Assembly (NCBI GenBank): GCA_028534125.1
Contig: CM052832.1
Span: 10,230,001 to 10,294,000, forward strand
Reading direction: 5' to 3'
Origin: Lama glama
Lineage: Eukaryota
Length of the DNA: 64,000 bases
Shown in pieces: positions 1 through 64,000 of the stretch. The translations under genes and the position numbers were made by a program. The notes beneath the pieces were generated by a model. That model did no database searches, was not told the DNA's origin, and saw only the letters and a list, made by a program, of their open reading frames with translations. How positions within the stretch are numbered: the first letter of the stretch is position 1; every line of letters begins with the position of its first letter.

Positions 1-504
1 TTAGATGATTGAGTTATAAACTATAAAAATTGGTGGGAAGATCATGTTCTGTGGAAGAAAGGCCATCAAACAGATAAAGGCCAAAGACACCAGCTCCAAA
101 AAGGGAAAATAAAAAAAGACGAGAGCTAGGGTCATATACACTCTGGCCATTTCAGTTTCACATGGGAATACCCAAACCACAGTGCAAAGGAGAAATTGAA
201 TCCCACTGCCTTTTGTACTTCTCAAAAGACTCCTTGACTTCTTGGGAGCCATCTTCACATCTGTGCCAAAAGAGGGCAATACCAAAGTACTCGCACTGCC
301 AGCCTTCCTTCAGTAATGACCACTTCTTCATTAGGCCTATGCTTCCATCTCTTAGTGAATCTCACCTTACATAAGATGGAATCAGTTTATCTCCAAGCCT
401 CCCTGGCCTCTGGTCTGGCTCTGGTTCTATTTTCTGCCACAGCTGTGATAATGACTATTAAGAATTAAGAAAGATCTAAGTTTCACGCTTCAGAAACATA
501 GGCT

Positions 505-510
505 TTTATT
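505..510 (-). terminator. Candidate poly(A) signal (AATAAA) of the ADCY10-like gene
   Basis: TTTATT on + at 505-510, about 545 nt downstream of the TAG stop at 1056-1054. Confidence 0.5.
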
Positions 511-1053
511 TTGGCAAAGCTATAGACAGCAGTGACTGTAAGCAGCTAGCATATTTAATATGCACACTACACAATATCTTAAAAAGGAGAATTTGGGACT
601 TTTCTTTGTGTTATACATAATAAAAGAATCATGGTCCCTTCAGATAATTTTTGTTTGTATTAACATATGTATTCTTGAATTTCTTCTTCATCCTTATTCT
701 CCTTGACATCAGCCACTCTGACAAATCCTGAAAGCAGGAACATAAAGAATAATATAAAAACAAAGAATTTCCTTAGCAATTACAAATTTAACTCATGGCC
801 TGGAAAAGAAGATTTGCTGGGCTCTAAAGCAAGAAACTATATTCTTTCCTCTCTTTTTCTTGCCCACATCTTATCATTTACCTTCTTAGATATTACATTG
901 TGATTTCTAAGGCCTTCTTTCTCCCTTAGTGACCAACCAGCTACACCAAGGGAACAATCTATTTAAGCTGGGACCAAGGAGGAACTTTCTATGGCTTAGA
1001 TGCTGAAACAAAGGGCTGAGAGAGGTTGAACAATATAAGGGGTCTCTGTCTGT

Positions 1054-4000
1054 CTAGGCTGGGTCCAGCTCTGTGAAAGAATGACAGTTACCTCTGGAGC
1101 AAGGACTAATCCTCATATCTGCACATCCTTTCTTATTTGGAGTTGTAGCCTTTGACTGCTGTGAGTAAGAATCTGAGACTGTTCTTTGTCTCTCAGACAA
1201 GGGTTCCAGGAATGGATGCTTACTCTGTATTCCTAAATTTCCTTCAAAGGAGTTATTTTCCTCCAGGAATTCTCCTTCTATCCAAATCCTGGTAAAGCAG
1301 GTGTCAAAAGGTCTGATGGACTCTCTCCTTCCATATCTCATTACAGAGGCTTTAAGCTCAGAGACCCACTGGTGATAGACAGGGCAGGTCACACATCGAG
1401 AGAAGAACTCCTTAATGTACTGAAAGGAAAGGAAGGTCCATTAGCTCAGGGATTACTTTCTTTCCTCCACTCCACCCCACTCCATTACAACAGTCCACAC
1501 TCAGTATACTCATTCAGGGATGGAGGAATAGAAAGGAGTTATTGATGGCAAAGCAGGCCCCCCAAATCGGTTTTGAGATACAGAGAAACTGGAATGTCTT
1601 AGACTCAGAAAGCACTGGCTGTGGGGAGATGTCAAATGACAGACTGAGACAGAAGTGGTCCTTTGAGAAGGGCTAAATGTTAATGTTTTAATGGTATTGG
1701 GAGTTGCTATGCAAAGTCAGAAAGTTAAGGAATCCAGTCCTGATGTACATGCAAGAATATCTGGGAGGAAACATGAGGTAGGTGAAAAGACTTTCTAGGT
1801 AGAGGGAAAAAAAGGGTTCAAGGAGGAAAAAGAGACAGAGGCAGCAAGGAGAAGGGTAAGGGAGGGCGGCAGGTGGCAGAAATAGTACCACAGGGTCAAA
1901 GTATAACTTAGGTGTCAGTTGATGAACAAGAGAGACAGGTACCTTGAGGGCCTGGTGGTGAGTCTCTGAGGGAGTATGCTTGAAGACACCCTCTGGTATT
2001 TTCTGTAACATTAGCACATGGCACTCAAGGAATCGGACAAAGCCATGTGAACCAAATAGTGAAGCATTGGTTCTTTTCACCAGCTGGCGAGCCCTGGAGA
2101 AGTGGTGCTCAAACAGATTCCACTGCGAGTCCTGGGCAAACCTGGAGGGAAAGAATCACAGCTCTCAGCTCTCTCCCCTGCTTATCAACCATGGCTTTTC
2201 AATAGAGCCGTCACTTCTTTAAGGCCCTATGACCTCCTGGACAGTCAGAATTGTGATTCTGGTAAGTGACCAAGGCTGCTAACTCACATGTAAGGAGACT
2301 AAAAAGGAGACCAACGATATTCAGACTTACCATGTCTTATCTAGCACTTAAATGTAACCCTAAACTTGGCCCTTAAACTATAATCCAAACATGTTAAGGG
2401 ACAAAAAGAACCCTTTCCATAAGATGAGGGGAAAATGGGAGGTGAATGGTCTTTAGAAGTGGGTTAGAGATGTGAAATAGTCCTGCCTGGGAGGGCAAAA
2501 GGCAATAGCTTAAATGACACCATGGTGTCCTCAAATTTCTACCCTTTCCAATAGCCCTAAGTAAGACTCTGGTACCCCACATTACCACATGGCCAGAGAG
2601 GCGTGGACCCCCAACATGACATTGCTCTGAGAAGTTAGAATGCAGCTGTGCTCATAGTGCTGAATGAAACGCAGACATTCCCCAAAGGGCCGACACAGCC
2701 ATCCTGTGGACAGAGAAAAAAAACAGGCCAGTATAAGTTGTCATGTAGGAAGTGTTACAGAAGGTGTGTGGTACAGGGGAGGAGAAACACCCGAAAGGCA
2801 GACACCCCTGAATCACAACTTGGTTCCTAGACTTCAAGGAACCAGCCACGCCCAAGGGACAGGCTCATGACTGCCTTTCTGCTAAACCTAGGGCCCTCCC
2901 TGAGGCCTGAACCCCTTAGGAGCACAGCAGAGCCCTGCACAAGATTTACCTTCTCCGTAGAGCAGCAGATCTAAGCAAGCAGAATAGAAGCAGGCCAGGC
3001 CAAGGACATCATGACCCTGGGAAATGAGCGCCCACTGACTCTCCAGCACATGGACACACAGATCAAATCTGCCGAGAGACAGAGCCACTGGGACCAGCTA
3101 GAGAATGGGGATGATGGTACAGGAGAGGAGGGGATCTTACACCTTCAAAGCAGCTTAATAAGCTCTAGATCTCCTCTCCTTAACTCTACTTATACGGAGA
3201 GCATGTGTGTGGGATCAGACTTGTCTCCAAGCAAAGGAAATGGGAAAATGCCTCTGAGACAATGCCCAGGGTCTTGAGCTATGGCAGTTACCTACCTCCC
3301 CAGAGAAAAGTGGAAAAAAAAGGTTTATGTAGTAACTTAGACTCTGCATTTCCACTCCTGACTCCCCACACTAAAGAAATGCTTCCTGGAGTGAACAGAA
3401 CTATGGAAATGGAACAGCATCCCCGTCTCCACTCCAAACTTCTCTGGAAGATCGTACCCTCCCCTCCCCTCTTAGGCAACAAATACAAAGGACAGAAAGT
3501 GATCTTAATACTTCTTCTTCAGAAATGCAGATCTGAAGAGAACTGAGAGAATTAGATTCTCCAGAGCTGGTTTCTTGAAGTGTCTGCATATCTCATGAGC
3601 TTGAAAACCTAAGGAGGTTAAAGAGTATTGTTTGATCTCTAGTGGTGAACCTGGCCTCTTTAAAAGCCCCAGGCCCACCAGCCCCAGGCCCCATTACCCA
3701 GCTTGATGGAGAAGTCAAGATGGCCGAGGCAGAGCTTGGTGTAGGCCAAGGCCTGCATGAGCTGGGCTGTGGCCAACAATCCCTCCCTGGAGAACCAACA
3801 CAGGGTGCTTTTCTGAATGGCCATCTGCTCACAGTGCAGCCACTTCTCCCTGTCACCCATGTTCTGGGAGAGCTGGGAGAGGGCCACATAGGTAGAGACA
3901 ACCTGTGGGGCAACAAACACGGGCAGAATATTCTGACTGTCCAGTCACGCCACATTTCCACCTCATCCCTTTCCTGCACGAGAGCCCACTGCACGCCTTG

Positions 4001-7000
4001 CTGCTCCCTCAGTGAGCACTCCTGGGGTCTCCACCACTCACCTCATCACCGGTTATGAAAACAGGCTCCTTCTCACCCCTCCACATCTAATTTGATCATT
4101 CTCACTGCCTGTTCTTTAAGCAAACCACTTTCTCTACCTATCCCTCTTCTTTTTCTCCAATCCAAGACTTTCCCCTTCAAAATGCTGGCCAAACTGTACC
4201 TCTTTTATGTTTTCTCTAATTAAGGCCTCTGATTCTTGCTCCTCAGAGGTCTTCAGAACTGCCGCCTAGATCTCTGTCATCAGTTACACACAAATTTGAC
4301 ACCGCTGATGACATTCTTCTTGAAACACTGACTTCATTAGGTTTCCAATAGGATGATAGTATTAAAATATAAGTAGACTCTGTCACTCCTCAGAACCCAC
4401 TGACGGCTTCTCATCTTCTTCAGAGTAAAAACCAAAACCCCTTCAGTGGTCTACAAGGCCTGCACCGTCTGCCACCCCACCCCCAACCCCAGACTCTCTG
4501 ACTCATCTCCTGGCTCTTCTTCTCTCCTCCCTCCTCTCTAGTCACACGAGCCTCCTGCCTGTTCCTCAGACACAGAGGGCATGCCTTGTGCACTCTCTCT
4601 GCCCTCTTCCTGTTCACTCTTCCCCGGATAGCCATATGACTTACTCTCTCATCTCCTTCAGATATTTGCCCAGATGTCACCTGCTCCGGGAAGGCTTTCC
4701 CTACCACCTTATTTAAACTTGTACCCTCCAGCTTCCAGAACTCCATGTCCTCCTGCCTCCACTTAGTTTTCCCTCATTGCATTTATTATCACCTAACACA
4801 CTATATATTTCACTTATCTATTGTCTGTTTCCCTGGAACCAAGGTCAGTCCCTGGCACAGAAGGGGCGTTCATCAAATATTTGTTGATCAGATGGATAAA
4901 AGAGAGATACAGACAGATGGACACTAAAATTAGGAAGACGCATTTCCCTTTCTTCTTTTTACCTAAGTCAGCAACTCCAACCCTTTTTTTAGATCATGGA
5001 CTTCTTTGAGAATCTGATGAAAGCTCTGACCCCTTCTCTACCTCCCATCACTCCCTGGATGCTCTTTTGAACATACACACAAAAGTCGACATTCAGTTCA
5101 GAGTTCACAGATAGCCTCGCACCTGGAAGCCCATCAATAAACTGCAGATTGAGAACCCTGCTCAAACAACACGATCAGCAGTGTCCTGTTAAGTCTGGGT
5201 TACTATGGAACCATGCTTAACCAGGGACTTAGCAGGGTCCTCTCCCTAACATTTTAGGTTTCTGACTGAGGTCCATAGGTAAAACAAGGACTTGCTTACC
5301 TGGGCTTCACTGGCAAACTCCTTGGCTGAATTCTTCTGCATAAGAGTGGCCAGGCAGGCAAACCTGCGGCTGCTGGCTGTGGCCTCCAGGTTGTAGAGCT
5401 GCCAGAGCAAGGAGAGGCAGTGCACCCGCTGCTGCAGGACTGCCAGCTTCTTCTTACTGGTGTGAAGCACAGGTGGTTAGCCTGCCCTTATTCTTCACCA
5501 GTGTCCTCTGTCCCTCCCCACAAGAAATCTGAATCTACCTATCCACAGACTTTCAGACTAGAAAGGTTCCTGGAATCCCACTACTTCTAACCCCATATGC
5601 CTTTTAAATTCATCCCTCTTGACCAGGAAAAAAGTTAAGAGATGTTTTTAAAAAGGTTCACTCTCTGAATTGTTACTTTGGTTGAATATATTTCCTATGA
5701 ATTATTATACCTCAGTAACTAGGGAGCAATTTAATATTATGTATATGTCAGAGAAATAATATTAAATTGCTATTTTATGTGTATATGTACACACAATACA
5801 CATATATGTATCTTTATTTGAAAGAGACAGGATAATACCACACTCCAAAAACAAAGTCCTCATTTTGCTACACTGAATTGGCCGGGAGAGTAAGGTAAAC
5901 GAACTGGAACTGTTATATGCCTGAAAGGAGGAGTCTCTTTATTTCAAATAGGCAACGCCAGGCCGGGCCCTAGATTAGTTCTCTGTGGCCCTAAATGGAA
6001 CCAGGGCAAGTTGACCAGGCTTCTCACTTCTCACTAGTGTTGTTCAAAGGTTGGCTCTGGGAACAGGAACGCCAGTATTTTTCTAGGAATGTTTGGAAAA
6101 TGACACCAAACCAGGTCCAAGGGAAGCTCCTTTTTAGCAGTCGAAGGGCTTGCCTAGCCAATTTTTTGGCCAAGGTGATCTGGCCCATGTTGAAACAGAC
6201 CTGGAGATGGGAAAAAGACAAACAGCGATGCAAATGTGGGAGGAGTGCAAGAGTCTGGATACGACACACTGGCTTTTATTTTGGGAAGTGTACTTGAGGC
6301 CACTGTGGTGCTCGAGTGAGCTGAGTTAGAACAGAGCCTGGCTACACAAACAAGCACCAGTAGGGCCATGAGCAAGCAAAAAAGTGAGAAAACAGAAGCC
6401 ACTCTCTTTTCTCATCTCCCACACATTTGTCAGTGAGCAGGTGAGGAAGTCTGTGATAAAGTGATGCTGCCAGACTCTGATGGGATTGTCATTTGCACAG
6501 AGACTAAGATGTTTCAGATGCAATGAAAGCATCTGAGATATCACCTAATCCTGTATCTCACTTCATAAACAGGTTGTACTGCCATAGTGCATGTAGGGGT
6601 AGGAGCTGAGAAACCACTTTGAAGTTATCATGTACCTTCATGTTCTAAGGCTAAATCAACCAAAAAAGTGATAAAGTCCAAGGTGATTTCAGTACAATCT
6701 TGGGAAGACTGCACAATAATTCTTTTTTTATAAAGAGAAAGAAATAATTATTTCACTTTGCTTCAAAGACCTTTTGTTTGAAATATAAATAATGCAATAC
6801 TGTGGACAACTCTAGTAATCCCTTTGGTGTTTAAAGACATTGTACACATTAGGTTTATTCTCCTAATCAGGGTATCTTGAGGTTTACATTGAAATTAGTT
6901 TTTATTTACTTTTTTTTAATTTTAAAGCTCAGCTCTGTAACAAAACACCCTCATGGTTTTAGGGAGTCTTTATTTATAAATTGATAAATAATTATTCCAA

Positions 7001-10000
7001 CACATTTTGTTCTGTTGGATTTAACAGGAATGAGGCTGGGAGAAGTTGCTGAGTTGTCCTGAGTTATTCATACAGAATAAATACATTTACTCCTATGTGT
7101 TCTTTGAAAATGGAATGTCTCATGGCATGCTTTCCCCAGAATTTCTATTCATTATACAAATCTCATTCTCTGAGGAAATTTGTTATAAATGATATAGAAT
7201 GATATACAAGGCATATTATTTATTTATTTTTAAAGCAAGTAGTAGAATGGAGTATAGAAAGCTCCTATTTGTATATAACAAAGGAAGAGGGGAGATTGTA
7301 TGCATTTATGTATGCTAAGCCCCTCTGGTAGAAAACAAAGATATATAACCTTGAGGAGGGGACACAGCAGCTTAGAGATGGGGTAGGGAGGAGACTTTGA
7401 AATGTATGTTCCTTTTTTCTTTCTAGCTTTACTGAGATATAGCTGACATATAACATTGTTTAAGGGGTACAATGTGAAAATTATTTTTATGTAACTGACA
7501 TAGAACCTTCTGTTAGTTTTAGTAATACAACATAATGATTCAACATTATGTATATGCTGGAAAATTATCACCATAATGAGATTAATTAAATTCTGGCACC
7601 ACACAGTTACATTTTTTTTCTTGTGATGAGAACTTTTAAGATCTACACTCTTAACAACTTTCAAATATACAATACTGAATTGTTAACTACAGTCACATGC
7701 TGTACATCACATCCCCAAAACTTATAACTGGAAGTTTATACCTTCTGACCATCTTCACCCATTTTGTCCACTCCCCCATACTCGAAAATTAGTTTATATA
7801 CACTCTGATGAGAAAAGTACATGAAAAGGTAATTCACAGAAATAAATGACCAATAAACATATAAAAAAAGTACCTTATTAATTAAGAAATATACATTAAA
7901 ATATAATTATCATTTACGGATTAGCAAGTACAAAGAAGACTTATAATATTTGATGTTGGTAGGGATGCGAAGAAATGGGAAGAACTCAAATTGACACAAT
8001 ATTCTGCCAGACAATTTGGCAACATATTTATTAAATATATTCATATCTTCTGCTTTAGCATTTCCACCTCTGGAAATTTCTCTTACAGAAACACTCTCAC
8101 AAGGGAGTAAAGAGATATTTATGAGAATATTCACTGTACCAATGTTTATAATAACCAAAAATTAGAGATAACTTAAATGTGCATGTAGAAAGGAATGATT
8201 AAATAAATTTGACATATGGATACAATGTAGTATTGGCAGCTACAACTACGATTGGATATATGCCAATATGTGAATATGTTCAATCTGCATTATTAGGAAT
8301 AAAAGTCAGCTGCAGAAGAAAGAATACAGAATATGATTCTATTTGTAAAAAATGGAAAACAATAATGATATGACTGTATGTGTACAGCTGGTGGAATTTG
8401 CACTACATTATTAACTACACTAGGGGTGACATGGGATTAGTAAGAGCTCTTTCACTCTACATATAGTTCTGTTTTGAATTTGTATAACCTTTTATCACAT
8501 TTATCATCACACACAAAAAACAAAGAGATTTTAAAAGAAATAACAAAGTAACCCTCAAGGGAAAATAACCCAAACTTCAACGTCATCCCTCATCCTCACC
8601 TCTGATCGAAGACGGCAGAAAGTGGCCTCCTCAAACTGACAGATCTTCACCTTGTGCTTTTTCAAATATGAGAATGCTGAGGGTCGGCCCAGAAGACTGC
8701 TTGCCTTCCTCAAATAAAAGAAGGCCTCCAAACAAGACACGAGATGGAGTAACTGGATTAGGATTCGGATGCTGCTAGGCACGCGCTTAGGGTGAAGGTT
8801 GGATCAAGGTTTCGGCAAGTTTGAACTGGGGCTGGATTTAGTTAGAAATGGGGACTAAATGGACTACGCATGCAGGAGTCAGGGACAGCGCCGACAGCAC
8901 GTGCTGCTCCTTCGCTACCGCATTCCCACTTCATGTTTTCTCCTAGGCCCATTACAGCTCCTTTCTCCCATTTTCCTCCACTTTTCATTCCAGGCTACTT
9001 GACAGTAAGAAATCCTAACAAATTCCCTCAGTCACTTGGCTCAGATCAGGGGCAGAGAGCAGAGCTTGCTCACCATATAATTATCTGACAGGTCCAAGGA
9101 GGCAGCAGCAGCCTCCAGCAGGTAATAAAATGCACACGTGGTTTCTCCAATGACCAAGCAGTGCTGGGTGAGGGGTGAGAGCACTAACTTCAGGATCTCA
9201 TCACAGTGGCAGGGCTTTGTGGTCAACATATCTTTCTCCGGGTTGGTCTGAGCCAGTCTCCGGTTCACTTGATCCAGGAACTCTTCCTCTGTTCTTTGTG
9301 AGAGAAGATGAAGAGCTGAGAGAGGCCACAAAGCAGACACTCTTGCCGGACCATTACCAGGTCTCAAAGCCACTCTGTCCAGGAAGCTTTCCTTTATAAC
9401 TGACTAATTCTATGTCTATCCTTCTCCTCAATCACTCCGTAAGTTTTTGAAAGTCAGGGACCTGATCTATAACGGCAAAGCCCTATTAGGGAGTTTTAAA
9501 AACCCAAAGCCAATCTAAGTATCTCACAAACTAAATGGGGAAATGACCATATCTGAAGAGTAAATTAAACAGTATTCCACGAAAACATAAAAAATGATAC
9601 AAAGCAGTAAATAATACATTTCTCTATTAGCACATTTGAATTCTGTCATGGCACTTTGAATATTATTTTACACAATGTTACCATCTTATCCTACAATAAC
9701 CTTGCCATTCAGGCAGCCAAATTTACCTTTTACAGATGAAGAAATTGAGGCTCAGAGAGTGTAAGTGACTTATATACGACCTCACAGCTACCATGTAGAA
9801 CCAAAACTGGAATTCACCTCTCTAGCTATTAATCCAGTGTACTTTCCACAGGCACCGTGAGTTCAAAAGAGGGCTGATCTCTCTGAGACACAATGATTGA
9901 AAAAAAGTGGGAACTGAGGAGGGCTCTGAAGGATGGTGAACACTCTGATAAGTGGAAGAATGTGGATGCCACTGAGTATTTTTAAAAGGGAGAACTGTGT

Positions 10001-13000
10001 GAGCAAAGATAAAAGGTAAGTGTAGGGGTGATTTGTGTGGAATATAGATTTTTGTTTGAAAACTGTAAGAAATCAGGTTGGATAAATGGGATAGGAAACT
10101 CTAGAGTGGCTGATGGGTTCAAGGTAGCGACATTTAAAATTGATAAGACATTAGAAAGTCAGGTGGTTCATGGTTATGGAAATAAAGTCATTTTAATATC
10201 ATCTGGGTTCAAAAGTAATTGAGAAGGCAAATTTATAGCTGAAAAAAAAATCTGTATGTACAAAGCATTTGAGAGTAATTAAAGTTTTTCTCTAGCTCTA
10301 AGAAATAATTTCCCTACAAAGAATCAAAAATTGCCTTTCTGATTCTCTGTTAGCTTGAATTTGGGGCCAAGCACAAGAGTCACCACTCCTAGATGGTCAG
10401 CTGCCTTCCCTGTCTGCAGGTAAGGTGAATACCCTAGTTAAATGATCATCTGTGGCTCACTTTCTGGCCCCCTTCATGCCCACTCTCAGCATCTCCATCT
10501 ACCTGTAGTGTTCATTTGTGAAGGTCTCCTGACTTCTGGGTGATTTTGTCTGGAACTGAAAACTATCTGTAGGGAAAAAAAGATGATTATCTTTAATTAT
10601 CCATGCCTGGTATTAACTGAGAACATTCAAAATTCCTGACTCTATTTCCTTTGCAGCTTAGTTCATGAGCTAATTGCCTCCCTCATTATAAAAATGGTAA
10701 GTTTGGGTTTACTATTAGCCTTACACACAAAATTAGGGTGCTAATTTTTTTTCTTAAAGGCAACTATTTGTGATTCAAATGGTAACTTCTTTCATTCGCA
10801 AACCTCCCAAACCAATTCCTAATTCTGTTTGCAAAAGAAAAGAATAAAGAATGTGTCCATCTGGCTTGATGGCTAATTCTAATAGTAAAAATCCATGAAT
10901 ATATATGGATCAGGTTTATGAACAGATGGGAGTGAACCACAGAGCCTAAGACCTAGTGAAGAAAATCGTGAAGGCACAAGATGCCACAGTTCACCAGTCA
11001 GTGGGGGTTTTCAGTGGGCCAGTGGGGGTTTTCAGCTTTACCTAGCTGGCCTTAAATACACTTTATCCTCCAGATTTGACTCTTCCTCTGCATCTGTCTT
11101 CTGATCAAAAAGCAAAGACTGGGAATGATGTGGAGATGTTACCTATTAGGACTCAGCAACACAGGAGGTGGGATTGAAAAGAAGTCCAAGAGAACCGTTA
11201 TAGGGAGGACTTGTGTTAAATAAAAGAACTGGTTCTCTGATTATTTAATGATGTCTCATAAGGTAAAGTAAGGCTAAGGTAACTAAGGAAACTGGAACTT
11301 GGCAGCACCACTGCAATGCACAATTCCCAGGGCACCATCCTATCGCAGCCTGTGAACAGCACCCTCCAGGTGTAGGCAGTACCTGTTTTGCATGGCCATG
11401 CACAGAGGCCCTGGGTCTGGGAAGCCTCCTCAGGGTTCGGCTGTGCTGGAAATGTCTTAAGCCTCTCACACCCAGATTGACTAGGCTGTCTAATCTAAAG
11501 CTGACACTGACCTCTTAAAAACAAAAGGTCATATAGGAAATATGAATGATAATGTGATTTCTTCATAACACCAACCGGGACATTCACTGTTGCTTTCCTT
11601 TTTCCCCTCAGAAAGTACAAAAGTGCAAATGCCCACAGAGCTCATCAGCCAGTGACCAATTTCTCCAAGTCACTGGTCCACCTTCATAGAGTCATTAAGA
11701 ATGTTACAGCTAGATGAGGTATTAGGATCATAGGTCAACACCTTCATTTTGGTCCTTTACCACCACCAATTTATCATCTCTCCCATATCCCTCTCCCCTG
11801 CCAACACCAACACCAACTCTTCTTCTGTCAAAGTAGAAAAAGAGACCATTTCGCTGGGTCTTGATAGCTGTCTTCAAATATGAAAGAAGGTACAACTCTG
11901 AAAAAATGCGTGAAAAAGTTGCCAGATGGTAGATTTCACCTGCATGAAAGCAGCTTTCTGACAGCTACTGACAATGAAATGGGCTGTCCTACAACATAAG
12001 CTAACTGAAAATGTTAAAACAAAGAGGAGGAACTCTTACCTGGGATGTGGTAGAAGGATTACAGGTTTGGGAGACTATCTATCCACTAACGAGTCTTCTT
12101 TAAGTAGCTAGCTCTTACTTATCTTTCAAATCTCACTTCTGGCATCATCTCCTTCAGGGGAGAGTCCTATCTTACTCCTTTCTCAGGCTGGGCTAACAGC
12201 CCTTTCTCGATGTACCCAATCCCTACATAGTCTATTTTCATCACCTTTACCATACCATATTGGAATTCTTTATTTATATGTCTGCATCACCCCCAAAAAA
12301 CTGATAATTTTATTTCGTATTCTTACAACAGTATCTGATACACACAAAGACTCCACGTACGTGTACTGAGCTGAATAGTTACTGAGCTGAATAATTATAA
12401 AAACAGTAACGAAAGTGTACTGAGCACTAACCATGTGCTTGGCACTATTCAAAGCCCTTTATAAATTTTAACTCATTTAGTCCTCACGACAATCCTATGA
12501 AATTGGTATTACTATTTTCCTCAATTAATTGAGGTTAAGTAACGTGCCCAAGATTGCCAGCCAAAACAAGTATGATCTCTACAGTTCCTTTTACCTTTGA
12601 GATTATATTTTTCTTATTTCTGGCATTTCAGGGATAAATGGCTCTTTCCACCTATTTTTCTCCCTTAATCTGATTTCACCTTTTAGATGAAGAGCTCCAA
12701 GTACATGAATAAGAAGTGCTACCCACACGTCCCCTGTCTGCCTCCTGGATTTACCTTGGGGAGAAGGCAGCTGCAATTTGTCTATGATCACTCGTGTTAG
12801 TATTGAGCCAGTATCTCTGTAGCTACAGAATCGGGAGGTCCCACTGGAACTCTTAGTAGAACAGATGGCAAAACGGTGGAAGGGGACAAAGTCGCCCCCC
12901 TGACAGCTCCCACAGCGGCAGGCCAAATCTTGAAGAAAGCAGGCACATTCCAGGTGCAGGGCTACCTGCTGTGCCTTGGGCCACAGCTCCCAAGCTGCTT

Positions 13001-16000
13001 CCCGCAGTAGAGGCACTCCAAATTCTAGGTCCTCGGTTTGAAGCAGGGATAGCCCCTCCGGTAGCCGGAGAGGAGAGGCAGCAACTGAAATACAGGAAAA
13101 TCTAAGTGAGAGTCTCACTTAAAGTCCTTTTATGCTACCAGGTAGCAAATTCCCAAGCACATGCTGCTAGTTTATAAGAAAATTTTATTTCTAATTCTTA
13201 CTTTGTATTACTGCTTTCTTTGCATAAAAAATTTTACACCAATCTGAGAGTGGCACTGATCATATTTAATATAAAGTACAAGAGGGAAGAAATAATCAGT
13301 GGTACAGAACTACACTGAATAGATTTCTTAGTTGTTTCTTCTAAGTTGAGCTTTTTTTACTAAAAATTATTGTAAATATCAAATAATCAGAAAGGCTCTG
13401 CCCAAATATAAGGCCCAAACATATTTCAAAGTCAAAGGGAAATTATCTGTGGGTTATATGTGTTCTGAGTAGCTTATGCCACAATTTTATTCTTTCAGGT
13501 GGAGAATTTGAGATTGCAGCTATTTAACGTACATTTTGCGTTATTGATGTCTGTTTCAGTGTCACATGTGTTTAACTTCCTTATAACCTTCTAAAATTAG
13601 AAATAGTTCATCTTTTTTTCTTTTTATTTATCCCAAAAAGCCAATAAAAGACTATGGCAATATTTTTTGAACCAAAAATCAAAACACAAATACTTAACAC
13701 ATGGGGTTAACAAGGAACTAGAATTCTTGAAATTAAGACAACTCTAAAAAACAAAGGCCATTCATTTACTATAACCATGGCTCCTCCATGATTAAAATAA
13801 GCACTTTTCCCAATTTCTTAGACATAAGCTTTAAGAGAGTGGGCCTGTGATCTATGATACGGATGCTCTTTCTGAACACAGATACCCTCACCCAAAGCTC
13901 TCTATTTGGGCCTGAGAACAAGGGAATAAATAGCTCTTCCTCACCTGGCTTTCTCTTCTCTTTGGTTTGTTCAATAATCTCGATAGAGGAAGGCACTAAT
14001 ATTGGCTCAGCAGGAAGCTCTTGGCTCTTGCTGCACCAGCAGAGCACGTGTATGTCCACAAGAGCCCTCAGCACCTGAAGTAGCTTATTTTCACTCCAGC
14101 CAGGCAGGAGGTGCTGCAGTAGATCTATGTGGAAGGAGTGACCGATGACTGCTGCACACTTAACCAGCAACTGTTCCTCTGGGTTCAATTGATCCAGTTG
14201 GTTCACTGCTATTTCTGAAGGAAAAAAAAAAAAGCAATGAATAAGCTTTCTACAAACGTAGAATATATTGTGCTAATAATACATTGTGTTCATTTAAAAA
14301 AAAGGCTTGCTTTTTGCCCACTCCTTTTTCACTCAGCCAAATCTCTTGAAAGAGCCTTATCTCCATGTCCTCTTTTGTCCCCATTCCCCATTTATTATTC
14401 AACCAACAATCAGGTTTTCACCAAAACACTGAAACTGTACTCCTCATGGTCACCAAAACCTTTTGTTGGTAGACCTGAAGTTGTGTTCTGAATCCTGTAC
14501 TAACAATTCTTCCCATTTTCCTCCTACTTTCAACTAAACACTGAGGTTGGCTTCCAGGTCCCAGAATTCAAATAACTGTAAAGATCTGAATTAACTAAAG
14601 TATTTTACTAAATCTCTCCATATTCTGACCAGTAAGCCACCAAGCCCAAAATCTTAGAATAATTCTAAACTTTTTCCTCTCCCTCACAACCACCAGTCAT
14701 CTGCTCATTATCTTTCTAAATAATCTTGAATATGATTCTTCCCAAACAATTTTACTATAAGCAGTCATTTTCACCTGGATCACCATACTACTCTGTTTTG
14801 AACATCTCCAAGTTCCTCTCATTCTTAGCCCTAAGACACACTAACTAGTGGTTGGATTATACGCCTCATGTACAAATATAATCATGCCAGCACCCTTCTT
14901 AAATACTCTTATAACTTATATGGCCTTTCGCAATTTAGCTTTGGCCTTTCATTTAGACCAAGGCTTTGCTGACTGAACGATTCATTTTAGCTTTTTCTTT
15001 CCATGTGGATTAACTTTCTAGCTATTTTCCCAGAACCCTGATAAAATTAGAATGCCAGCTGAGTTACCAGGTAACATTGCTTATGCTAAGAGTGATCCCT
15101 CATAGGAAGTTGAATTTGGACTAGGAGAACTGTGAATAAGGTACAAATACCTGGTGGTAAGCCACAGCTTTGGGCTTCCCTGGGTATAGTAATTCTTGTG
15201 ACAGGTCACACTCCTGGCAGGGCCTGCAGGCTATGCCTAGATGGCTATTATAAGAGATGCCAGTTCCTAGCTGGGAAATGGGGCATCCAAGCACTCATCC
15301 AGGAGAGATGAGTGACCTCATTCCATCACATCTAAGCTATTCCTTGAGGCTCCAGAGATAGCAGTGGAAACTGATGTGGGGATTCCCACTGAAGAAAACC
15401 ACTTGCTGCTGTTCTGCTAGAGTGCTGTTTCCTGACCTGCATGCTTCTAAGTTAGTAAAGCCAATGCTAAGTGTGGCCTATCACGGCTGTAGGTATATAA
15501 CTGTCCAGATGGACCTAAAACCACCAGAGTGAATAGCTTATAATAGCTAACATTCATTGAATATGTATTATGCACCATGATTTATTTGATTTAATCCTCA
15601 ACCAACCCCATGAGGTAGGAACTATCATTAACCCCATTTGAATGATGAGAGGACTAAGACTTAGATCTAAGTTTATATAAGGTTTCACAGCCAGTAAGTG
15701 GAGGAGCCAATGGTACCCAGGTTTTTCTGACCCCAGAGTCCTGGCTCTTAATTACCAAGGTGTTCTGTACTGCTGTTTCATATGCATATCCTATATTCTC
15801 AGCAAGAACATATTTGACTTGAAGGCCTACTTATTCATCATAATTTTCCTCAAGAAGGTTAGCAAAGTACCCTGCCCACCAAATACCTGAATAGAATATT
15901 AAGGAAAAAAAAAAAAAACCCCAAAACCTCCTTGTCTCTAAGAAGAAGATCCTCTCTAATTATATCTACCCAATTCTGATGGCTTCTTTACTCTTTATCT

Positions 16001-19000
16001 CATCATTCATTATAAACTTTCTTTGTACTCTTTTTATGAAATTCCTGCTATGTGCGTAACACTGTCTCCTCACTACCACCATGGATTTTCTTAAACTTCA
16101 GTAACATTGTCTCCCTTGTTCACTGTCTCCTCCAGCACAGGAACATGCACAAAGGGAAACTCAGGACATAATTTTTATTAAATAACTAGAAAACTTTTCC
16201 AGATAATCAGTCAGCCTCAAAGAGAACAGTGGGCTTACTTAAGTAAATCATTACTCAGCTAGCATTACAAGTCTTTAAGAGCTCTTCTGGTAGTGCCAAA
16301 ATTTATTTCTGGAAGGCAGGTTTCTTTTTTAAAGAAATAAAGCTAGCATGATAATGAGAGACCTATACTCAATCAACCACCAAATTACTAAGTGCAATGA
16401 TATCTGTAATTGGTTTACTTGAGGTTTTTAGGGGACCTGCCTTTTAATAATGGTGGGAGAAGCACTGTATCCAAGTTTACATCATCCTTGACTGTACATA
16501 CATAAAGGTCCTGGTCTTCAGAGCTGGCAGGAGAAATACTATACATTGTGGATTTCATGGCATTGGCTGTAGGAAAAGAAGACTACGACTGAGGAAAATG
16601 CCATGCTCAGAGACTGTGGTTTTAAAGATACAAAAATACAAGAATTTAGTCAAGAAACTAAAAGGATTAAGATGAAAGGAGCTATAAGATTTAAAGTGGT
16701 TTACCCACCCATCCTGCCGGTTCTCTAATTTTCTCTTAGAAATGAACAACATTTTCTGTACCACATGGTATCCAACATTCTCACCCTTCCTGTTTACTTT
16801 CCAACAGCCCTTGATTCTGCTACCTCACAGCTCCAGGATGCCTTTCTGGATTTTACACATACTTCTCTCTCTTTCCTCCTCCCTTCTTCCATTCCTCATT
16901 CAGATTTACCACGTCACCCTTCTCATCAGTAACGTGCAATTCTCTATTGGACTCTCAAGTTTATCAATCCTTTCTAGTGGACTCTGATGTTTATAAATCC
17001 TATTTTCCTATCTTCACCTCCTGGGCTGCTCAAAAAGGAACTAAAGTAGATTGACTCAATTACTTTACCTGAGGCAGGGATTTAGTGTTTTCAACATAAC
17101 TACATATTATCTGTATAGTACACTTAGCCAGGAAGGCCTAACCTTGCTTATGATGCCGGCAGGGAATAGACACATGCTTCATAAGGGCCAGGTGATGCCA
17201 TGGTCAAGAATGAACTCCAGCAGCAGGACCAGGGTAGAACCCTGGGGTACTCAGCTTACCTGAGAGGGTCTCCCACTTGCTAGTCTCCACCTCCTCCTTT
17301 TGGAGGTCATGAAAGAGCAATATGTTCTTAGAGAGAAGGTCCTGGCATAAGACCTCACAGTAAAGGGGGTTTCCAAAGCACCTGCGGAGAAGGTAGCTGT
17401 AGAGAGGTAAGTAGGGGATTAAAGATGTCCACTGACTAAAGATGTCCACTTGAAGAAAGCCAAGCATAAGGGTATTTCATACTGAGGAATATTTCTTCTG
17501 TTGTTAAAGTCAGTTCTTGATGATATACACTAACAGAAGGAAGCCTCGGCATAAAAATGTTAAAAAAAGTTTCTGATTGGTTTTGAAATGTATTTTGGCA
17601 GTAACTTTTCTCTTAACTATCTTCCTTCTATTGATGTTAAAAGGAACTAACATCCCCTTGCTAAAGGGCCTGACAAAAACTGGCCTGACCACACATAATG
17701 GACATGTAAAGCAAGTTATCCAGGTCCTAACAGACCTGTGAAAACCTGGATGAACGGCCCAGGGAGATAGTCCTTTACTGGGTACTAGGAGACTGTCTAC
17801 CTTTAAATCTAGTTTTGGGCCTCACCATGGTCGCTAACGTCATTCTCTCCCTCAACTTTGGTGAGACCTGAGCCTTCTCACTTATATTATGGCACCGGCT
17901 CCTCCCTTAATGAAGTGCCCAGCTGGTCCTAGCCACTCACATCTGTAGCTCTTGGGGGATGCTCACCACCCCCAGTTCCCAACATGCCATTCTCAGCAGT
18001 GAGGTCTCTGCCAACTTCAAAATGGGTACAAGGATGGCCTGAGGGCTCTGCAGGAAGTGCTGGGCCCAGCCACACAGGGCGAAGGTGGGGGTCAATGTCA
18101 TCACCATGATGATGGGCACACTGGAGAGCAATGTTCCCAAAAACTCCCAGGAAGCTGCATCCATATACTGGGCCTCGTCAATGAGGAATATCAGCGGTGT
18201 TTCCCTCACTGCCTGGAAATAACAGCAAGGAAACAATGACAACCTCTGATTAGAAATGAAGTCACTTTATTTTGAAATCTACCATAAATTTCCCATCAAC
18301 AATTTTAAGTAAAATGTCAACATAGGCTGGGATTTTCAGAGTAAAATGTATCCTAAGTCCAGGTAATATTTTACTTCATAAATATAAAATATAGCCTGTA
18401 TATCTAATTCCTAAAGAAATCTACCGAGTTTCTTTGAACAAGAAAATACTCTAACTGAAACATGAAATGAGCATCAAAATATTCTCCAAATCAAATATGA
18501 AGCTTTCAAATATTTCATTTTGGCAAAAGCTTCAAACTGTGGGAATTCATAGTATTTTAAACCAGCTTCCAGACCAGGCTGCATATGAGAATCACCTAGG
18601 AGTGCTTGCTAAAACTACCAGTTACCATGCCCCACTCATATACACTTTAAAAAAATACCTCCTTCCCACCAAAAAAAATGAATAAAATTAAAAAAAATCT
18701 AAATATATATATACAAAATTTTTTAAAAAGATAGATACAAACAATGAAGAAATGCCTAAGTCAAGGTATGATAGAGATAGATTAAAATGAGCATAAACTA
18801 TCTGCACATGTTAAGAGTTGACGGCATGTAGCAAAAGTACCCACCTTCTGAAGCACTTGAAAAAAACATGCTTTAACCTTCTTTTGTCTGGCCAGGTCAT
18901 CCATGCGTGAAACTCTGAAGGATAAGGGAAACTGACCGGGAAAATTATTCAGATATTATCTTTCAAAATAACAATCTAATAAAAATATACAGGTTCTCAA

Positions 19001-22000
19001 AAGGGAACAGAAAATGATTCTATTTTGAGTGAGAATAGCTTTCCACAGGACTAGGCATAGGGTTACAAATACTAATCCAACATCCATATACAGTTCAGAG
19101 GGCAGACTGAAAGTCCACTGGTAGTTAGAGAGAGCGCGCTCCTTTCCATACCAGACTCTGGCAAATCTTTAAAGGATCATGACTAAGGAGTAAAGTGACA
19201 GGTGAGACTTAGTAATGTCAATTTGGACAACTCCAGTACCCCCATGCTTCCAAGTATACTATAATGAATGTATGCATGACACTTGTGAGAAAGAATCGCA
19301 GTGGATGTCTCCAACACTGTGTCAGGCTGGCACATGAGCTATCATGGACCTGAGAGCCAAAGTGAGCCTATTACTTGACTGCTTTGGCCAGGGTCCCAGG
19401 TAAGGCCTGGCTTAAGCAAGTGCTATGCTGAAGGATTGGACAAATTTTCATTTTTCCTATTTTTCACTCAATACAACATCCTGCATGCTGGGGTAGATTA
19501 GGAGAAGTGATGGAAGATGAATAAATGGAATTGTGGACCAAGGAATTCTTAGCCTACTCGCTGCTGGAGACCGCATAAATCCTAGACCACTGGAAGCTTT
19601 TGAGATTCAGATGCTAGTTCAAGTGACATACTCCATGGCCTGGGGTAGGGCAGGTAAGGTTAAAAAACAGAACACTGCAATTGACTCAAGAACACGTGGA
19701 TGTAATTGTTGGAGATGCTCGACTGGTCAGTATCACCTGGACAAATTTTAGCACTTTCACATTTACAATGCAATCTCTTATATATTACATCCTTTACAAA
19801 ATTCATGCAAAACCCATATAAAGTACTATCATCATCATTTCACCGTTGAAAAAAAACTGAGGCTCAGAGAGGCTAAGTGATTTGTGCCAAGACATACAGC
19901 TAGCAAGACTGAGAGTCAGTCCTAGAATCCACTCTTCTCAAAAAAGGAAAAAACCTGGGTTTTGGTGTCAAAGGCTTTTCAAATCTTGATCCTGCCACTC
20001 CTAACTATCTGTTCTTAAACGATGCATATACATATGGCCAACAGGTGTTAGATTAGAAGACAATCCTGGGTCCAACTATCCACCAAAAATACAAATAATC
20101 CAGTTCAGAGAGCTACTGCCTTCATTACCTTCACGAAGAAGAGGTCATTAAAAAGACAGTGAAGCGGTTCTTCCACCATTCCATGGAGCTGTTTGAAGAG
20201 GCACTCTTGCCGGTAACAGGCTGGGCATGTATCAATCTCAAAGAAGATAGCCATGAGGGTCTGGATGGCATAGAAGCGCTGCTTGGAATCTGCTTCCTTC
20301 AGCTTCAGTGGCAACACCCTGATGAATGTTACTGTGGTCACTGGGAGTCCCCTGATCCACAGAGAGGTTATTCACTCCACCAGCCCAATGATTCTGAATC
20401 TAACAACACAAGAGTCTCACCAACGAGGCAAAGGAGCCCCAAAACAAATAGGTGCATAGCACAAGTCTTTACCTGTGTCCTTCTTTCTGGGCCAGGAAGT
20501 TTATTTCAGCCAACAGCTGACTTTTTCCATAGCCTTTTCCACCTTCATACAGAACTGCTTGTCCCTTCTTCAGGTGCAAACATCTCTGCTGTGCCATTTG
20601 GAAGGCTTCTAGTTCTTTCTCCCGGTCTGTAGAGAGACAGGGAGCACCTAACACCTGTGGTTTTTAGCAGACACTTATTTATTTGAATTAATTTACAAAG
20701 GTGATTCTCAGAATGGCTTCTCCCCCAATATCTTTGACAGAATCCCATTCTTTGATGAACCTTCACATCTCTTTCTAGAAAATCAACTCTTCATGATACA
20801 GAAATGTGTGTTGGGCTTGAGGGGCTTGCTCCAAAGCCCAAGTAATAACATTTAGAACAGTTAGGCAGCACATGGGCATGGAGACTATCATATCTTCTTA
20901 GCTTTTTGTAAAAATTTCCATTGTAACAATTTAGTGTTTAAAGTCTGTCACCACCACATGAAAATAATGGACGAATAGAAGTAGATAAAACAAAGATCGG
21001 GATATACAGTATGGGTGGAACAGTGTCGGTGCTATCTTTACTATTTCAGAATGAGAAATTTCCCCCTTAAGATGATCAACAACAAGCAGATCAGACCTCA
21101 ATAGCTTAACTCTGACTTACAAAGATTCTTACTAAATGTTGGCACTTCTCAGGCAAAGTGATAGGACCCAACTTGAAATTTAAACATTCAACATGGAAAA
21201 GAAATGGAAAATCCACTTCAAAATTAACAAATTCACTAATAAATCTATTTTTTAATAAAAGTTTAGAAGCATTTAGTCTCGCATTTTGTTTTTGAAATCA
21301 TATGTAACCATCTACAGCTGAAAAAAAATATGATTAAAGGTAAAAAAGAAAACTTACCTAACAATGGGTGATTTTGATTTCTCTCTCTGGCCAAATGTCT
21401 CTTCCCAAACATTCTGGAAAAAAGGACAAAGGGAAACATTTCAATTAAAAATAGATTGGGATGGATAGATAATACATCTCTAAATAGACAGAGGGCAAGT
21501 TGTCCTCATAAACAAGTATTTCAGACAACTAAAGAGGTCCGGAGTTCTGTACAAGAGTTTTTTAAAAAGTGAAAAAAATGTTTTTGGTGGGGGAAGGGGA
21601 GAAAAAGCATTGACTGCTCCAGGCTCAGGAAAGTAAATAGGTTGTGAAGTATACAAAGGAAAAAGAACATCTAGATTAGTGAGCTACTGCGATCCTCTTC
21701 CTGTTGGACAGCAAGAAGCTCACTGACACATAAAACCTGAAGCTCTCAGACACGAAACCCTCCACTTACGTTTCCTATTCTAGCAGGCCAGCACTAGAAG
21801 CATCTTTCTTTCTAATTTCATATAATCAAGCACTGATTATTCCTATGCCCTGCTACTATAAAGAGATGGGAGTGAAGTATCACATAATGACACTCACATA
21901 CATCTTCTATGGCCAAGATATTCATACATCTTCTCTGGGTTGGAGATGTTTTTCATCATTTTCTCTGGGAGCTTCTTGAAGTTATAAGCAGGTAGCATAG

Positions 22001-25000
22001 ATCTTAGATATGTTACCTCATCACAGGACACCAAACCTGGATAAGCAGTTATCATTCTTGCCAAAAGGCTCACTTTTGGGCCAATAACTGTATCAGGGAG
22101 AAGTAAAGAAAAGGATGGAGAATTTTTGAACCAACTCCTCCACCTTCACCCCTCTAACAAGTCACAGAGCTAACAGTCCAATGTCCTATTCTACCTGTAT
22201 ATTCGTGTCTTGCTACTGCCCCAACCATGCCACAGAATACTGGTCCATTGGTGATACTGATGGAAACAAGCCTGGGGATCAGAAAAACAACAGTGAGTAA
22301 ATATGCACTCAGAAGCCTCTAAGTCAGACACTAGACGTGCCACTCTCTGGATCCAGAAGTCTAGTTTAGAGCTCAAAATGGAAAAGGCCAGAAGCTGCTG
22401 TCAGTCTGCATCACGTGATGGGTACACAGTACTGAATATTAGGGAGATAGTCAAAAGGAGCAAAATGGTCCCTCCCACCTACAAAAGCCTAATCCTAATG
22501 AAGTATAGAAAATTTCCATTTTCCTTAGCGCAACTATGATAAGATTGGTTGGAATTTTTCAAATGGCCTTTTTTTTTTCCACTAGAAAACTATGGGGAAA
22601 GTGAATAGATTTGAAAAGTTATTTCTAATGTCAACACTAAGTCAGAGATTTGTTTGCTTGCCATACTTATTCAAGATGAATAAAACCTGTGTCATACATT
22701 TACACAATGCTTTAACATTTATAGAATACTTTAGTATATGCTACTAGTGTGAATATTTGTATCCTTCTTTTACACGTGAGGAAACTAAGGCCACAGAAGA
22801 GAAGTTACTAGCGTATAGCAGAGCTGGTAACGAAACCCAGATCGTCTGTCCTCAAATCCTGTGTGGATATTCCCCCAAAGGAACAGCATATATTACTAAA
22901 GTGATACCATTATAAAAAAAATAAATAAATAAAATTCAGTGATACCATTAAAAAGGCAGTAATACTGAAAAGGAACTTAGAGGCTTTCTGATCCAACTCC
23001 TTATTTTATAGATAAAAAGAGCAGGAGGTCAGTTCAGTGTGAATTCCAGAAAAATTAGTAGGGCTGGGAAAGACCAAAAGCGAAAGCCAAGAAGGAGAGC
23101 ATTAACCAGCTGTGGTCCCTCCTATCTAGGTTATTGCCCCACAATTTGTTTTCCCATGCCGCCCCTCCCCACAGACAGGCAGCCTTCCTTCCACATACAG
23201 ATACATTATTTTTATATTCATTTCCACATCTGCTTGTTCCTTCGCAATGTTCTTGAATCTTGCTATGCATATTGTGTCCCTCCCCTTCTCCTACCCCACT
23301 GGATGGAAACTTGCATTCATTTCCCCTGGGTATCTGGTACACAGTTCTGTATCCAGTGATTCTTAACAGACTTTGTTTTCTGACTATCCTCAGCATGTTC
23401 CCTCTCTCCCCTTTGGGCAGATTCCAGATGCCCTCAACCCCTGCTACTTGCTACTGCCTCCTTCCTTGCCTGAAGAGCCCCCTGGGCCTGAGAAGTTCCT
23501 CTCTGCCCCACCTTCCTCCTCACTTGGTCTCAGCAAGATTCTCCCAGCAGAAGCTGAAGATGCTGAAGGAGCTCTCCAGGGCATGTGCACACTCATCTGG
23601 CTTCTTATCCCCAGGAAGTCCGAAAACACAGAGGAACATGTAGCCCTGAAATAGATGACAGAGAAAGAAAACGGAACTTGATCTGGGGAAGAAATATGGC
23701 TTGCGTCCACTGCACCAATTTCCCTTAGTGAACCCAGACTCCTTCCAGATTTCTTCCTAGCTGGTTTTCTGTTAGGAATGTAGGGTTCTATAAGATTCAT
23801 GAAATGGGCACGCTAGGCCACAGCAACACGGACATTTTTTTAAAAAGAAGAAGAAATAAAATCTTAATTTAGCTATTTAAAGAACTGAAATTCAAAACAT
23901 GAGAAAAACTGATGTCAAGAACTTTTCAAAAATTCAGTTTTTAGTGTCCAACTTAAGCTAACTCTATCTGCTTCTATTTTCTTCACCTAGAATGTCAAAT
24001 ATTACAATACTGCTCTTTTTCAAGCTCCTAAATTTATGAGAAAGATTTGATTACATATACTTTACTAATAGAGCCATAAAAACATTCTTTATGCCTTCAG
24101 AAGGATTTTTTTTCAACAACGATAGATTTAAAAAGGATATGGAGAGTAACCCTTAGTTACCTTGAAAATTAAATTAACTAGAACATCTCTTTCCTTAACT
24201 ATTACTAGTTGAAGTTTTAATGTAATATAGCTTGCTACAAAATAAGCAGCCGAGGATCTGACTTATGCCTGTGTTATGTGAGAAATAAACTGGTGATACA
24301 AGACTATTATTCCTCACTCACCTTTAATGCTGATGTGTCAAATTCCTTTGTACTTACTTTCTCAAACATAAAGATCCGGCTCAGCTGGCCACCCCCTTTC
24401 TCTATCACTGTGGAGATGTATAAGGCAGCCTCCTGGATAAGATGACACAAATGCAACATCCATTCTGTCTTGCGGAGCTCTAGGCTGACCAAAACCGTAG
24501 TCACGGTACGGAATTCAGATATATACTCCATAGGCTGCCCTTCATCAATCTACAAAGACACAGTGAGTTACCTTGTCTGTATCTTCAACTTTCACTATCA
24601 TGCTTAGGCATTTAAATTCAATATTCCATGGTAAACATGAGAAAATAATTTATGGATGTTAGACAAAAAACTTAAAACTCAGGTTCAAGCAGTATGGAAG
24701 ATATACCAACCAGTACACTTGGAGTTAAAACTGTTTGACTTTAAAACTAATTCACTGATGAAATTTGCTATGCTTTTATATTTCCTTTCTAAGACTTAGT
24801 TTGGTATGTCCAATTCTCCTAGCCATTAAATCGCTCACTAAGGGATTCACATAGATTCAGATACATGTAATCAACACATATTTACCAAGCATATACTCTA
24901 TACCTGTTTATAGTGTACCAGCTTCTAGAGGGACAAACATAAACAAATATGGCTTCTGCTTTCTAGGACTGAGAAATCTAAACTTGTAAGACATGTCACT

Positions 25001-28000
25001 GTAGTAACTGATGCAGATGAGAAAATCTGCTGGTATTAAAATGGGCAGCAGGAGGTGAACTGGATCAGTACAAATGATCATCACATATAAATGTACATTC
25101 TTTACACAAACACACAGTCTACACGATGACTCAAGAACTACAAAATAACCTTCTTCAGAAGGCTTTTCATTATGTGCTTCCTCAGGGTTTGCTCAAGTGC
25201 AGAGTCTGGATCCAACTCCAGGGCTGTTCTTAGAATGTCTGAGAAAAGGAAAACAAACAAAATGTCTCCATGCATGTGAAAAATTAATCTTTGAAATTTT
25301 GGTATTGGATACAAAGGGCCAAGTAACTTACCAGCACTTGTCCGGTAATGTGGCAGGTAATCCAGGCACTTGTCAAAATGCTCATCGAAATCAAATGGGT
25401 CACTGATCCGCATATCTCTTAACTACAGAAAGGAACTGCTCAATTCTGTGCCCACCCACCAACTGGATTACCTTTGGTTCCTTAACAGAGGGGCTGAGGA
25501 TGCCAACTCCCTTGTTTATCTCTTATCTTTCCAGCCTTACTGTTCTGCCTCGTCTATCTTCCTGGGAGAATATTCCCTGCCTCCCTCTAAAATAGAGTTC
25601 CAACATTTGTTGGTTTGGTCAGGCCATGTGTGAGTACCACCAGAGCACTTCCCCGGGTAGTAGGAAGGCCTCTGCAGGACGTTCAATGGATGTGAGCAGC
25701 CTCCTACCTTCACAGCTTCGTCCTCCCTCATGATTTCCACTTCAAACATGTACTGTTCACAGAGCTTCCAGCAGTTCCAGGACAAGACAATCTCATTTGC
25801 CTGAGCCAAACGCTGAGCTAACTGGACACCGTCCACATCCTGCCCAATCACCAAGAGGTACTGTCGCTGCTCGTCTCCAACAATAACCTGGGAAATCCGT
25901 CCTGCAGACAGACCTATCCAGGAAAAAGGAGACACGTGATGAACAGCCAAACTCAGTTGGAAAACTTTGCAAAGGGCGGGGTCTGGAATCCTCACATGGT
26001 TTTATGCATCATGCCAATCTCGTTATTGTCATGAAGTATTAGGTGAGCGCAATCTCAAAAGTAACACCTTGCTCCAGATTTCTTTGTCTTAAACACACCT
26101 AGAGACAGACATTCAAATAAGCCTGAGTTGTATGAGGGAAGAAAAAAGAGATCTTAGGTGTCTGAGAGTTTTGTTTCTAAATTGTTCTTCTAAAGGACAG
26201 CTAGGTCCTGATGGCAGAGACCAAATGGTTATGCTCAGAAACTGCTGACCACACCAGTCCTCCTCACATGTAAGCAGCACTGAGACAGTAGACAATCACT
26301 ATTTTACCAGGCATGGGCTCTGCCATACGCTTTTATTCTGCCTCCTGTTTTTCTTGCCCTGGATTTCTTACTGCTAATAGGGCTGAAAAACTGGTTTGCT
26401 TGCCAGAAAAGAAATGCCTATAACCAAGAGAAGTCTGCCCTTAGGTAAGTCAGTCACCCAATCTACACTAAAAACAAGCGAAAAGTAGTTTTAAAAGAAC
26501 GGCAGAGACATATACTTTTAGCCAAGACAGAATAACAGGTAGTAAATTTACCACAACACCTGGAACAATCATGGAACCGGGAAAAAAGACACGAAACAAC
26601 AGAAACAACAGTTCTCAAGATACTGGCCATCAAGTAATTAAGGACAGTATACTTGAGAGATGAGAAACAAACAAGGTGAACCCTCTGATACCCCAGCTCA
26701 CTGCCTAGAGAGTTTCCAGTACACAGCTTGGAGAGAAGAAACCCAGGTATAGCCTGGAGGGGTCCCCGAGTTGAGGAGACAGAACTAGGAATCTGAGGGG
26801 CCAAGGTGGTTAGAGTTTGTAGGGCACTGTGACTACTGGAGAGTAGACAGAGAGAACTCCAGAGAACTGGGTCTCCCTCGGTCTTTAGCTGAGTACTGAT
26901 AAGTGAATCAATCTGAGGAAACAACTTGAGGCTACAGAAAGAACCACCTGAAAAGATTAGAGGGAACAATCTTTAATATCAGACAGGGCCGGGTATAGTT
27001 CCTATTCCCACTAGCCAGAGTATCAAACTTAATAATTCACAGGACATTAGGTACAGTACCCGGAAGGGGTTTGACTCAGGAACAGGGCAAAACTAGCTCT
27101 GGACTAAACACTGCTCTGGCCCCTCCAACAAAGTTTGAAAGTAAAACCTGAAAGTATCAAGTCAACTACATTCCAGAACTAAGTTCAAGAATATTTATAG
27201 AAATATTTAAAAATTCAACACTCAACAAGGTTAAATTCTACAATGTCTGGCACCTACCAAAAATTACGAGGTGTGCAAAGAAACGGGAAAATATGATTCA
27301 CAATTAGAAGAAAAATCAATCAGTCAAGCCCAGTGCAGAATAATACAAATGACAGAATTTGGAGATCAGGACATTAAAAAAGCTGCAACTATATTCTACA
27401 TATTCAAGAACCTAGAGAAAAGACTGAACAAGTAGGGACATGGAAGATATGGTATCTTCATATGGATGAAGACTATCAGGCTTGAGATGAAAAATACGTT
27501 AGATTGGATCAAAGGCAAATTAGACATTGCAAAAGAGAACATCTGTAAATTTGAAAACACAGCGATAGAAACCATCCAAAAATGAAACACAGGGAGAAAA
27601 AAGACAAAAAAAAATAAACACAGCATCAGTGAGTTGGACAATTTCAAGCAGCCTAATATGTGTGTAGCTAGACAGAGGAGGAGGAAGAGAGAAAAAATTA
27701 TTTGAAGAAATAATGGCAGAATATTTTCTAAATTTTACAAAAACTAGAAGCCTATAGATCCAATAATCTCAATAGGTCCCAAGCATAAGAAAGATGAAGA
27801 AAACTGTACCAAGGCACATGATAATCAGATTGCCTAAAATTAGTGACAGAGAAAAAAATTTTGAAAACAGCTAGGGTGGAAAAGGGAGAGACATTATATA
27901 CAAAGAAACAAAAATAAGGATTTCTTGTTGGAAACATTACAAGCTAGATGTCAGTAGAATGACAGCTTTAATATAAGAAGGGGTGGGGGAAGCCCCTGTC

Positions 28001-31000
28001 AATCTAGAATTCCATACCTAGTAGAGGTATCTTTCAAAAACGGGTGAATTTTTTCCAGACACACAAAAGCTGAACTAACACATCTCCAGCAAACCCACAT
28101 TATTAGAAATTTTAAAGAAAGTTCTTCAGACAGACAATGATAAATATTGGCAAGAGACTGGAACCTTCATACACTGCTGGTAGAAATGTAAAATAGTACA
28201 ACCACTTTGGAAGAAATATTAGCAATTTCTCTAAAAGTTAAATACGCATCTACTATATGACCCAGGCCTTTCATGTCTAGGTGTCTGCCCAAGAGAAACA
28301 TATGGATATGTCCATACAAAGACTTGTACATGGATATTCATAACAGCTTTATTTGCAAGTCAAAACCTGAGAACCCAATTGCTGATCAAAAAGTGAATAA
28401 ATAAATTNNNNNNNNNNNNNNNNNNNNNNNNNNNNNNNNNNNNNNNNNNNNNNNNNNNNNNNNNNNNNNNNNNNNNNNNNNNNNNNNNNNNNNNNNNNNN
28501 NNNNNNNNNNNNNNNNNNNNNNNNNNNNNNNNNNNNNNNNNNNNNNNNNNNNNNNNNNAAAAGTACCTACTATATGATATTACTTATATAACATTCTTTA
28601 AAAATGCAAAATAATCTCTAATGACAGAAAGGAGAGCTGTGGTTGCTTGGGGATGGGGAGGCGAAGGATGAGAGGGAGAGTTTATAAAGGGGCACAGGAA
28701 ACTTTAGTGAGTGCTGAATGTTCATTATCTTGATTGTGGTGATGGTTTCAAAATTGTATAAATATGTCTATGTACAGTATCAGATATGAATTATCTATCA
28801 ATAAAACAAAAATCAGAAGAACTAAAAAAGGATGGTAGGACAGGATAGATGCCATATAACTCAGAATATGATTCTTCACTACTGACTAGTCCTCAAAATA
28901 CAAATGAATAGCTGGAGTTTTGTGTCTAGAGCTAACCCTCCAATCCTGACTCTGCCACTGGTGAAACTTTCGCCCCTGTGTACAGCTTTTTTCCTATAGT
29001 ATTGTATTATATTTTTGATTATGTAATACAATGACATAGCTCAAAAACCAAACTACATAAAGAATATACATTAAAAAGTCTTGATTCCATCTATATACCT
29101 ATCTACACTATTTTCCCCTAATAGGTGACTTTTATTAGTTTCTTATATATCTCTCCAGTGTTTCTTTATACAAATATAAATAAGAAAAATTATTATTTTT
29201 CCTACTTGCATAAAAGGTAGCATACTAAACACAGTGCTTTGCATCTTGCTTTTTCTCATCTATGTTTTGGAGATACTGTTATATCAGAACATCTTTTTTT
29301 TTTAAAGCTGTAGAGAATCTCAGTGAATAAACATATTATTGTTTATTTAACCAGTCTACTATAGATATTGTTTTCAACCTTTTATCACAATCTGTATTGC
29401 AATAAATAATCTTATATACATGATATTTAATGCACAGTCAGGTATACCCATAGGATAAATGTTCAGAAGTGGGATTGCTGGGCTGAAGAATAAATGCATT
29501 TGTAATCTGGGTAGAGATGACTGGATCACCCTCTACAGAAGTTACACCACTGCTGACTCCCATCAACACTGTGTAAGAAGGCTTATTCCTCGCAGCCTCA
29601 CCGACAGTGTGTCCAGCATCTGAATTTTTCCATATTTGTAGGTAGGGAATGATCTCAATGTACTTTCAATTGGCATTTTTCTTATTACTAAGTTGACCGT
29701 TTTTTCACACATTACAAGAGATGACTTCTTTGTTTATGTGCTATTTATTCATTCTTTTGCTCAGTTTTCTCCTAGAATGTTAGTCTTTTCTTAACTTCTA
29801 GGTGTTCTTTCTATAGAAAAATTTACCCTTTGTCTACATGATATGAGTCGCAAATATTTTTTTTCCAAGTTGTCATTTATCTTTAAAATTTTTAATGTTT
29901 CCTGCCCACCCCCCCCCAACTTATCACTCTTAATAGCTACTACCTATCTTTAACTGCAGGTCCTGCCCTTCTCTGGTGTGGCAGATGCCAAATTTCTCCT
30001 GTATCTCCAGACTGCATTTTGCCACCAGGGTAATGATGTCACTCAGTTGATTCTGTTCCACTGTCCAGAGTGCAAGGAGCACATTCCCTGTAGACACACA
30101 AGACAGGCTGACAGAGATCAAATATTTGAATTCACTTGCCATGGCAGAACCCTCAATAATGCAAAAGGTATCATGCAAGGTGTCACACAAGGTTTCTCGC
30201 CCTATACATTATGTTAGGTTAAAATACTGCCTTAATCCTCAAAAACCATTGAGCATATAAAAACATGACTAAGTAGAAGCTGAAATGTTCCTAAGGTTTA
30301 AAGCTATTTTTGGTAATTCTTTCCCCACCAGTATCCTAACAGAAGGGGCGGGGTACTAGCTAAGAGGCCCACAAAATATATGTTTACATTCAAGTTGAAT
30401 TTTAAGATTTTAAGTGGTTTCATTAAGTTTAAATGAAAAGACAGGCCAGCTCTGTGGCACACAGCTGTAAATGATCACAAGAGTTCTCCAGATAGGAGAC
30501 TCTTGACTCCTCTCCCTCTCCTATATGTAGCTTCTGTTATTAATGACCAAGCTTCTCATAAGTTTTCTCACGAATGCTTTAAAGGCACTTATTTTTCTGT
30601 CAATCTGAACAAACTGTAAAATACATGGGAGCTTAACATGGACAAGGCTTTTCCATTAGACTGGGAGACCCTTTGAGGCAGAGACTGTCTTCCTCATCTG
30701 TGTTTCCTCAGGGCCCAGCACTTAGAAAAATAATCAAACAATGCTGAATAAACATGCCAAATTCCACCTAAAATACAGTCTTCCTCACTTCAGGGTGCTT
30801 TAAATATTCAGAAAAACTGAGAAATACCTGTAATATTTAGGATATCCCCTCCAAAACAGAGCACATCTGAAATCAAGCAAGAGGGGAAAATGAATCAAAA
30901 TCAGATATGCTGGATCATGGCAGAATCACATATGATGAAAAGAATGGCCTTCTGAGTTTCCCTTTGTATCTTTTCTGGTCAATTTGTTCATTCCAAGGTT

Positions 31001-34000
31001 CAGACTCCCTCTTCCTTTCCCCTAGCTTCTCCTCAGATATGTCTGTTCTTATACCCAACTTCTCTAAAAACAGAAGGAAAGCCCTCTTGGTATCTTCAAA
31101 GCCATCCCCCTATTTGTGCTCTGGATCCTAGTCCCCCTCACCCTCTCAATAACTTCACTCCCTTCCTTATGTTCTTTCTGTGCCATCATTCCCATTAATA
31201 TCTTTGTAAAAAAAAAAACACACAACAAAATTAACCCACCTATTCTTGACTCTGCCTTCTTCTCTAGCTATGAGCTCAATTTTTCTGTTATATTCCCAGC
31301 CAAAAGAAAAAAATTCTCAGTTTATTCCAATCTAAACTTCCATCTCTACCACTTCACTAAAATTATCAAAACCACCCAAAGCATTCATCTTGCTATATTT
31401 AGTATTTTTCTGATATCACTGTATTTGACACCTTTTATTTTCAATCCACTAGGGCAGCGCTCTCCTTCTAGAGACACTATTGCCCTTTTGGCTTCAGGAA
31501 CACCAAATAGCCTACCTGACTGACTGCTTCACAGTTGCTGTTGTAGGTTCTTTCTCCCTAATCATAATCACAATCTCCCCTTGGAGTTCTTTACAGTCCC
31601 CCCATGTGGACTCAATCAGTTCTTAACTTTAAATAAAATCTTTATGCCATCAATTCACTTTTCATCTCTAAAGATCTATTCTCTAAGCTCAATCACAGCT
31701 AACTTCGTTGCCTCACTTGACTGACTTACTAACATCTCAAACTCAATATATTAAAAATAGAACCCTTGACTTTCTTCCTCAAAGCCTAGTCTTTCCCATC
31801 TCGGTATGTGACATCACCTTCAATTCGGTTACATAAGCCAAAAAAGTTGACAATTGTTTTCCTCACCATTTCCCACGGAAATCCAATACATTAGAAAATC
31901 CTGTCTGTTGAACTGCAAAATATATTTCAAGTCAGTTCATCTCCATACAGCTCCCTTCATTACCACACCTTAAGACTAATAGTTTCAGCCTTTACTGCAC
32001 ACTGAAATTGTCTGTAAGAAAAATCCTTAGTCCTGGGCTTACCCCAAGATATTGATTTAACTGATATGGGGTGAAGTCTAGACATCAGGAGTTTTAACAG
32101 CCTCCTAAGTGGTTATCTAACGTGCTGCCAAAGTAGAGAACCACTAACCTCATCTAAATCTCTAACTTCTCTCCACAATTATTCCAATTGCCTCTTCCAG
32201 CGTCCAGTTTTACCATCTACCTTCCATCAGTTCCCTATAAAACAATCTCCATGAGGGCAGGTACCATGTCTGACTTTCCTGTGTATTTCTAGTACCCAGC
32301 AGTTCCTGGTATTATAAATACATGCATGATACATAGTTTCTATCTCCAGGAGACAGCTAAAATGAGCTTTAAAAATGTAAATCAGATCACATCACTCCCC
32401 TGCTAGAGTCTTTCAACAGTTTCCCTTCATACAAAAATAAATAATCCAAACTTCTATGTTCTATGGAGCTTGATGCTCTCCAGTCTCACCTCAAGCCACT
32501 CTTCTCCCTGCTAACTATGCTCTAACCACACTGGCCTTTTCAGTTCCTAGAACATGCCAAGCCTTCTCCACCTCAGAACCTTTTTACTTGGCATTCTTCT
32601 GCCTGAAATGCTCTACCCTTAGCTCCACACACAGCGTTCCTCACATCCGTTATGTCTCAGCTTACACAGCACCTTCTCAGAGATGTCTCCTGTGACCACC
32701 CTAATACAGAAACTCTTTCACCCTACAATTCTTTTCTTTTTTCCCACAACACCTTATTTATTTCCTTTGTAGACTACATACTCTGAAATTATCTTGTTTA
32801 CTATCTTCCTTCCTTGGAACCTACAAGAGGGCAGGTACTGTGTCTTGTTTTCCCATGTATTTCTAGTACTCAGCAACTCCGTTATAATACATACATGATA
32901 CATAATTTCTATCTCCCCCTTTCCCCTAAACTTGATGACATCCATTGAAAGACCTCAGGCAGAATCCTCAGTGGTAAGGGATTAGTCAAACAGCCACTTT
33001 ATGTGGCTTAAGGAGAGGCCACAAGGTAATTATTCTGGTGAATCTCAGAATGATGGAGTAACTATGGGACACTGTCAGTAAAGGAAGGGAATGTACATAC
33101 ATTAGTACTAAAGGGTGCAGAGCCAGTATAATTTGTTAGGTAGACCTAACTAGACTGAAAACGCCTCAAAAGTAGGTTTCTGTACCTCCTGCACCTATTA
33201 CGGTGTATGTCATAGTAGGTACTCAAAACAAGTTTACTGCACAAATAAGTTTTTCTCCTAGATTAGGCAAATATCCACAAGCTTAATACATGGCAGAAAA
33301 TAAAACACTCACTCCTACTTCACAGGATCAAAATGCAGTAACCAAATGGGAAGGTATGAATTGACACAACAATGTAAACTGACTTATACCTCAATAAAAT
33401 AAAATTAAAAAAAAATGAGGTGTGTTGTAAATTATACCTGATATACACACATGAAGCACATTGTATTTTTGTTAAAAGAGACAGCCTTAGGAATACTTCA
33501 TTTCAAAATAAAATACAAACATGCAGAGTTAAAATTAAAATTAGCATTTCCCCTCCTCTTTCTGAACACTGGGTCAATAGGATGTGAGATTGGGTAGAAT
33601 GGCAGGTATATGGAAAGATCTAGCTTGTCAGTGGCAACCTTAAGAAATAAAAGATGAGTGACACTAAAGGAATGACCTTCAGTATCCGTTTTAAGCACCT
33701 CAGGCCTGTTTCTGTTACAAACCCTCAGAAGCCCAGCACCACACTTCCTTGTTCCCGTACAAGGGTCACTCACGCTCCACGATGTCACTAATGTAATAAC
33801 TGAAGATGTGGGCCAGTTTGTCCATGTCATGTTCCGACTTGCAGCTCAGGCTGAATCTGTCCATTAATGCTGTAAACCCTGACCAACAAAGCAAAAATTA
33901 CTGTTAGCTGCAAATCCCAAACTTTTAGGCCTTAATCTCGCATTGGAACAGTGTAAAGAAAGCAGATCTCTTTAATATGAGTAATTTCACAATTCTTCTT

Positions 34001-34935
34001 CTTCATTTTTGAGTAATTTCTCTACTCTTTAATATGGTGTTACTTAGCAAGTACTCAGGGCCAGGCTGGTTGCTGCTGCCTCTAGGAGTCCAGAGGGCCA
34101 GCCTTCCCATGTTTCCAGGAGCTGCAGATGGTGAAGATTCACCCACAAGAGCCTTTTCCATCGGAATGCAGCTACTGCTTTCCCGCCACACCCTCTTAAG
34201 ACTCTCTGACCAAGAGAAAGGATTTCCCCAGATATGAAGAGCAGAAAAACCAGTAACAAGATTAAAGCTTCATGGAGAACTCATATGGTAAGCTCCTCGA
34301 GGACAGGCACCTGAATCACTCATTTTCATATTCATGACATAAACTCCCTAAGTATTTGTTAAATGAACGACCCTCCTAGTAGCTGCCAGGTCTCTTAACA
34401 CCTAGCACAATGGCGGGTACATACTTATGGACTCAAAGAATGAATTAATTGAGTGAATAAAATCACTAGACGAGGCGGAATACTTATTGGAAAACACTTG
34501 GGTTCAAAGTGTGCTGTATGGCCCCGAAAAAGTCCATTCCCTTTTCTGAGCCTCAATTTCCTCATCTCTGAAGTGAACTCCAGGGCTACGTCAGGTTAGC
34601 TTCTTGCTCTGAAAATGACCCTCGGTTTCCGGCGGAGGCGGCGGGAAATGCGGTGAAACCGCGCTTGCTTTGCTCGCTCCGGAGCCAGGCCCATAACCGC
34701 AGCGGCCCCTACGAGCTGAGGCCCAACGGTTGCCCCTCCCGCAGGTCGGGAGAGCAGCGGGCCTCCTCTCTCCCTCACCCGTCACGTGGACGCCAAGAAG
34801 GACGCCCTGGGCCGTGGCGAGCTCAGGTTCCGATCCCCGGGGCTTCCTGAAGACCAGCAGGTCAGGAAGCAGCGCCGCCAACCGGGCCTCTACGGGCCAC
34901 AGAGGCGGCGCCACCACCCGCTCGCCGGTCGCCAT
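1054..34935 (-). CDS. ADCY10P1: Adenylate cyclase type 10-like (soluble AC paralog; intact ortholog of human pseudogene ADCY10P1), 31 coding exons, ~1625 aa
   Basis: Hand-spliced exons on the minus strand: 34935-34779, 33878-33774, 30866-30828, 30087-29944, 25913-25708, 25422-25332, 25238-25150, 24549-24358, 23645-23524, 22271-22195, 22087-21898, 21413-21358, 20626-20473, 20318-20129, 18931-18845, 18212-17941, 17396-17260, 16566-16441 (GC donor), 14214-13945, 13084-12755, 10566-10503 (least certain), 9293-9074, 8725-8600, 6200-6028, 5456-5300, 3902-3698, 3608-3512, 3068-2950, 2703-2586, 2141-1943, 1419-1054. All phases are compatible. The ATG is in a perfect Kozak context (GCCGCCATGG). Peptides are collinear with human ADCY10 (e.g. 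LAALLPDLLV, FGGDIL, LLALW, FLCVFGLPG, RHEYTVIG, YEGGKGYGKS, IDEAQ, CFNMGQITLAKK, GHLDFSIKLG). It lies immediately downstream of NFYA, like human ADCY10P1. The symbol refers to the human ortholog; no official symbol for an intact copy is known to me. Confidence 0.9.
4300..4900 (+). mobile_element. LINE-2 3' fragment
   Basis: L2-type text (tgtcactcct..., cagatgtcacct...ctttccctaccacc, ...caaatatttgttga); boundaries approximate. Confidence 0.6.
7410..8500. mobile_element. Old LINE-1 3' fragments (two pieces, opposite orientations)
   Basis: L1M-type 3'UTR text (agctttactgagatatagctgacatataacattg..., gatctacactcttaacaactttcaaatatacaatac) followed by an A-rich L1ME-like segment. Confidence 0.6.
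9660..9850. mobile_element. MIR SINE
   Basis: Core ttttacagatgaagaaattgaggctcagagag...aagtgactt. Confidence 0.65.
12400..12560. mobile_element. MIR SINE
   Basis: actgagcactaaccatgtgc...actcatttagtcctcacgacaatcctatga...gaggttaagtaacgtgcccaaga. Confidence 0.65.
15010..15520. mobile_element. Possible ancient ERVL-type solo LTR
   Basis: TATA-like (ctattataaga) and AGTAAA signal in an LTR16/33-like context; recognised by eye only. Confidence 0.3.
15545..15755. mobile_element. MIR SINE
   Basis: tttaatcctcaaccaaccccatgaggtagg...ccccattt...gatgagaggactaag. Confidence 0.65.
19770..19935. mobile_element. MIR SINE
   Basis: aaactgaggctcagagaggctaagtgatttgtgccaag. Confidence 0.6.
26460..28810 (+). mobile_element. 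Degraded LINE-1 (5'UTR/ORF1 remnants and 3' end), interrupted by N-gap 28408-28558
   Basis: ORF1-like A-rich text (tatttgaagaaataatggcaga..., ccaaggcacatgataatc...), then the L1 3' region (gctggtagaaatgtaaaatagtacaaccactttgg..., ttcattatcttgattgtggtgatggtttc). Confidence 0.75.
29000..29900 (-). mobile_element. Old LINE-1 (L1ME-like) fragment
   Basis: T-rich, with gaagtgggattgctggg and tttaaccagtc motifs. Confidence 0.55.
31100..32920 (+). mobile_element. LINE-2 fragments with an inserted MER5-like hAT element (~32000-32145)
   Basis: L2 text (catctcaaactcaat, aaaatgtaaatcagatcacatcactcccctgct, cttctcagag) and MER5-type text (ggggtgaagtctagacatcagg...gagaaccact). Confidence 0.6.
33358..33416 (+). 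mobile_element. Very short young LINE-1 3' tail with poly(A)
   Basis: gaattgacacaacaatgtaaactgacttatacctcaataaaataaaattaaaaaaaaa resembles cetartiodactyl L1 3' ends. Confidence 0.5.
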
Positions 34936-35170
34936 GGCGGCGACGGGGCTGCGCGCCGAGCTACCCGAAACAGGGTTCCTCCGCGAACCAGCCAATCCTC
35001 AACGACAGCCCTGATGGGTCCCTCCCACCAGCCAATCAGTGCGGGCTAGCTTGGAGCAGCGTCAATCGAAAGCCGCGGCGGGCTCTGCGCCACCTGTTTC
35101 CCAGCGCTTTGGCCCCTCGCGCTGGCTTCCGGGGAGGGGACGAGCAGAAGGTCGGCAGGACAGCGCGTTT
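34600..35170 (-). promoter_or_regulatory. CpG-island promoter/exon 1 of the ADCY10-like gene with two CCAAT boxes
   Basis: Locally CpG-dense. CAGCCAATC occurs twice (CCAAT at 34992-34996 and 35032-35036), just upstream of the ATG at 34935. Confidence 0.75.
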
Positions 35171-36009
35171 CAAGGAATGTAAGCTGACGGTTTTAAAATC
35201 TCCGTGAAACGTGGTGAAGATACTTCTACGATGAAGCCTATCATCTGGGATAAGTATCAGTAGAGTGGTCTTTTTCCGGACAGAAACTTGGGTCATCTCA
35301 GTTTGTAAGGAAAAGTTCCATTGTTACCTGCCTAAAGCAAACTCAGGATGGCTTTTTAATTTACCGCCTTTAGATTAAGACTGTTTAACAGTGTCAGTCT
35401 TTTTCCTTAATTGTTAGCTTCTTCCATTTCTGATGTCTGCCAGGACAGGTCACTGGGTATCATGGGAGTATTACCCGGGGCTGTTTTGTCAAGTTCCCGG
35501 GCCCCTGACTTTTGTGTAATAAGGTCACGTTTGTGGTTGCCCATCTGTCGCTCAGATCTGTGAACACAAGACAGTAAGAGGACGATTATGTTGTGGATTA
35601 ACAGAAATGCATGTTTTCCTGCATAAATAAAAACAAAAATCTAAAAATTACATCTTCACTATCTTTACTTCTACAGTATCTTATAAATCAATGCTGGTAA
35701 CTAAAGGGCTAATTTTACTCATGGAATTACTTCATCGCGTTTTGATTAATACTTAAACGGTAAAACCAAATGGATGATCAATCCACAGGCGACAGGAAAC
35801 ACCTCCTCAGGAGGGTGAGAGGGCCAAAAGTGAAGGAAAAGAGATCAAGGGGATACACACAACTAAGAGGCTGGACACTCCCAAGTCTTGACACACTGTC
35901 CACAGAGCTCATGTCTGTCTATAGAGCTCAAAATATCAACACTATAAACATAGAACCCAGGGGATGCAGACTCCTTAATATTGAAGACACTTTTTAGCAT
36001 TTTTATAAA

Positions 36010-36019
36010 TTTATTTATT
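36010..36019 (-). terminator. Candidate NFYA poly(A) signals (overlapping AATAAA)
   Basis: TTTATTTATT on + reads AATAAATAAA on -, at the end of a ~2.5 kb stretch after the NFYA stop with no recognisable repeats. Confidence 0.55.
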
Positions 36020-38541
36020 TAAAAAAATAACAATTGAAATGACATCAATGATCAATCGCCTGTGCTCCCCACTACTGCTGGGGGGGAAAAGAACCTTCTA
36101 CAGAGTTGAGTCCCAAAGGAAAATCAAGACATTATTATCAGGCACCTATTAGCCAGAAAAATGCTGTTGGTCCAGTGGTACAGACACTGACATGTTCAAT
36201 GTATCAGTGCAATTAAAATATATACAATTATCCTGCAAAAAAACAAAAAAACAAAAAACCAAAAAACCACTCAAGAAGTGAAATAACTATGTATTAAACC
36301 AATTATTCACACACCCACACACTCTTTTTGCATATATGAAGTCGTCACTAGTCGCAAGGACAAATTAAAAGAACTGGTAACAAAAAAATCCAAACCTCAA
36401 CCCCACTTTGTGGGTTATTATGTGCTAAAATGACCACAATAAAAGGGCCATGAGCTACCTGAAATGCAATGACAAAATGACAACTGAAAACTTCATTTCA
36501 AATAAAACCAAACTCAAACTCATGGAAAAAAGAAATCTGCAACAATATGAGGTTGGTACTATGTACAAACATACAGACAAATAAATATGATTTTAGAACT
36601 GTTGCTAGCTTAAGTACTAGAAATTAGGTCTGAGGAATTTCTTTCTGAACTCAGCATCTTAAAGATTCCTAAACAAACCAAGGGATGTAAACTCATTGTT
36701 TTTAGTAATCTATCCTCTGAAAAACCAAATAAGGTTAACACCCAAAACTCACATAACCAGCCAGGAGTTTCTAGTGAGCCTACCAAAGGGTCAGCTCCTC
36801 CCGACATCTAGAAGTCAGGACAGATGACTAGAGTCAAGGGACTAGGGAGACACTTCACTTCCTGCTTTCTTTGCATAGCTCTGTACCTCTATTTCTACCA
36901 TTACAATGATTTCCCTTTGTGATGTCTTCTTTACAGGGTTTAATTTCTTTTCCCTCTTAATACAGCTAGAGTAAAATCAAAGAAAGAGCCAATCTCTTCT
37001 CTTGGTATTTAAATCAAACCCACATGTTCTTCGAAAGAATTAGGTTTTCCTTATTTGTTTCCAGGGAGCAGCAACTCTTCTGAATTATCTTAGTTCTCCC
37101 AGGGTACCACATCTAGAACAGAAATAGATTCCTGAGGCACAACCCATTCTGGAAGCTGTGGCCCAGTTCCTGACCCTGCAGGAATCTTTCCAGTCTGCAG
37201 TTTATCCCCAGCATGTGAAAACCTTTCTGCACAAGGCCTACAGAGAAAAGGGCACACAAACGGAAACTGGCACCAAAGAATCAGCTGCCATGGGAAGAAT
37301 GAGAATGTTCGCTCTCTGGGGCCAGCACAAAGCACAGGAGTGAAGCCAACATCAAGCTCTAGTAGATAACCCAGAATATGTCCAGGACAGCTTGACTGAA
37401 CAGTGCTTTCCAGAAATTGTCAAGGACCAAACCTCAGACTTCTTCCTTTCCATGCTTGTTAAAAAGTTACAGTATGAATGTAATGTACATTATTCTCTTC
37501 ATCTTAATGATCCATCCAGGCATCCATCCACTGGCGAATCATGTTATATGACAATACATGGGTGTATATACTACTCTCTTTGTTCCTCTAGACTGAAACA
37601 CACACCAACCCTTCCATTCCTCACATGCTGTCACAAAGCCCATGACTGAAAAGCTCTGGTTTGGCTCTGTTTAGGAGTTACTACAAATGTCCTCAGCACT
37701 TCAGCAAAGAAGCTGTTGTGTAATTTTGTTCTCTACGTATGAAAGGCAGTTTCAAGGTCCAATACCCTCTAAATTGTCTTCCAAGTAGCCACAGCAAGAA
37801 CTATGTTCCATGTGACGTGTCAACACAGACAAGCAGACCACACTTGTCAAAGCTAAGAGATCCAGCAATTTGTATTTTTAGTGCTTTAGTGCTCTTTCAT
37901 CATTCCCCCAGAGTTAGCTTTTTCTTGGCTGGAGTCCAAAACTACCAACCTATCATCTGGGTGGAAAGAGATTCTTATTATTACCACAGATTAGATGCAT
38001 GTAACTCAGAGAATTTACTGTTTCCACATCATGAGATGGAGCTTCCCTTCCTGGAAGCCATCTCTGAATACTAAGTGTCCATTAGTCAGCCTAAGATCCC
38101 CGTCAGAGGGATGGGTGCTGTTTAGAATCCATGGGAAGGAGTTGGCTGTGGCTTCCCTGATTGCAGTTTAGGTCGAGAAGGTTGTTCTCTGCTGAGATGG
38201 CTGGCTGTCATCACCAGTCAACTAAGTGCTTTGTGTGATACTGCTGGGCTGGCATGGGTCCCTTGCATCATCCCAACTCATGAAATGTCAATATCATCAA
38301 CAGTCTGAAATAGGTCCTGACTGAAAAGGGTGAGACAAAGGCTTGCAACTTCAATTTGCCAGACATCACTGCAATTATAATACTGAGCCACTTATTATAA
38401 AAACTAAGTGGTTTCTGTCCTGTAGAAAAGGGCAGAATGTGATCGTCAGTGTCCCATCGGAAGAGCTGATCCATTTCCTTGGAACAGTGGGAAGCAGTGT
38501 GAGGAACGTGACCTTGATAAGCTCCATCACATGGCCTGGGG

Positions 38542-41500
38542 TTAGGACACTCGGATGATCTGTGTCATTGCCTCTTCATCTGCTTGATTTGGATCCTACA
38601 AAGAAAGCATAATAATGATTAAAGTCTTTTGCAAAAGCCAACTGGGAACTCATGGTTCTCACTACTTATCACAAAGGGAATAAACAAACTTTGCTCAGAA
38701 AATCAAAGGTCTATAATGCATCTAAATCTGCATACATGGATTAAAATGCAGCTCCATTAGGAAAGGAGACAATAAACCTTATTCTTAAAACGACTCCAAG
38801 TCTGGCCTGGCACTTCATTACTGAACACTCAAGGGTCAAGAATATATCTCTTTTCCTAAGTACCTATGTTGTTCCCTACTTTTAAGGATTAAGAGTCCTT
38901 AGGCGGCTAAGAAAAAGACCCAGAGAAACTGTCAGGCTGTACTTTTATATTCTTATTTTCTTGTCATATTTAAATATTGAGCACTCGGCAATGCTGGAAA
39001 GGACACTAATTTATTTACATTATTTTATGCACTCATTTTGTAGATAAACCTGAAGCCTGGATGGGTAAAGTGATCTACCTGGACTAGAATCAAGTTAGTC
39101 AGAAGCCCAACAAGAAATACTTTGGCTCCCATTTAATCTTCTTTCCACTAAACTCTGTCTACTGCCTGCCTCTTACTTAAAACCTGTAAGGTTAAGACAA
39201 GGCTCAGTCCTTGGGATTTTTTGCAACATTCCACAATAACCACCTTCAGTTCCTCCACACTAAAGTTCTAAAGCCTCAGTTGGCATGATCCAAGAAAAAG
39301 CTGAAACATTTCTGCAGGTGGGAGGATGGGAGGCTGGGTCTTGATCAACATGCAAGAACAATAACCAGCGTTTACTGAGCTCTCACTGTGCATGAGGCAC
39401 TGTGCTACACAGGTGCCTAACATGGCTTATTGTATGAAATCCCCACAACATTCCTGTCAAGTATCAACAGCATCTCACTTACAGGTGGACAAAGTGAGGC
39501 TAAAAGACGTTAAGTAAGTTATAGAAACAGTTTGAGATCTGCTGCAAAAAATTAAAAACTAGCATGCATCCTTGAGCAGGGGACTGACATTGTTAAGAAA
39601 GCACTTTCTTACAAAGACTGATTTGACAATAGTGCATGTGGGATGTGATGGGCATACAGAATAAAGTATCAGTAAATGGGAGGGACCCATCAATTCAACA
39701 TTTACTGAGTGCTTGCTCTTGAATGGGCATTATACTAAGTCCAATAAATACAATAGGAAACAACAATCATCTACTCTCTGTACAGCTTATAGTCTAGGGA
39801 AGGAGGCAACTACCACATGATCACACAAATAAAACAATGAGGTCATTATACTCAAAAGAAAAGGCAGATGTGAGAAAATAATGGGGTAGAAGAGACCCAG
39901 TCTGGCCTCTCAGATTTAAACCAAGACCTGAAAGATAAGTAAGAGATACCCATGCAAAACGATGGCATGAAAAGCTCTACAGATTGGCTATTTTAAAGAC
40001 CAAGGTCCCATGGCAGGAAACAGATCAATGAACAGTACAGTAAGAGCACAGAGACCAAGGAGCAGAAGGAAATAAAGCCAGAGGTGGGCAGGAGCTAAGA
40101 CTCTGCAGGGCCTTGCTGGCCATGGTAATAAGCACTTTGGATTTTAGTCTGAGTGCAAATCAAATGGAAAACGGTGAGAGTGGAAGGCGTTAAAGCAGGA
40201 TGGTGATGTGATATGACATGTATGTAGAAAGATCACACTAAGATGTGGAGAATGAAGTAGAGCGGCACAAGAGGGGAGGAGGGGAGATGAGGCAGATGTA
40301 TTAATTGAAGCAAAAGAAGAGATGATTAGGCCAGACGGACTGCAGTTGGGAGGGAAAAAAAGTAAACTGATTCAGATTATATTTTAGAGTTAAGACCAAG
40401 GACTTCAAGAATTGGACAATTCTAGCTTTAATAACTGGGTGAATGGACATGTCACTCGTGTCTGGTTTAGGCAAGAAAAAATAAAAACCAAGAGTTCTGT
40501 TTTGGATATATTGACTCAGAAATACCAGTGAGATACGGTAAGTAGAATCAGATGCAAGAACCAGTGTGGTTACAGAGTTAAGTACTGGAATTTACACTGC
40601 TTGGGTCTGAATTTCAGCTGCATCATTTTATTAAATAGTTTAATTGAACTACGTAACCTCTCTAAATCTTAGATTCAAAGGTAAAATGGAAACTACAATT
40701 CTTACCTCATGCGGCTTGAGGTTGTTATAAAGATTTATTGAAAAAAAAGCTTACGAAAATGCTTAAACCTAACGGCTGGCACACAGCAGTTAAGTGTTAG
40801 CTGCTGCTGGTACTAGGACACTAAGAAACAAACTTGTTCTTTGAAAATCAAGAAAAGTGAGAATTTCAAGAAATTGATAGTGATAACTGGCAAAGACTGG
40901 GAGGAAAAAAGGCCACTGGATCTTAATTCTGAAAAGATGCAAAGGAATCTAAGACACAATGTTGTATCCAGTTTAGAGACTGGTTAGTCCCTAGTGTGAA
41001 AATATCAAGAGGACACTGTGAAGGCTTCCACCCAAGAAAACACAAGACAATAAAGAGAAGAATAGAAGTATTCATCTTCTTACCTGCATATGGGGACTAT
41101 CTTTTTCCTTTGGAGAGAAAAATCGTCCACCTTCACCACGCTTCCGTGCCATGGCATGACGGTGCCGAGACTCATGCAGGTATTTCTAAAACAAGAGACA
41201 CTAGCTGAAATCAGCATAGTTATCCATTGCACAAATCTCATCCTCAAAAGTGTGATCAAAGCCACCAGGGGCAATTATGACCTTGTGTTATGAAGAAAGC
41301 TTTGGAGAAAACACAAATAGCAGCTAAGCATACATAACCATCATAAGAATGGAACTGCCAAATGAGTAGTAACTAAAAAGATTTGCCAAAGATATAGCAG
41401 AAATCACTATCTACCTCCCAATGTGTACCCTCTCTTTTGCTTTAGTAACAGACCAAATTTTAGTGTCTGCTCAGTAAAACTAACTACATTTCCTAACCTT

Positions 41501-44500
41501 ATTTGCAGGCTTCAGTGTGGCCATGTATGTAAATTCTGGCTAATGAGAAGTGTGGAACTTCTTGAATGTTTCCTTGAAAGAGTGCCTTTCCTGTTCCCTT
41601 TGCTCCTAGGCTGAAGCCCAAGCAGTCATCTTGGACAACGGGTAGTATACTAAGAATATTAGGACGCTAAGACAGGAAGACAATGGGTCTTGAAGACTAG
41701 AAATGTGCTACCAGCCCAAATCTCTGGACCTCTTTTATGTAAGAAAAAAAAAATCCTATTTACGCCACAGGTTTTGTTGTTGTTTCTGTAGTTGCAGCTG
41801 CATATAGCAATAACAAATGCTAACTTTAACAAAATGTAACAGCTACCTAACTTCAGTGTTTGGAAGGTACACAAGGAAACCAACCAACCACCCACATAAA
41901 AGATAACTTCAAAAGTAGAACCCTGCTATTCTCTTCCTATAGCCTTCCCAATGTTATACATACCCTTCTTTCCTTTGGAATTTTCCCTTCTGCCTCTAAT
42001 TTAGCCCGGGCTTGCCTCCTCTTAAGTATACGGTGGTACTGTTTGGCATTCACATAGAGAGGCTCTTCTTCGAGCATCTCTGCTCCAGGGAGAGGGATTC
42101 TTTGGATAGCAGGCACAGAGCCAGCACCAGGTACCATCTGAGTGAAGAGAAAATCAGAGCTTATTAAATAGTGGCATGAATACGAACACAGAAAAGTTTC
42201 TTGGTCCCTATTAATTTTCTTCTAAGTGCTACAGAGAATAGCTTTTTAGTGCACTAAGTGAAATGCAGATTCCTGGAGAACATTTACACCAAGACCTGCA
42301 TTTTAAACAAACACTCCAGATGATTCTGTCATAGGGGGCCAGGAGCCACACTGAGAAATGACACAATCATGTCCAAATTTTTGTCCACCTATGGCTCCAT
42401 GTTCTGGGAAGGTCTGTTGCCATCTAGTGGTCATGGACAGTAATAAAGCAATAAAAGAGCACAAAGAAAACAGCACGTATGTAGGTTCAGATTGACCAAG
42501 CACTATTAAACGCTTTTAAGTTATATGAGTAATTTAATCAAATAGTTAACTTACGATATAATCCAATCCATATTTTCCATTTCAGAAACAAAAATAAAAC
42601 ACTGTACTAAATGTATGAGGAAACAAGTAACAGGCGCCTGAGCTCCATTCCCTTCCCAACTGTAACAACTCAATGGCTGTATTGTTTCTTCTGGTAGCTT
42701 CCTGCACCTCGGAGCAGGTTTCTCCGACTCATTCTTAATTTATCCATCTTAGGCACTGTATAATGACAGCCTATGTTGACATGTGAGAATTTAGCTTTCA
42801 CTTGCATCACCCAACTCTCCTTCCCTGTCTTGCCAATATATTTACCTCACACATTTTTTGGTTTGTCTATACTGATTACAAGCTTTCTAATTTTGAACTC
42901 ACTTTTTGTTTCAGCCACTTGTGTATAATATATTTTCCATTTCCCAAAGATGAGTAGTAGTCTCTCCCTCCCTTCATTATCTGAATTCTGAGTAAGATTA
43001 CATAAATGCATACATTTACATTTTTTTATCTTCTGCTATATCTCTAGCTACTAGAACATTCTCCGGCACATGGGAGGCGCTCAGAGTGAACCACGGCTCA
43101 CTGCAGTATTCACTGTAGAATTAGATCTCTGTAAGTGTCTCAGGGGTTAATCTCAACCCCAAGAGGTCAGCGTTATGAGAGACATCAAACTGCAACTTCA
43201 AGAAATTTTCAGACAAAGAGATACATGGAAAAACACATCATAGACGTGAAGAGTGAGACAAANNNNNNNNNNNNNNNNNNNNNNNNNNNNNNNNNNNNNN
43301 NNNNNNNNNNNNNNNNNNNNNNNNNNNNNNNNNNNNNNNNNNNNNNNNNNNNNNNNNNNNNNNNNNNNNNNNNNNNNNNNNNNNNNNNNNNNNNNNNNNN
43401 NNNNNNNNNNNNNNNNNNNNNNNNNNNNNNNNNNNNNNNNNNNNNNNNNNNNNNNNNNNNNNNNNNAACAAACAAAAACAGGTACACAGAGAGAAGGGAA
43501 CACAGTTAGTCCCTCTTCTATCTGGCACACACTTATTCACCCTAGAAAAACATCCAACAGCAAAGGGAGAAAAAGCACCCTTCCATTCTCTGTCTGGTTT
43601 GCTGTATATAATCCAAGTAATCACAATCTTAGATACTCTATTAACTATCCAGGTTCCAGTTCTGAATAATCTTTGAAATGGATACTTCCTTGGGTATTCC
43701 AATAATACGTTTTGACAGGGGACCAAAAAGTTTGGAGGCTGCTCTTTCTATGGGTCAGTCTGACTTCAGCTATATCCACTGTTCTTATATACATAAATTA
43801 TCTGCTTCAGGATGAGGGTTTTATAAACTTAAATTTGTTTACCCTACATTGACAGTCAGTCAGCCAGGTGCAGGACTAAAACTTAAATTCCAAGTCCCCA
43901 GACTATCAAGAACAGCACTTGAGGATTTGTTCACCGTCCTCTGAGCTCCTGCCAGGGCTCATGCCAGTTCAGTCCTCTCCTGAGTTCTAGGAGAGCACTC
44001 GCTGGATCTTGTACACTCCCAAATTTTAATCACAAGTCAAATCTTTAGTTGTAGAATCTGAGATGTCATCTCTAGATTTAAATATTTGAAAAATGCTTCC
44101 AAAAGCTCTTTAGCTCAGTTTGAGTCACTTCCTCCTCTCTGAAGTCCATTCTCTTCCCAAGTCAAACAGATTTCACCTCTTAATTTACACATCATCTATT
44201 CCCAGAACACACCTCTAATAAGGGCTCTGCACTGTGTTTATTTGTTCACAAGCATGTCTCACCTACTAGACTAGAGGCTCTTTGAGAAAACTCTTCTTAG
44301 TAAAGTGCCGCACACGCAGTGGGCATATAAGTCTTCTTGGAATAAATTAATAATAAAGTGACCCAGCAAAAAAGAAAAAACATAAGCAGAAACAGCAATT
44401 AAATGCCAACTTGACTTACGATGTATTTTTCTACCACTAAAGAAACTCTGTATTTCCATTAAGAAACATTTCTTCCCCAATAGGATTAAAGCTTACATAA

Positions 44501-47500
44501 TCCCTAGGGTCCTACTGGTTATCTTTAACAACCACTGTAGGTCTCTCACAAATGGAATCAACACTGGTCACATATTGGTGACAAGGAACTAACAATCAAT
44601 GGAGACTTAGAGGAAAGCTTTGTTGTTGTTTAAAAATATGCTGTACAGGTCACCACAAAATTTCTAAACCAGTCATTTGCTCAAGATGAAAAGGATGCCC
44701 CTAGAAGTCCCACAGAAGTGACGGGCACACTTACCTTGCTGGAGAATGGTGCCATCCGCATTAACTGGCTGATAGACGATGGTCTGCCCTTCAGCAGTCT
44801 GGGCCACTTGCTGGCCCTGGACAGCAATCTGCTGCTGTGTCTGCAGGAAATTAATCATGACACAATTTAATAGATTCCAAAACACAACAAAGAAAAGGAT
44901 TATCTATTCACTTTTTAAGAAAAAAAAATTTGGGGGGGATGGTTTCCTTTCCCATTTCTATTACATATGAAATATTCGACTTGCCTGTCTGACCCTTCCA
45001 AATCAGCCATGCTCCTGTGTTGACACAGTGGAGAGAATAGTGGAATTACCTGAGTCTGGCCAGCAGTGACAGCTGTCTGGGGCTGCTGGATGATGATCTG
45101 CTGGGTCTGGCCCTGCTGGCCCTGTACCTGCACAGCCTGCCCACCCTGGATCTGGATCTGTCCAGGTGGGACCAACTGTATCTGCAGAAGAGAACACAAA
45201 GGTTAGCACCCTGCTGACACTTGCTTTCCTTTGGTCCCAGAGTGGTAGTTACCCAAAGTCCTCTGGAAGACAGGAAATGCTCCGAAGAGGAAAAAGTCCT
45301 GTTCTGCTCTCTATTATGAATTAGAGATAATCTGTTTTCCATTTATGAAACAACGGGGGAATTCTGACCATTGTCTGGATACTGGATATTAAGTAATCAA
45401 TATCAGTTTTTAAAAGGATGATAGTGCTGGCATGGTTATATACCTCTGAAAGCATGTTCATTTAAAAATGCATCCTGAAGTGTTTTTTTCATTGATGGAT
45501 GGTCGTATATATATTCAAAACAATTTCTGAGAGAGTAGGGGAATACAGATCAAACTAGAAGACTGATTATGTATTAAACTGAGTGATGAGGATTTGCCAT
45601 ACCATCCTCTTTGTTTTTGTCGGATGTTTGAAGTTTTCTGTAATAAAATGTTGAAAAAAATCATTTCCAATTTTTCCAACTGGGATTCTACAAATATGTA
45701 TATAGAAAAATCTTTAAACATACAGAAAAGTTGAGACTATCACATTAGACACCCCTGCAGTCAACATTCAGATTTAACAAATTAACATTCTGCTACATTT
45801 GCTTCATTTCTTTTAACATTCCCATCTAAAAGATAATCTCTATCCTGAAACTGGTGATCATCCTTATAGAGCATATTTTACACATGTATATCCATAAAAT
45901 ATATGGTACTATTTTACGTGTTTATAAATCTCATATTATTGGTACCATATTGTACCTTTTTTCAATTCATGTCTTTAATCACATTTGGGACATTTTTAAC
46001 CATTATTTCTTCAAATATTCTCGGCCCCTCTCTTTCTCTTCTCTGGCTGGAACTCCCATAATGCATATGTTGATCCACTTGANNNNNNNNNNNNNNNNNN
46101 NNNNNNNNNNNNNNNNNNNNNNNNNNNNNNNNNNNNNNNNNNNNNNNNNNNNNNNNNNNNNNNNNNNNNNNNNNNNNNNNNNNNNNNNNNNNNNNNNNNN
46201 NNNNNNNNNNNNNNNNNNNNNNNNNNNTAGTAAAATTTTCATTTCAGTTACTATACTTTTCAGCTCTAAAATTTCCCTTTAGTTTGTTTCTTTTAAGGTT
46301 TTCTATCTCTTTATTGATACTTCCATTTTGTTCATACATTGATTGCTTCCTTGACTTTTCCCACATTTTCCTTTAGTTCTTTGAACATCTTTAGGACAGT
46401 CACTGATGATTTTATTCCTTTGAATGAGCCATACTTCCCTGTTTGTGTGCCTTGCAATTTTTTGTTGAAAACCAGAATTTGAGTCAAATAATGTAGTTAA
46501 CTGTGGAAATCAGATTCTCCCCTTTCCCCAGGGTTTTCTGGGATTTTTTGGTTATTGTTGTAGGCTGTCTCTATGCCAAAAACTAGCCTGAGGCATAAAC
46601 TTAAGGTCTTTTCAGAGCTTGTGCCTTTCTTGGGCATGTGCAATCACTTTTTTAAAAATATGCAATTGCTTTTGAATGTCCTAGAGTCTAATGTCTAGCT
46701 CTCAAAAGGAGAAAAAGGAAAATGAAGGGCACTACCTTTTAAATCCCCTAAAGGTCACTTTAGCTGGAGTGGGAGGGCTCATAGCAAATGAGGGTAGGTG
46801 TAACAAAAATGATGTCTTCCTCTCTGTACCTCTGTAATCAGAAGCAGCAACCAGCGATCCCTGATATTTAGAGAAAAGGGTCTTATTTTGTTTATACCCT
46901 GGTTCCTACAAGCTGTGTGTAAGCTGCTTCTGAAACCTTGCACAGCTGTCTACCAGGGAACTGGGCACCTATTACTGTGCTAAGCTAAAAGCTGAAAATT
47001 ACTGAACTTAACCTCAGTTTACCATCTAAGCTGTCCCCTGGAAGCTGCAAGCCTTCAGTAGACTCCAGAGTTCCCAAATAGCTAAATCAGACAGATTCTG
47101 CCAGTGCAATCGTTGTGTGTGTGTGTGTGTGGGGGGGCCCAGATTCCTGGTATATCCCACTCTGCCACCTTCCTAGAATCCTCTGCCTAGGTCTTAACTA
47201 CTTTCCCCAAATAGTCATCACTTGGTATCCATGGAGACTGGTTCCAGGACCCTGCCCCCAACTGGCAGATACCAAAATCCCTGCATGCTCAAGTCCCTTA
47301 CAGGTGGACCTCCATACCTGCAGATGTGAAACCTGTGGTTATGGGGGGCGAAATGTACTTAGTACATAGGACTTAGAAAGTGTTGGTAAATAAACAAACA
47401 AGTAAAGAAATCTATCTGGTTATCTCAATCTATTTCTCTCTGAATTTTGGAATAGCAAGGAACATCTGTCAACAGGGTCTCCTCTTCCATCTATTCGTAT

Positions 47501-50500
47501 TCTTTGCCCATTTTTCTAGTGAATCGTTTTCATATCTATCTATATAAAAATGTTAATGTACTCTGGATAAAAACCCAGTTATATGTTAAAAAATATCTTC
47601 TCCAAATCTGCACCTCGTCTTCTACCTTTATTTTATATTTTGATGTATATAAGCTTTTTTGAAGTACTCAAATTAATTTTTTTGTCTTTAAGAAATCTTT
47701 CCCTATCCCACATCATAAAGAAAATGTTCCTGTAAAGAGAATATAAAAGTTTGCAAGTTTGCTTTTCTACATTTAGATCTGTAACCTATCTAGCTAGTAT
47801 TTTTTGACACAGTATGTGTCAAAAGGGATCGATTTTCTTTTTCAGTATCATTCTTAAACAGTTTCTTCACTAATACTTTATACTTTTGGGGTTATATACC
47901 AATTTCCAATATTCTTACGTCTTTTCTTGACTCACTATTTTGTCTGTATCAAGCCAGGGATCTTAATCTAAGAAGAGAGCACAGGTTTCACTGGAATTCT
48001 AAAATAGAAGATGCAGTCCCAAAAGAGTTAAGTACTCTCCTAAAAGATATGGTCATTCAAAAAACACCAAAGCCGCCTCTAATAAAAATGGATTGAAACT
48101 TTAAGCATTCTAAGGGTGGCTATGGAATCTCACTTAGAGCCATATTATATAACATTAACAGAAAATAATTTTTCCAATATGGTTTGATTGCTTACAGTCC
48201 TGCTTGAAGGGAGGGGAATAAAATAACCCTTCCAATGTCTTTTAAAGGCCCCCCCCAAAAACTACTTTAAAAATCACAGAATGTAGAGCTGGAATGAACC
48301 CTAGAAATCACCTGATATAAACTGCATTTCTGAATGAGAAAACTGACAATCAAATGACTTGGCCAAGATCAGAAAGTTTGTTTACTGGTAGACCTGAGAA
48401 TCAAAGCCAGGTCACTGCACTTAGTCCACTGTTCCTAGAACTCTATCACAGTTTCTACTCAACAGGAGAGAAGAAGGCGTGGCAACAGGGGGTTGGAAAG
48501 CAGGCAATGAGAGGAAGGACAGAAATGAAGCTGCACTGTGAAACTGAGGAAAGTACATACACTAAAAATATATTTAAAGGCTCATACATTTATGCATGGA
48601 GAAATGTGGAAACTATTTTTAATCCTAACTGCAACTCTATCCTGACAAAAATATGCCAATAGCTTTAAAAATGATCTTACCTTTTGCTCAACCAATTCCC
48701 CTACTCCAAAGAAATTACAGTAAGATTTAATTCAACTGAAAAAATAAAGCTATAAAATTCAAATACATTTTAGTATCTTACCTATAAAAGGAAAAACAAA
48801 CTCACAAAAGTAAAGTAAAAAAAATCCCTAAATACACTTTATAAGTGAGAAGTTCTGATTCACCAAGTTGACTATTATGAGGGAATTAAATATGGTAAGA
48901 AAATCATCTGGAAATAAGAGAAATTTTAAAAAAAGCAAAACAAAACAAACAAAAACACTAAACACACAACAATGAAAACTATATGAGTGGTACAATTATG
49001 CCCGAAAGGTGCGCATAGACCTACAAAGGGAATATGCAAAAATTAAATTTGATTTGTCAAGCAGTGTAATCATGGCTGAATTTTTTGACTGATATTACAC
49101 ATTCCTCCAGCAAAACTAAGACATTAATGTGATCATTGTAACTGTTAAAACAAGATATAAATAGTTCTAGAAAACTTTGGTAAAAAGTTCATAAACATAT
49201 ACACTCAATGGGATATGGCTATTAATTACAAAGGTAAGATGACAAGTATATATTTCTTTGCAAATCATTTTTCACTAAGAATACTTCAATATTAACCCCT
49301 CCTCCAAGTCAACAATTCATTCTTTTTAACAAAAAGGACATAATACTCCATGTATGAATACAGTATGCTGTATTCGACCATTTTTTAAATCCTTATTAAC
49401 ATTCAGGCTACAGTTTTCTTTGTGTGTATGTTTTGTGTGTGTGTGTGTGTTTTTAAGTACAATGCTGCAGTAAGTGCCTTTGCACATTTTCCCCTACATA
49501 TTGATGCTTTTCTTCTCATAGAAGTTTCTCAGGAGTGTGACAGGTAGATCAAAAAGTTTCTGTATTTAAGAGTAAGATACCTTTCCAAAGTGATTTAGAA
49601 AGATTACTAACAATAATGAGTGTTTCATTTTTTTTACACCCACTCTAGCACTGGATAAAATCACTGTTTTAAATTGCCAAGATAAAAATCCCTCTAATTT
49701 TAAAATCTGATGCCAGAGTTGTGTGCCCTGTCTACTTTTGTTTGCCGTTTCTGAATCAAGTCTTCTCAGTGGATTTTATCTAACTACTTTATCAGTCTGT
49801 TTAAAGAATCACCTTTTATTTACCTTTCTACACTCTTGTTAGTTTCCTACTTCATTAATTTTAATTTACCTTTTGCTCATTTTGTTCTTTTCCTAACTTC
49901 TTAAGAGAAATACCATTCATTCATTTTCAGTTCTTTTAAAATATTTAAGGTTATAAATTTTGCTCTAAGTACAGCTTGAGGTGTGTGCGATGGGTTTGGA
50001 CTGAAGTATTTCCTTTTTCTTCACTTGCTAGATAACAAGTTATATATTACATGGAAGGAAATAAAAAGGGTAACATTTGTGATCCAAAACAAAAATCTCC
50101 AAAGCAGAATGTAAATTTTCTCCCCCAGTGCCCAGAAGTGCCAACAAAGGTCACATCAGTGAATTACTTTAACAAACTAGATTCTCTTTTTATATTCTTT
50201 ATTCAAGATTATGTCTAATATCTTAGTCCTTAACAGAAATGTCCATTTCTGTATAGCTCTGCTTTATACCACTGACACTACAAAGGAGGGAAATTGACTA
50301 AATACGAACAAAGGGTAGGAAGCAATTAAATGCCATATCAATTTTCAGTTTGTAACAACCTATTTTTTAAAGCTTCCATCCTGATATTTTGTCTCAACTT
50401 TTTTTTTAAAACTATCACTCACCTGCTGCAAACCCTGTGTCCCAGATACAGGTACTTGCATGATGGTTTGACCTTGTCCACCGGGAACAGCCTGGACCAT

Positions 50501-53500
50501 GATGGGTTGGCCAGTTGATGTGATTAATTGGCCTCCACTGACTTGTACCATCAATGGCTGCCCCTGGACCTGAAATACAATGAGAACAATGAAATAACAC
50601 AAGACACAAAATGGTTTTTACCAAAAGACAATCACTGGAACTAGTCTGTAGTCTGCTTCCTGCTAGAGGGGGAAAAGGTAGGAAAGACACTAAGAAAATA
50701 GTCTCAAGTCCTCATCCTCAAGTTATCTTCTTCAAAAATACAGTATCTGTGACTAAATGCCAAGTTGAGTACTTTAAGATTAGATATAAAGGAGTATACC
50801 CAGGGTCTTTGGGAAGCCTCAATAGATATAAGGCATTTATCATCAAATACGGGCTAAACCTATGAGAAATATTTAATAAACATCAAGGATGTTTGCCTTT
50901 TTAGACCAATAGCCAGGAATGGTCTCTAGTGAAGGCTGGAGAGGAGGCAATGAGCGGGAGGGCTAATGGTGGTTGGGTGCAAATTCTAAATAACTTGGAA
51001 GGAATAAATCAAATTGTACCTAGCAATGACTGCAGGTTAGGTAGCAAGCAGCTCTAGAAGTTTATGTGGAATAACCTTCTTCTCTACAGTCTCTCAATCA
51101 TATTTGAAACATACACCTTTTACCCTTTTTTACCTCACTGAGAATTCTAGTCCTTTGTATAAGGAGCCCACTAGTAAAAATGCCTAGAAATATTGCTGGT
51201 CAGTTTGCAATCTCTGTGGTGGAATTTCTCACACTGGACCCTGCAATATCTGCACAATTATTTTTACTTTAACAAATGTGAAAATTACACAGAGCATTTT
51301 CAATGTACCAAAAACTCCCAACTTCCAAGATCCAAAAAGCAAATGGACTACTCCAGAAGCCAGGGCATTTTAAGTGCTCTGTAACATCTTGAGTCCCAGT
51401 ATAAAAATATCTAGCTAACTGAATGCATTCTGAAAAGCCAAAAAAACAAACAACAAAAAAACAAAACAAAAACACCAACCAACCACCCACCAAACAAACA
51501 AAAAAACAAGCTACTTTAGAAGTGAACTGGACTGTTCAATAGAATAGCTAAAAAAAAGCCCAAAACTTTCATTTTTCAGATTCTATCTTTGTTTTGAGGA
51601 ATTATCTGGAACAGAGCAAAAAAAATTTGTGTATCTGAAATATTCATTCTTAATGTCAGTGAAAGTACATTCAAATAACAGTAATTACCTAAAAGATCAA
51701 TCTGTCCTAGATGAGTAGATTAAATATTAAGGATCCCTCTTTTACCAGCACCAGCACATCAGAATCTTCAGGAACACTCAAATTCTATGTTTTGTTAAAC
51801 CGTTCAGTGAGAAGTTCCACTTTACTTTTCAAGGACTTTATAATCTGATACTCTCATGCTTTCTCCTTCTCTCACTTTCTCATCCCAAATCAAATTCCCT
51901 TTGCTACACTAATGCTTGCATATGCTCTATCAGGAAAGATTTTCTAGAAAATTTATTGTGTGACCAACTGAAAGAAGTTATTTAAAATTCTCCAAAATAA
52001 TGAGGGCCCTAACGAAAAAGTTTCCATTATTTCCATAAAGTGCTTCTATTTCTTTGAATAAAATCTGTGTAAGTAAGAAACACAAGTTTTATAGTACAAC
52101 TATTAATAATTTTCTGGCTATCCATCATCTTAACTTTTCCCCTCACTGATATGCTATGTATGCACATGATAAACCATTTGAGACTCCAAGGAGCCCATTG
52201 TTTTTAGGATATATAAAGGATTACAAGGACACATGCATCAGACAAGAAGCCATCCAGTTAAGAGCATGTTACATTCCCATTCCACAAGTGGTTAATGACA
52301 AAACTGCTTTATGTCAATAAGATGAAGCAAGCATGAAAAACACGAGTAACAAGCTGTTGAACTCTGAGATTTGAATACAGTCTGGGAGTGCCTACAAGCT
52401 CAGCTTCTTTTAGCTTAATTTATGTTCAGAATTGGCTGTGTATCATCATCAAACACCATGGGCAGCAGGATTGGGGGTGGGGCTGGAAGGGTGAAGTGAA
52501 ATGAGTATAATAAGGGGTAGTTAACTGCAGGATGCTTGCCAAGCAGTATTAATAATAAAATGAGATGCCAGTTCTACATTCTAGGTCCTACTTTGAATCA
52601 CTTTCATCCAATGGAGGAAAAAAGGCAGGGCACTCCAATCTTGCTAATTTCTCAAAAATATGTTCATTTAGTTAAAATAATCTATAAACACAGAGAAGAC
52701 TTATGCTTCTACTCTGGAACTGGCTAAAATATAACCCTAATTTGTTTAACTTGGCCATACATGTTAGGGAACTGCACTGTTTAAACAGGAATTCTTACAG
52801 TGGCTATAACACCTAAGACCTGTAGAAAGCATATGCCATCTTCGTCCAACCAAGAGCTATGGGGCAATCTTTGCAGATTTAATAAGACAGGTCATGATTT
52901 CCCCAGGAAAGGTAGTGAAAAGATAGCAGTTAAGAGATTAACAAGATTCAATGATTAGCTAAATCTTGTCAAGTATAAACATTATTTACAGCTGAGTTGT
53001 CCTTTGAATAAAAATACAGCACAGTCTAGCCTAGTAGATACGTATGTATTCTCATCTCTTCTTCACTATCATAAATACAAATTCAAGAAAATTTACCACA
53101 CTATCTGACTAGAGTCTGAGCTCTAAACAGGTTCTAATGCCACTTGTAAGAATTTCTTCCTGTCACTTATATTGATTCTTTCCCAGGCATCCCAAAAGAA
53201 ACACACTAGCCAAATGGCAGTTTTGAGAAAATTGATACTGGAGTCACTACATGACTTAGGAAACTGGCATCTTATAAGCCTCAAAGACAAGTTAGCAGCA
53301 TCAAAGACATGCAACTGACTTTGCCATCCCTCCTTAAGATCCTACCACAGATAGCACCAGACATGAGGGGAGGAGAAATTCATGCAGTGCTTACAGAGAA
53401 TCAGNNNNNNNNNNNNNNNNNNNNNNNNNNNNNNNNNNNNNNNNNNNNNNNNNNNNNNNNNNNNNNNNNNNNNNNNNNNNNNNNNNNNNNNNNNNNNNNN

Positions 53501-55007
53501 NNNNNNNNNNNNNNNNNNNNNNNNNNNNNNNNNNNNNNNNNNNNGAAATGTATAGTTCAAGACATGAGATCACCTTACCTCTTGTGGGAGAGGGAGGATC
53601 TTCTTTCAATAGCCCCACCCTACACAGGACTTTCAAACTATACAAACTCCCTATAGAGAAGCTGTTTTGTTGAAAGTGGCAGGATTAAAGATATTAGCCC
53701 TCTGACCCACAGAATGGAATTCAAAACACTTCTATGACTCAAAAACATCAAAATAGCTGCCATGATCATTAAAACAAAAAATTTAACACAGTCCTTCCCT
53801 CCAAAAAATAGGTATTTGATCCTTCTGCTTGCAGTTATTTTAATGCTCTTTTTATTTCCTCAAATGAGTTCACACGAACAAAAAAGTTAATCAGGTTTTT
53901 GCAGCTGAGAAGCTACAATGAAGAATTTCTGGAACTTAAATGCAATCACCAGAAAGGAAGAAGGAAGCAATCACTATGAGCCAAAATCACCTTCATGAGG
54001 TTACTGTTCTTAAGGCCCCAAACTAGGATTACTCCTACTCAATTGGACTAACTACCTTAGAAGAAATGTTTTCACAGATTGAACCTTATTTTTATATCCC
54101 CTAATAGCAAGCTCTGAGAGAACAGAATTCACCCACCAGGGCACTGATGTGAATGGAGGGTCCTTTGTGGACCCCCTTTTCTACCGTCCTTTGCCCTCCC
54201 TACTATTAGTTAATAGTTAATAGAAAAACTATTTTACTGTATTATCTAAGTTCCATTTTGGAAATAAAACATTCTCAATCTTGGCCTAAAGTCAAATCAA
54301 TGCATAATAAACTTCTTCGAGGGAACAAAAACAAGTGAAATTTTACTAAAATAAAGCCAGGTACAAAGCATCAGAAAATGTAATCTGTGTATAAATTCAA
54401 GAAAGCAATCTATCTTAATTAGGAATAAAACAGCAGCGGGGAATTCCTTTCTAATATGTGCTTATCTGTAAGTGCAGCTATCTAAATATTATCTTCATGT
54501 TAAACTAGAGCTTTTCAGAACAAGCACTGTGACAAATCAAATCAGAGAACAGTGTATTTCTTAGAAGCTACCATGGTTTGTCTACTGTGGCCAAAGACCA
54601 TAAGCTAGCTTAATCAGTAAGAGAAGCAACCAAATTGATTCCAGAAAAACTAAAAATTCCAAAGTTCCATGTGAAAACAGACTAGGTGTTTTGAATTTTA
54701 GTAAAGGGGGCAATCTGCTATTAAACCAGGCTCCAAACTGTAAGTGGTCATAGAGTGGATACAGAGTTCCAAACAGGACAGAAATCACAACAAATTCAAT
54801 CTTCAAAAAGCACTTCAACACAAATCACCAGACCCATTACTTAGAAGGTCTGGAACCTCTCAAATTATTCCACAACTAAGCAGTGCTATTAGCTCTGTTG
54901 CTGTGATGTTTAAAGCTGTTTTACTTCCATACCTGCTGCTGAATCTGTCCAGCCTGCACAACAATCTGCTCTGTTGAACTGTTGCTGTTCGCTGTGTATT
55001 GTTCCAT
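38542..55007 (-). CDS. NFYA: Nuclear transcription factor Y subunit alpha (NF-YA); exons 3 and 7 hidden in N-gaps
   Basis: Visible coding exons: 55007-54933 (MEQYTANSNSSTEQIVVQAGQIQQQ), 50569-50423 (VQGQPLMVQV...), 45181-45050, 44840-44735, 42137-41964 (...EEPLYVNAKQYHRILKRRQARAKLE...), 41185-41084 (KYLHESRHRHAMARKRGEGGRF...), 38595-38542 (DPNQADEEAMTQIIRVS*). All have GT-AG borders and match the NF-YA sequence as I recall it. The exon 2 acceptor AG is at 55082-55081. Confidence 0.97.
39690..40560 (-). mobile_element. LINE-2 fragment in the last NFYA intron
   Basis: caacatttactgagtgct..., agcttatagtctaggg, gagttctgttttggatat. Confidence 0.6.
41400..41810. mobile_element. MaLR (MLT1-like) LTR remnant
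   Basis: tgtggccatgt...ttctggctaatgaga, gcagtcatcttgg, ttgtttctgtagttgcagctg. Confidence 0.45.
43263..43466. other. Assembly gap expected to contain NFYA exon 7
   Basis: N-run. A polypyrimidine tract (tgtttttgtttgtt on -) leads into it, and the exon 6/8 phases are otherwise incompatible. Confidence 0.8.
45350..47950. mobile_element. Cluster of LINE-1 fragments (contains N-gap 46083-46227) in NFYA intron 4
   Basis: Antisense L1 ORF1/5' text (cattatttcttcaaatatt..., ttttcatttcagttactatacttttcagctctaaaattt) plus L1ME 3' pieces. Confidence 0.6.
47210..47365. mobile_element. MER2/Tigger-type DNA transposon remnant
   Basis: ggtatccatggagactggttccaggacc...gataccaaaatcc...atgctcaagtccctt resembles the MER2 terminus. 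Confidence 0.6.
53405..53543. other. Assembly gap expected to contain alternatively spliced NFYA exon 3
   Basis: N-run between exons 2 and 4. The minus strand reads ...tatacatttc into the gap (acceptor-like). The QQGGVTAVQ exon was not found elsewhere. Confidence 0.75.
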
Positions 55008-57129
55008 GGTCCCTTCAAGTCAGAGTCCTGTCCACAGGGAGTTTCACTCTGGAGATCCTCGAAGACTTCAAGATGCACTCCTATTGAAAGGTAGGAAAAT
55101 AAAAGTAAAATGAGATTGTTAATAAAGTCCTCACCAATGCTTAACCTTGATAACTTACTGCTGTGCTTTATTTGCAAGAAAAGAGAAGTGGGAAATGTTT
55201 ATATTCAGTATCATTTTTAACTAGGATTACATGGCACAATCCCAGTAACAATACCATAATGCTATTTAACACATTTAAAAAAGTGTTCTTAGTCATTTCT
55301 TAAGAGCAACCTTAAGCTTCAACACTACTGGAGAAACACCTGCACCTTAGAAATTCTCATTAAGCTACAATATCACTGTTGCAGAGCCTATTTAACACTG
55401 ATTTTCAGGTCTGCACATGTACTTTTGAAAATAAAGTTTCTGTAATTTGTACCACACATTTGTCATACATAAAACTTCAGGGTTTATTACTTAGTAAATA
55501 ATTACCCAGATCCGAAGTTAAACATTTTGCTTATTAAAATCTCCATTAAGTAGTATTAAGAAAGTCCCAGTGAAGGTTTAGGAGTTTGTGTTTTAATCCA
55601 GAGCAAAAAATAAAAAGGAATTATACTAATGGCAAAAATTCTATTTATAGACATATGGAAAAACAATTTACATGCCATATTACAGCTATGATTTTCTCTA
55701 GAAAGAATTTTTAAGTTTTTCCCAGCCTTGAATCTGAATACCTAATAATACCCTACCCTTTCTTGTATAATTTTAACTTTTATTATGGAAAATTTCAAAT
55801 ATATACCAAAACAGTGAGGACAATATAATGAACACCCACAGCCAACACCCAGCTTCAAGAATTTTCAACAGATGGTCAGTCTCACTTGACATAAATCTCA
55901 TCCACTTTTACCCACCCCAGGATTTCTCTGAAGCAAATGCCAGGCAATTTATTATCCCCAAACCCCATAAATACTACAGCATCTACCTCTAAAGAGAAAA
56001 GATTCTTTTGCCTTTATCACTTTATCACAGTGATCTTGTGTCTCTATAATTCTTTCAAACTTAAAAAATTGACAAGTTCTTAATATCATTAAATATACAG
56101 TCAACACCCAAATTTACTCTTCTTATACACTTTAACAGCTGAAAACTCCTTTTTGTAATAAGGGCACAATCTGATAAAATTGAAGTGATATTTGAGAACT
56201 TTGAATAAAGACTTGAATTCAAAAACTTAAAATTTTATGTAATTCTCTTTGGAAACACGGGGGAAGTACAGGTATAAACAAAATGTAGATAAATCTTTCC
56301 TCCAATTTTTCTCTAGGTCTTCATAAATTCTAAAAATTAAACAATAAAATTATGTGAGCTACATGAGCCGCACATCACAGCAGCAAAGCAATGCACTGCT
56401 CTACACAAATCCACAAATGAGATGAATAACTTGTAAAGTGTCTCAATGTGGTGTGAAGAAGTCAAAATATATTCAAGTGCATGTCCAAATATTTAGGAAG
56501 AAGTGTTATCGACAGATGAATGGATGGAGAGATATCTGAAAAGGCAAGTACAGTAAGTACAACATTAATGGGAGACTCTAAATGAAGGGTATATGGGTGT
56601 TTATTGTAAAACCCTTTCAACTTTACTGTATGTTTGCAAATTTTTATACTAAAATGTTGGGAGGAAAATCTAATAAAAATTGAGCCTATTACTCATAGCC
56701 AAATTGGTATGCGATGTAAAAGTATAAGAGCCATAAACAAGTGACAGGATGACTACGCCATCACAGCATGATGGCCTGTGGCCATATGGCTCTCCAACTC
56801 ACTACTCTTGCTCTAACAAAATGCTCACCAAGCAAACATTTTGCTATAACTTGGATTTACACATAGATTAGCCAACAGGGAGCAGATATGATCATCAACA
56901 CAAGTAAACCTGATAGTTATTTCTCACTGCATACTGACAAACTGGCTTTCTGGTTTTTATACCAGTCTCTTCTAAATTGGCTGACTGAGTTCGCTCCTGA
57001 GAGATTGTGGGAACAGTACAGAAAAACAGATTTTCAGCCAGACTAAGTGGCTCTGCCAGGGAAGTGAACGGTCTTCCCTAAGCTTTATCTTTTCTCTAGC
57101 TGCAACACACACATTTATGTTTCTAAACT

Positions 57130-57445
57130 AAAAAAATTTAAAATTAAGGTCATAGTACAAAAAAGAGTGGTATGATTCCATTTATATGAAACCCTGAGAA
57201 GGCAATAGTAATCTAGAGACAGAAAGCAGATCAGTGGTTCCTTGGAAATGGAAAAGGGGGGAGAGGGCAAAATGAGAAGCTGACAGGGTCAGAGCATCAG
57301 GAACTTTCTAGGGTGATAAAATGTTTTATATTTTCATTGTGGTGGTGGTTGCATGGGTGTATAAATTTGTCAAAATTCAACACGTACACTTCAAATGATT
57401 ATCCTTTGTGTCTAAACTATATCTCAACAGAGTTGATGTTAAAAA
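57130..57445 (+). mobile_element. LINE-1 3' end fragment (L1MB/MC-like)
   Basis: tatgattccatttatatgaa...gacagaaagcagatcagtggtt...ttgtggtggtggttgcatgggtgtataaatttgtcaaaa. Confidence 0.65.
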
Positions 57446-60119
57446 ATGAGAATCAGGAAGGAATATCCTCTGTATTTTGACACTCCACCCCCTCCCAAAT
57501 CCCCTTCCTGTATGAAATCTTTTCATTTACAGCTGATTTCCAGAAATTTAATCTTACTGGAAGTGCAGGGAAACAACTAATAAAATGTCACGCAGATTTT
57601 AACCAGCTTACCCTGGTAATACAAATGCTACAATTTAAAAACAGTTAAATCCACTATACTTTGAAGGGTAAAAACAGAAGCAGCTTCAAGTCTAACAGCA
57701 ATTCTCTGCCATATTAACGAGGGAATGATCCTGCTTGGAGCATGATACTGAGACTGCTAACAGGGAAGGCTGCAATTGAGTGTTCTCAGCGGAACGGCAA
57801 TATAATTTGACACCGTCTTTCCTCAAGTGTTTCTCTGCCCAAGATTCTGACAAAATTAAGTCAGCCAGATTTAGTCTGTCTATGGCTCTTGCTCCTAATC
57901 CAAAGTTTTGAATGTTTTTTTCCTCAAAGAGAGAAAATGTGTTTACTCTGGTTAGCACGAACTTTTCTTCCTCCCCACTTCAAGGTGCTAAACCTAATAT
58001 GCAGCTAACTACTCAGGAACCCATTCTACATGGACCCAAACTTTTAAAGCTAAAACTTCTAGAAACTCAACCATAAGCACACGAAAAGCCCTTCAGGAGT
58101 ACTGTATTTGACAATCACTACCAGGTGAAGACTGTAGCATTAACAGTAGCTTTCAAACTTTTTTGACAATTCACAGTGAGAAACACATTTCATATCACAA
58201 ATGCTCATGCAACACACTAAAAAAGTAACAAACAGAAGTTTCATAAATACTTATCTTTGTAAGTATAACTTATCTTTGTAAGTTTAAGATGCACTGTGAT
58301 ATTTTCTATTCTACTTGTAAAAAATTATCAGCACTGACCCACTAAACTGATTTCACAACAAACAGGTCCTGATCTGTGTTTGAAAAAAAAAATTAGAGAA
58401 CAAAGGGCTGTCCAGCTGCCCCATGGTCCAAAAGGTTTCTGGATGAGGGTTCTTAATTTGCTCCTTAATCTCCACTAATGATGTACCACTTGTCACGCGT
58501 TGTTCTGAAGGTTTCAGAAACAAAAGGAAAAAAACTCTGATGAAGATCCCAACTTCAGTCTTTAAGTTTAGCAAAGGAGTAAAAATCTACACTGAAACCC
58601 TACGAGAGAAACAAATATGGGAGTTTGGAGAATAGAGATTTCTTCCAACTGGGGATAGACAAGGCTTTAGAAAAATGTGGCATCGAACTTGGTCTTAAGC
58701 ATGAGAAGGATTTATATATGTGATGATGTGGGAAGGAATGGAATACTCCAAACGAAGGAAGATCACAAAAACAAGGACATGAAAATTTCCTCTTATGAAA
58801 GCTGACTAAAAGGCCACACACATGTCAAGAGAAAGCTAAAGGCCCAGACTATTGTCTCTCAAAATTCCAGGCAAAGAGGTTCTGCAGACAGGTGGAAGCT
58901 CTAGAGGGGTTTGGCAAAAAAAGTGACCACGCTATTGCTGTCTTTTAGAAAGAAGTCTAGCAAAAATGTTTACTGGTTTTAAAGTTACTAGATATACCCA
59001 TTTTTAAGTACCAAGGTATTTATCTAGTCTAAAGGCAAATGTAAATGTTTTTTAAAAAATCGAGGCCACGGTGCCCCGTCTATTGATGTAGGTATTTTAA
59101 GAATTATAAGAATTAAAAAAATGATTTAAACAATGAAAAAGTTCACCCCTCAAAGTGAAAACAAAAACTGTCCCCAAAATTTTACTAATGCAAAGAGCTC
59201 TGGACTAGTTTTCTGAAGCCTACCAGTTGTATAACCTTAGTAAATGCGATTATAAAAACAGGCACCACATACTAAAGACCTACTCTATATAGCAGGGACT
59301 GCTGCACTAGGCGTTTCACATGAGTAAAAATAGCTTTTAAAGTCCCAGGAGAAAAATCTCCCTTTCTTCTGCCAGAGTCAGCTGTTATTGTGGAGCAGAA
59401 CCTCGTAAGTCAGAAACTTGTTTTTCCAATTTTAGGGGGAAAAAAAGTACTTCTAGATTTCTATCTGAATCTCCACAAAATTACTGCTTCCAAAAAAATT
59501 CCTTAGCAAGATAGACAAGTGTTTCTATCAACCGGGCTTTCCAGCCTAAACTCTCACCACTGCCCACTGCCCTATGCTCTCTTACTCTTCAAACGCAAGG
59601 CAGTTTGGTGCTTCTGCACATGAGAGCAACGCTCTTTTCTTGTCCCAAGAAATCCCATCATCCTTCAAAGCCAATCAAAAGTGTGGCAATGTTGAGCTTT
59701 CCACCTAGGCTGTTGGTAGCTTATACATCAGCTAGTTAACCTAATCGGGAGGTACCAATTACTTGTTCACCTGTCAATTTCCACCAGGCTAGGTAGGTTC
59801 TTATCGACCTCTCTATCCACTCTCTTCCCAGCACCTAGATGGATGCCTGATGCATACTAACTGTTCGATACTTGGTTGTCAATGAAGATTTCCTCTCACT
59901 CTAACAAAAACCTAGTAAGACTGTTAAGTATTTGTAAGTATCTACTGAGAAAACGTCAACATACTAAAAAACAAACAAACGAAAAAAGGTTGTGGACTGA
60001 GCTAATTAGTGGTGTCCGACACATTCAAAGTGACACAGAAAGGTGAAAAAAAGCACTGTACATTCCCAGGGGAGCAAGAGTTCAAAGATGAGCAACAGAT
60101 AAGACTAATGTTACAGAAA

Positions 60120-62250
60120 CAAGTTGTGCCGCCTCGGGGAAAAGGAACGCACAGGGCTCTCAATCTTCTAACAGTGAAAGTTCCAGACACCGAATGGACA
60201 GGCCTTACAGCTCGGGGAAGAAAGGGAGACCGCTTGGTTGGGCTCCAAGACGGAGGTGTGCGGCTCTGCCCCGAGATCGGGGTGGGGAGGAGAGGAAATG
60301 ACGAGCCAAAAGGGGGTGGTAACGGCGCCGGGCCGGAGACCCGGGCCGAACGTGCTGGGAGGAGGGGCACAGCGCGGCCCGAGGAGTAGGCGCACTAACG
60401 GACCCCCTCCCCCGATCCGGGGGCCTGCAAGGGCGGGCCCGCAGAGCACCGAGGCGGGGGCAGCCGGGGCCCCTCTCCGCGCCGAAGCGGGGCCCTACGG
60501 CCGCGGCGCGCATCTTCCCCAGGCCTCCCTTTTAACACAGGGGCTTGCAGACCCGCTCATGGAGGGGTGGGGTACGCGCGCCCTGCAGGGGGAGACTTCC
60601 TGTCCCGAGGGCCAGAGCGTGTTGAGTTCAAGGGCGGGCTTAAACGTGAGGCCGGAACGACCAGGAGGAAACCGCCGAGGCCCTGGGACCGCTTGTGTGT
60701 ATACCTGAGCATAGGGGCCTTCAAGCGAGGCAAGCCCACCACCCCCAGGCCTGGGGCCTGAGAACCTGAGCCTAAGGGTCAGGGGGACGGGGACACATCC
60801 CCAACTGGCTCCAGCACTCTGCAAGGGTCTGGACCCCGAAATGCCTGCTCCCAAGAACGCCATCACCGCGCGGGGCGGCCCCCTGCAGGCCTCGGTCGGG
60901 AGTGCCCCCGGGCGCTCGCAGGCTCCGGGCCGGGGACGCTGGNNNNNNNNNNNNNNNNNNNNNNNNNNNNNNNNNNNNNNNNNNNNNNNNNNNNNNNNNN
61001 NNNNNNNNNNNNNNNNNNNNNNNNNNNNNNNNNNNNNNNNNNNNNNNNNNNNNNNNNNNNNNNNNNNNNNNNNNNNNNNNNNNNNNNNNNNNNNNNNNNN
61101 NNNNNNNNNNNNNNNNNNNNNNNNNNNNNNNNNNNNNNNNNNNNNNNNNNNNNNNNNNNNNNNNNNNNNNNNNNNNNNNNNNNNNNNNNNNNNNNNNNNN
61201 NNNNNNNNNNNNNNNNNNNNNNNNNNNNNNNNNNCTGCCTCCGCGCAGGCGCTTCCAAGACCACGCCCCCTAGCCCGAGCTCTGGGCTCGCCCCACCCTC
61301 AGTTGAAGGAGCACCGCGCAGGCGTCCCCCGAAGCCACGCCCACTTTTCTGATTAGATTCCACCCCTGGTGAAGGAATACGCAGGCGCCTTCTAGACGCG
61401 CCAGGCCCTTTAGCTCAAATACCGCCCTGAACATAGTACTACGCAGGCGCCAACTAACTCTTTTGCCCACTGCCCACCCCCGCCTCTATGCGGCCCCTGG
61501 AGACACACCCCTGGGGCTAAGGCGCAAGCGCCGTTCTACCCGACTCGCTGTCGGCTGTCTCGTTACGCATGCCCGGGCGGCGGCGGGATACTCTACGGAA
61601 TTTACCGCCGGAAGTTCGGCGGCCATCACCAAAGAGTGCAGGCTTGCCTAGCTAGCTAGAGGGGCTCGTTTCCGCCCCGCTCCCGGCTGGGGGGCGGCCA
61701 TCTTAGGTGTGTGCAATTAAGACCCGTGGCGGGATTGGCTCTGCATCTGGGCTCGTCCGCTGCTTTCCACCTACCAGAGCCCTTCCTTGCGGGGAGGGAC
61801 CTCCTAACGGCCGACTCTTTTCCAGGTGAAGGGTAACCCCGGTATGTTGGGACTTTGAACGAGCCTCCCTGCTCCCTCCAACGGGACCCCGGGACAGGCC
61901 CTACGCCCCGGCTGATCCGCCCTAGGGTAGGAGACAGAATGGGAGGCCTCGCTAGACTTCTTCCCTTCCTCGCCCTCAAAAGATGGAGGTGAGCCTTCCT
62001 TGAAAGGCCGCCTTCCCTCTCCCCTGGCATTATACTCCCCCTGGCCCGTACACTCCCTAGTTGCGACTTAAGGGGACTGTGGCTAAGTCCCACCTTTTTG
62101 CTTGTGGGCCAAACCCAATGGGGAAACACGTATAGAGAAAAGGAGACAGTCCTCAATCCGCCTTTCTCGGCGCGGGTAAGAGGAGGAGGCGTGTCTGAGG
62201 ACCGCCTTTCTTCCGCTCTAGGAAAGCGCGAAATGCGAGCAGGACACTGC
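60120..62250. promoter_or_regulatory. CpG island / bidirectional NFYA-OARD1 promoter
   Basis: Very GC/CpG-rich, between divergent genes. ETS/GABPA CCGGAAGT at 61608-61615, YY1-like GCGGCCATCTT at 61694-61704, inverted CCAAT (ATTGG) at 61734-61738, GC/GT boxes, and 4x CGCAGGCG. Confidence 0.85.
60943..61234. other. Assembly gap in the CpG island, probably covering non-coding NFYA exon 1
   Basis: N-run flanked by very GC-rich sequence. Confidence 0.6.
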
Positions 62251-62482
62251 CACCTTGGAACATAGGGTTTTTTCCTCTTTCTTTTTCTTGCCTCAGAAGA
62301 GTTTTGCATTACTTCCCAGAGTTTGAATGAACTCACTTTCCGCAATGAACGGTGGGGAAAAAATTGGTAAATGGGTGGTCAGGGTAGTCCGAATGTAATA
62401 TATTCAGGTTGCGTGCATTTTTCCTTCTTTCCCCTTCTCATAGCTGAAGAAACAAGTTAAATTCTGGGAATAGCGACTCAGT

Positions 62483-63009
62483 ATGGCCAGCAGTCCTAAT
62501 GAAGATTCAGAAGGAAGCAGAGTGCGTAACAACTATTAACTTATTGGTGAACTGAAATTCAGAATAATTGAGGTCAAAAGCATAAACACTTTTTAATTAA
62601 ACCAATAATTGAATTGTCTCCCCTCTCCCTGCTGATTTACTTCAGAAAGGCTAATACAATCCTAACCAGAGAGCATCCATCACTTTCTTTACATATGCTT
62701 TAATTTACTTTAGATAACTTCTTAAATTAAATTCCAAGGATTTGTCTTTAAATCAAGGAGGGGCTGGGGAGGGGTAGTGGTGGAGGGCACAGTAAAGGAA
62801 AAGAAATAGCTTATGTGTTTTTCTGTATCTAATAAAACATTTTCTTTACCTTTGCACATTTTAGATTACTTACGTGAAAGGAGACCTTTTTGCATGCCCC
62901 AAAACAGACTCTTTAGCCCACTGTATCAGTGAGGACTGTCGAATGGGCGCTGGGATAGCTGTCCTCTTCAAGAAGAAATTTGGAGGGGTGCAGGAACTGT
63001 TAAATCAGC
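62483..63009 (+). CDS. OARD1: O-acyl-ADP-ribose deacylase 1 (TARG1/C6orf130), first two coding exons; continues beyond the window
   Basis: 62483-62521 encodes [13 protein letters not shown] (exon starts 62444, donor GTGCGT). 62865-63009 encodes [48 protein letters not shown] (donor GTGAGT), the macrodomain N-terminus. Head-to-head with NFYA as in human. Confidence 0.96.
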
Positions 63010-64000
63010 GTGAGTTTTGAAAACATTTTAATTCATGTGCTCTGGCTAGAGCATCTTTTGACCTCCTGTTGTATTTAATTGTTAAATAAGATACGCATGT
63101 ATAGAGAAGATTCCTCCCACCAAGTCCTTTTAACTATGCAGGTTGAGTTTTTCCTTTACAAAAATGGCCTCTAGTTTGCATCTTATCACACCAAACTTGA
63201 ATTCTTGTAAAAGTTTTAAATTTCTTTTTCCTCTATCAGAAATCTTTCTTGATAATAAGACTCCACTTCTCTGAAACCTTTAATAACTCTGAAGTGCTTA
63301 GCAAAGTCCATAGGTATGAGCTTGGCATTCAAGATCCTCTTTTTACCCATATTGTACTTATTCTTCAAAGTAGTTTAGAACCTCTTCTTCCTTACAGACC
63401 CCTCCCATGACTTTTACCAATGATTTTAAATTATAGATGTGTAGTAGAAGCACATGAGGAGCTTCTGAAACAGTTGCTCAGACTACAGTTCAGGCTTACT
63501 GAATCAGTCTCCACTGGTGATTCTGATCTCAGTCTTTAAAAAAGCAATTTCTTTCTGCTTTGTATTGTATTTATTTGTGAACATGACACTCCGTTTTGCT
63601 TGAAAACTCTTTAACAATTAAGAACTTTTTTACATGTCTATATTCCCCCTAATGCTTAACACATTAGCTCTTTGTATGTAAAAGATTATTATTGAATGAA
63701 CACACGTTTGGCAAGTAAAAAATGCTGTACTTTCTAAAACATTTCAAGGCAATAAACATTAAAAATTTTTAAGTGAACAAGAGGGTATATTTGAAAATGC
63801 AGCAAACCAAAAATGGGATGTGGGGAAAACATTGAGAAGACATTAAGAAAGCAGGAAGTTAAATATAGTATTTTGGGAAGACTGATCAGATAAAAGTGTT
63901 CCAAAATGAAAATTCTGGTTCTAAAGTAAACTCAGATCTATAGAGATTTTTTAAAAATCTAAGAATGGAGCTCAGTGTTTTGATTTTCTTTTTTTTTCCT

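Follow-up and report, generated by a model that had tools for sequence, protein, structure and literature searches.

Gene structure and genomic context

The window, a 64,000-nucleotide stretch of the Lama glama genome, carries on its minus strand an ADCY10-like gene (660..34935) of 32 coding exons, whose 4776-nt coding sequence encodes 1591 amino acids (Table 1). Spliced against a dromedary record (P0005, ADCY10-like X3), the gene model has no internal stops and 32/32 exons in frame; all 31 introns end in AG, 30 starting with GT and one with GC. The protein differs from dromedary X3 at 35 positions over 1591 aa, and the model shows five mismatches to an alpaca record (P0277). Because the motifs discussed below all sit in this one spliced, stop-free frame, they are not chance occurrences. 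The CpG island over exon 1 has a GC content of 0.65 and 0.50 and a CpG observed/expected ratio of 0.88 and 0.76 in its two 500-nt bins. Spliced transcripts are represented in orthologs, with 11 exon junctions crossed by P0034 (2292-nt contig) and seven by P0011 (2564 nt). RNA-labelled "reproductive system" runs gave the best matches (share, 0.31 to 0.43) and were set aside as tissue evidence: their coverage exceeds what an exon share of about 22% can supply, so these matches may be host DNA or unspliced RNA. In ADCY10, skipping of exon 12 yields sACt (PMC12802110); the same event here would produce a predicted 497-aa form consisting of the pseudo-cyclase only.

Table 1. Features of the ADCY10-like locus, in window positions
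Feature	Position	Strand	Remark
Range of the initial annotation	1943..20626	-	Exons 13-30 only of the 32-exon gene
Parts of the gene outside that range	34935-21358; 1419-1224 and 727-660	-	Cyclase exons; coding exons
CpG island over exon 1	34500..35500	.	Likely promoter
NFYA exon	41937..42218	-	Upstream neighbour, not part of the gene; Pfam CBFB_NFYA, E 2.6e-14; synteny marker
Exons 1-11	21898..34935	-	Tandem pseudo-cyclase C1-C2, aa 1-470
Exon 12	21358..21413	-	56 nt; same place as ADCY10 exon 12
Exon 13	20473..20626	-	End of hhGRExE (D490-R491) and Walker A G518-K524-S525
Exons 22-30	1943..9293	-	TPR-like alpha-solenoid, aa about 1033-1504
Exons 31-32	660..1419	-	Final helix, then a tail with little conservation; stop codon 662-660
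His50	34786..34788	-	For metal-binding Asp47 of human sAC
Asn102	30083..30085	-	For metal-binding Asp99 of human sAC
Thr407	22198-22196	-	Equals sAC Thr405; kept
Ser414	22068..22070	-	For Asn412 of human sAC
Arg418	22058-22056	-	Equals sAC Arg416; kept
Walker A GGKGYGKS	20543-20520	-	
Walker B LIFLIDEAQ	18168..18194	-	D645, E646
Thr674	18090..18092	-	At the sensor-1 Arg position
GxP motif GNP	17366..17374	-	aa 732-734, helical domain 1 (HD1)
Val925	13014..13016	-	At the winged-helix (MHD-type) His position
H945-C948-C959-C962 cluster	12903..12956	-	Common to ADCY10; inside the region matching the sAC haem domain reported in PMC3475452

The gene lies between NFYA and the TREM genes. V-domain exons of TREML1 and TREM2 were found on the opposite strand, about 8.6 and 15 kb beyond the window's left edge, as the synteny given in the initial annotation had led one to expect. 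The human order is likewise NFYA-ADCY10P1-TREML1/TREM2, and by synteny the camelid gene is likely the ortholog of the human pseudogene ADCY10P1. Chimpanzee fragments, which stand in here for human sequence, are 70 to 86% identical to the window protein; the difference from ADCY10P1 is that in Lama glama the reading frame is whole. Human ADCY10P1 has been described as an enhancer RNA near NFYA (PMC9107640), and papers on ADCY10P1, judged by title among the matches listed, are human RNA or association studies only. A literature search for a description of the ADCY10-like protein found none.

An immune role tied to the neighbouring TREM/TREML cluster had also been raised, with proximity as its sole argument, and nothing further was found for it. 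STAND proteins are often immune receptors, and TREML1 and TREM2 lie close to the window edge. However, the ADCY10-like and TREM genes point toward each other with their 3' ends, and the promoter-like CpG island is on the NFYA side, 35 kb from the window edge nearest the TREM genes. Pfam searches of orthologs and the AlphaFold2 model contain no LRR, WD40, TIR, or death-fold parts. The TREM genes, moreover, persist in human and mouse, where the ADCY10-like locus is reported as a pseudogene or absent. We therefore regard an immune role as very improbable.

Loss of the metal-binding residues

The protein is a member of the sAC/ADCY10 family by descent, comprising a tandem class III C1-C2 module that has no membrane segments, with a P-loop NTPase after it. 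C1-C2 matches the human sAC crystal constructs at an E value of 1e-133, and Pfam assigns two Guanylate_cyc domains and AAA_16 to the orthologs. ADCY10 (sACfl) has the same order of C1-C2, P-loop NTPase, HD1, winged-helix domain (WHD), Cys/His cluster, and TPR solenoid, and the alpaca ADCY10-like protein is 36% identical to camel ADCY10 over 1554 columns. In contrast to ADCY10, the paralog has D47H, D99N, N412S, K334R/Q, R176Q, and A97T fixed or nearly fixed, and in placentals G490D and I733N in the two adenine-side motifs.

Asp47 and Asp99 of sAC bind metal, and roles of other active-site residues have also been assigned (PMC12867704 Table 1, PMC12250328). Over 45 placental alignment rows (smaller denominators where stated), the replacements H50 and N102 occur in 40/40 and 41/41, compared with Asp47 in 22/22 and Asp99 in 25/25 ADCY10 rows. 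T100 (43/43) and S414 (44/45) are similarly constant. Both metal carboxylates are missing from all therian rows with letters at these positions. Given the known two-metal mechanism, loss of both aspartates points to loss of cyclase activity, and ADCY10-like likely makes no cAMP; the earlier description of a dead cyclase is in this respect borne out by the residues fixed at these sites. Outside therians, monotremes have G or R at position 99 and turtles have D, D, and E. The turtle members are acidic at both metal positions (E/D, E/D, and E/E) and so may not be fully dead. The bicarbonate-sensing residues are also replaced, with K95 replaced by N in 43/43 rows and R176 by Q in 38 and retained as R in 6 of 44. 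Because fish and turtle sAC can have N there and still be active, K95N was dropped as a mark of a dead cyclase.

Residues on the phosphate and adenine sides of the pocket are largely retained: G53, F54, and T55 of the GFT loop in 38/38 rows each, K147 (K144 of sAC) in 40/41, T407 in 43/45, V408 (V406) in 45/45, and R418 in 42/45. Thus, among the residues compared, the equivalents of T405 and R416 in C2 and of K144 in C1 are retained, N412 is Ser, and the C2 position of K334 is R in 36 and Q in 9 of 45 rows. The fraction of invariant columns is 0.49 in C1 and 0.46 in C2, so invariance at any single pocket position says little in favor of a ligand, and fold stability alone could explain much of this invariance.

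One alternative is that C1-C2 is alive with changed chemistry, using a site built of His50, Asn102, Thr100, and Ser414, for example as a metal-free or Zn-type nucleotide cyclase or hydrolase. The new residues, a histidine among them, are fixed in the manner of catalytic ones, the K144, T405, and R416 equivalents are kept, and turtle members keep two acidic residues. Set against this are the loss of both two-metal carboxylates in all therian rows with letters and the G or R at position 99 in monotremes. No class III cyclase is known to work without the two metal carboxylates, and we consider this reading improbable.

The NTPase core and the helical solenoid

AlphaFold2 models were made for two orthologs, P0036 and P0059, the second because the first contained an isoform-specific stretch at low confidence (mean pLDDT, 62). 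The models contain an alpha/beta unit resembling a winged helix and an extended solenoid of helical repeats, in the domain order effector-NTPase-HD1-WHD-TPR, in agreement with the segments noted in the initial annotation. In Foldseek, the ortholog model scores best against STAND proteins: 6MFV (E 2e-7), Avs3, CED-4, a wheat resistosome, Apaf-1, and the MalT complex 8BOB. The C-terminal solenoid of P0059 gives Foldseek hits to the TPR proteins APC5, LGN/Pins, Tom70/71, and Rap; Pfam gives a weak TPR_2 match there, and an Atlas search returned AAA_16-TPR clusters only. Pfam searches with six orthologs yielded AAA_16/AAA_22; neither NB-ARC nor NACHT was among the rows with E up to 1, although such searches may drop weak matches. 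Queried with only the Walker B exon, the PDB gave no sequence match.

The STAND layout proposed earlier is thus supported by Pfam, the ortholog model, and Foldseek. The layout itself is not new, and the STAND/TPR part is an inheritance from ADCY10. Prokaryote-type cyclase-STAND-TPR proteins, as well as PH0952 (6MFV), AfsR (8K60), and MalT, have the NTPase-HD1-WHD-TPR layout in common with ADCY10-like, and the two sides can be aligned at hhGR, at both Walker motifs, and at GxP. Distant relatives (n = 83) keep D47 in 81, D99 in 82, N412 in 83, R416 in 83, the sensor-1 Arg in 79, and the WHD His in 72; the window protein retains R416 only. Similarity to NLRs, Apaf-1/CED-4, and Avs3 is confined to the STAND core fold (Foldseek E 1e-6 to 1e-4; 10 to 12% identity). 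Unlike NLRs and Apaf-1, ADCY10-like matches Pfam AAA_16, with no NB-ARC/NACHT row in the search above, its sensor region is a TPR-like all-helical solenoid rather than LRR/WD40, its effector is a cyclase fold rather than a death-fold, TIR, or CC domain, and the MHD His and sensor-1 Arg are missing.

Walker A and Walker B lie on the minus strand where they had been placed, the GNP motif is present on that strand too, and the numbering of K524 is correct. The deviant PLLDREKE motif is also real and arises only by splicing, since exon 12 (base 21358) and exon 13 (20626-20625) each supply part of the Asp490 codon. G518, G523, K524, S525, D645, and E646 are each invariant in 45/45 placental rows, and G732 (43/45) and P734 (44/45) of the GxP motif nearly so. 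This answers the question of Walker conservation in orthologs, which had been named beforehand as a test, in favor of conservation. Within hhGRExE, R491 is kept in 45/45 rows and the Gly is replaced (G490D) in 43/44; the Gly is kept in koala, monotremes, turtles, and loris and in 82/83 distant relatives. The sensor-1 Arg is found in 0/45 placental rows (T 44, M 1) versus 79/83 distant relatives, and the winged-helix His in 0/45 (V 36, M 6, L 2, A 1) versus 72/83. ADCY10 likewise lacks both. An "intact" STAND ATPase is therefore correct for Walker A/B and GNP but not for the hhGR Gly, sensor-1 Arg, and winged-helix His, the last two of which had gone unnoticed. The Asn of GNP, as opposed to GIP, was considered as a sign of a restored switch and rejected: Asn occurs in 41/83 distant relatives, yet koala, monotremes, and turtles have Val.

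Evolutionary constraint and lineage-specific loss

ADCY10-like sequences of turtles, monotremes, koala, and placentals form a clade (support 100/100) nested among vertebrate sACs, which dates the paralog split to early amniotes as judged from the protein tree. Rates were compared as protein-level tree length over 25 matched lineages, ADCY10-like versus ADCY10: 0.92 versus 1.07 for C1, 0.97 versus 1.04 for C2, 1.92 versus 2.37 for the NTPase, 2.64 versus 2.70 for HD1-WHD, and 1.78 versus 3.11 for the C-terminal solenoid, the last being slower in ADCY10-like. Mean pair identity is 0.92 and 0.91, respectively, in C1 and 0.86 and 0.78 in the solenoid. ADCY10-like is thus no faster than ADCY10 in any of the five domains, its pseudo-cyclase is its slowest-evolving part and as slow as the cyclase of the active enzyme, and its NTPase region, for which neutrality had been posed as a test, is not evolving neutrally.

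These data bear on whether the locus is a decaying pseudogene whose frame survived by chance. Farrell 2008 wrote that the second sAC locus "appears to be a pseudogene," and truncated or split records exist in Pan, Rhinopithecus, marmots, and porpoises. Nevertheless, the 32/32 in-frame exons already contradict decay for Lama glama, C1 and C2 identity is 86 to 96% in most placental rows and 73 to 78% in koala, and no domain outpaces its ADCY10 counterpart, leaving this explanation scarcely credible. The ADCY10-like records found for chimpanzees, marmots, and porpoises are all truncated, and the gene appears dispensable in several lineages.

Proposed function and significance

The initial annotation proposed that ADCY10-like may have been selected as an NLR/Apaf-like switch. 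In such a model, ligand binding to the TPR solenoid would drive ADP/ATP exchange and ring formation, with the pseudo-cyclase displayed as a docking surface like the CARD of Apaf-1. The domain order in the ortholog models, the STAND proteins among the best Foldseek rows, and the invariant Walker residues are all consistent with such a switch. Furthermore, lack of the sensor-1 Arg does not keep the plant TNL RPP1 from oligomerising (PMC8813719), and an isolated sAC fragment (residues 897-1057) assembles into a large oligomer (PMC3475452). However, the residues changed in ADCY10-like (the sensor-1 Arg, the WHD His, and the hhGR Gly) are those that hold the ATP and ADP states in NLRs, and the first two are absent from both paralogs. 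The equivalent module of ADCY10 gave no full-length-specific response to ten added nucleotides or nucleosides (PMC12802110). Constraint is strongest on the pseudo-cyclase rather than on the NTPase, and HD1-WHD, the bearer of ring contacts, evolves fastest of the five folded domains. VIA-align, run with the long model, gives ORC/Cdc6 chains scores equal to those of STANDs (Z 12-14), so the two groups are not separated. A switch is, on balance, unlikely.

We give about an even chance to the reading that ADCY10-like is an intact early-amniote sAC paralog that acts as a cAMP-less, non-catalytic scaffold with a repurposed nucleotide pocket and a TPR solenoid holding a partner. The former cyclase active site is predicted to bind nucleotide, and its C1-C2 pocket would have been repurposed, probably metal-free, for ATP, cAMP, or a related ligand. 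Nucleotide bound to the P-loop would, as in ADCY10, have a structural or autoinhibitory role and would not serve to toggle the protein between ADP and ATP states; Walker A/B invariance is equally compatible with an active ATPase. The solenoid likely holds a partner protein. Full-length sAC relies on partner proteins (PMC12802110), and ADCY10-like may act in complexes of the sAC type, where it could, for example, share those partners or compete for them.

In the sAC field, ADCY10 is regarded as a single gene and the ADCY10-like locus as a pseudogene, since neither human nor mouse, the standard models, has a functional copy. A regulator of the C-terminal part of sAC has been sought and none found (PMC12802110). 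An intact dead-cyclase paralog under enzyme-like constraint offers a natural experiment on the role of these 1100 residues, because everything selected in it must be non-catalytic. More speculatively, and with rather low probability, this could be an eleventh adenylyl-cyclase gene, overlooked in most mammals, whose His/Asn site senses ATP or cAMP metal-free and which regulates ADCY10 by co-assembly with it or its partners through the STAND-TPR scaffold; its loss in humans, chimpanzees, and mice would then make their sAC biology and inhibitor pharmacology differ from those of dogs, rabbits, macaques, and livestock. The gene is present in dog, rabbit, macaque, and livestock, where it may be relevant to sAC antibodies and inhibitors and to the testing of contraceptives.

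An intact paralog of ADCY10 beside NFYA

With one exon as query, 119 proteins were retrieved, almost all of them labeled "adenylate cyclase type 10(-like)", with camels as the best matches. Dromedary protein P0005 maps onto the window as 32 coding exons encoding 1591 aa with no internal stops, and the 31 introns all have AG acceptors, with GT donors in 30 and a GC donor in one, at the end of exon 18. The llama protein carries 35 substitutions relative to P0005 and 5 differences from the alpaca record at aligned positions. The initial annotation placed its motifs correctly on the reverse strand, and the range that it gave takes in only exons 13 to 30, not the whole gene. Elsewhere in the same genome, on another contig, exon 5 has one more match, at 51% identity, and this match retrieves canonical ADCY10 records. 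Exon 12 (56 nt) is retained; from the sequence, skipping it could yield a 497-aa pseudo-cyclase-only protein, a possible counterpart of sACt.

In RefSeq the gene has an automatically assigned name, one that suggests an active enzyme. According to a 2008 paper (PMC2532759), the second locus "appears to be a pseudogene", and that statement, as it stands in the accessible text, is contradicted for most mammals; we consider a decaying pseudogene hardly credible here. The sAC-STAND layout was already known (PMC6660944, PMC12802110), and the available sections of PMC6660944 make no mention of a paralog. Outside subscription journals and supplements, a literature search brought up no publication that describes the intact protein, the dead active site or the age of the gene; gene-loss screens may list the gene in their supplements.

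The gene's upstream neighbor is NFYA, encoded on the same strand, and V-domain exons of TREML1 and TREM2 lie about 8.6 and 15 kb past the left window edge on the opposite strand. The initial annotation called an immune link from such proximity speculative, and TREM-linked immunity is in our judgment very improbable. The TREM cluster has two further exons of Ig V type in the flanking stretches L005 and L007, and a second GC-rich stretch is likely the NFYA promoter region, which in human is shared with OARD1. We take the human gene order around ADCY10P1 to match this setting; ADCY10P1 is reported near NFYA (PMC9107640). Chimpanzee fragments are 70 to 86% identical to the llama protein, and from synteny and these fragments we infer that the gene is the ortholog of human ADCY10P1.

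Coordinates of features in and beside the window
Feature	Position	Strand	Remark
32 coding exons	34935 to 660	-	1591 aa
C2 loop, aa 340-343	24358-23640	-	
Exon 12	21413-21358	-	56 nt
G490D	21358/20626	-	hhGR motif
V733N	17371-17369	-	GxP motif
GC donor, exon 18	16441	-	sole non-GT donor
Cys/His groups	12956-12903 and 9211-9203	-	conservation across both paralogs
Second GC-rich stretch	60000-62400		
Ig V-type exons	L005:1330-1953, L007:531-920	+	~28, 49 kb left of window

A probably dead but constrained cyclase

Residues 13 to 470 match human sAC crystal constructs (E 1e-133). At functional sites taken from Table 1 of PMC12867704 and from the accessible text of PMC12250328, the llama protein has D47 replaced by His, D99 by Asn, N412 by Ser, K334 by Arg, R176 by Gln and K95 by Asn. 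We compared 45 placental rows, the llama protein plus 44 records chosen from the 119 matches at one per species, with extra isoforms and short fragments left out. His occupies the D47 site in all 40 rows having a letter there, Asn102 (the D99 site) is present in 41/41, Thr100 in 43/43 and Ser414 in 44/45. The two-metal mechanism predicts from these residues that cyclase activity has been lost. Retained are each residue of the G-F-T phosphate loop (38/38), K144 (40/41), T405 (43/45), V406 (45/45) and R416 (42/45). K95N was rejected as a mark of a dead cyclase, since active fish and turtle enzymes carry it.

The metal positions are His and Asn in koala, and His with Gly or Arg in echidna and platypus. 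In three turtle members of the clade (P0125, P0128, P0136) both are acidic, Glu at the first and Asp, Asp or Glu at the second, with N412 changed (K, K, Q) and an altered C2 loop; these proteins may represent an intermediate stage. In that loop most placentals have FEKG, whales SET[GS], and ADCY10 and the dromedary record FDKG; residue 343 is Tyr in the llama protein and alpaca and Cys in the others.

Protein rates (not dN/dS) were estimated on a fixed tree for 25 lineages matched by species or group, and pair identities agree with them. The dead cyclase evolves most slowly of all the domains, on par with its active counterpart in ADCY10; the solenoid has clearly changed less than that of ADCY10. 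Invariant columns make up 49% of C1 and 46% of C2, which weakens the weight of any single pocket residue.

Tree length by domain (range over 12 resamplings)
Domain	Llama gene and orthologs	ADCY10
C1	0.92 (0.70-1.11)	1.07 (0.76-1.22)
C2	0.97 (0.83-1.17)	1.04 (0.82-1.32)
NTPase	1.92 (1.74-2.23)	2.37 (2.06-2.82)
HD1-WHD	2.64	2.70
C-terminal solenoid	1.78 (1.60-1.95)	3.11 (2.86-3.42)

We put at about even odds that the protein is a pseudo-enzyme scaffold, and leave a small share of probability to functions other than those weighed here. The C1-C2 fold would surround a pocket that has lost its metal ligands and kept its phosphate and adenine contacts, and which therefore likely binds a partner or nucleotide that is not turned over; new chemistry in C1-C2 seems improbable. 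Nucleotide binding by the P-loop is likely, in a structural role common to ADCY10, and the TPR solenoid, which is well conserved, likely has a protein as its ligand. Partners are reported to be required by full-length sAC, SLC9C1/TMEM217 or Hsp70 (PMC12802110), so the simplest route to function would, conjecturally, be sharing or competing for them. The interest of the gene lies more in the pseudo-cyclase, outside the range first annotated, than in the STAND module.

The STAND module and solenoid

All 45 placental rows share the residues of Walker A (G518, G523, K524, S525) and of Walker B (D645, E646), as do 24 to 25 of 25 ADCY10 rows; macaque ADCY10 record P0264, with IIHEAQ at Walker B, is the only one of the 25 without the Asp. 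For an equid ortholog modeled with AlphaFold2 (aa ~397-1591; mean pLDDT 62, the NTPase core mostly 80 to 90), Foldseek placed 6MFV, Avs3, CED-4, a resistosome, Apaf-1 and MalT at the top, followed by ORC/Cdc6, and VIA-align tied STAND proteins with ORC/Cdc6 at Z 12 to 14. The C-terminal 768 aa of a bat ortholog (pLDDT 75, pTM 0.75) are modeled as a winged helix with a Cys/His cluster and an extended helical solenoid that weakly matches the TPR proteins APC5, LGN/Pins and Tom70/71 (best E 1e-4). Motifs, structural matches and models together bear out the STAND-plus-helical layout originally proposed.

The accompanying proposal of an NLR-like switch appears unlikely. The sensor-1 Arg holds the ATP γ-phosphate and the winged-helix His holds ADP, according to a review (PMC8813719). 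Among 83 distant relatives, those 1150 to 1510 aa long out of 101 lower-ranked representatives and probably prokaryotic, the Arg is present in 79, the His in 72 and the hhGR Gly in 82. The llama gene has Thr674 and Val925 in place of the first two (Arg in 0/45 and His in 0/45 placental rows), and Asp490 replaces the Gly in 43/44; ADCY10 lacks both Arg (0/25) and His (0/25). The Arg persists in gar, catshark and several relatives of 1700 to 1900 aa, so its loss predates the duplication. What keeps a switch alive is that RPP1 oligomerizes without the Arg (PMC8813719); against it, the accessible account of purified full-length sAC reports no isoform-specific effect of ten nucleotides or nucleosides, although its authors caution that a partner might have been missing (PMC12802110).

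G490D and V733N are placental-specific; G and V are the residues at these sites in koala, monotremes and turtles. The two changes lie in hhGRExE and GxP, which we take to be STAND motifs flanking the adenine, and may jointly alter base preference. H945, C948, C959, C962 and H971, together with C1061, C1063 and H1077, are shared by 95% or more of the rows across both paralogs and could form a metal site. An sAC haem domain has been reported that overlaps the first group, and in it a CxxC mutation is described as leaving haem spectra unchanged (PMC3475452).

Age, losses and transcription

In an IQ-TREE phylogeny of 25 rows (midpoint root, lungfish a long branch), the llama, elephant, koala, echidna, platypus and three turtle proteins group together (100/100), with the active amniote sACs as their sister group (89/86). 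Outside the amniote branch (100/100) are the sequences from amphibian, gar, coelacanth, catshark and lungfish, and this places the duplication on the amniote stem. No crocodilian, bird or squamate member of the clade was found among the matches.

Records are full-length in macaques, baboon, Aotus, squirrels and koala. Those of Pan span 727 to 925 aa (15 listed of 20 cluster members), and only pieces are found in Rhinopithecus (594, 462 aa), marmots (402, 666-740 aa) and porpoises (668-686 aa), annotations that point to repeated gene loss. Two Logan-derived ortholog proteins, one pinniped-like and one dolphin-like, cross 11 and 7 exon junctions; their contigs measure 2292 and 2564 nt, so the sequences derive from spliced RNA. 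The sequencing-run search was not informative on tissue of expression; a CpG island covers exon 1. In goshawk, ten near-identical ADCY10-like records on a single contig (P0357, P0505-P0513) suggest a tandem expansion.

Follow-up and report, generated by a model that had tools for sequence, protein, structure and literature searches.

Evidence for an intact ADCY10-like gene with replaced catalytic residues beside NFYA in the llama

Introduction

The human pseudogene ADCY10P1 is located at 6p21 beside TREM2/TREML1 and NFYA and is described in papers as transcribed without translation, and the literature on soluble adenylyl cyclase (sAC) refers to a single ADCY10 locus. An earlier note on the llama DNA analyzed here (a stretch of 64,000 nucleotides, hereafter the window) had claimed a second, selectively maintained ADCY10-family gene at the place of the human pseudogene. 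The locus raises the question of whether a camelid keeps an intact gene where humans have a relic, and whether the product could still be a cyclase. The earlier note knew of no functional characterization; our literature search for a mammalian ADCY10 paralogue likewise found no functional study, and its sole gene-symbol match was ADCY10L1 in a chicken candidate-gene list.

Materials and Methods

Database searches were run exon by exon, or with the alpaca and dromedary orthologues standing in for the joined product. The joined spliced model was used for frame bookkeeping, alignment and trees, the latter being quick searches. Constraint was measured as the protein rate relative to true ADCY10 in the same 17 species.

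Results

Gene structure

The minus strand of the window carries a gene of 32 coding exons, which runs from 34935 to 660 and, by frame bookkeeping, encodes a product of 1591 aa. The features are as follows.

34400..35400, minus strand: CpG island and presumed promoter at the start codon; GC 0.567, CpG o/e 0.88
34779..34935, minus strand: exon 1; ATG at 34935; H at the D47 position; 53/53 aa as in alpaca
33774..33878, minus strand: exon 2; GT-AG; junction peptide as in dromedary P0105
30828..30866, minus strand: exon 3 (39 nt); N at the K95 position
29944..30087, minus strand: exon 4; first full codon encodes N (D99 position); PDB sAC match E 6e-8, from residue 100
28408..28558, no strand: assembly gap (N run of estimated size) in intron 4; flanks resemble an L1 3' end on the plus strand; not coding
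25708..25913, minus strand: exon 5 (C1 domain); Q at the R176 position; PDB sAC match E 1e-22
25332..25422, minus strand: exon 6; junction checked
25239..25331, minus strand: intron 6 (93 nt, in frame, stop-free); retained in the Pseudorca model, removed in camelid models
25150..25238, minus strand: exon 7; junction checked
24358..24549, minus strand: exon 8 (C2 start); R at the K334 position
23524..23645, minus strand: exon 9; junction checked
22195..22271, minus strand: exon 10; junction checked
21898..22087, minus strand: exon 11 (C2 end); S at the N412 position; R416 retained; PDB sAC match E 2e-15, residues 407-465
21358..21413, minus strand: exon 12 (56 nt); if skipped, stop after 497 aa
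20473..20626, minus strand: exon 13; carries Walker A GGKGYGKS
20129..20318, minus strand: exon 14; acceptor 33 nt upstream in one alpaca isoform
18845..18931, minus strand: exon 15; junction checked
17941..18212, minus strand: exon 16; junction checked
17260..17396, minus strand: exon 17; junction checked
16441..16566, minus strand: exon 18; followed by the GC-AG intron
13945..14214, minus strand: exon 19; junction checked
12755..13084, minus strand: exon 20 (largest); query of the representative search
10503..10566, minus strand: exon 21; tblastn and junction checked
9074..9293, minus strand: exon 22; junction checked
8600..8725, minus strand: exon 23; junction checked
6028..6200, minus strand: exon 24; junction checked
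5300..5456, minus strand: exon 25; junction checked
3698..3902, minus strand: exon 26; junction checked
3512..3608, minus strand: exon 27; junction checked
2950..3068, minus strand: exon 28; junction checked
2586..2703, minus strand: exon 29; junction checked
1943..2141, minus strand: exon 30; junction checked
1224..1419, minus strand: exon 31; donor agaGTAAGC after 1224; second donor gagGTAACT after 1092, used in alpaca isoform X2
1054..1056, minus strand: TAG of the earlier 1625-aa model; needs exon 31 unspliced
660..727, minus strand: exon 32 (last coding); TAA at 662-660; 21-22 aa, 100% identical to dromedary and alpaca C-termini, 95% to Pseudorca
505..559, minus strand: poly(A) signals; ATTAAA from 559, AATAAA from 510

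All introns were GT-AG with one GC-AG exception, and a computed check found no stop, frameshift or N across the 32 exons and no lost splice site over the 31 introns. The exon order was given by collinear tblastn matches to orthologue proteins, with single-exon E-values down to 1e-60, which excludes chance similarity. When the peptides spanning all junctions were compared with the dromedary protein (P0105), about two thirds were identical and the rest carried one or two substitutions; all 1591 dromedary residues could be accounted for in the window. The ATG at 34935 has a perfect Kozak context (GCCGCCATGG) within the CpG island, an in-frame stop lies 22 codons 5' of it, and L1-like debris is present in the introns. 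The earlier note had described such a start codon, an unbroken frame and repeat-bearing introns, and on these points its description holds.

The 3' end is different. The earlier model of 31 exons and 1625 aa was reproduced exactly, but only by extending exon 31 without splicing as far as the TAG at 1056-1054, whereas the conserved model has 32 exons and 1591 aa: annotated orthologues from camelids, whale and other species splice from the donor at 1224 (or 1092) to exon 32. The unspliced end corresponds to none of the isoforms compared (1530, 1582, 1602, 1604 and 1635 aa in alpaca, 1591 aa in dromedary). Moreover, the AATAAA claimed to follow the TAG was not found; neither AATAAA nor ATTAAA occurs in the approximately 350 nt from there to position 700. 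The 3' end of the earlier model is probably wrong.

Identity, locus and age

The window product was identical to the alpaca RefSeq "adenylate cyclase type 10-like" models (P0356/P0366) at 1585-1586 of 1591 residues (99.6-99.7%) and to the dromedary protein at 1556 of 1591 (97.8%). The Vicugna pacos (XP_072801149.1, XP_031544379.1) and Camelus (XP_031290599.1) models represent the same gene, with the same exon junctions and last exon, and the alpaca models differ from the window product by 5-6 residues, which marks the window as a different individual, assembly or sister species. Given the 99.7% match, the gene had already been predicted by public annotation, and the prediction itself is not new: RefSeq lists the gene, here called ADCY10L, for alpaca and dozens of other species. 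Among database proteins, models of about 1600 aa were found in dozens of placentals of many orders, in koala, monotremes, turtles and alligator; most mammals have the gene, cattle, pig, dog, horse, rabbit and macaque among them. A Logan-derived 255-aa protein from a primate cluster (P0091), possibly human-derived, spans exons 14-18 without introns.

On the minus strand, NFYA exons were found at 42140-41961 (PF02045, E 3e-14) and at about 41176, which puts the ADCY10-like gene immediately downstream of NFYA in the same orientation; the TREML1 flank falls outside the 64-kb window. By this synteny, human ADCY10P1, which is multi-exon and transcribed, occupies the orthologous position, but its transcripts are reported in papers as untranslated, in contrast to the intact frame of the window. 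The NFYA neighbor and the alpaca match together support the claim that a second ADCY10-family gene stands at the human pseudogene locus.

Per-exon identity was 53-88% to koala ADCY10-like but 27-62% to macaque ADCY10. In the tree, mammalian ADCY10L copies and sauropsid "a" copies formed one clade (SH-aLRT 100), separate from mammalian ADCY10 and sauropsid "b", and the window was sister to alpaca, then dromedary, inside the mammalian ADCY10L clade. The tree topology dates the ADCY10/ADCY10L duplication before the amniote ancestor.

Selective constraint and integrity of the gene

Over 136 pairs from 17 mammals, the amino-acid divergence of ADCY10L had a median of 0.87x the value for ADCY10. By this protein-rate comparison, therian mammals preserve ADCY10L about as strictly as ADCY10. 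Together with the intact models in dozens of mammals, the comparison sustains the earlier claim of a selectively maintained coding gene. Four RNA-seq runs from a reproductive-system study contained 42-44% of the words sampled from 20100-25950; this share exceeds that of the exons (23% of the stretch), indicating that the runs include intron or DNA sequence too.

The copy in this lineage could nevertheless be a transcribed but functionless relic, like human ADCY10P1, with its frame open by happenstance, and decay is indeed seen in the human copy and apparently in that of the chimpanzee. We consider this very unlikely, since 4.8 kb of frame stay open over 32 exons with all splice sites intact, divergence is not faster than in ADCY10, of 699 sites that do not vary among 18 other placentals just 3 bear a window-specific change, and intact models exist in three other camelids as well as in dozens of mammals. 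It is also conceivable that the intactness is an assembly artefact in which the N gap or a misjoin conceals an absent or broken exon, as the gene span does include one gap of estimated size. However, this gap lies within L1-like sequence, 1386 nt past the end of exon 4 (29944) and 2495 nt ahead of the start of exon 5 (25913). Exons 4 and 5 encode adjoining residues in each of the four orthologues examined, from koala, dromedary, Pseudorca and alpaca, so coding sequence is not expected in the gap, and the dromedary protein is fully accounted for. An artefact is hardly credible.

Cyclase domains and catalytic residues

The C1/C2 cyclase-homology fold is supported at the sequence level by the PDB sAC matches of exons 4, 5 and 11, and PF00211 matched the dromedary protein with 42 bits. 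A Pfam search with ten single-exon frames gave no match because the pieces were too short. As reference positions in sAC we take D47 and D99 to be the metal-binding aspartates of C1, K334 to be substrate-defining and N412 and R416 to act on the transition state in C2, and K95 and R176 to form the bicarbonate site. All placental copies compared, like the window, have H and N instead of the metal aspartates (D47H, D99N). The window also carries K334R and N412S in C2, where R416 is retained, and R176Q and K95N at the bicarbonate site. No mammalian copy compared retains either metal aspartate or the catalytic Asn, and almost every one has other residues in place of the substrate Lys and the bicarbonate Arg. 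The K95 position alone is not diagnostic, because N is also found there in ADCY10 of gar, frog, gecko, turtle and alligator. Exon 1 alone gave no significant sAC match in the PDB, and the D47H assignment is therefore based on an ungapped motif alignment.

Following C2, the Walker A motif GGKGYGKS at residue 518 is conserved down to monotremes, and its GK[ST] core is kept in 21 of 21 aligned mammalian copies. The dromedary protein scored below the Pfam cut-offs against the profiles AAA_16 (29.1 bits, cut-off 32.6) and AAA_22 (19.2, cut-off 27), and ADCY10 itself gave weak NB-ARC and TPR matches. The succession of a distinct N-terminal domain, a P-loop NTPase and helical repeats may be likened to STAND NTPases (Apaf-1/NLR; MalT/AfsR with TPR sensors), from which it differs in that the Pfam matches here are under the curated cut-offs and that oligomerisation and NTP switching are putative, for ADCY10 as well.

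With its catalytic residues replaced and its P-loop kept, ADCY10L is probably a pseudo-cyclase; its protein probably does not synthesize cAMP, and the replacements probably make "adenylyl cyclase" the wrong name for it. Alternatively, ADCY10L could be an active nucleotidyl cyclase, a true second soluble cyclase with the unusual ligands His50 and Asn102 (window numbering), perhaps using Mn2+, another cation or another substrate. This would fit with C1 and C2 being the best conserved regions of the protein and with the retention of R416, T405, K144 and the G-F-T phosphate loop; moreover, the substitutions to H, N and S are not random but themselves conserved, and both His and Asn can coordinate metals. 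However, every placental copy compared deviates at four of the six catalytic positions canonical for class III, and two-metal catalysis by class III cyclases needs both aspartates. The states in koala, echidna and reptiles (G, E, K or Q) drift, which points to lost catalytic constraint rather than a fixed new chemistry. An active enzyme is therefore unlikely.

Discussion

The stretch very probably holds the intact camelid orthologue of ADCY10L, an ancient, constrained ADCY10 paralogue beside NFYA, which is a pseudogene in humans and has its catalytic residues replaced. With ADCY10 (sAC; 4CLF, 4OYA) it shares C1-C2 domains followed by a P-loop/STAND-like region and a long helical C-terminus, a similar length and coding-exon count, and a small frame-shifting exon 12 right after C2. 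It differs from ADCY10 in D47H, D99N, K334R, N412S and R176Q, in its chromosomal place adjoining NFYA, in sequence and in forming a separate clade since before the amniotes.

As to function, the C1-C2 pseudo-dimer would probably serve as a ligand-binding or interaction module, probably coupled to an NTP-dependent STAND/helical-repeat switch, and its site of action would probably be reproductive tissue. We lean, with some reserve, towards the broader reading that ADCY10L is an amniote-wide pseudo-cyclase. On this reading it would have lost catalysis more than 160 million years ago and yet have stayed under constraint equal to that of ADCY10; the dead C1-C2 would sense a ligand or bind a partner as part of a STAND-type NTPase switch, and the gene would have gone unstudied through its loss in hominoids and possibly in mice and rats.

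Most mammals retain a second member of the family under equal constraint, with its catalytic residues gone. Should ADCY10L modulate signalling by cAMP, bicarbonate or ATP, whether in sperm or at other sites, studies of human and mouse overlook a component that livestock and most model mammals possess, and the loss of ADCY10L in apes would represent a clean natural knock-out.

An ADCY10 Paralogue on the Minus Strand Beside NFYA

Open frames resembling soluble adenylyl cyclase (sAC) were found in the window on the minus strand only. A search with the largest exon (12756-13103, minus strand) returned vertebrate ADCY10-family proteins, including a koala ADCY10-like protein (P0005, 1624 aa) and macaque ADCY10 (P0039). 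These proteins, compared with the window by tblastn, gave about 30 collinear matches, running from 34935 down to about 1300. Per exon, the koala paralogue shared 53-88% of residues with the window, true ADCY10 only 27-62%. The gene is here called ADCY10L.

A search with P0005 showed that proteins labelled 'adenylate cyclase type 10-like', each about 1600 aa long, are modelled in very many species. Among placentals these include carnivores, whales, ruminants, camels, horses, bats, moles, hedgehog, sloth, armadillo, elephant, tenrec, rabbit, pika, squirrels, lemurs, loris, and New and Old World monkeys; outside placentals, models were found in echidna, turtles and alligator. Of the proteins in this search, those of camels were the closest to the window product.

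NFYA lies on the same strand, upstream of ADCY10L:

42140-41961, minus strand: NFYA exon encoding the CBFB_NFYA domain (PF02045, E 3e-14)
near 41176, minus strand: next NFYA exon

In published work the human pseudogene ADCY10P1 is located at 6p21, beside TREM2/TREML1 and NFYA, and its transcripts are reported to have 18-19 exons and to be untranslated. The upstream minus-strand NFYA and this published position agree with the proposal that the gene occupies the NFYA-linked locus where human has ADCY10P1. A CpG-rich block at 60000-62000 (GC 0.64, CpG o/e 0.72) probably represents the NFYA promoter; an N gap (60943-61234) falls within it. Three further assembly gaps were noted in the NFYA part (43263-43466, 46083-46227 and 53405-53544), and all four lie outside ADCY10L.

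The Gene Model Comprises 32 Coding Exons

The dromedary ADCY10-like protein (P0105, 1591 aa) was used as a guide; at each junction, frame-keeping donor/acceptor pairs were scanned and the junction peptide was scored against the guide. One clearly best GT-AG pair was obtained at every junction, with the single exception of a GC-AG pair after exon 18. Roughly two in three junction peptides were identical to those of the camel protein, and the remainder carried one or two substitutions. The resulting model comprises 4776 nt of coding sequence in 32 exons and encodes 1591 aa, equal in length to P0105, and no N was present in any of the 32. The frame is open over all of them, as the earlier note had read it. 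The model was identical to two alpaca RefSeq isoforms at 1585 and 1586 of 1591 residues, and to the dromedary protein at 1556 of 1591. This places the origin of the window in alpaca or a very near relative, and shows that the gene is already predicted in alpaca.

The start codon is the ATG at 34935 (context GCCGCCATGG), with an in-frame stop 22 codons upstream. Its position in a CpG island was borne out (34400-35400, GC 0.57, CpG o/e 0.88). The 3′ end required revision. The 31 exons, 1625 aa and TAG (1056-1054) proposed earlier were recovered exactly if exon 31 was left unspliced, whereas the conserved model has 32 exons and 1591 aa. In the conserved model, exon 31 ends at a donor after 1224 (agaGTAAGC) and is joined to exon 32 (727-660), whose product shows 100% identity with the C-termini of the camel and alpaca proteins and 95% with that of Pseudorca. 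Moreover, a second exon-31 donor after 1092 (gagGTAACT), followed by exon 32, is used by alpaca isoform X2 (1635 aa) and still lies upstream of the TAG. Because exon 32 is conserved in relatives and the isoform X2 donor precedes the TAG, the last exon of the 1625-aa model is most likely an unspliced reading. The AATAAA said to follow this TAG was not found, as no poly(A) signal was present within 350 nt past it. The stop codon of the 32-exon model is a TAA at 662-660 on the minus strand, followed by ATTAAA (559) and AATAAA (510). The earlier observation is therefore right in substance, with the strand, last exon and poly(A) signal corrected.

Intron 4 contains an N run (28408-28558), which is separated from exon 4 by 1386 nt and from exon 5 by 2495 nt and is flanked on both sides by sequence resembling the 3′ part of L1 on the plus strand (28100-28820 region, judged by eye). 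In the orthologues of koala, dromedary, Pseudorca and alpaca, the residues encoded by exons 4 and 5 follow directly on one another, and the peptide across this junction is the same as in camel; sequence continuity across the gap is therefore irrelevant to the reading frame. Another L1 3′ end, on the minus strand, was recognized by eye from translations at about 7230-7680 in intron 23.

Two features bear on possible isoforms. Intron 6 (25239-25331, 93 nt) contains no stop and preserves the frame; it is coding in the Pseudorca RefSeq model and spliced out in camelid models. Exon 12 (21358-21413) is 56 nt long, and its skipping is predicted to cause a frameshift and a stop after 497 aa, giving a product with only the two cyclase-homology domains, C1 and C2. 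This resembles the origin of truncated sAC (sACt), which arises from ADCY10 through skipping of exon 12 (PMC12802110).

Of the words sampled from 20100-25950, 42-44% were present in each of four RNA-seq runs of a single study on the reproductive system. Exons account for only 23% of this interval, so intron or DNA sequence is also present in these libraries, and the word share is no proof of splicing. Splicing in this species rests on splice-site quality and the RefSeq isoform models.

ADCY10L Is an Old Duplicate Probably Maintained by Selection

Quick maximum-likelihood trees were rooted on catshark, with SH-aLRT as the only support measure. Mammalian ADCY10L and a second turtle/alligator copy formed one clade (100). 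Mammalian ADCY10 (100) and the remaining sauropsid copy (99) stood apart from it. Sequences of frog and caecilian fell outside all three amniote groups, and on this topology the duplication is older than the amniote ancestor.

Amino-acid divergence of ADCY10L and true ADCY10, the latter essential for male fertility in mice (PMC6660944), was compared in the same 17 mammals. Over 136 species pairs, ADCY10L divergence was 0.87 times that of ADCY10 (median; range 0.58-1.72), and every high ratio involved platypus. At 699 sites invariant in 18 other placentals, the window carried only three private changes: R to Q at residue 173 (exon 5), Y136C and C343Y. The change at residue 173, in an 'IGQ' motif, brings back the residue of true ADCY10. 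All 62 splice sites are intact in the window and the 4.8-kb frame is unbroken; intact copies extend from monotremes to camelids and are also found in reptiles. Taken together, these protein and gene-structure comparisons strongly support purifying selection on ADCY10L, in agreement with the selective maintenance suggested previously.

No hominoid, myomorph or hystricomorph entries were found among the best 120 ADCY10L matches; ADCY10 matches of those groups were plentiful. Chimpanzee models of the paralogue reach only 660-671 aa. These matches and models hint that ADCY10L was lost in apes and some rodents. A 2187-nt Logan contig in a primate cluster (P0091) encodes a 255-aa product that aligned without introns across model exons 14-18 at 83% identity. 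It represents spliced RNA of the primate locus and may be human-derived.

Catalytic Residues Are Replaced in ADCY10L

The family was aligned with macaque ADCY10 and motif positions were expressed in human ADCY10 numbering. The window and the 9-11 placental ADCY10L copies covering each site were compared.

Catalytic-site residues in the window and placental ADCY10L copies
D47: H
D99: N
K334: R (Q in panda)
N412: S
R176: Q (R in Cercocebus)
R416, T405, K144 and the G-F-T loop: kept (T405 is A in Pseudorca)

Alignments of single exons to PDB sequences gave the same residues at four of these positions: N (99), Q (176), S (412) and R (416). The residues at D47, D99, K334, N412 and R176 are, in that order, H, N, Q, Q, G for koala and H, G, H, K, S for echidna. 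In the reptile copies, position 47 is E or G and position 412 is K or Q, with D99 retained. K95 is N in the window, which says little alone because the same N occurs in ADCY10 of gar, frog, gecko, turtle and alligator.

In class III cyclases, the two catalytic metals are bound by a pair of aspartates, and an Asn and an Arg stabilise the transition state. Loss of both aspartates and the Asn would be expected to abolish cAMP synthesis, and we consider it probable, judging from these residues, that ADCY10L has no cyclase activity. Among therians, conservation of ADCY10L is highest in C1 and C2 (mean majority fraction 0.955 and 0.953, vs 0.875-0.911 elsewhere). Conservation of the Walker A motif GGKGYGKS extends to all mammals aligned. 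In the closest full-length protein, a PF00211 match was obtained and the AAA_16 match was under the cut-off. For the P-loop/STAND region of ADCY10, purified full-length enzyme showed no nucleotide effect (PMC12802110). The reading we favour is that ADCY10L is a pseudo-cyclase whose dead C1-C2 pair is retained to bind a ligand or partner and is coupled to an NTP-dependent STAND-like switch. Any particular partner would be a far less probable proposition than the absence of catalysis.

Our literature search found no paper on the mammalian paralogue, in line with the earlier statement that no functional characterisation was known, and a 2025 biochemical sAC paper refers to a single ADCY10 locus (PMC12802110). 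As a gene, ADCY10L is already in public annotation under a generic name, and the earlier interpretation of it is supported. With the gene itself annotated, the result is a moderate lead rather than a discovery, and what makes it one is the likely non-catalytic nature of this completely unstudied cyclase paralogue.

What the first reader, a model, noticed from the sequence alone, without database searches (positions are those of the whole stretch)
22056..34788. The paralog is a pseudo-cyclase: both metal-binding aspartates and the catalytic Asn are replaced
Seen, aligned to human sAC numbering: D47 (FVDISG) -> H50 (GVHVTG, codon 34788-34786); D99 (FAGDALL) -> N102 (ITGNVLL, 30085-30083); N412 (KVNLAAR) -> S414 (KVSLLAR, 22070-22068); K334 -> R335 (24378-24376). 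The equivalents of K144, T405 and R416 and the surrounding fold residues are retained. Established: class III cyclases need the two Asp to bind the catalytic Mg2+/Ca2+ ions. Inference: the protein cannot make cAMP but keeps the fold and part of the nucleotide pocket. It could act as a nucleotide-sensing or scaffold domain, or as a modulator of ADCY10. An automated 'adenylate cyclase type 10-like' label would miss this.
Basis: partly seen in the sequence, partly recalled or inferred. Interest (0 to 1): 0.9.

Follow-up and report, generated by a model that had tools for sequence, protein, structure and literature searches.

The report
Conserved catalytically dead soluble-cyclase paralog
This window holds an intact second copy of the soluble adenylyl cyclase gene whose metal-binding catalytic residues were replaced long ago and then kept unchanged across mammals, so it is very probably a conserved "dead enzyme" with some other job, missing from humans and apparently from mice.

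Summary
On the minus strand, 34935..660, lies an intact 32-exon, 1594-aa paralog of ADCY10 (soluble adenylyl cyclase). It carries H50, N102, R335 and S414 where human sAC has D47, D99, K334 and N412. K144, T405 and R416 are kept.

The assembly gap (28408-28558) lies inside intron 4. Exons 4 and 5 abut human residues 145 and 147 with the split codon G146, so no coding sequence is missing.

The changes are neither base-call errors nor local decay. All 30 therian orthologs compared have H47 and N99, and 28 of 30 have S412. All 42 ADCY10-type sequences keep D, D and N.

The dead catalytic region is at least as conserved as the live one: 91.5% against 88.8% mean identity in 66 matched placental pairs. 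Of 19 pocket positions, 18 are near-invariant within the paralog.

The lineage predates the mammal-sauropsid split. Turtle and crocodilian relatives keep D99 and mostly have E47.

Best reading: a selected pseudo-cyclase with a remodelled pocket that no longer needs metal, attached to a P-loop (STAND-type) ATPase. I found no paper describing this.

Not done: dN/dS, read laying, structure prediction, and any search with the joined protein model.

The parts
660..34935 (-). Whole coding region of the ADCY10 paralog ('adenylate cyclase type 10-like'): 32 exons and an intact 1594-aa reading frame from ATG 34935-34933 to the stop ending at 660
   Evidence: Spliced model guided by the camel ortholog P0099. 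All introns are GT-AG except one GC donor after exon 18, and there is no internal stop. The model is 98.1% (catalytic region) and 97.5% (C-terminal region) identical to P0099.
34779..34935 (-). Exon 1 (aa 1-52). His50 codon at 34788-34786, in place of metal-binding Asp47 of human sAC (motif GVHVTG against FVDISG)
   Evidence: H is invariant in 30 therian and 2 monotreme orthologs.
33774..33878 (-). Exon 2 (aa 53-87). It begins with the conserved GFTA phosphate-loop motif that anchors the D47 alignment
30828..30866 (-). Exon 3 (aa 88-100). Asn98 codon at 30837-30835, in place of Lys95; Thr100 in place of Ala97
   Evidence: N95 is also the state of turtle, crocodilian, gecko and the more distant outgroup ADCY10 sequences.
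29944..30087 (-). Exon 4 (aa 101-148). Asn102 codon at 30085-30083, in place of metal-binding Asp99. Lys147 codon at 29950-29948, equal to Lys144 and retained
   Evidence: N is invariant in 30 therians.
28408..28558 (.). Assembly gap (N run, 151 letters) inside intron 4. It touches no coding sequence
   Evidence: position. Searches show that exons 4 and 5 abut at human residues 145, G146 and 147.
25708..25913 (-). Exon 5 (aa 149-217). Gln179 codon at 25824-25822, in place of Arg176 (the bicarbonate switch)
   Evidence: Among 30 therians, Q in 26 and R in 4.
24358..24549 (-). Exon 8 (aa 278-341), start of the C2 half. Arg335 codon at 24378-24376, in place of base-recognising Lys334. Also Ser and Glu at human positions 298 and 300, and Glu at 339
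   Evidence: At position 334, R in 21 and Q in 9 of 30 therians.
22195..22271 (-). Exon 10 (aa 382-407). It ends with Thr407, equal to Thr405 and retained
   Evidence: T in 29 of 30 therians.
21898..22087 (-). Exon 11 (aa 408-470). Ser414 codon at 22070-22068, in place of Asn412. Arg418 codon at 22058-22056, equal to Arg416 and retained.
20473..20626 (-). Exon 13 with the Walker A motif GGKGYGKS (aa 518-525) of the downstream P-loop ATPase module
   Evidence: motif. Orthologs carry precomputed PF13191/PF13401.
17941..18212 (-). Exon 16 with the Walker B-like motif IFLIDE (aa 641-646)
   Evidence: A weak AAA_16 match on this exon alone (E 0.0049, below Pfam's cut-off).
34501..35250 (.). CpG-rich stretch over the first exon and putative promoter (GC 0.59-0.71, CpG observed/expected 0.82-0.93)

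Best explanation
The gene is the ortholog of the mammalian 'adenylate cyclase type 10-like' paralog of soluble adenylyl cyclase. Its two cyclase-homology domains still fold like sAC. The catalytic centre, however, has lost both metal-binding aspartates (D47->H, D99->N) and shows changes at K334 (R or Q), N412 (S) and R176 (Q). It therefore almost certainly cannot carry out two-metal-ion conversion of ATP to cAMP.

Shown here:
- The substitutions are fixed across therian mammals.
- The reading frame is intact.
- The dead domain is at least as conserved as the live ADCY10 domain.
- The pocket lining is almost invariant within the paralog.

Inferred:
- The pocket is still used. Replacing two carboxylates with His and Asn, while keeping K144, R416 and an Arg or Gln at 334, changes a metal-dependent acidic site into a neutral-to-basic one.
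- Such a site could hold a phosphate-bearing or other anionic ligand (a nucleotide is the obvious candidate) without metal and without turnover.
- I propose it acts as a ligand-sensing or regulatory head for the P-loop (STAND-type) ATPase and helical repeats that follow.

My confidence is about 0.85 for 'cyclase-dead and under selection' and about 0.4 for the ligand-sensor mechanism.
For: - Codons and alignment to human sAC numbering.
- Intact 32-exon, 1594-aa ORF with a CpG-rich 5' end.
- Orthologs in about 40 mammals, including koala, echidna and platypus.
- H47, N99, V48 and T97 are invariant and S412 is in 28 of 30 among 30 therians. D47, D99, K334 and N412 are invariant in 42 ADCY10-type sequences.
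- In 66 matched placental pairs, catalytic-region identity is 91.5% for the paralog and 88.8% for ADCY10. C-terminal identity is 81.0% against 79.2%.
- Of 19 pocket positions, 12 are unchanged from human and 18 are conserved in at least 28 of 30 paralog sequences.
- Changes at otherwise invariant ADCY10 columns cluster in active-site strands (45/47/49, 97/99, 296/298/301, 332-334/339/342).
- No conserved new acidic residue appears in the C1 metal-site segments.
- Residue roles come from PMC12250328 and PMC12867704 Table 1.
- Walker A and B motifs are present.
Against: - No activity or binding assay exists; death of the enzyme is inferred from residues only.
- His and Asn can ligate metals in other enzymes, so a single-metal or Mn-dependent residual activity is not formally excluded.
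- With 47% of catalytic-region columns invariant among therians, the invariance of H47 and N99 alone is not statistically special.
- Constraint was measured on proteins only. No ortholog DNA could be fetched, so no dN/dS.
- Expression in this species is unresolved.
- The paralog seems eroded in anthropoid primates and was not found in muroid rodents, so it is dispensable in some lineages.
- No structure was predicted, so three-dimensional neighbours of the site were not inspected.
Confidence: 0.75

Rival explanations
1. Pure scaffold. The dead cyclase domains bind no small ligand and are conserved only because they hold the protein's shape or dock protein partners. The pocket residues are conserved for packing at the C1-C2 interface.
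For: The pocket lies at the C1-C2 interface, so interface packing alone could keep it conserved. The two most ligand-specific positions, 334 (R or Q) and 176 (Q or R), do vary.
Against: Phosphate-contacting K144, R416 and the GFT loop are kept in 28-30 of 30 sequences although catalysis is gone. Substitutions at otherwise invariant columns are concentrated in the pocket strands and then frozen, which looks like remodelling rather than release.
Confidence: 0.25
2. Modulator of ADCY10. The paralog binds or competes with the active enzyme or its partners and tunes cAMP output, as many pseudoenzymes do for their active relatives.
For: The paralog shares the full domain plan of ADCY10 (PF00211 plus PF13191). 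That is a general precedent from pseudoenzymes (my own knowledge), and nothing here is specific to this pair.
Against: C1 and C2 of sAC pair within one chain, which leaves no obvious free dimer face (my own knowledge of the solved structures found). Humans, and apparently muroid rodents, run ADCY10 without this paralog. Catalytic-region identity to ADCY10 is only about 45%, and C-terminal identity about 32%. No complex prediction was run.
Confidence: 0.08
3. Residual or altered catalysis. His50 and Asn102 still hold one metal (for example Mn2+), or the site has changed chemistry, so the protein is a weak or different enzyme.
For: His and Asn are metal ligands in other enzyme families (my own knowledge). 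R416, K144, T405 and the phosphate loop are kept. H47 and N99 are invariant rather than drifting.
Against: Class III cyclases use two carboxylates to bridge two metal ions, and Asp47 and Asp99 contact ATP through divalent cations (PMC12250328). N412, K334 and R176 are altered as well. The mirror-image site has no Asn-Arg pair either: D173 and L177 occupy those places.
Confidence: 0.07
4. Lineage-specific decay or sequencing error: a young pseudogene, or miscalled bases in this assembly.
For: The assembly has gaps, and the locus is a pseudogene in human (PMC5940861).
Against: The 32-exon frame is intact and every splice site is usable. The same residues occur in about 40 independent genome annotations. 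The gap is intronic.
Confidence: 0.02

Closest known systems
Human soluble adenylyl cyclase ADCY10 (catalytic core structures 4CLF, 4OYA and relatives)
   Same: It has the same two-domain C1-C2 cyclase core followed by a P-loop ATPase and helical region. The catalytic region is 45.7% identical over 470 residues with no large indel. Single exons hit the solved structures at E 5e-16 to 2e-18. K144, T405, R416, the GFT loop, V406, V411 and A415 are kept.
   Different: D47H, D99N, K334R/Q, N412S and R176Q, plus F45G, S49T, A97T and F296L. It forms a separate clade (100/100 support) and is not the ADCY10 ortholog. It lies next to NFYA.
Human ADCY10P1 (transcribed pseudogene at 6p21, beside NFYA and the TREM cluster)
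   Same: The neighbourhood appears to match. An NFYA exon lies about 7 kb upstream on the same strand in the window. Papers place ADCY10P1 in the NFYA enhancer region and near TREM2 at 6p21 (PMC9107640; PMC5940861).
   Different: The human copy yields only untranslated transcripts (PMC5940861), whereas the window copy has an intact 1594-aa frame. Orthology to the human locus rests on neighbourhood and naming only. I did not compare human DNA.
Degenerate second site of class III cyclases (the C2 half of membrane adenylyl cyclases and of sAC itself, which forms the forskolin or bicarbonate pocket)
   Same: A cyclase-fold pocket lost its metal-binding Asp pair and was reused to bind a regulator instead of turning over substrate (my own knowledge, plus PMC12250328 for the bicarbonate site).
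   Different: In those enzymes one of the two mirror-image sites stays active. Here both are degenerate: the main site has H and N, and the mirror site has S298/E339 with D173/L177. The whole protein therefore lacks a canonical active site.
Turtle and crocodilian 'adenylate cyclase type 10-like' proteins (e.g. P0179, P0184, P0335, P0346, P0367)
   Same: They are the sister clade of the mammalian paralog (100/99 support). They share T97 (Crocodylus has A) and, in most models, T49, and have K or Q at position 412.
   Different: They keep D99 (E in Pelodiscus, T in one Terrapene model) and mostly have E at 47, so their metal site may still work. They also have S336 and T337, which mammals lack.

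Membership tests
Catalytically competent class III adenylyl cyclase (sAC type) | Two metal-binding aspartates in C1 (human D47 and D99) | tested here: not met
   His50 and Asn102 in the window. H and N are invariant in 30 therian orthologs.
Catalytically competent class III adenylyl cyclase (sAC type) | Base-recognising Lys334 and Thr405 in C2 | tested here: not met
   Lys334 is Arg in the window and R or Q in orthologs. Thr405 is kept.
Catalytically competent class III adenylyl cyclase (sAC type) | Asn412 and Arg416 pair in C2 | tested here: not met
   Asn412 is Ser (28 of 30 therians). Arg416 is kept.
Catalytically competent class III adenylyl cyclase (sAC type) | Formation of cAMP from ATP | not testable with these tools
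   This needs an enzyme assay on recombinant protein.
Class III cyclase homology fold (Pfam PF00211, sAC C1-C2 core) | Significant sequence homology across both domains to solved sAC cores | tested here: met
   Exons 4, 5, 8 and 11 each hit 4CLF/4OYA (E 6e-8, 2e-18, 3e-5 and 5e-16). Orthologs carry precomputed PF00211. Single exons alone do not reach Pfam thresholds.
ADCY10 ortholog group | Groups with ADCY10 of the same species in a tree | tested here: not met
   The window protein sits in a separate mammalian clade (100/100) away from camel, human, koala and platypus ADCY10. A single mammalian clade holding both genes is rejected (p-AU 0.0005).
Mammalian 'adenylate cyclase type 10-like' paralog group | Nearest relatives and clade membership | tested here: met
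   98% identical to the Camelus dromedarius 'type 10-like' protein P0099 over the catalytic region, and inside the paralog clade with 99-100 support.
Mammalian 'adenylate cyclase type 10-like' paralog group | Position beside NFYA (the ADCY10P1 position in human) | tested here: inconclusive
   An NFYA exon lies upstream on the same strand (Pfam CBFB_NFYA, E 2.9e-14). The human arrangement is taken from papers. No ortholog loci could be fetched.
Pseudoenzyme (conserved inactive homolog of an enzyme) | Catalytic residues lost, yet the gene is kept intact and constrained over long times | tested here: met
   Intact ORF. Orthologs range from monotremes to placentals. Catalytic-region identity is 91.5% against 88.8% for ADCY10 in matched pairs. 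Codon-level dN/dS was not tested.
STAND-type P-loop NTPase module downstream of the cyclase domains | Walker A and Walker B motifs | tested here: met
   GGKGYGKS at aa 518 and IFLIDE at aa 641. Orthologs have PF13191/PF13401. The single-exon Pfam match is below the cut-off.

The most novel reading that the evidence does not exclude
Most mammals carry a second sAC-like protein that has changed from enzyme to receptor. Its metal-free, basic pocket binds a nucleotide or other anionic metabolite and switches the attached STAND ATPase and repeat module. This would be a signalling device that has gone unstudied because it is a pseudogene in humans and appears to be missing in muroid rodents.
Probability: 0.3. 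Interest if true: 0.8.

Novelty: new variant of a known kind. Interest (0 to 1): 0.62.

Why it matters
Soluble adenylyl cyclase is treated as a single-gene system in mammals, largely because human and mouse have one working copy. Most other mammals, including livestock, pets and bats, appear to have a second, full-length, strongly conserved copy that cannot work as a cyclase.

This has four consequences:
- It changes how 'ADCY10' annotations should be read. Several database names call this paralog plain 'adenylate cyclase type 10'.
- Antibody and expression data in those species need the same care.
- Work on sAC inhibitors in non-model animals needs it too.
- It gives a natural experiment on what the sAC fold and its large, poorly understood C-terminal ATPase-repeat region do when cAMP synthesis is removed.

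The stepwise pattern offers a dated series for how a pseudoenzyme forms. Turtles and crocodilians have E47 and D99. Monotremes have H47 with G or R at 99 and keep K334. Therians have H47, N99 and S412.

Tried and rejected
- Exons 1 and 2 alone against solved structures found nothing useful. The D47 equivalence therefore rests on multiple alignments.
- Pfam on single cyclase exons found no family.
No ortholog DNA could be fetched, so no dN/dS and no check of neighbourhood in other species.
- The look-up of sequencing runs found four RNA-Seq runs from one study, labelled 'reproductive system metagenome'. They hold 44-46% of the sampled words of 21800-26000, where exons make up about 23%. This fits transcription with intron signal or DNA carry-over, and I do not count it as evidence.
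- Structure prediction was not run. The spliced protein has no reference, full orthologs exceed the 1200-residue limit, and the tool returns no coordinates with which to inspect the metal site.
- The joined spliced model was used only inside local scripts (alignments and trees) and was never sent to a search or folding tool.
- Complex prediction with ADCY10 was not run, because I do not claim that they bind.
- Literature searches for 'ADCY10P1', 'adenylate cyclase type 10-like', 'ADCY10-like', ADCY10 with pseudoenzyme, and sAC with paralog and pseudogene found no description of this paralog as a dead cyclase.
- A reversed active site in the mirror-image pocket was considered and rejected. It has S298 and E339 on the C2 side, and D173 and L177 where Asn and Arg would be needed.
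- A mammal-only duplication and a turtle/crocodilian-only duplication were both rejected by AU tests (p about 0.0005 each). Caveats: the groups were named after the tree was seen, and long branches are involved.


Full report
**What is in the sequence**

I built a spliced model using a full-length ortholog found by search (Camelus dromedarius 'adenylate cyclase type 10-like', P0099) as guide.
- It has 32 exons from the ATG at 34935 to a stop ending at 660.
- It has 1594 codons and no internal stop.
- All splice sites are canonical apart from one GC donor.
- The first exon lies in a CpG-rich stretch.

The window protein is 98.1% (catalytic region) and 97.5% (C-terminal region) identical to the camel protein. 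The genome is therefore a camelid or a close relative. It is not human.

The joined protein model exists only in my local scripts.

**The assembly gap**

The N run 28408-28558 lies inside intron 4. It starts 1385 nt after the exon 4 donor (29944) and ends 2494 nt before the exon 5 acceptor (25913).
- The in-frame part of exon 4 aligns without gaps to human sAC residues 100-145.
- Exon 5 aligns to residues 147-214.
- The codon split by the intron gives G146.
- The camel, horse, elephant and koala orthologs are also contiguous here.

No exon is hidden in the gap and the frame is kept.

**Equivalence to human sAC residues**

Single exons searched against solved structures hit only human sAC cores (4CLF, 4OYA and relatives), always without gaps. 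This gives:
- N102 = D99
- R335 = K334
- S414 = N412 and R418 = R416
- Q179 = R176

Exons 1 and 2 are too short and too diverged to hit on their own. H50 = D47 therefore rests on multiple alignments with human ADCY10 (P0202). There the flanking GVL and GFTA motifs line up with no gap in any therian sequence.

The roles of these residues in human sAC come from two papers. Asp47 and Asp99 contact ATP through the divalent cations, and Arg176 and Lys95 form the bicarbonate site (PMC12250328). A residue table lists Lys334 (base recognition), Lys144 (pyrophosphate), Arg416 (alpha-phosphate) and Asn412 (product release) (PMC12867704).

**Is it more than chance, error or local decay?**

A profile-free search with exon 5, followed by two searches with full-length relatives, returned 'adenylate cyclase type 10-like' proteins from about 40 mammals. 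These cover all placental superorders, koala, echidna and platypus. True ADCY10 from the same groups was also returned.

Site counts:

| Human position | 30 therian paralog sequences | 42 ADCY10-type sequences |
|---|---|---|
| 47 | H, invariant | D, invariant |
| 99 | N, invariant | D, invariant |
| 412 | S in 28 (G in koala, T in one) | N, invariant |
| 334 | R in 21, Q in 9 | K, invariant |
| 176 | Q in 26, R in 4 | R, invariant |

The 42 ADCY10-type sequences are mammals, turtles, crocodilians, lizards and more distant outgroups.

Of 108 columns invariant in those 42 sequences, the window protein differs at 27. These include all four named sites and cluster in the active-site strands: 45/47/49, 97/99, 296/298/301 and 332-334/339/342.

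Base-call error and species-specific decay are excluded.

**Is the dead domain under constraint?**

There is no dN/dS, and I used matched protein comparisons instead.

For 12 placental species that have both genes (66 pairs):

| Region | Paralog, mean identity | ADCY10, mean identity |
|---|---|---|
| Catalytic region | 91.5% | 88.8% |
| C-terminal region | 81.0% | 79.2% |

The paralog is the more conserved of the two in 82% of pairs for the catalytic region.

Against koala the two genes are similar (75-79% and 74-82%). Monotreme paralogs are much more diverged (54% against about 80%).

Of 19 positions that line the nucleotide pocket in sAC, the paralog consensus equals the human residue at 12. 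In 18 of 19 the paralog residue is kept in at least 28 of 30 therians.

So the pocket was altered and then frozen. This argues for continued use rather than a relic.

No conserved new acidic residue appears in the C1 metal-site segments.

The mirror-image pocket cannot substitute either. It has S298 and E339 on the C2 side, and D173 and L177 where the Asn-Arg pair would be needed.

**Age and order of events**

In a careful maximum-likelihood tree of the catalytic region:
- The mammalian paralogs form one clade (100/100).
- Its sister (100/99) is a clade of turtle and crocodilian 'type 10-like' proteins.
- Those same species also have a canonical ADCY10.

Trees that force a turtle/crocodilian-only duplication or a mammal-only duplication are rejected (p-AU about 0.0005 each). 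Two caveats apply: I named the groups after seeing the tree, and long branches are involved.

The lineage is therefore probably older than the mammal-sauropsid split. The residues suggest stepwise loss:
- Turtle and crocodilian copies mostly have E47, keep D99 and have K or Q at 412.
- Monotremes have H47 with G or R at 99 and keep K334; position 412 is N in platypus and S in echidna.
- Therians have H47, N99 and S412.

**What it most likely does**

Shown: an intact, conserved paralog with a sAC-like fold, no canonical metal site, and an intact P-loop ATPase motif pair downstream (GGKGYGKS and IFLIDE; PF13191 on orthologs).

Inferred:
- It does not make cAMP.
- Two carboxylates have been replaced by His and Asn while Lys144, Arg416 and Arg/Gln334 remain. 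The pocket has changed from an acidic, metal-dependent site to a neutral or basic one.
- Such a pocket could hold a phosphate-bearing or other anionic ligand directly.
- I therefore favour a ligand-sensing or regulatory head on a STAND-type switch (about 0.4).
- A ligand-free scaffold comes next (about 0.25).
- A modulator of ADCY10 and residual catalysis are each below 0.1.

None of these was discriminated here.

**Comparison with what is known**

The closest known protein is human ADCY10, but the window gene fails the membership tests for an active class III cyclase and for the ADCY10 ortholog group.

It belongs to the annotated but, as far as I could find, undescribed 'type 10-like' group.

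An NFYA exon lies about 7 kb upstream on the same strand (Pfam CBFB_NFYA, E 2.9e-14). Papers place the human pseudogene ADCY10P1 beside NFYA and the TREM genes at 6p21, with untranslated transcripts only. I did not compare human DNA.

Five literature searches found no paper treating this paralog as a dead cyclase. The library lacks most subscription journals.

**Limits**

- Expression in this species is open. Four RNA-Seq runs of one study hold 44-46% of the sampled words of a stretch that is about 23% exon.
- No structure was predicted. The spliced model has no reference, orthologs are too long, and the tool gives no coordinates.

Noticed in passing
window 41961-42134 (minus strand): An exon of NFYA lies about 7 kb upstream of the paralog's start codon on the same strand (Pfam CBFB_NFYA, E 2.9e-14). 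This matches the reported position of human ADCY10P1 beside NFYA.
   Followed up: partly
P0004, P0005, P0007, P0146, P0160 (primate relatives; no window coordinates): The paralog looks eroded in anthropoid primates. Orangutan has only 303-325 aa models and marmoset only 138-175 aa fragments. Cercocebus and Papio models lack the whole of exon 4, which holds the D99 equivalent. No muroid rodent copy appeared among the listed hits.
   Followed up: partly
window 30835-30837 (Asn98, human K95): K95->N is probably not a loss in this paralog. Asn at this position is also the state of turtle, crocodilian, gecko and the more distant outgroup ADCY10 sequences, and a 2026 paper reports K95N as common in non-mammalian sAC (PMC12867704). 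This bears on the neighbouring note s1-862819.
   Followed up: partly
window exon 8, 24358-24549 (human positions 298, 300, 339): The paralog has a conserved Glu at human position 300 (28 of 30 therians) and D339E, both on the C2 side of the mirror-image (bicarbonate) pocket. Position 298 is Ser or Asn. Whether this creates a new cation or ligand site is unknown.
   Followed up: no
P0102, P0112, P0118, P0003 (database names of orthologs): Several public records name this paralog plain 'adenylate cyclase type 10' or 'adenylate cyclase 10' (Camelus bactrianus, rabbit, Phyllostomus, Pteropus alecto). By residues and tree position they belong to the dead-site paralog group.
   Followed up: partly
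P0179, P0184, P0335, P0346, P0367 (turtles, crocodilians): Turtles and crocodilians carry a sister paralog with E47 (mostly), D99 retained, K or Q at 412 and S336/T337. It may still bind metal.
   Followed up: partly
P0354, P0361, P0368, P0362 (geckos): Geckos have ADCY10 copies labelled 'type 10-like', and Euleptes has two. All have canonical catalytic residues and group with squamate ADCY10, so this is a separate, younger duplication.
   Followed up: no
window 43263-43466, 46083-46227, 53405-53544, 60943-61234: There are four further assembly gaps upstream of the gene, in the NFYA region. I did not examine them.
   Followed up: no
window 16441-16566 (exon 18): The best-scoring model gives exon 18 a GC rather than GT donor. 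It is the only non-GT donor of the 31 introns, and I did not check it against transcripts.
   Followed up: no
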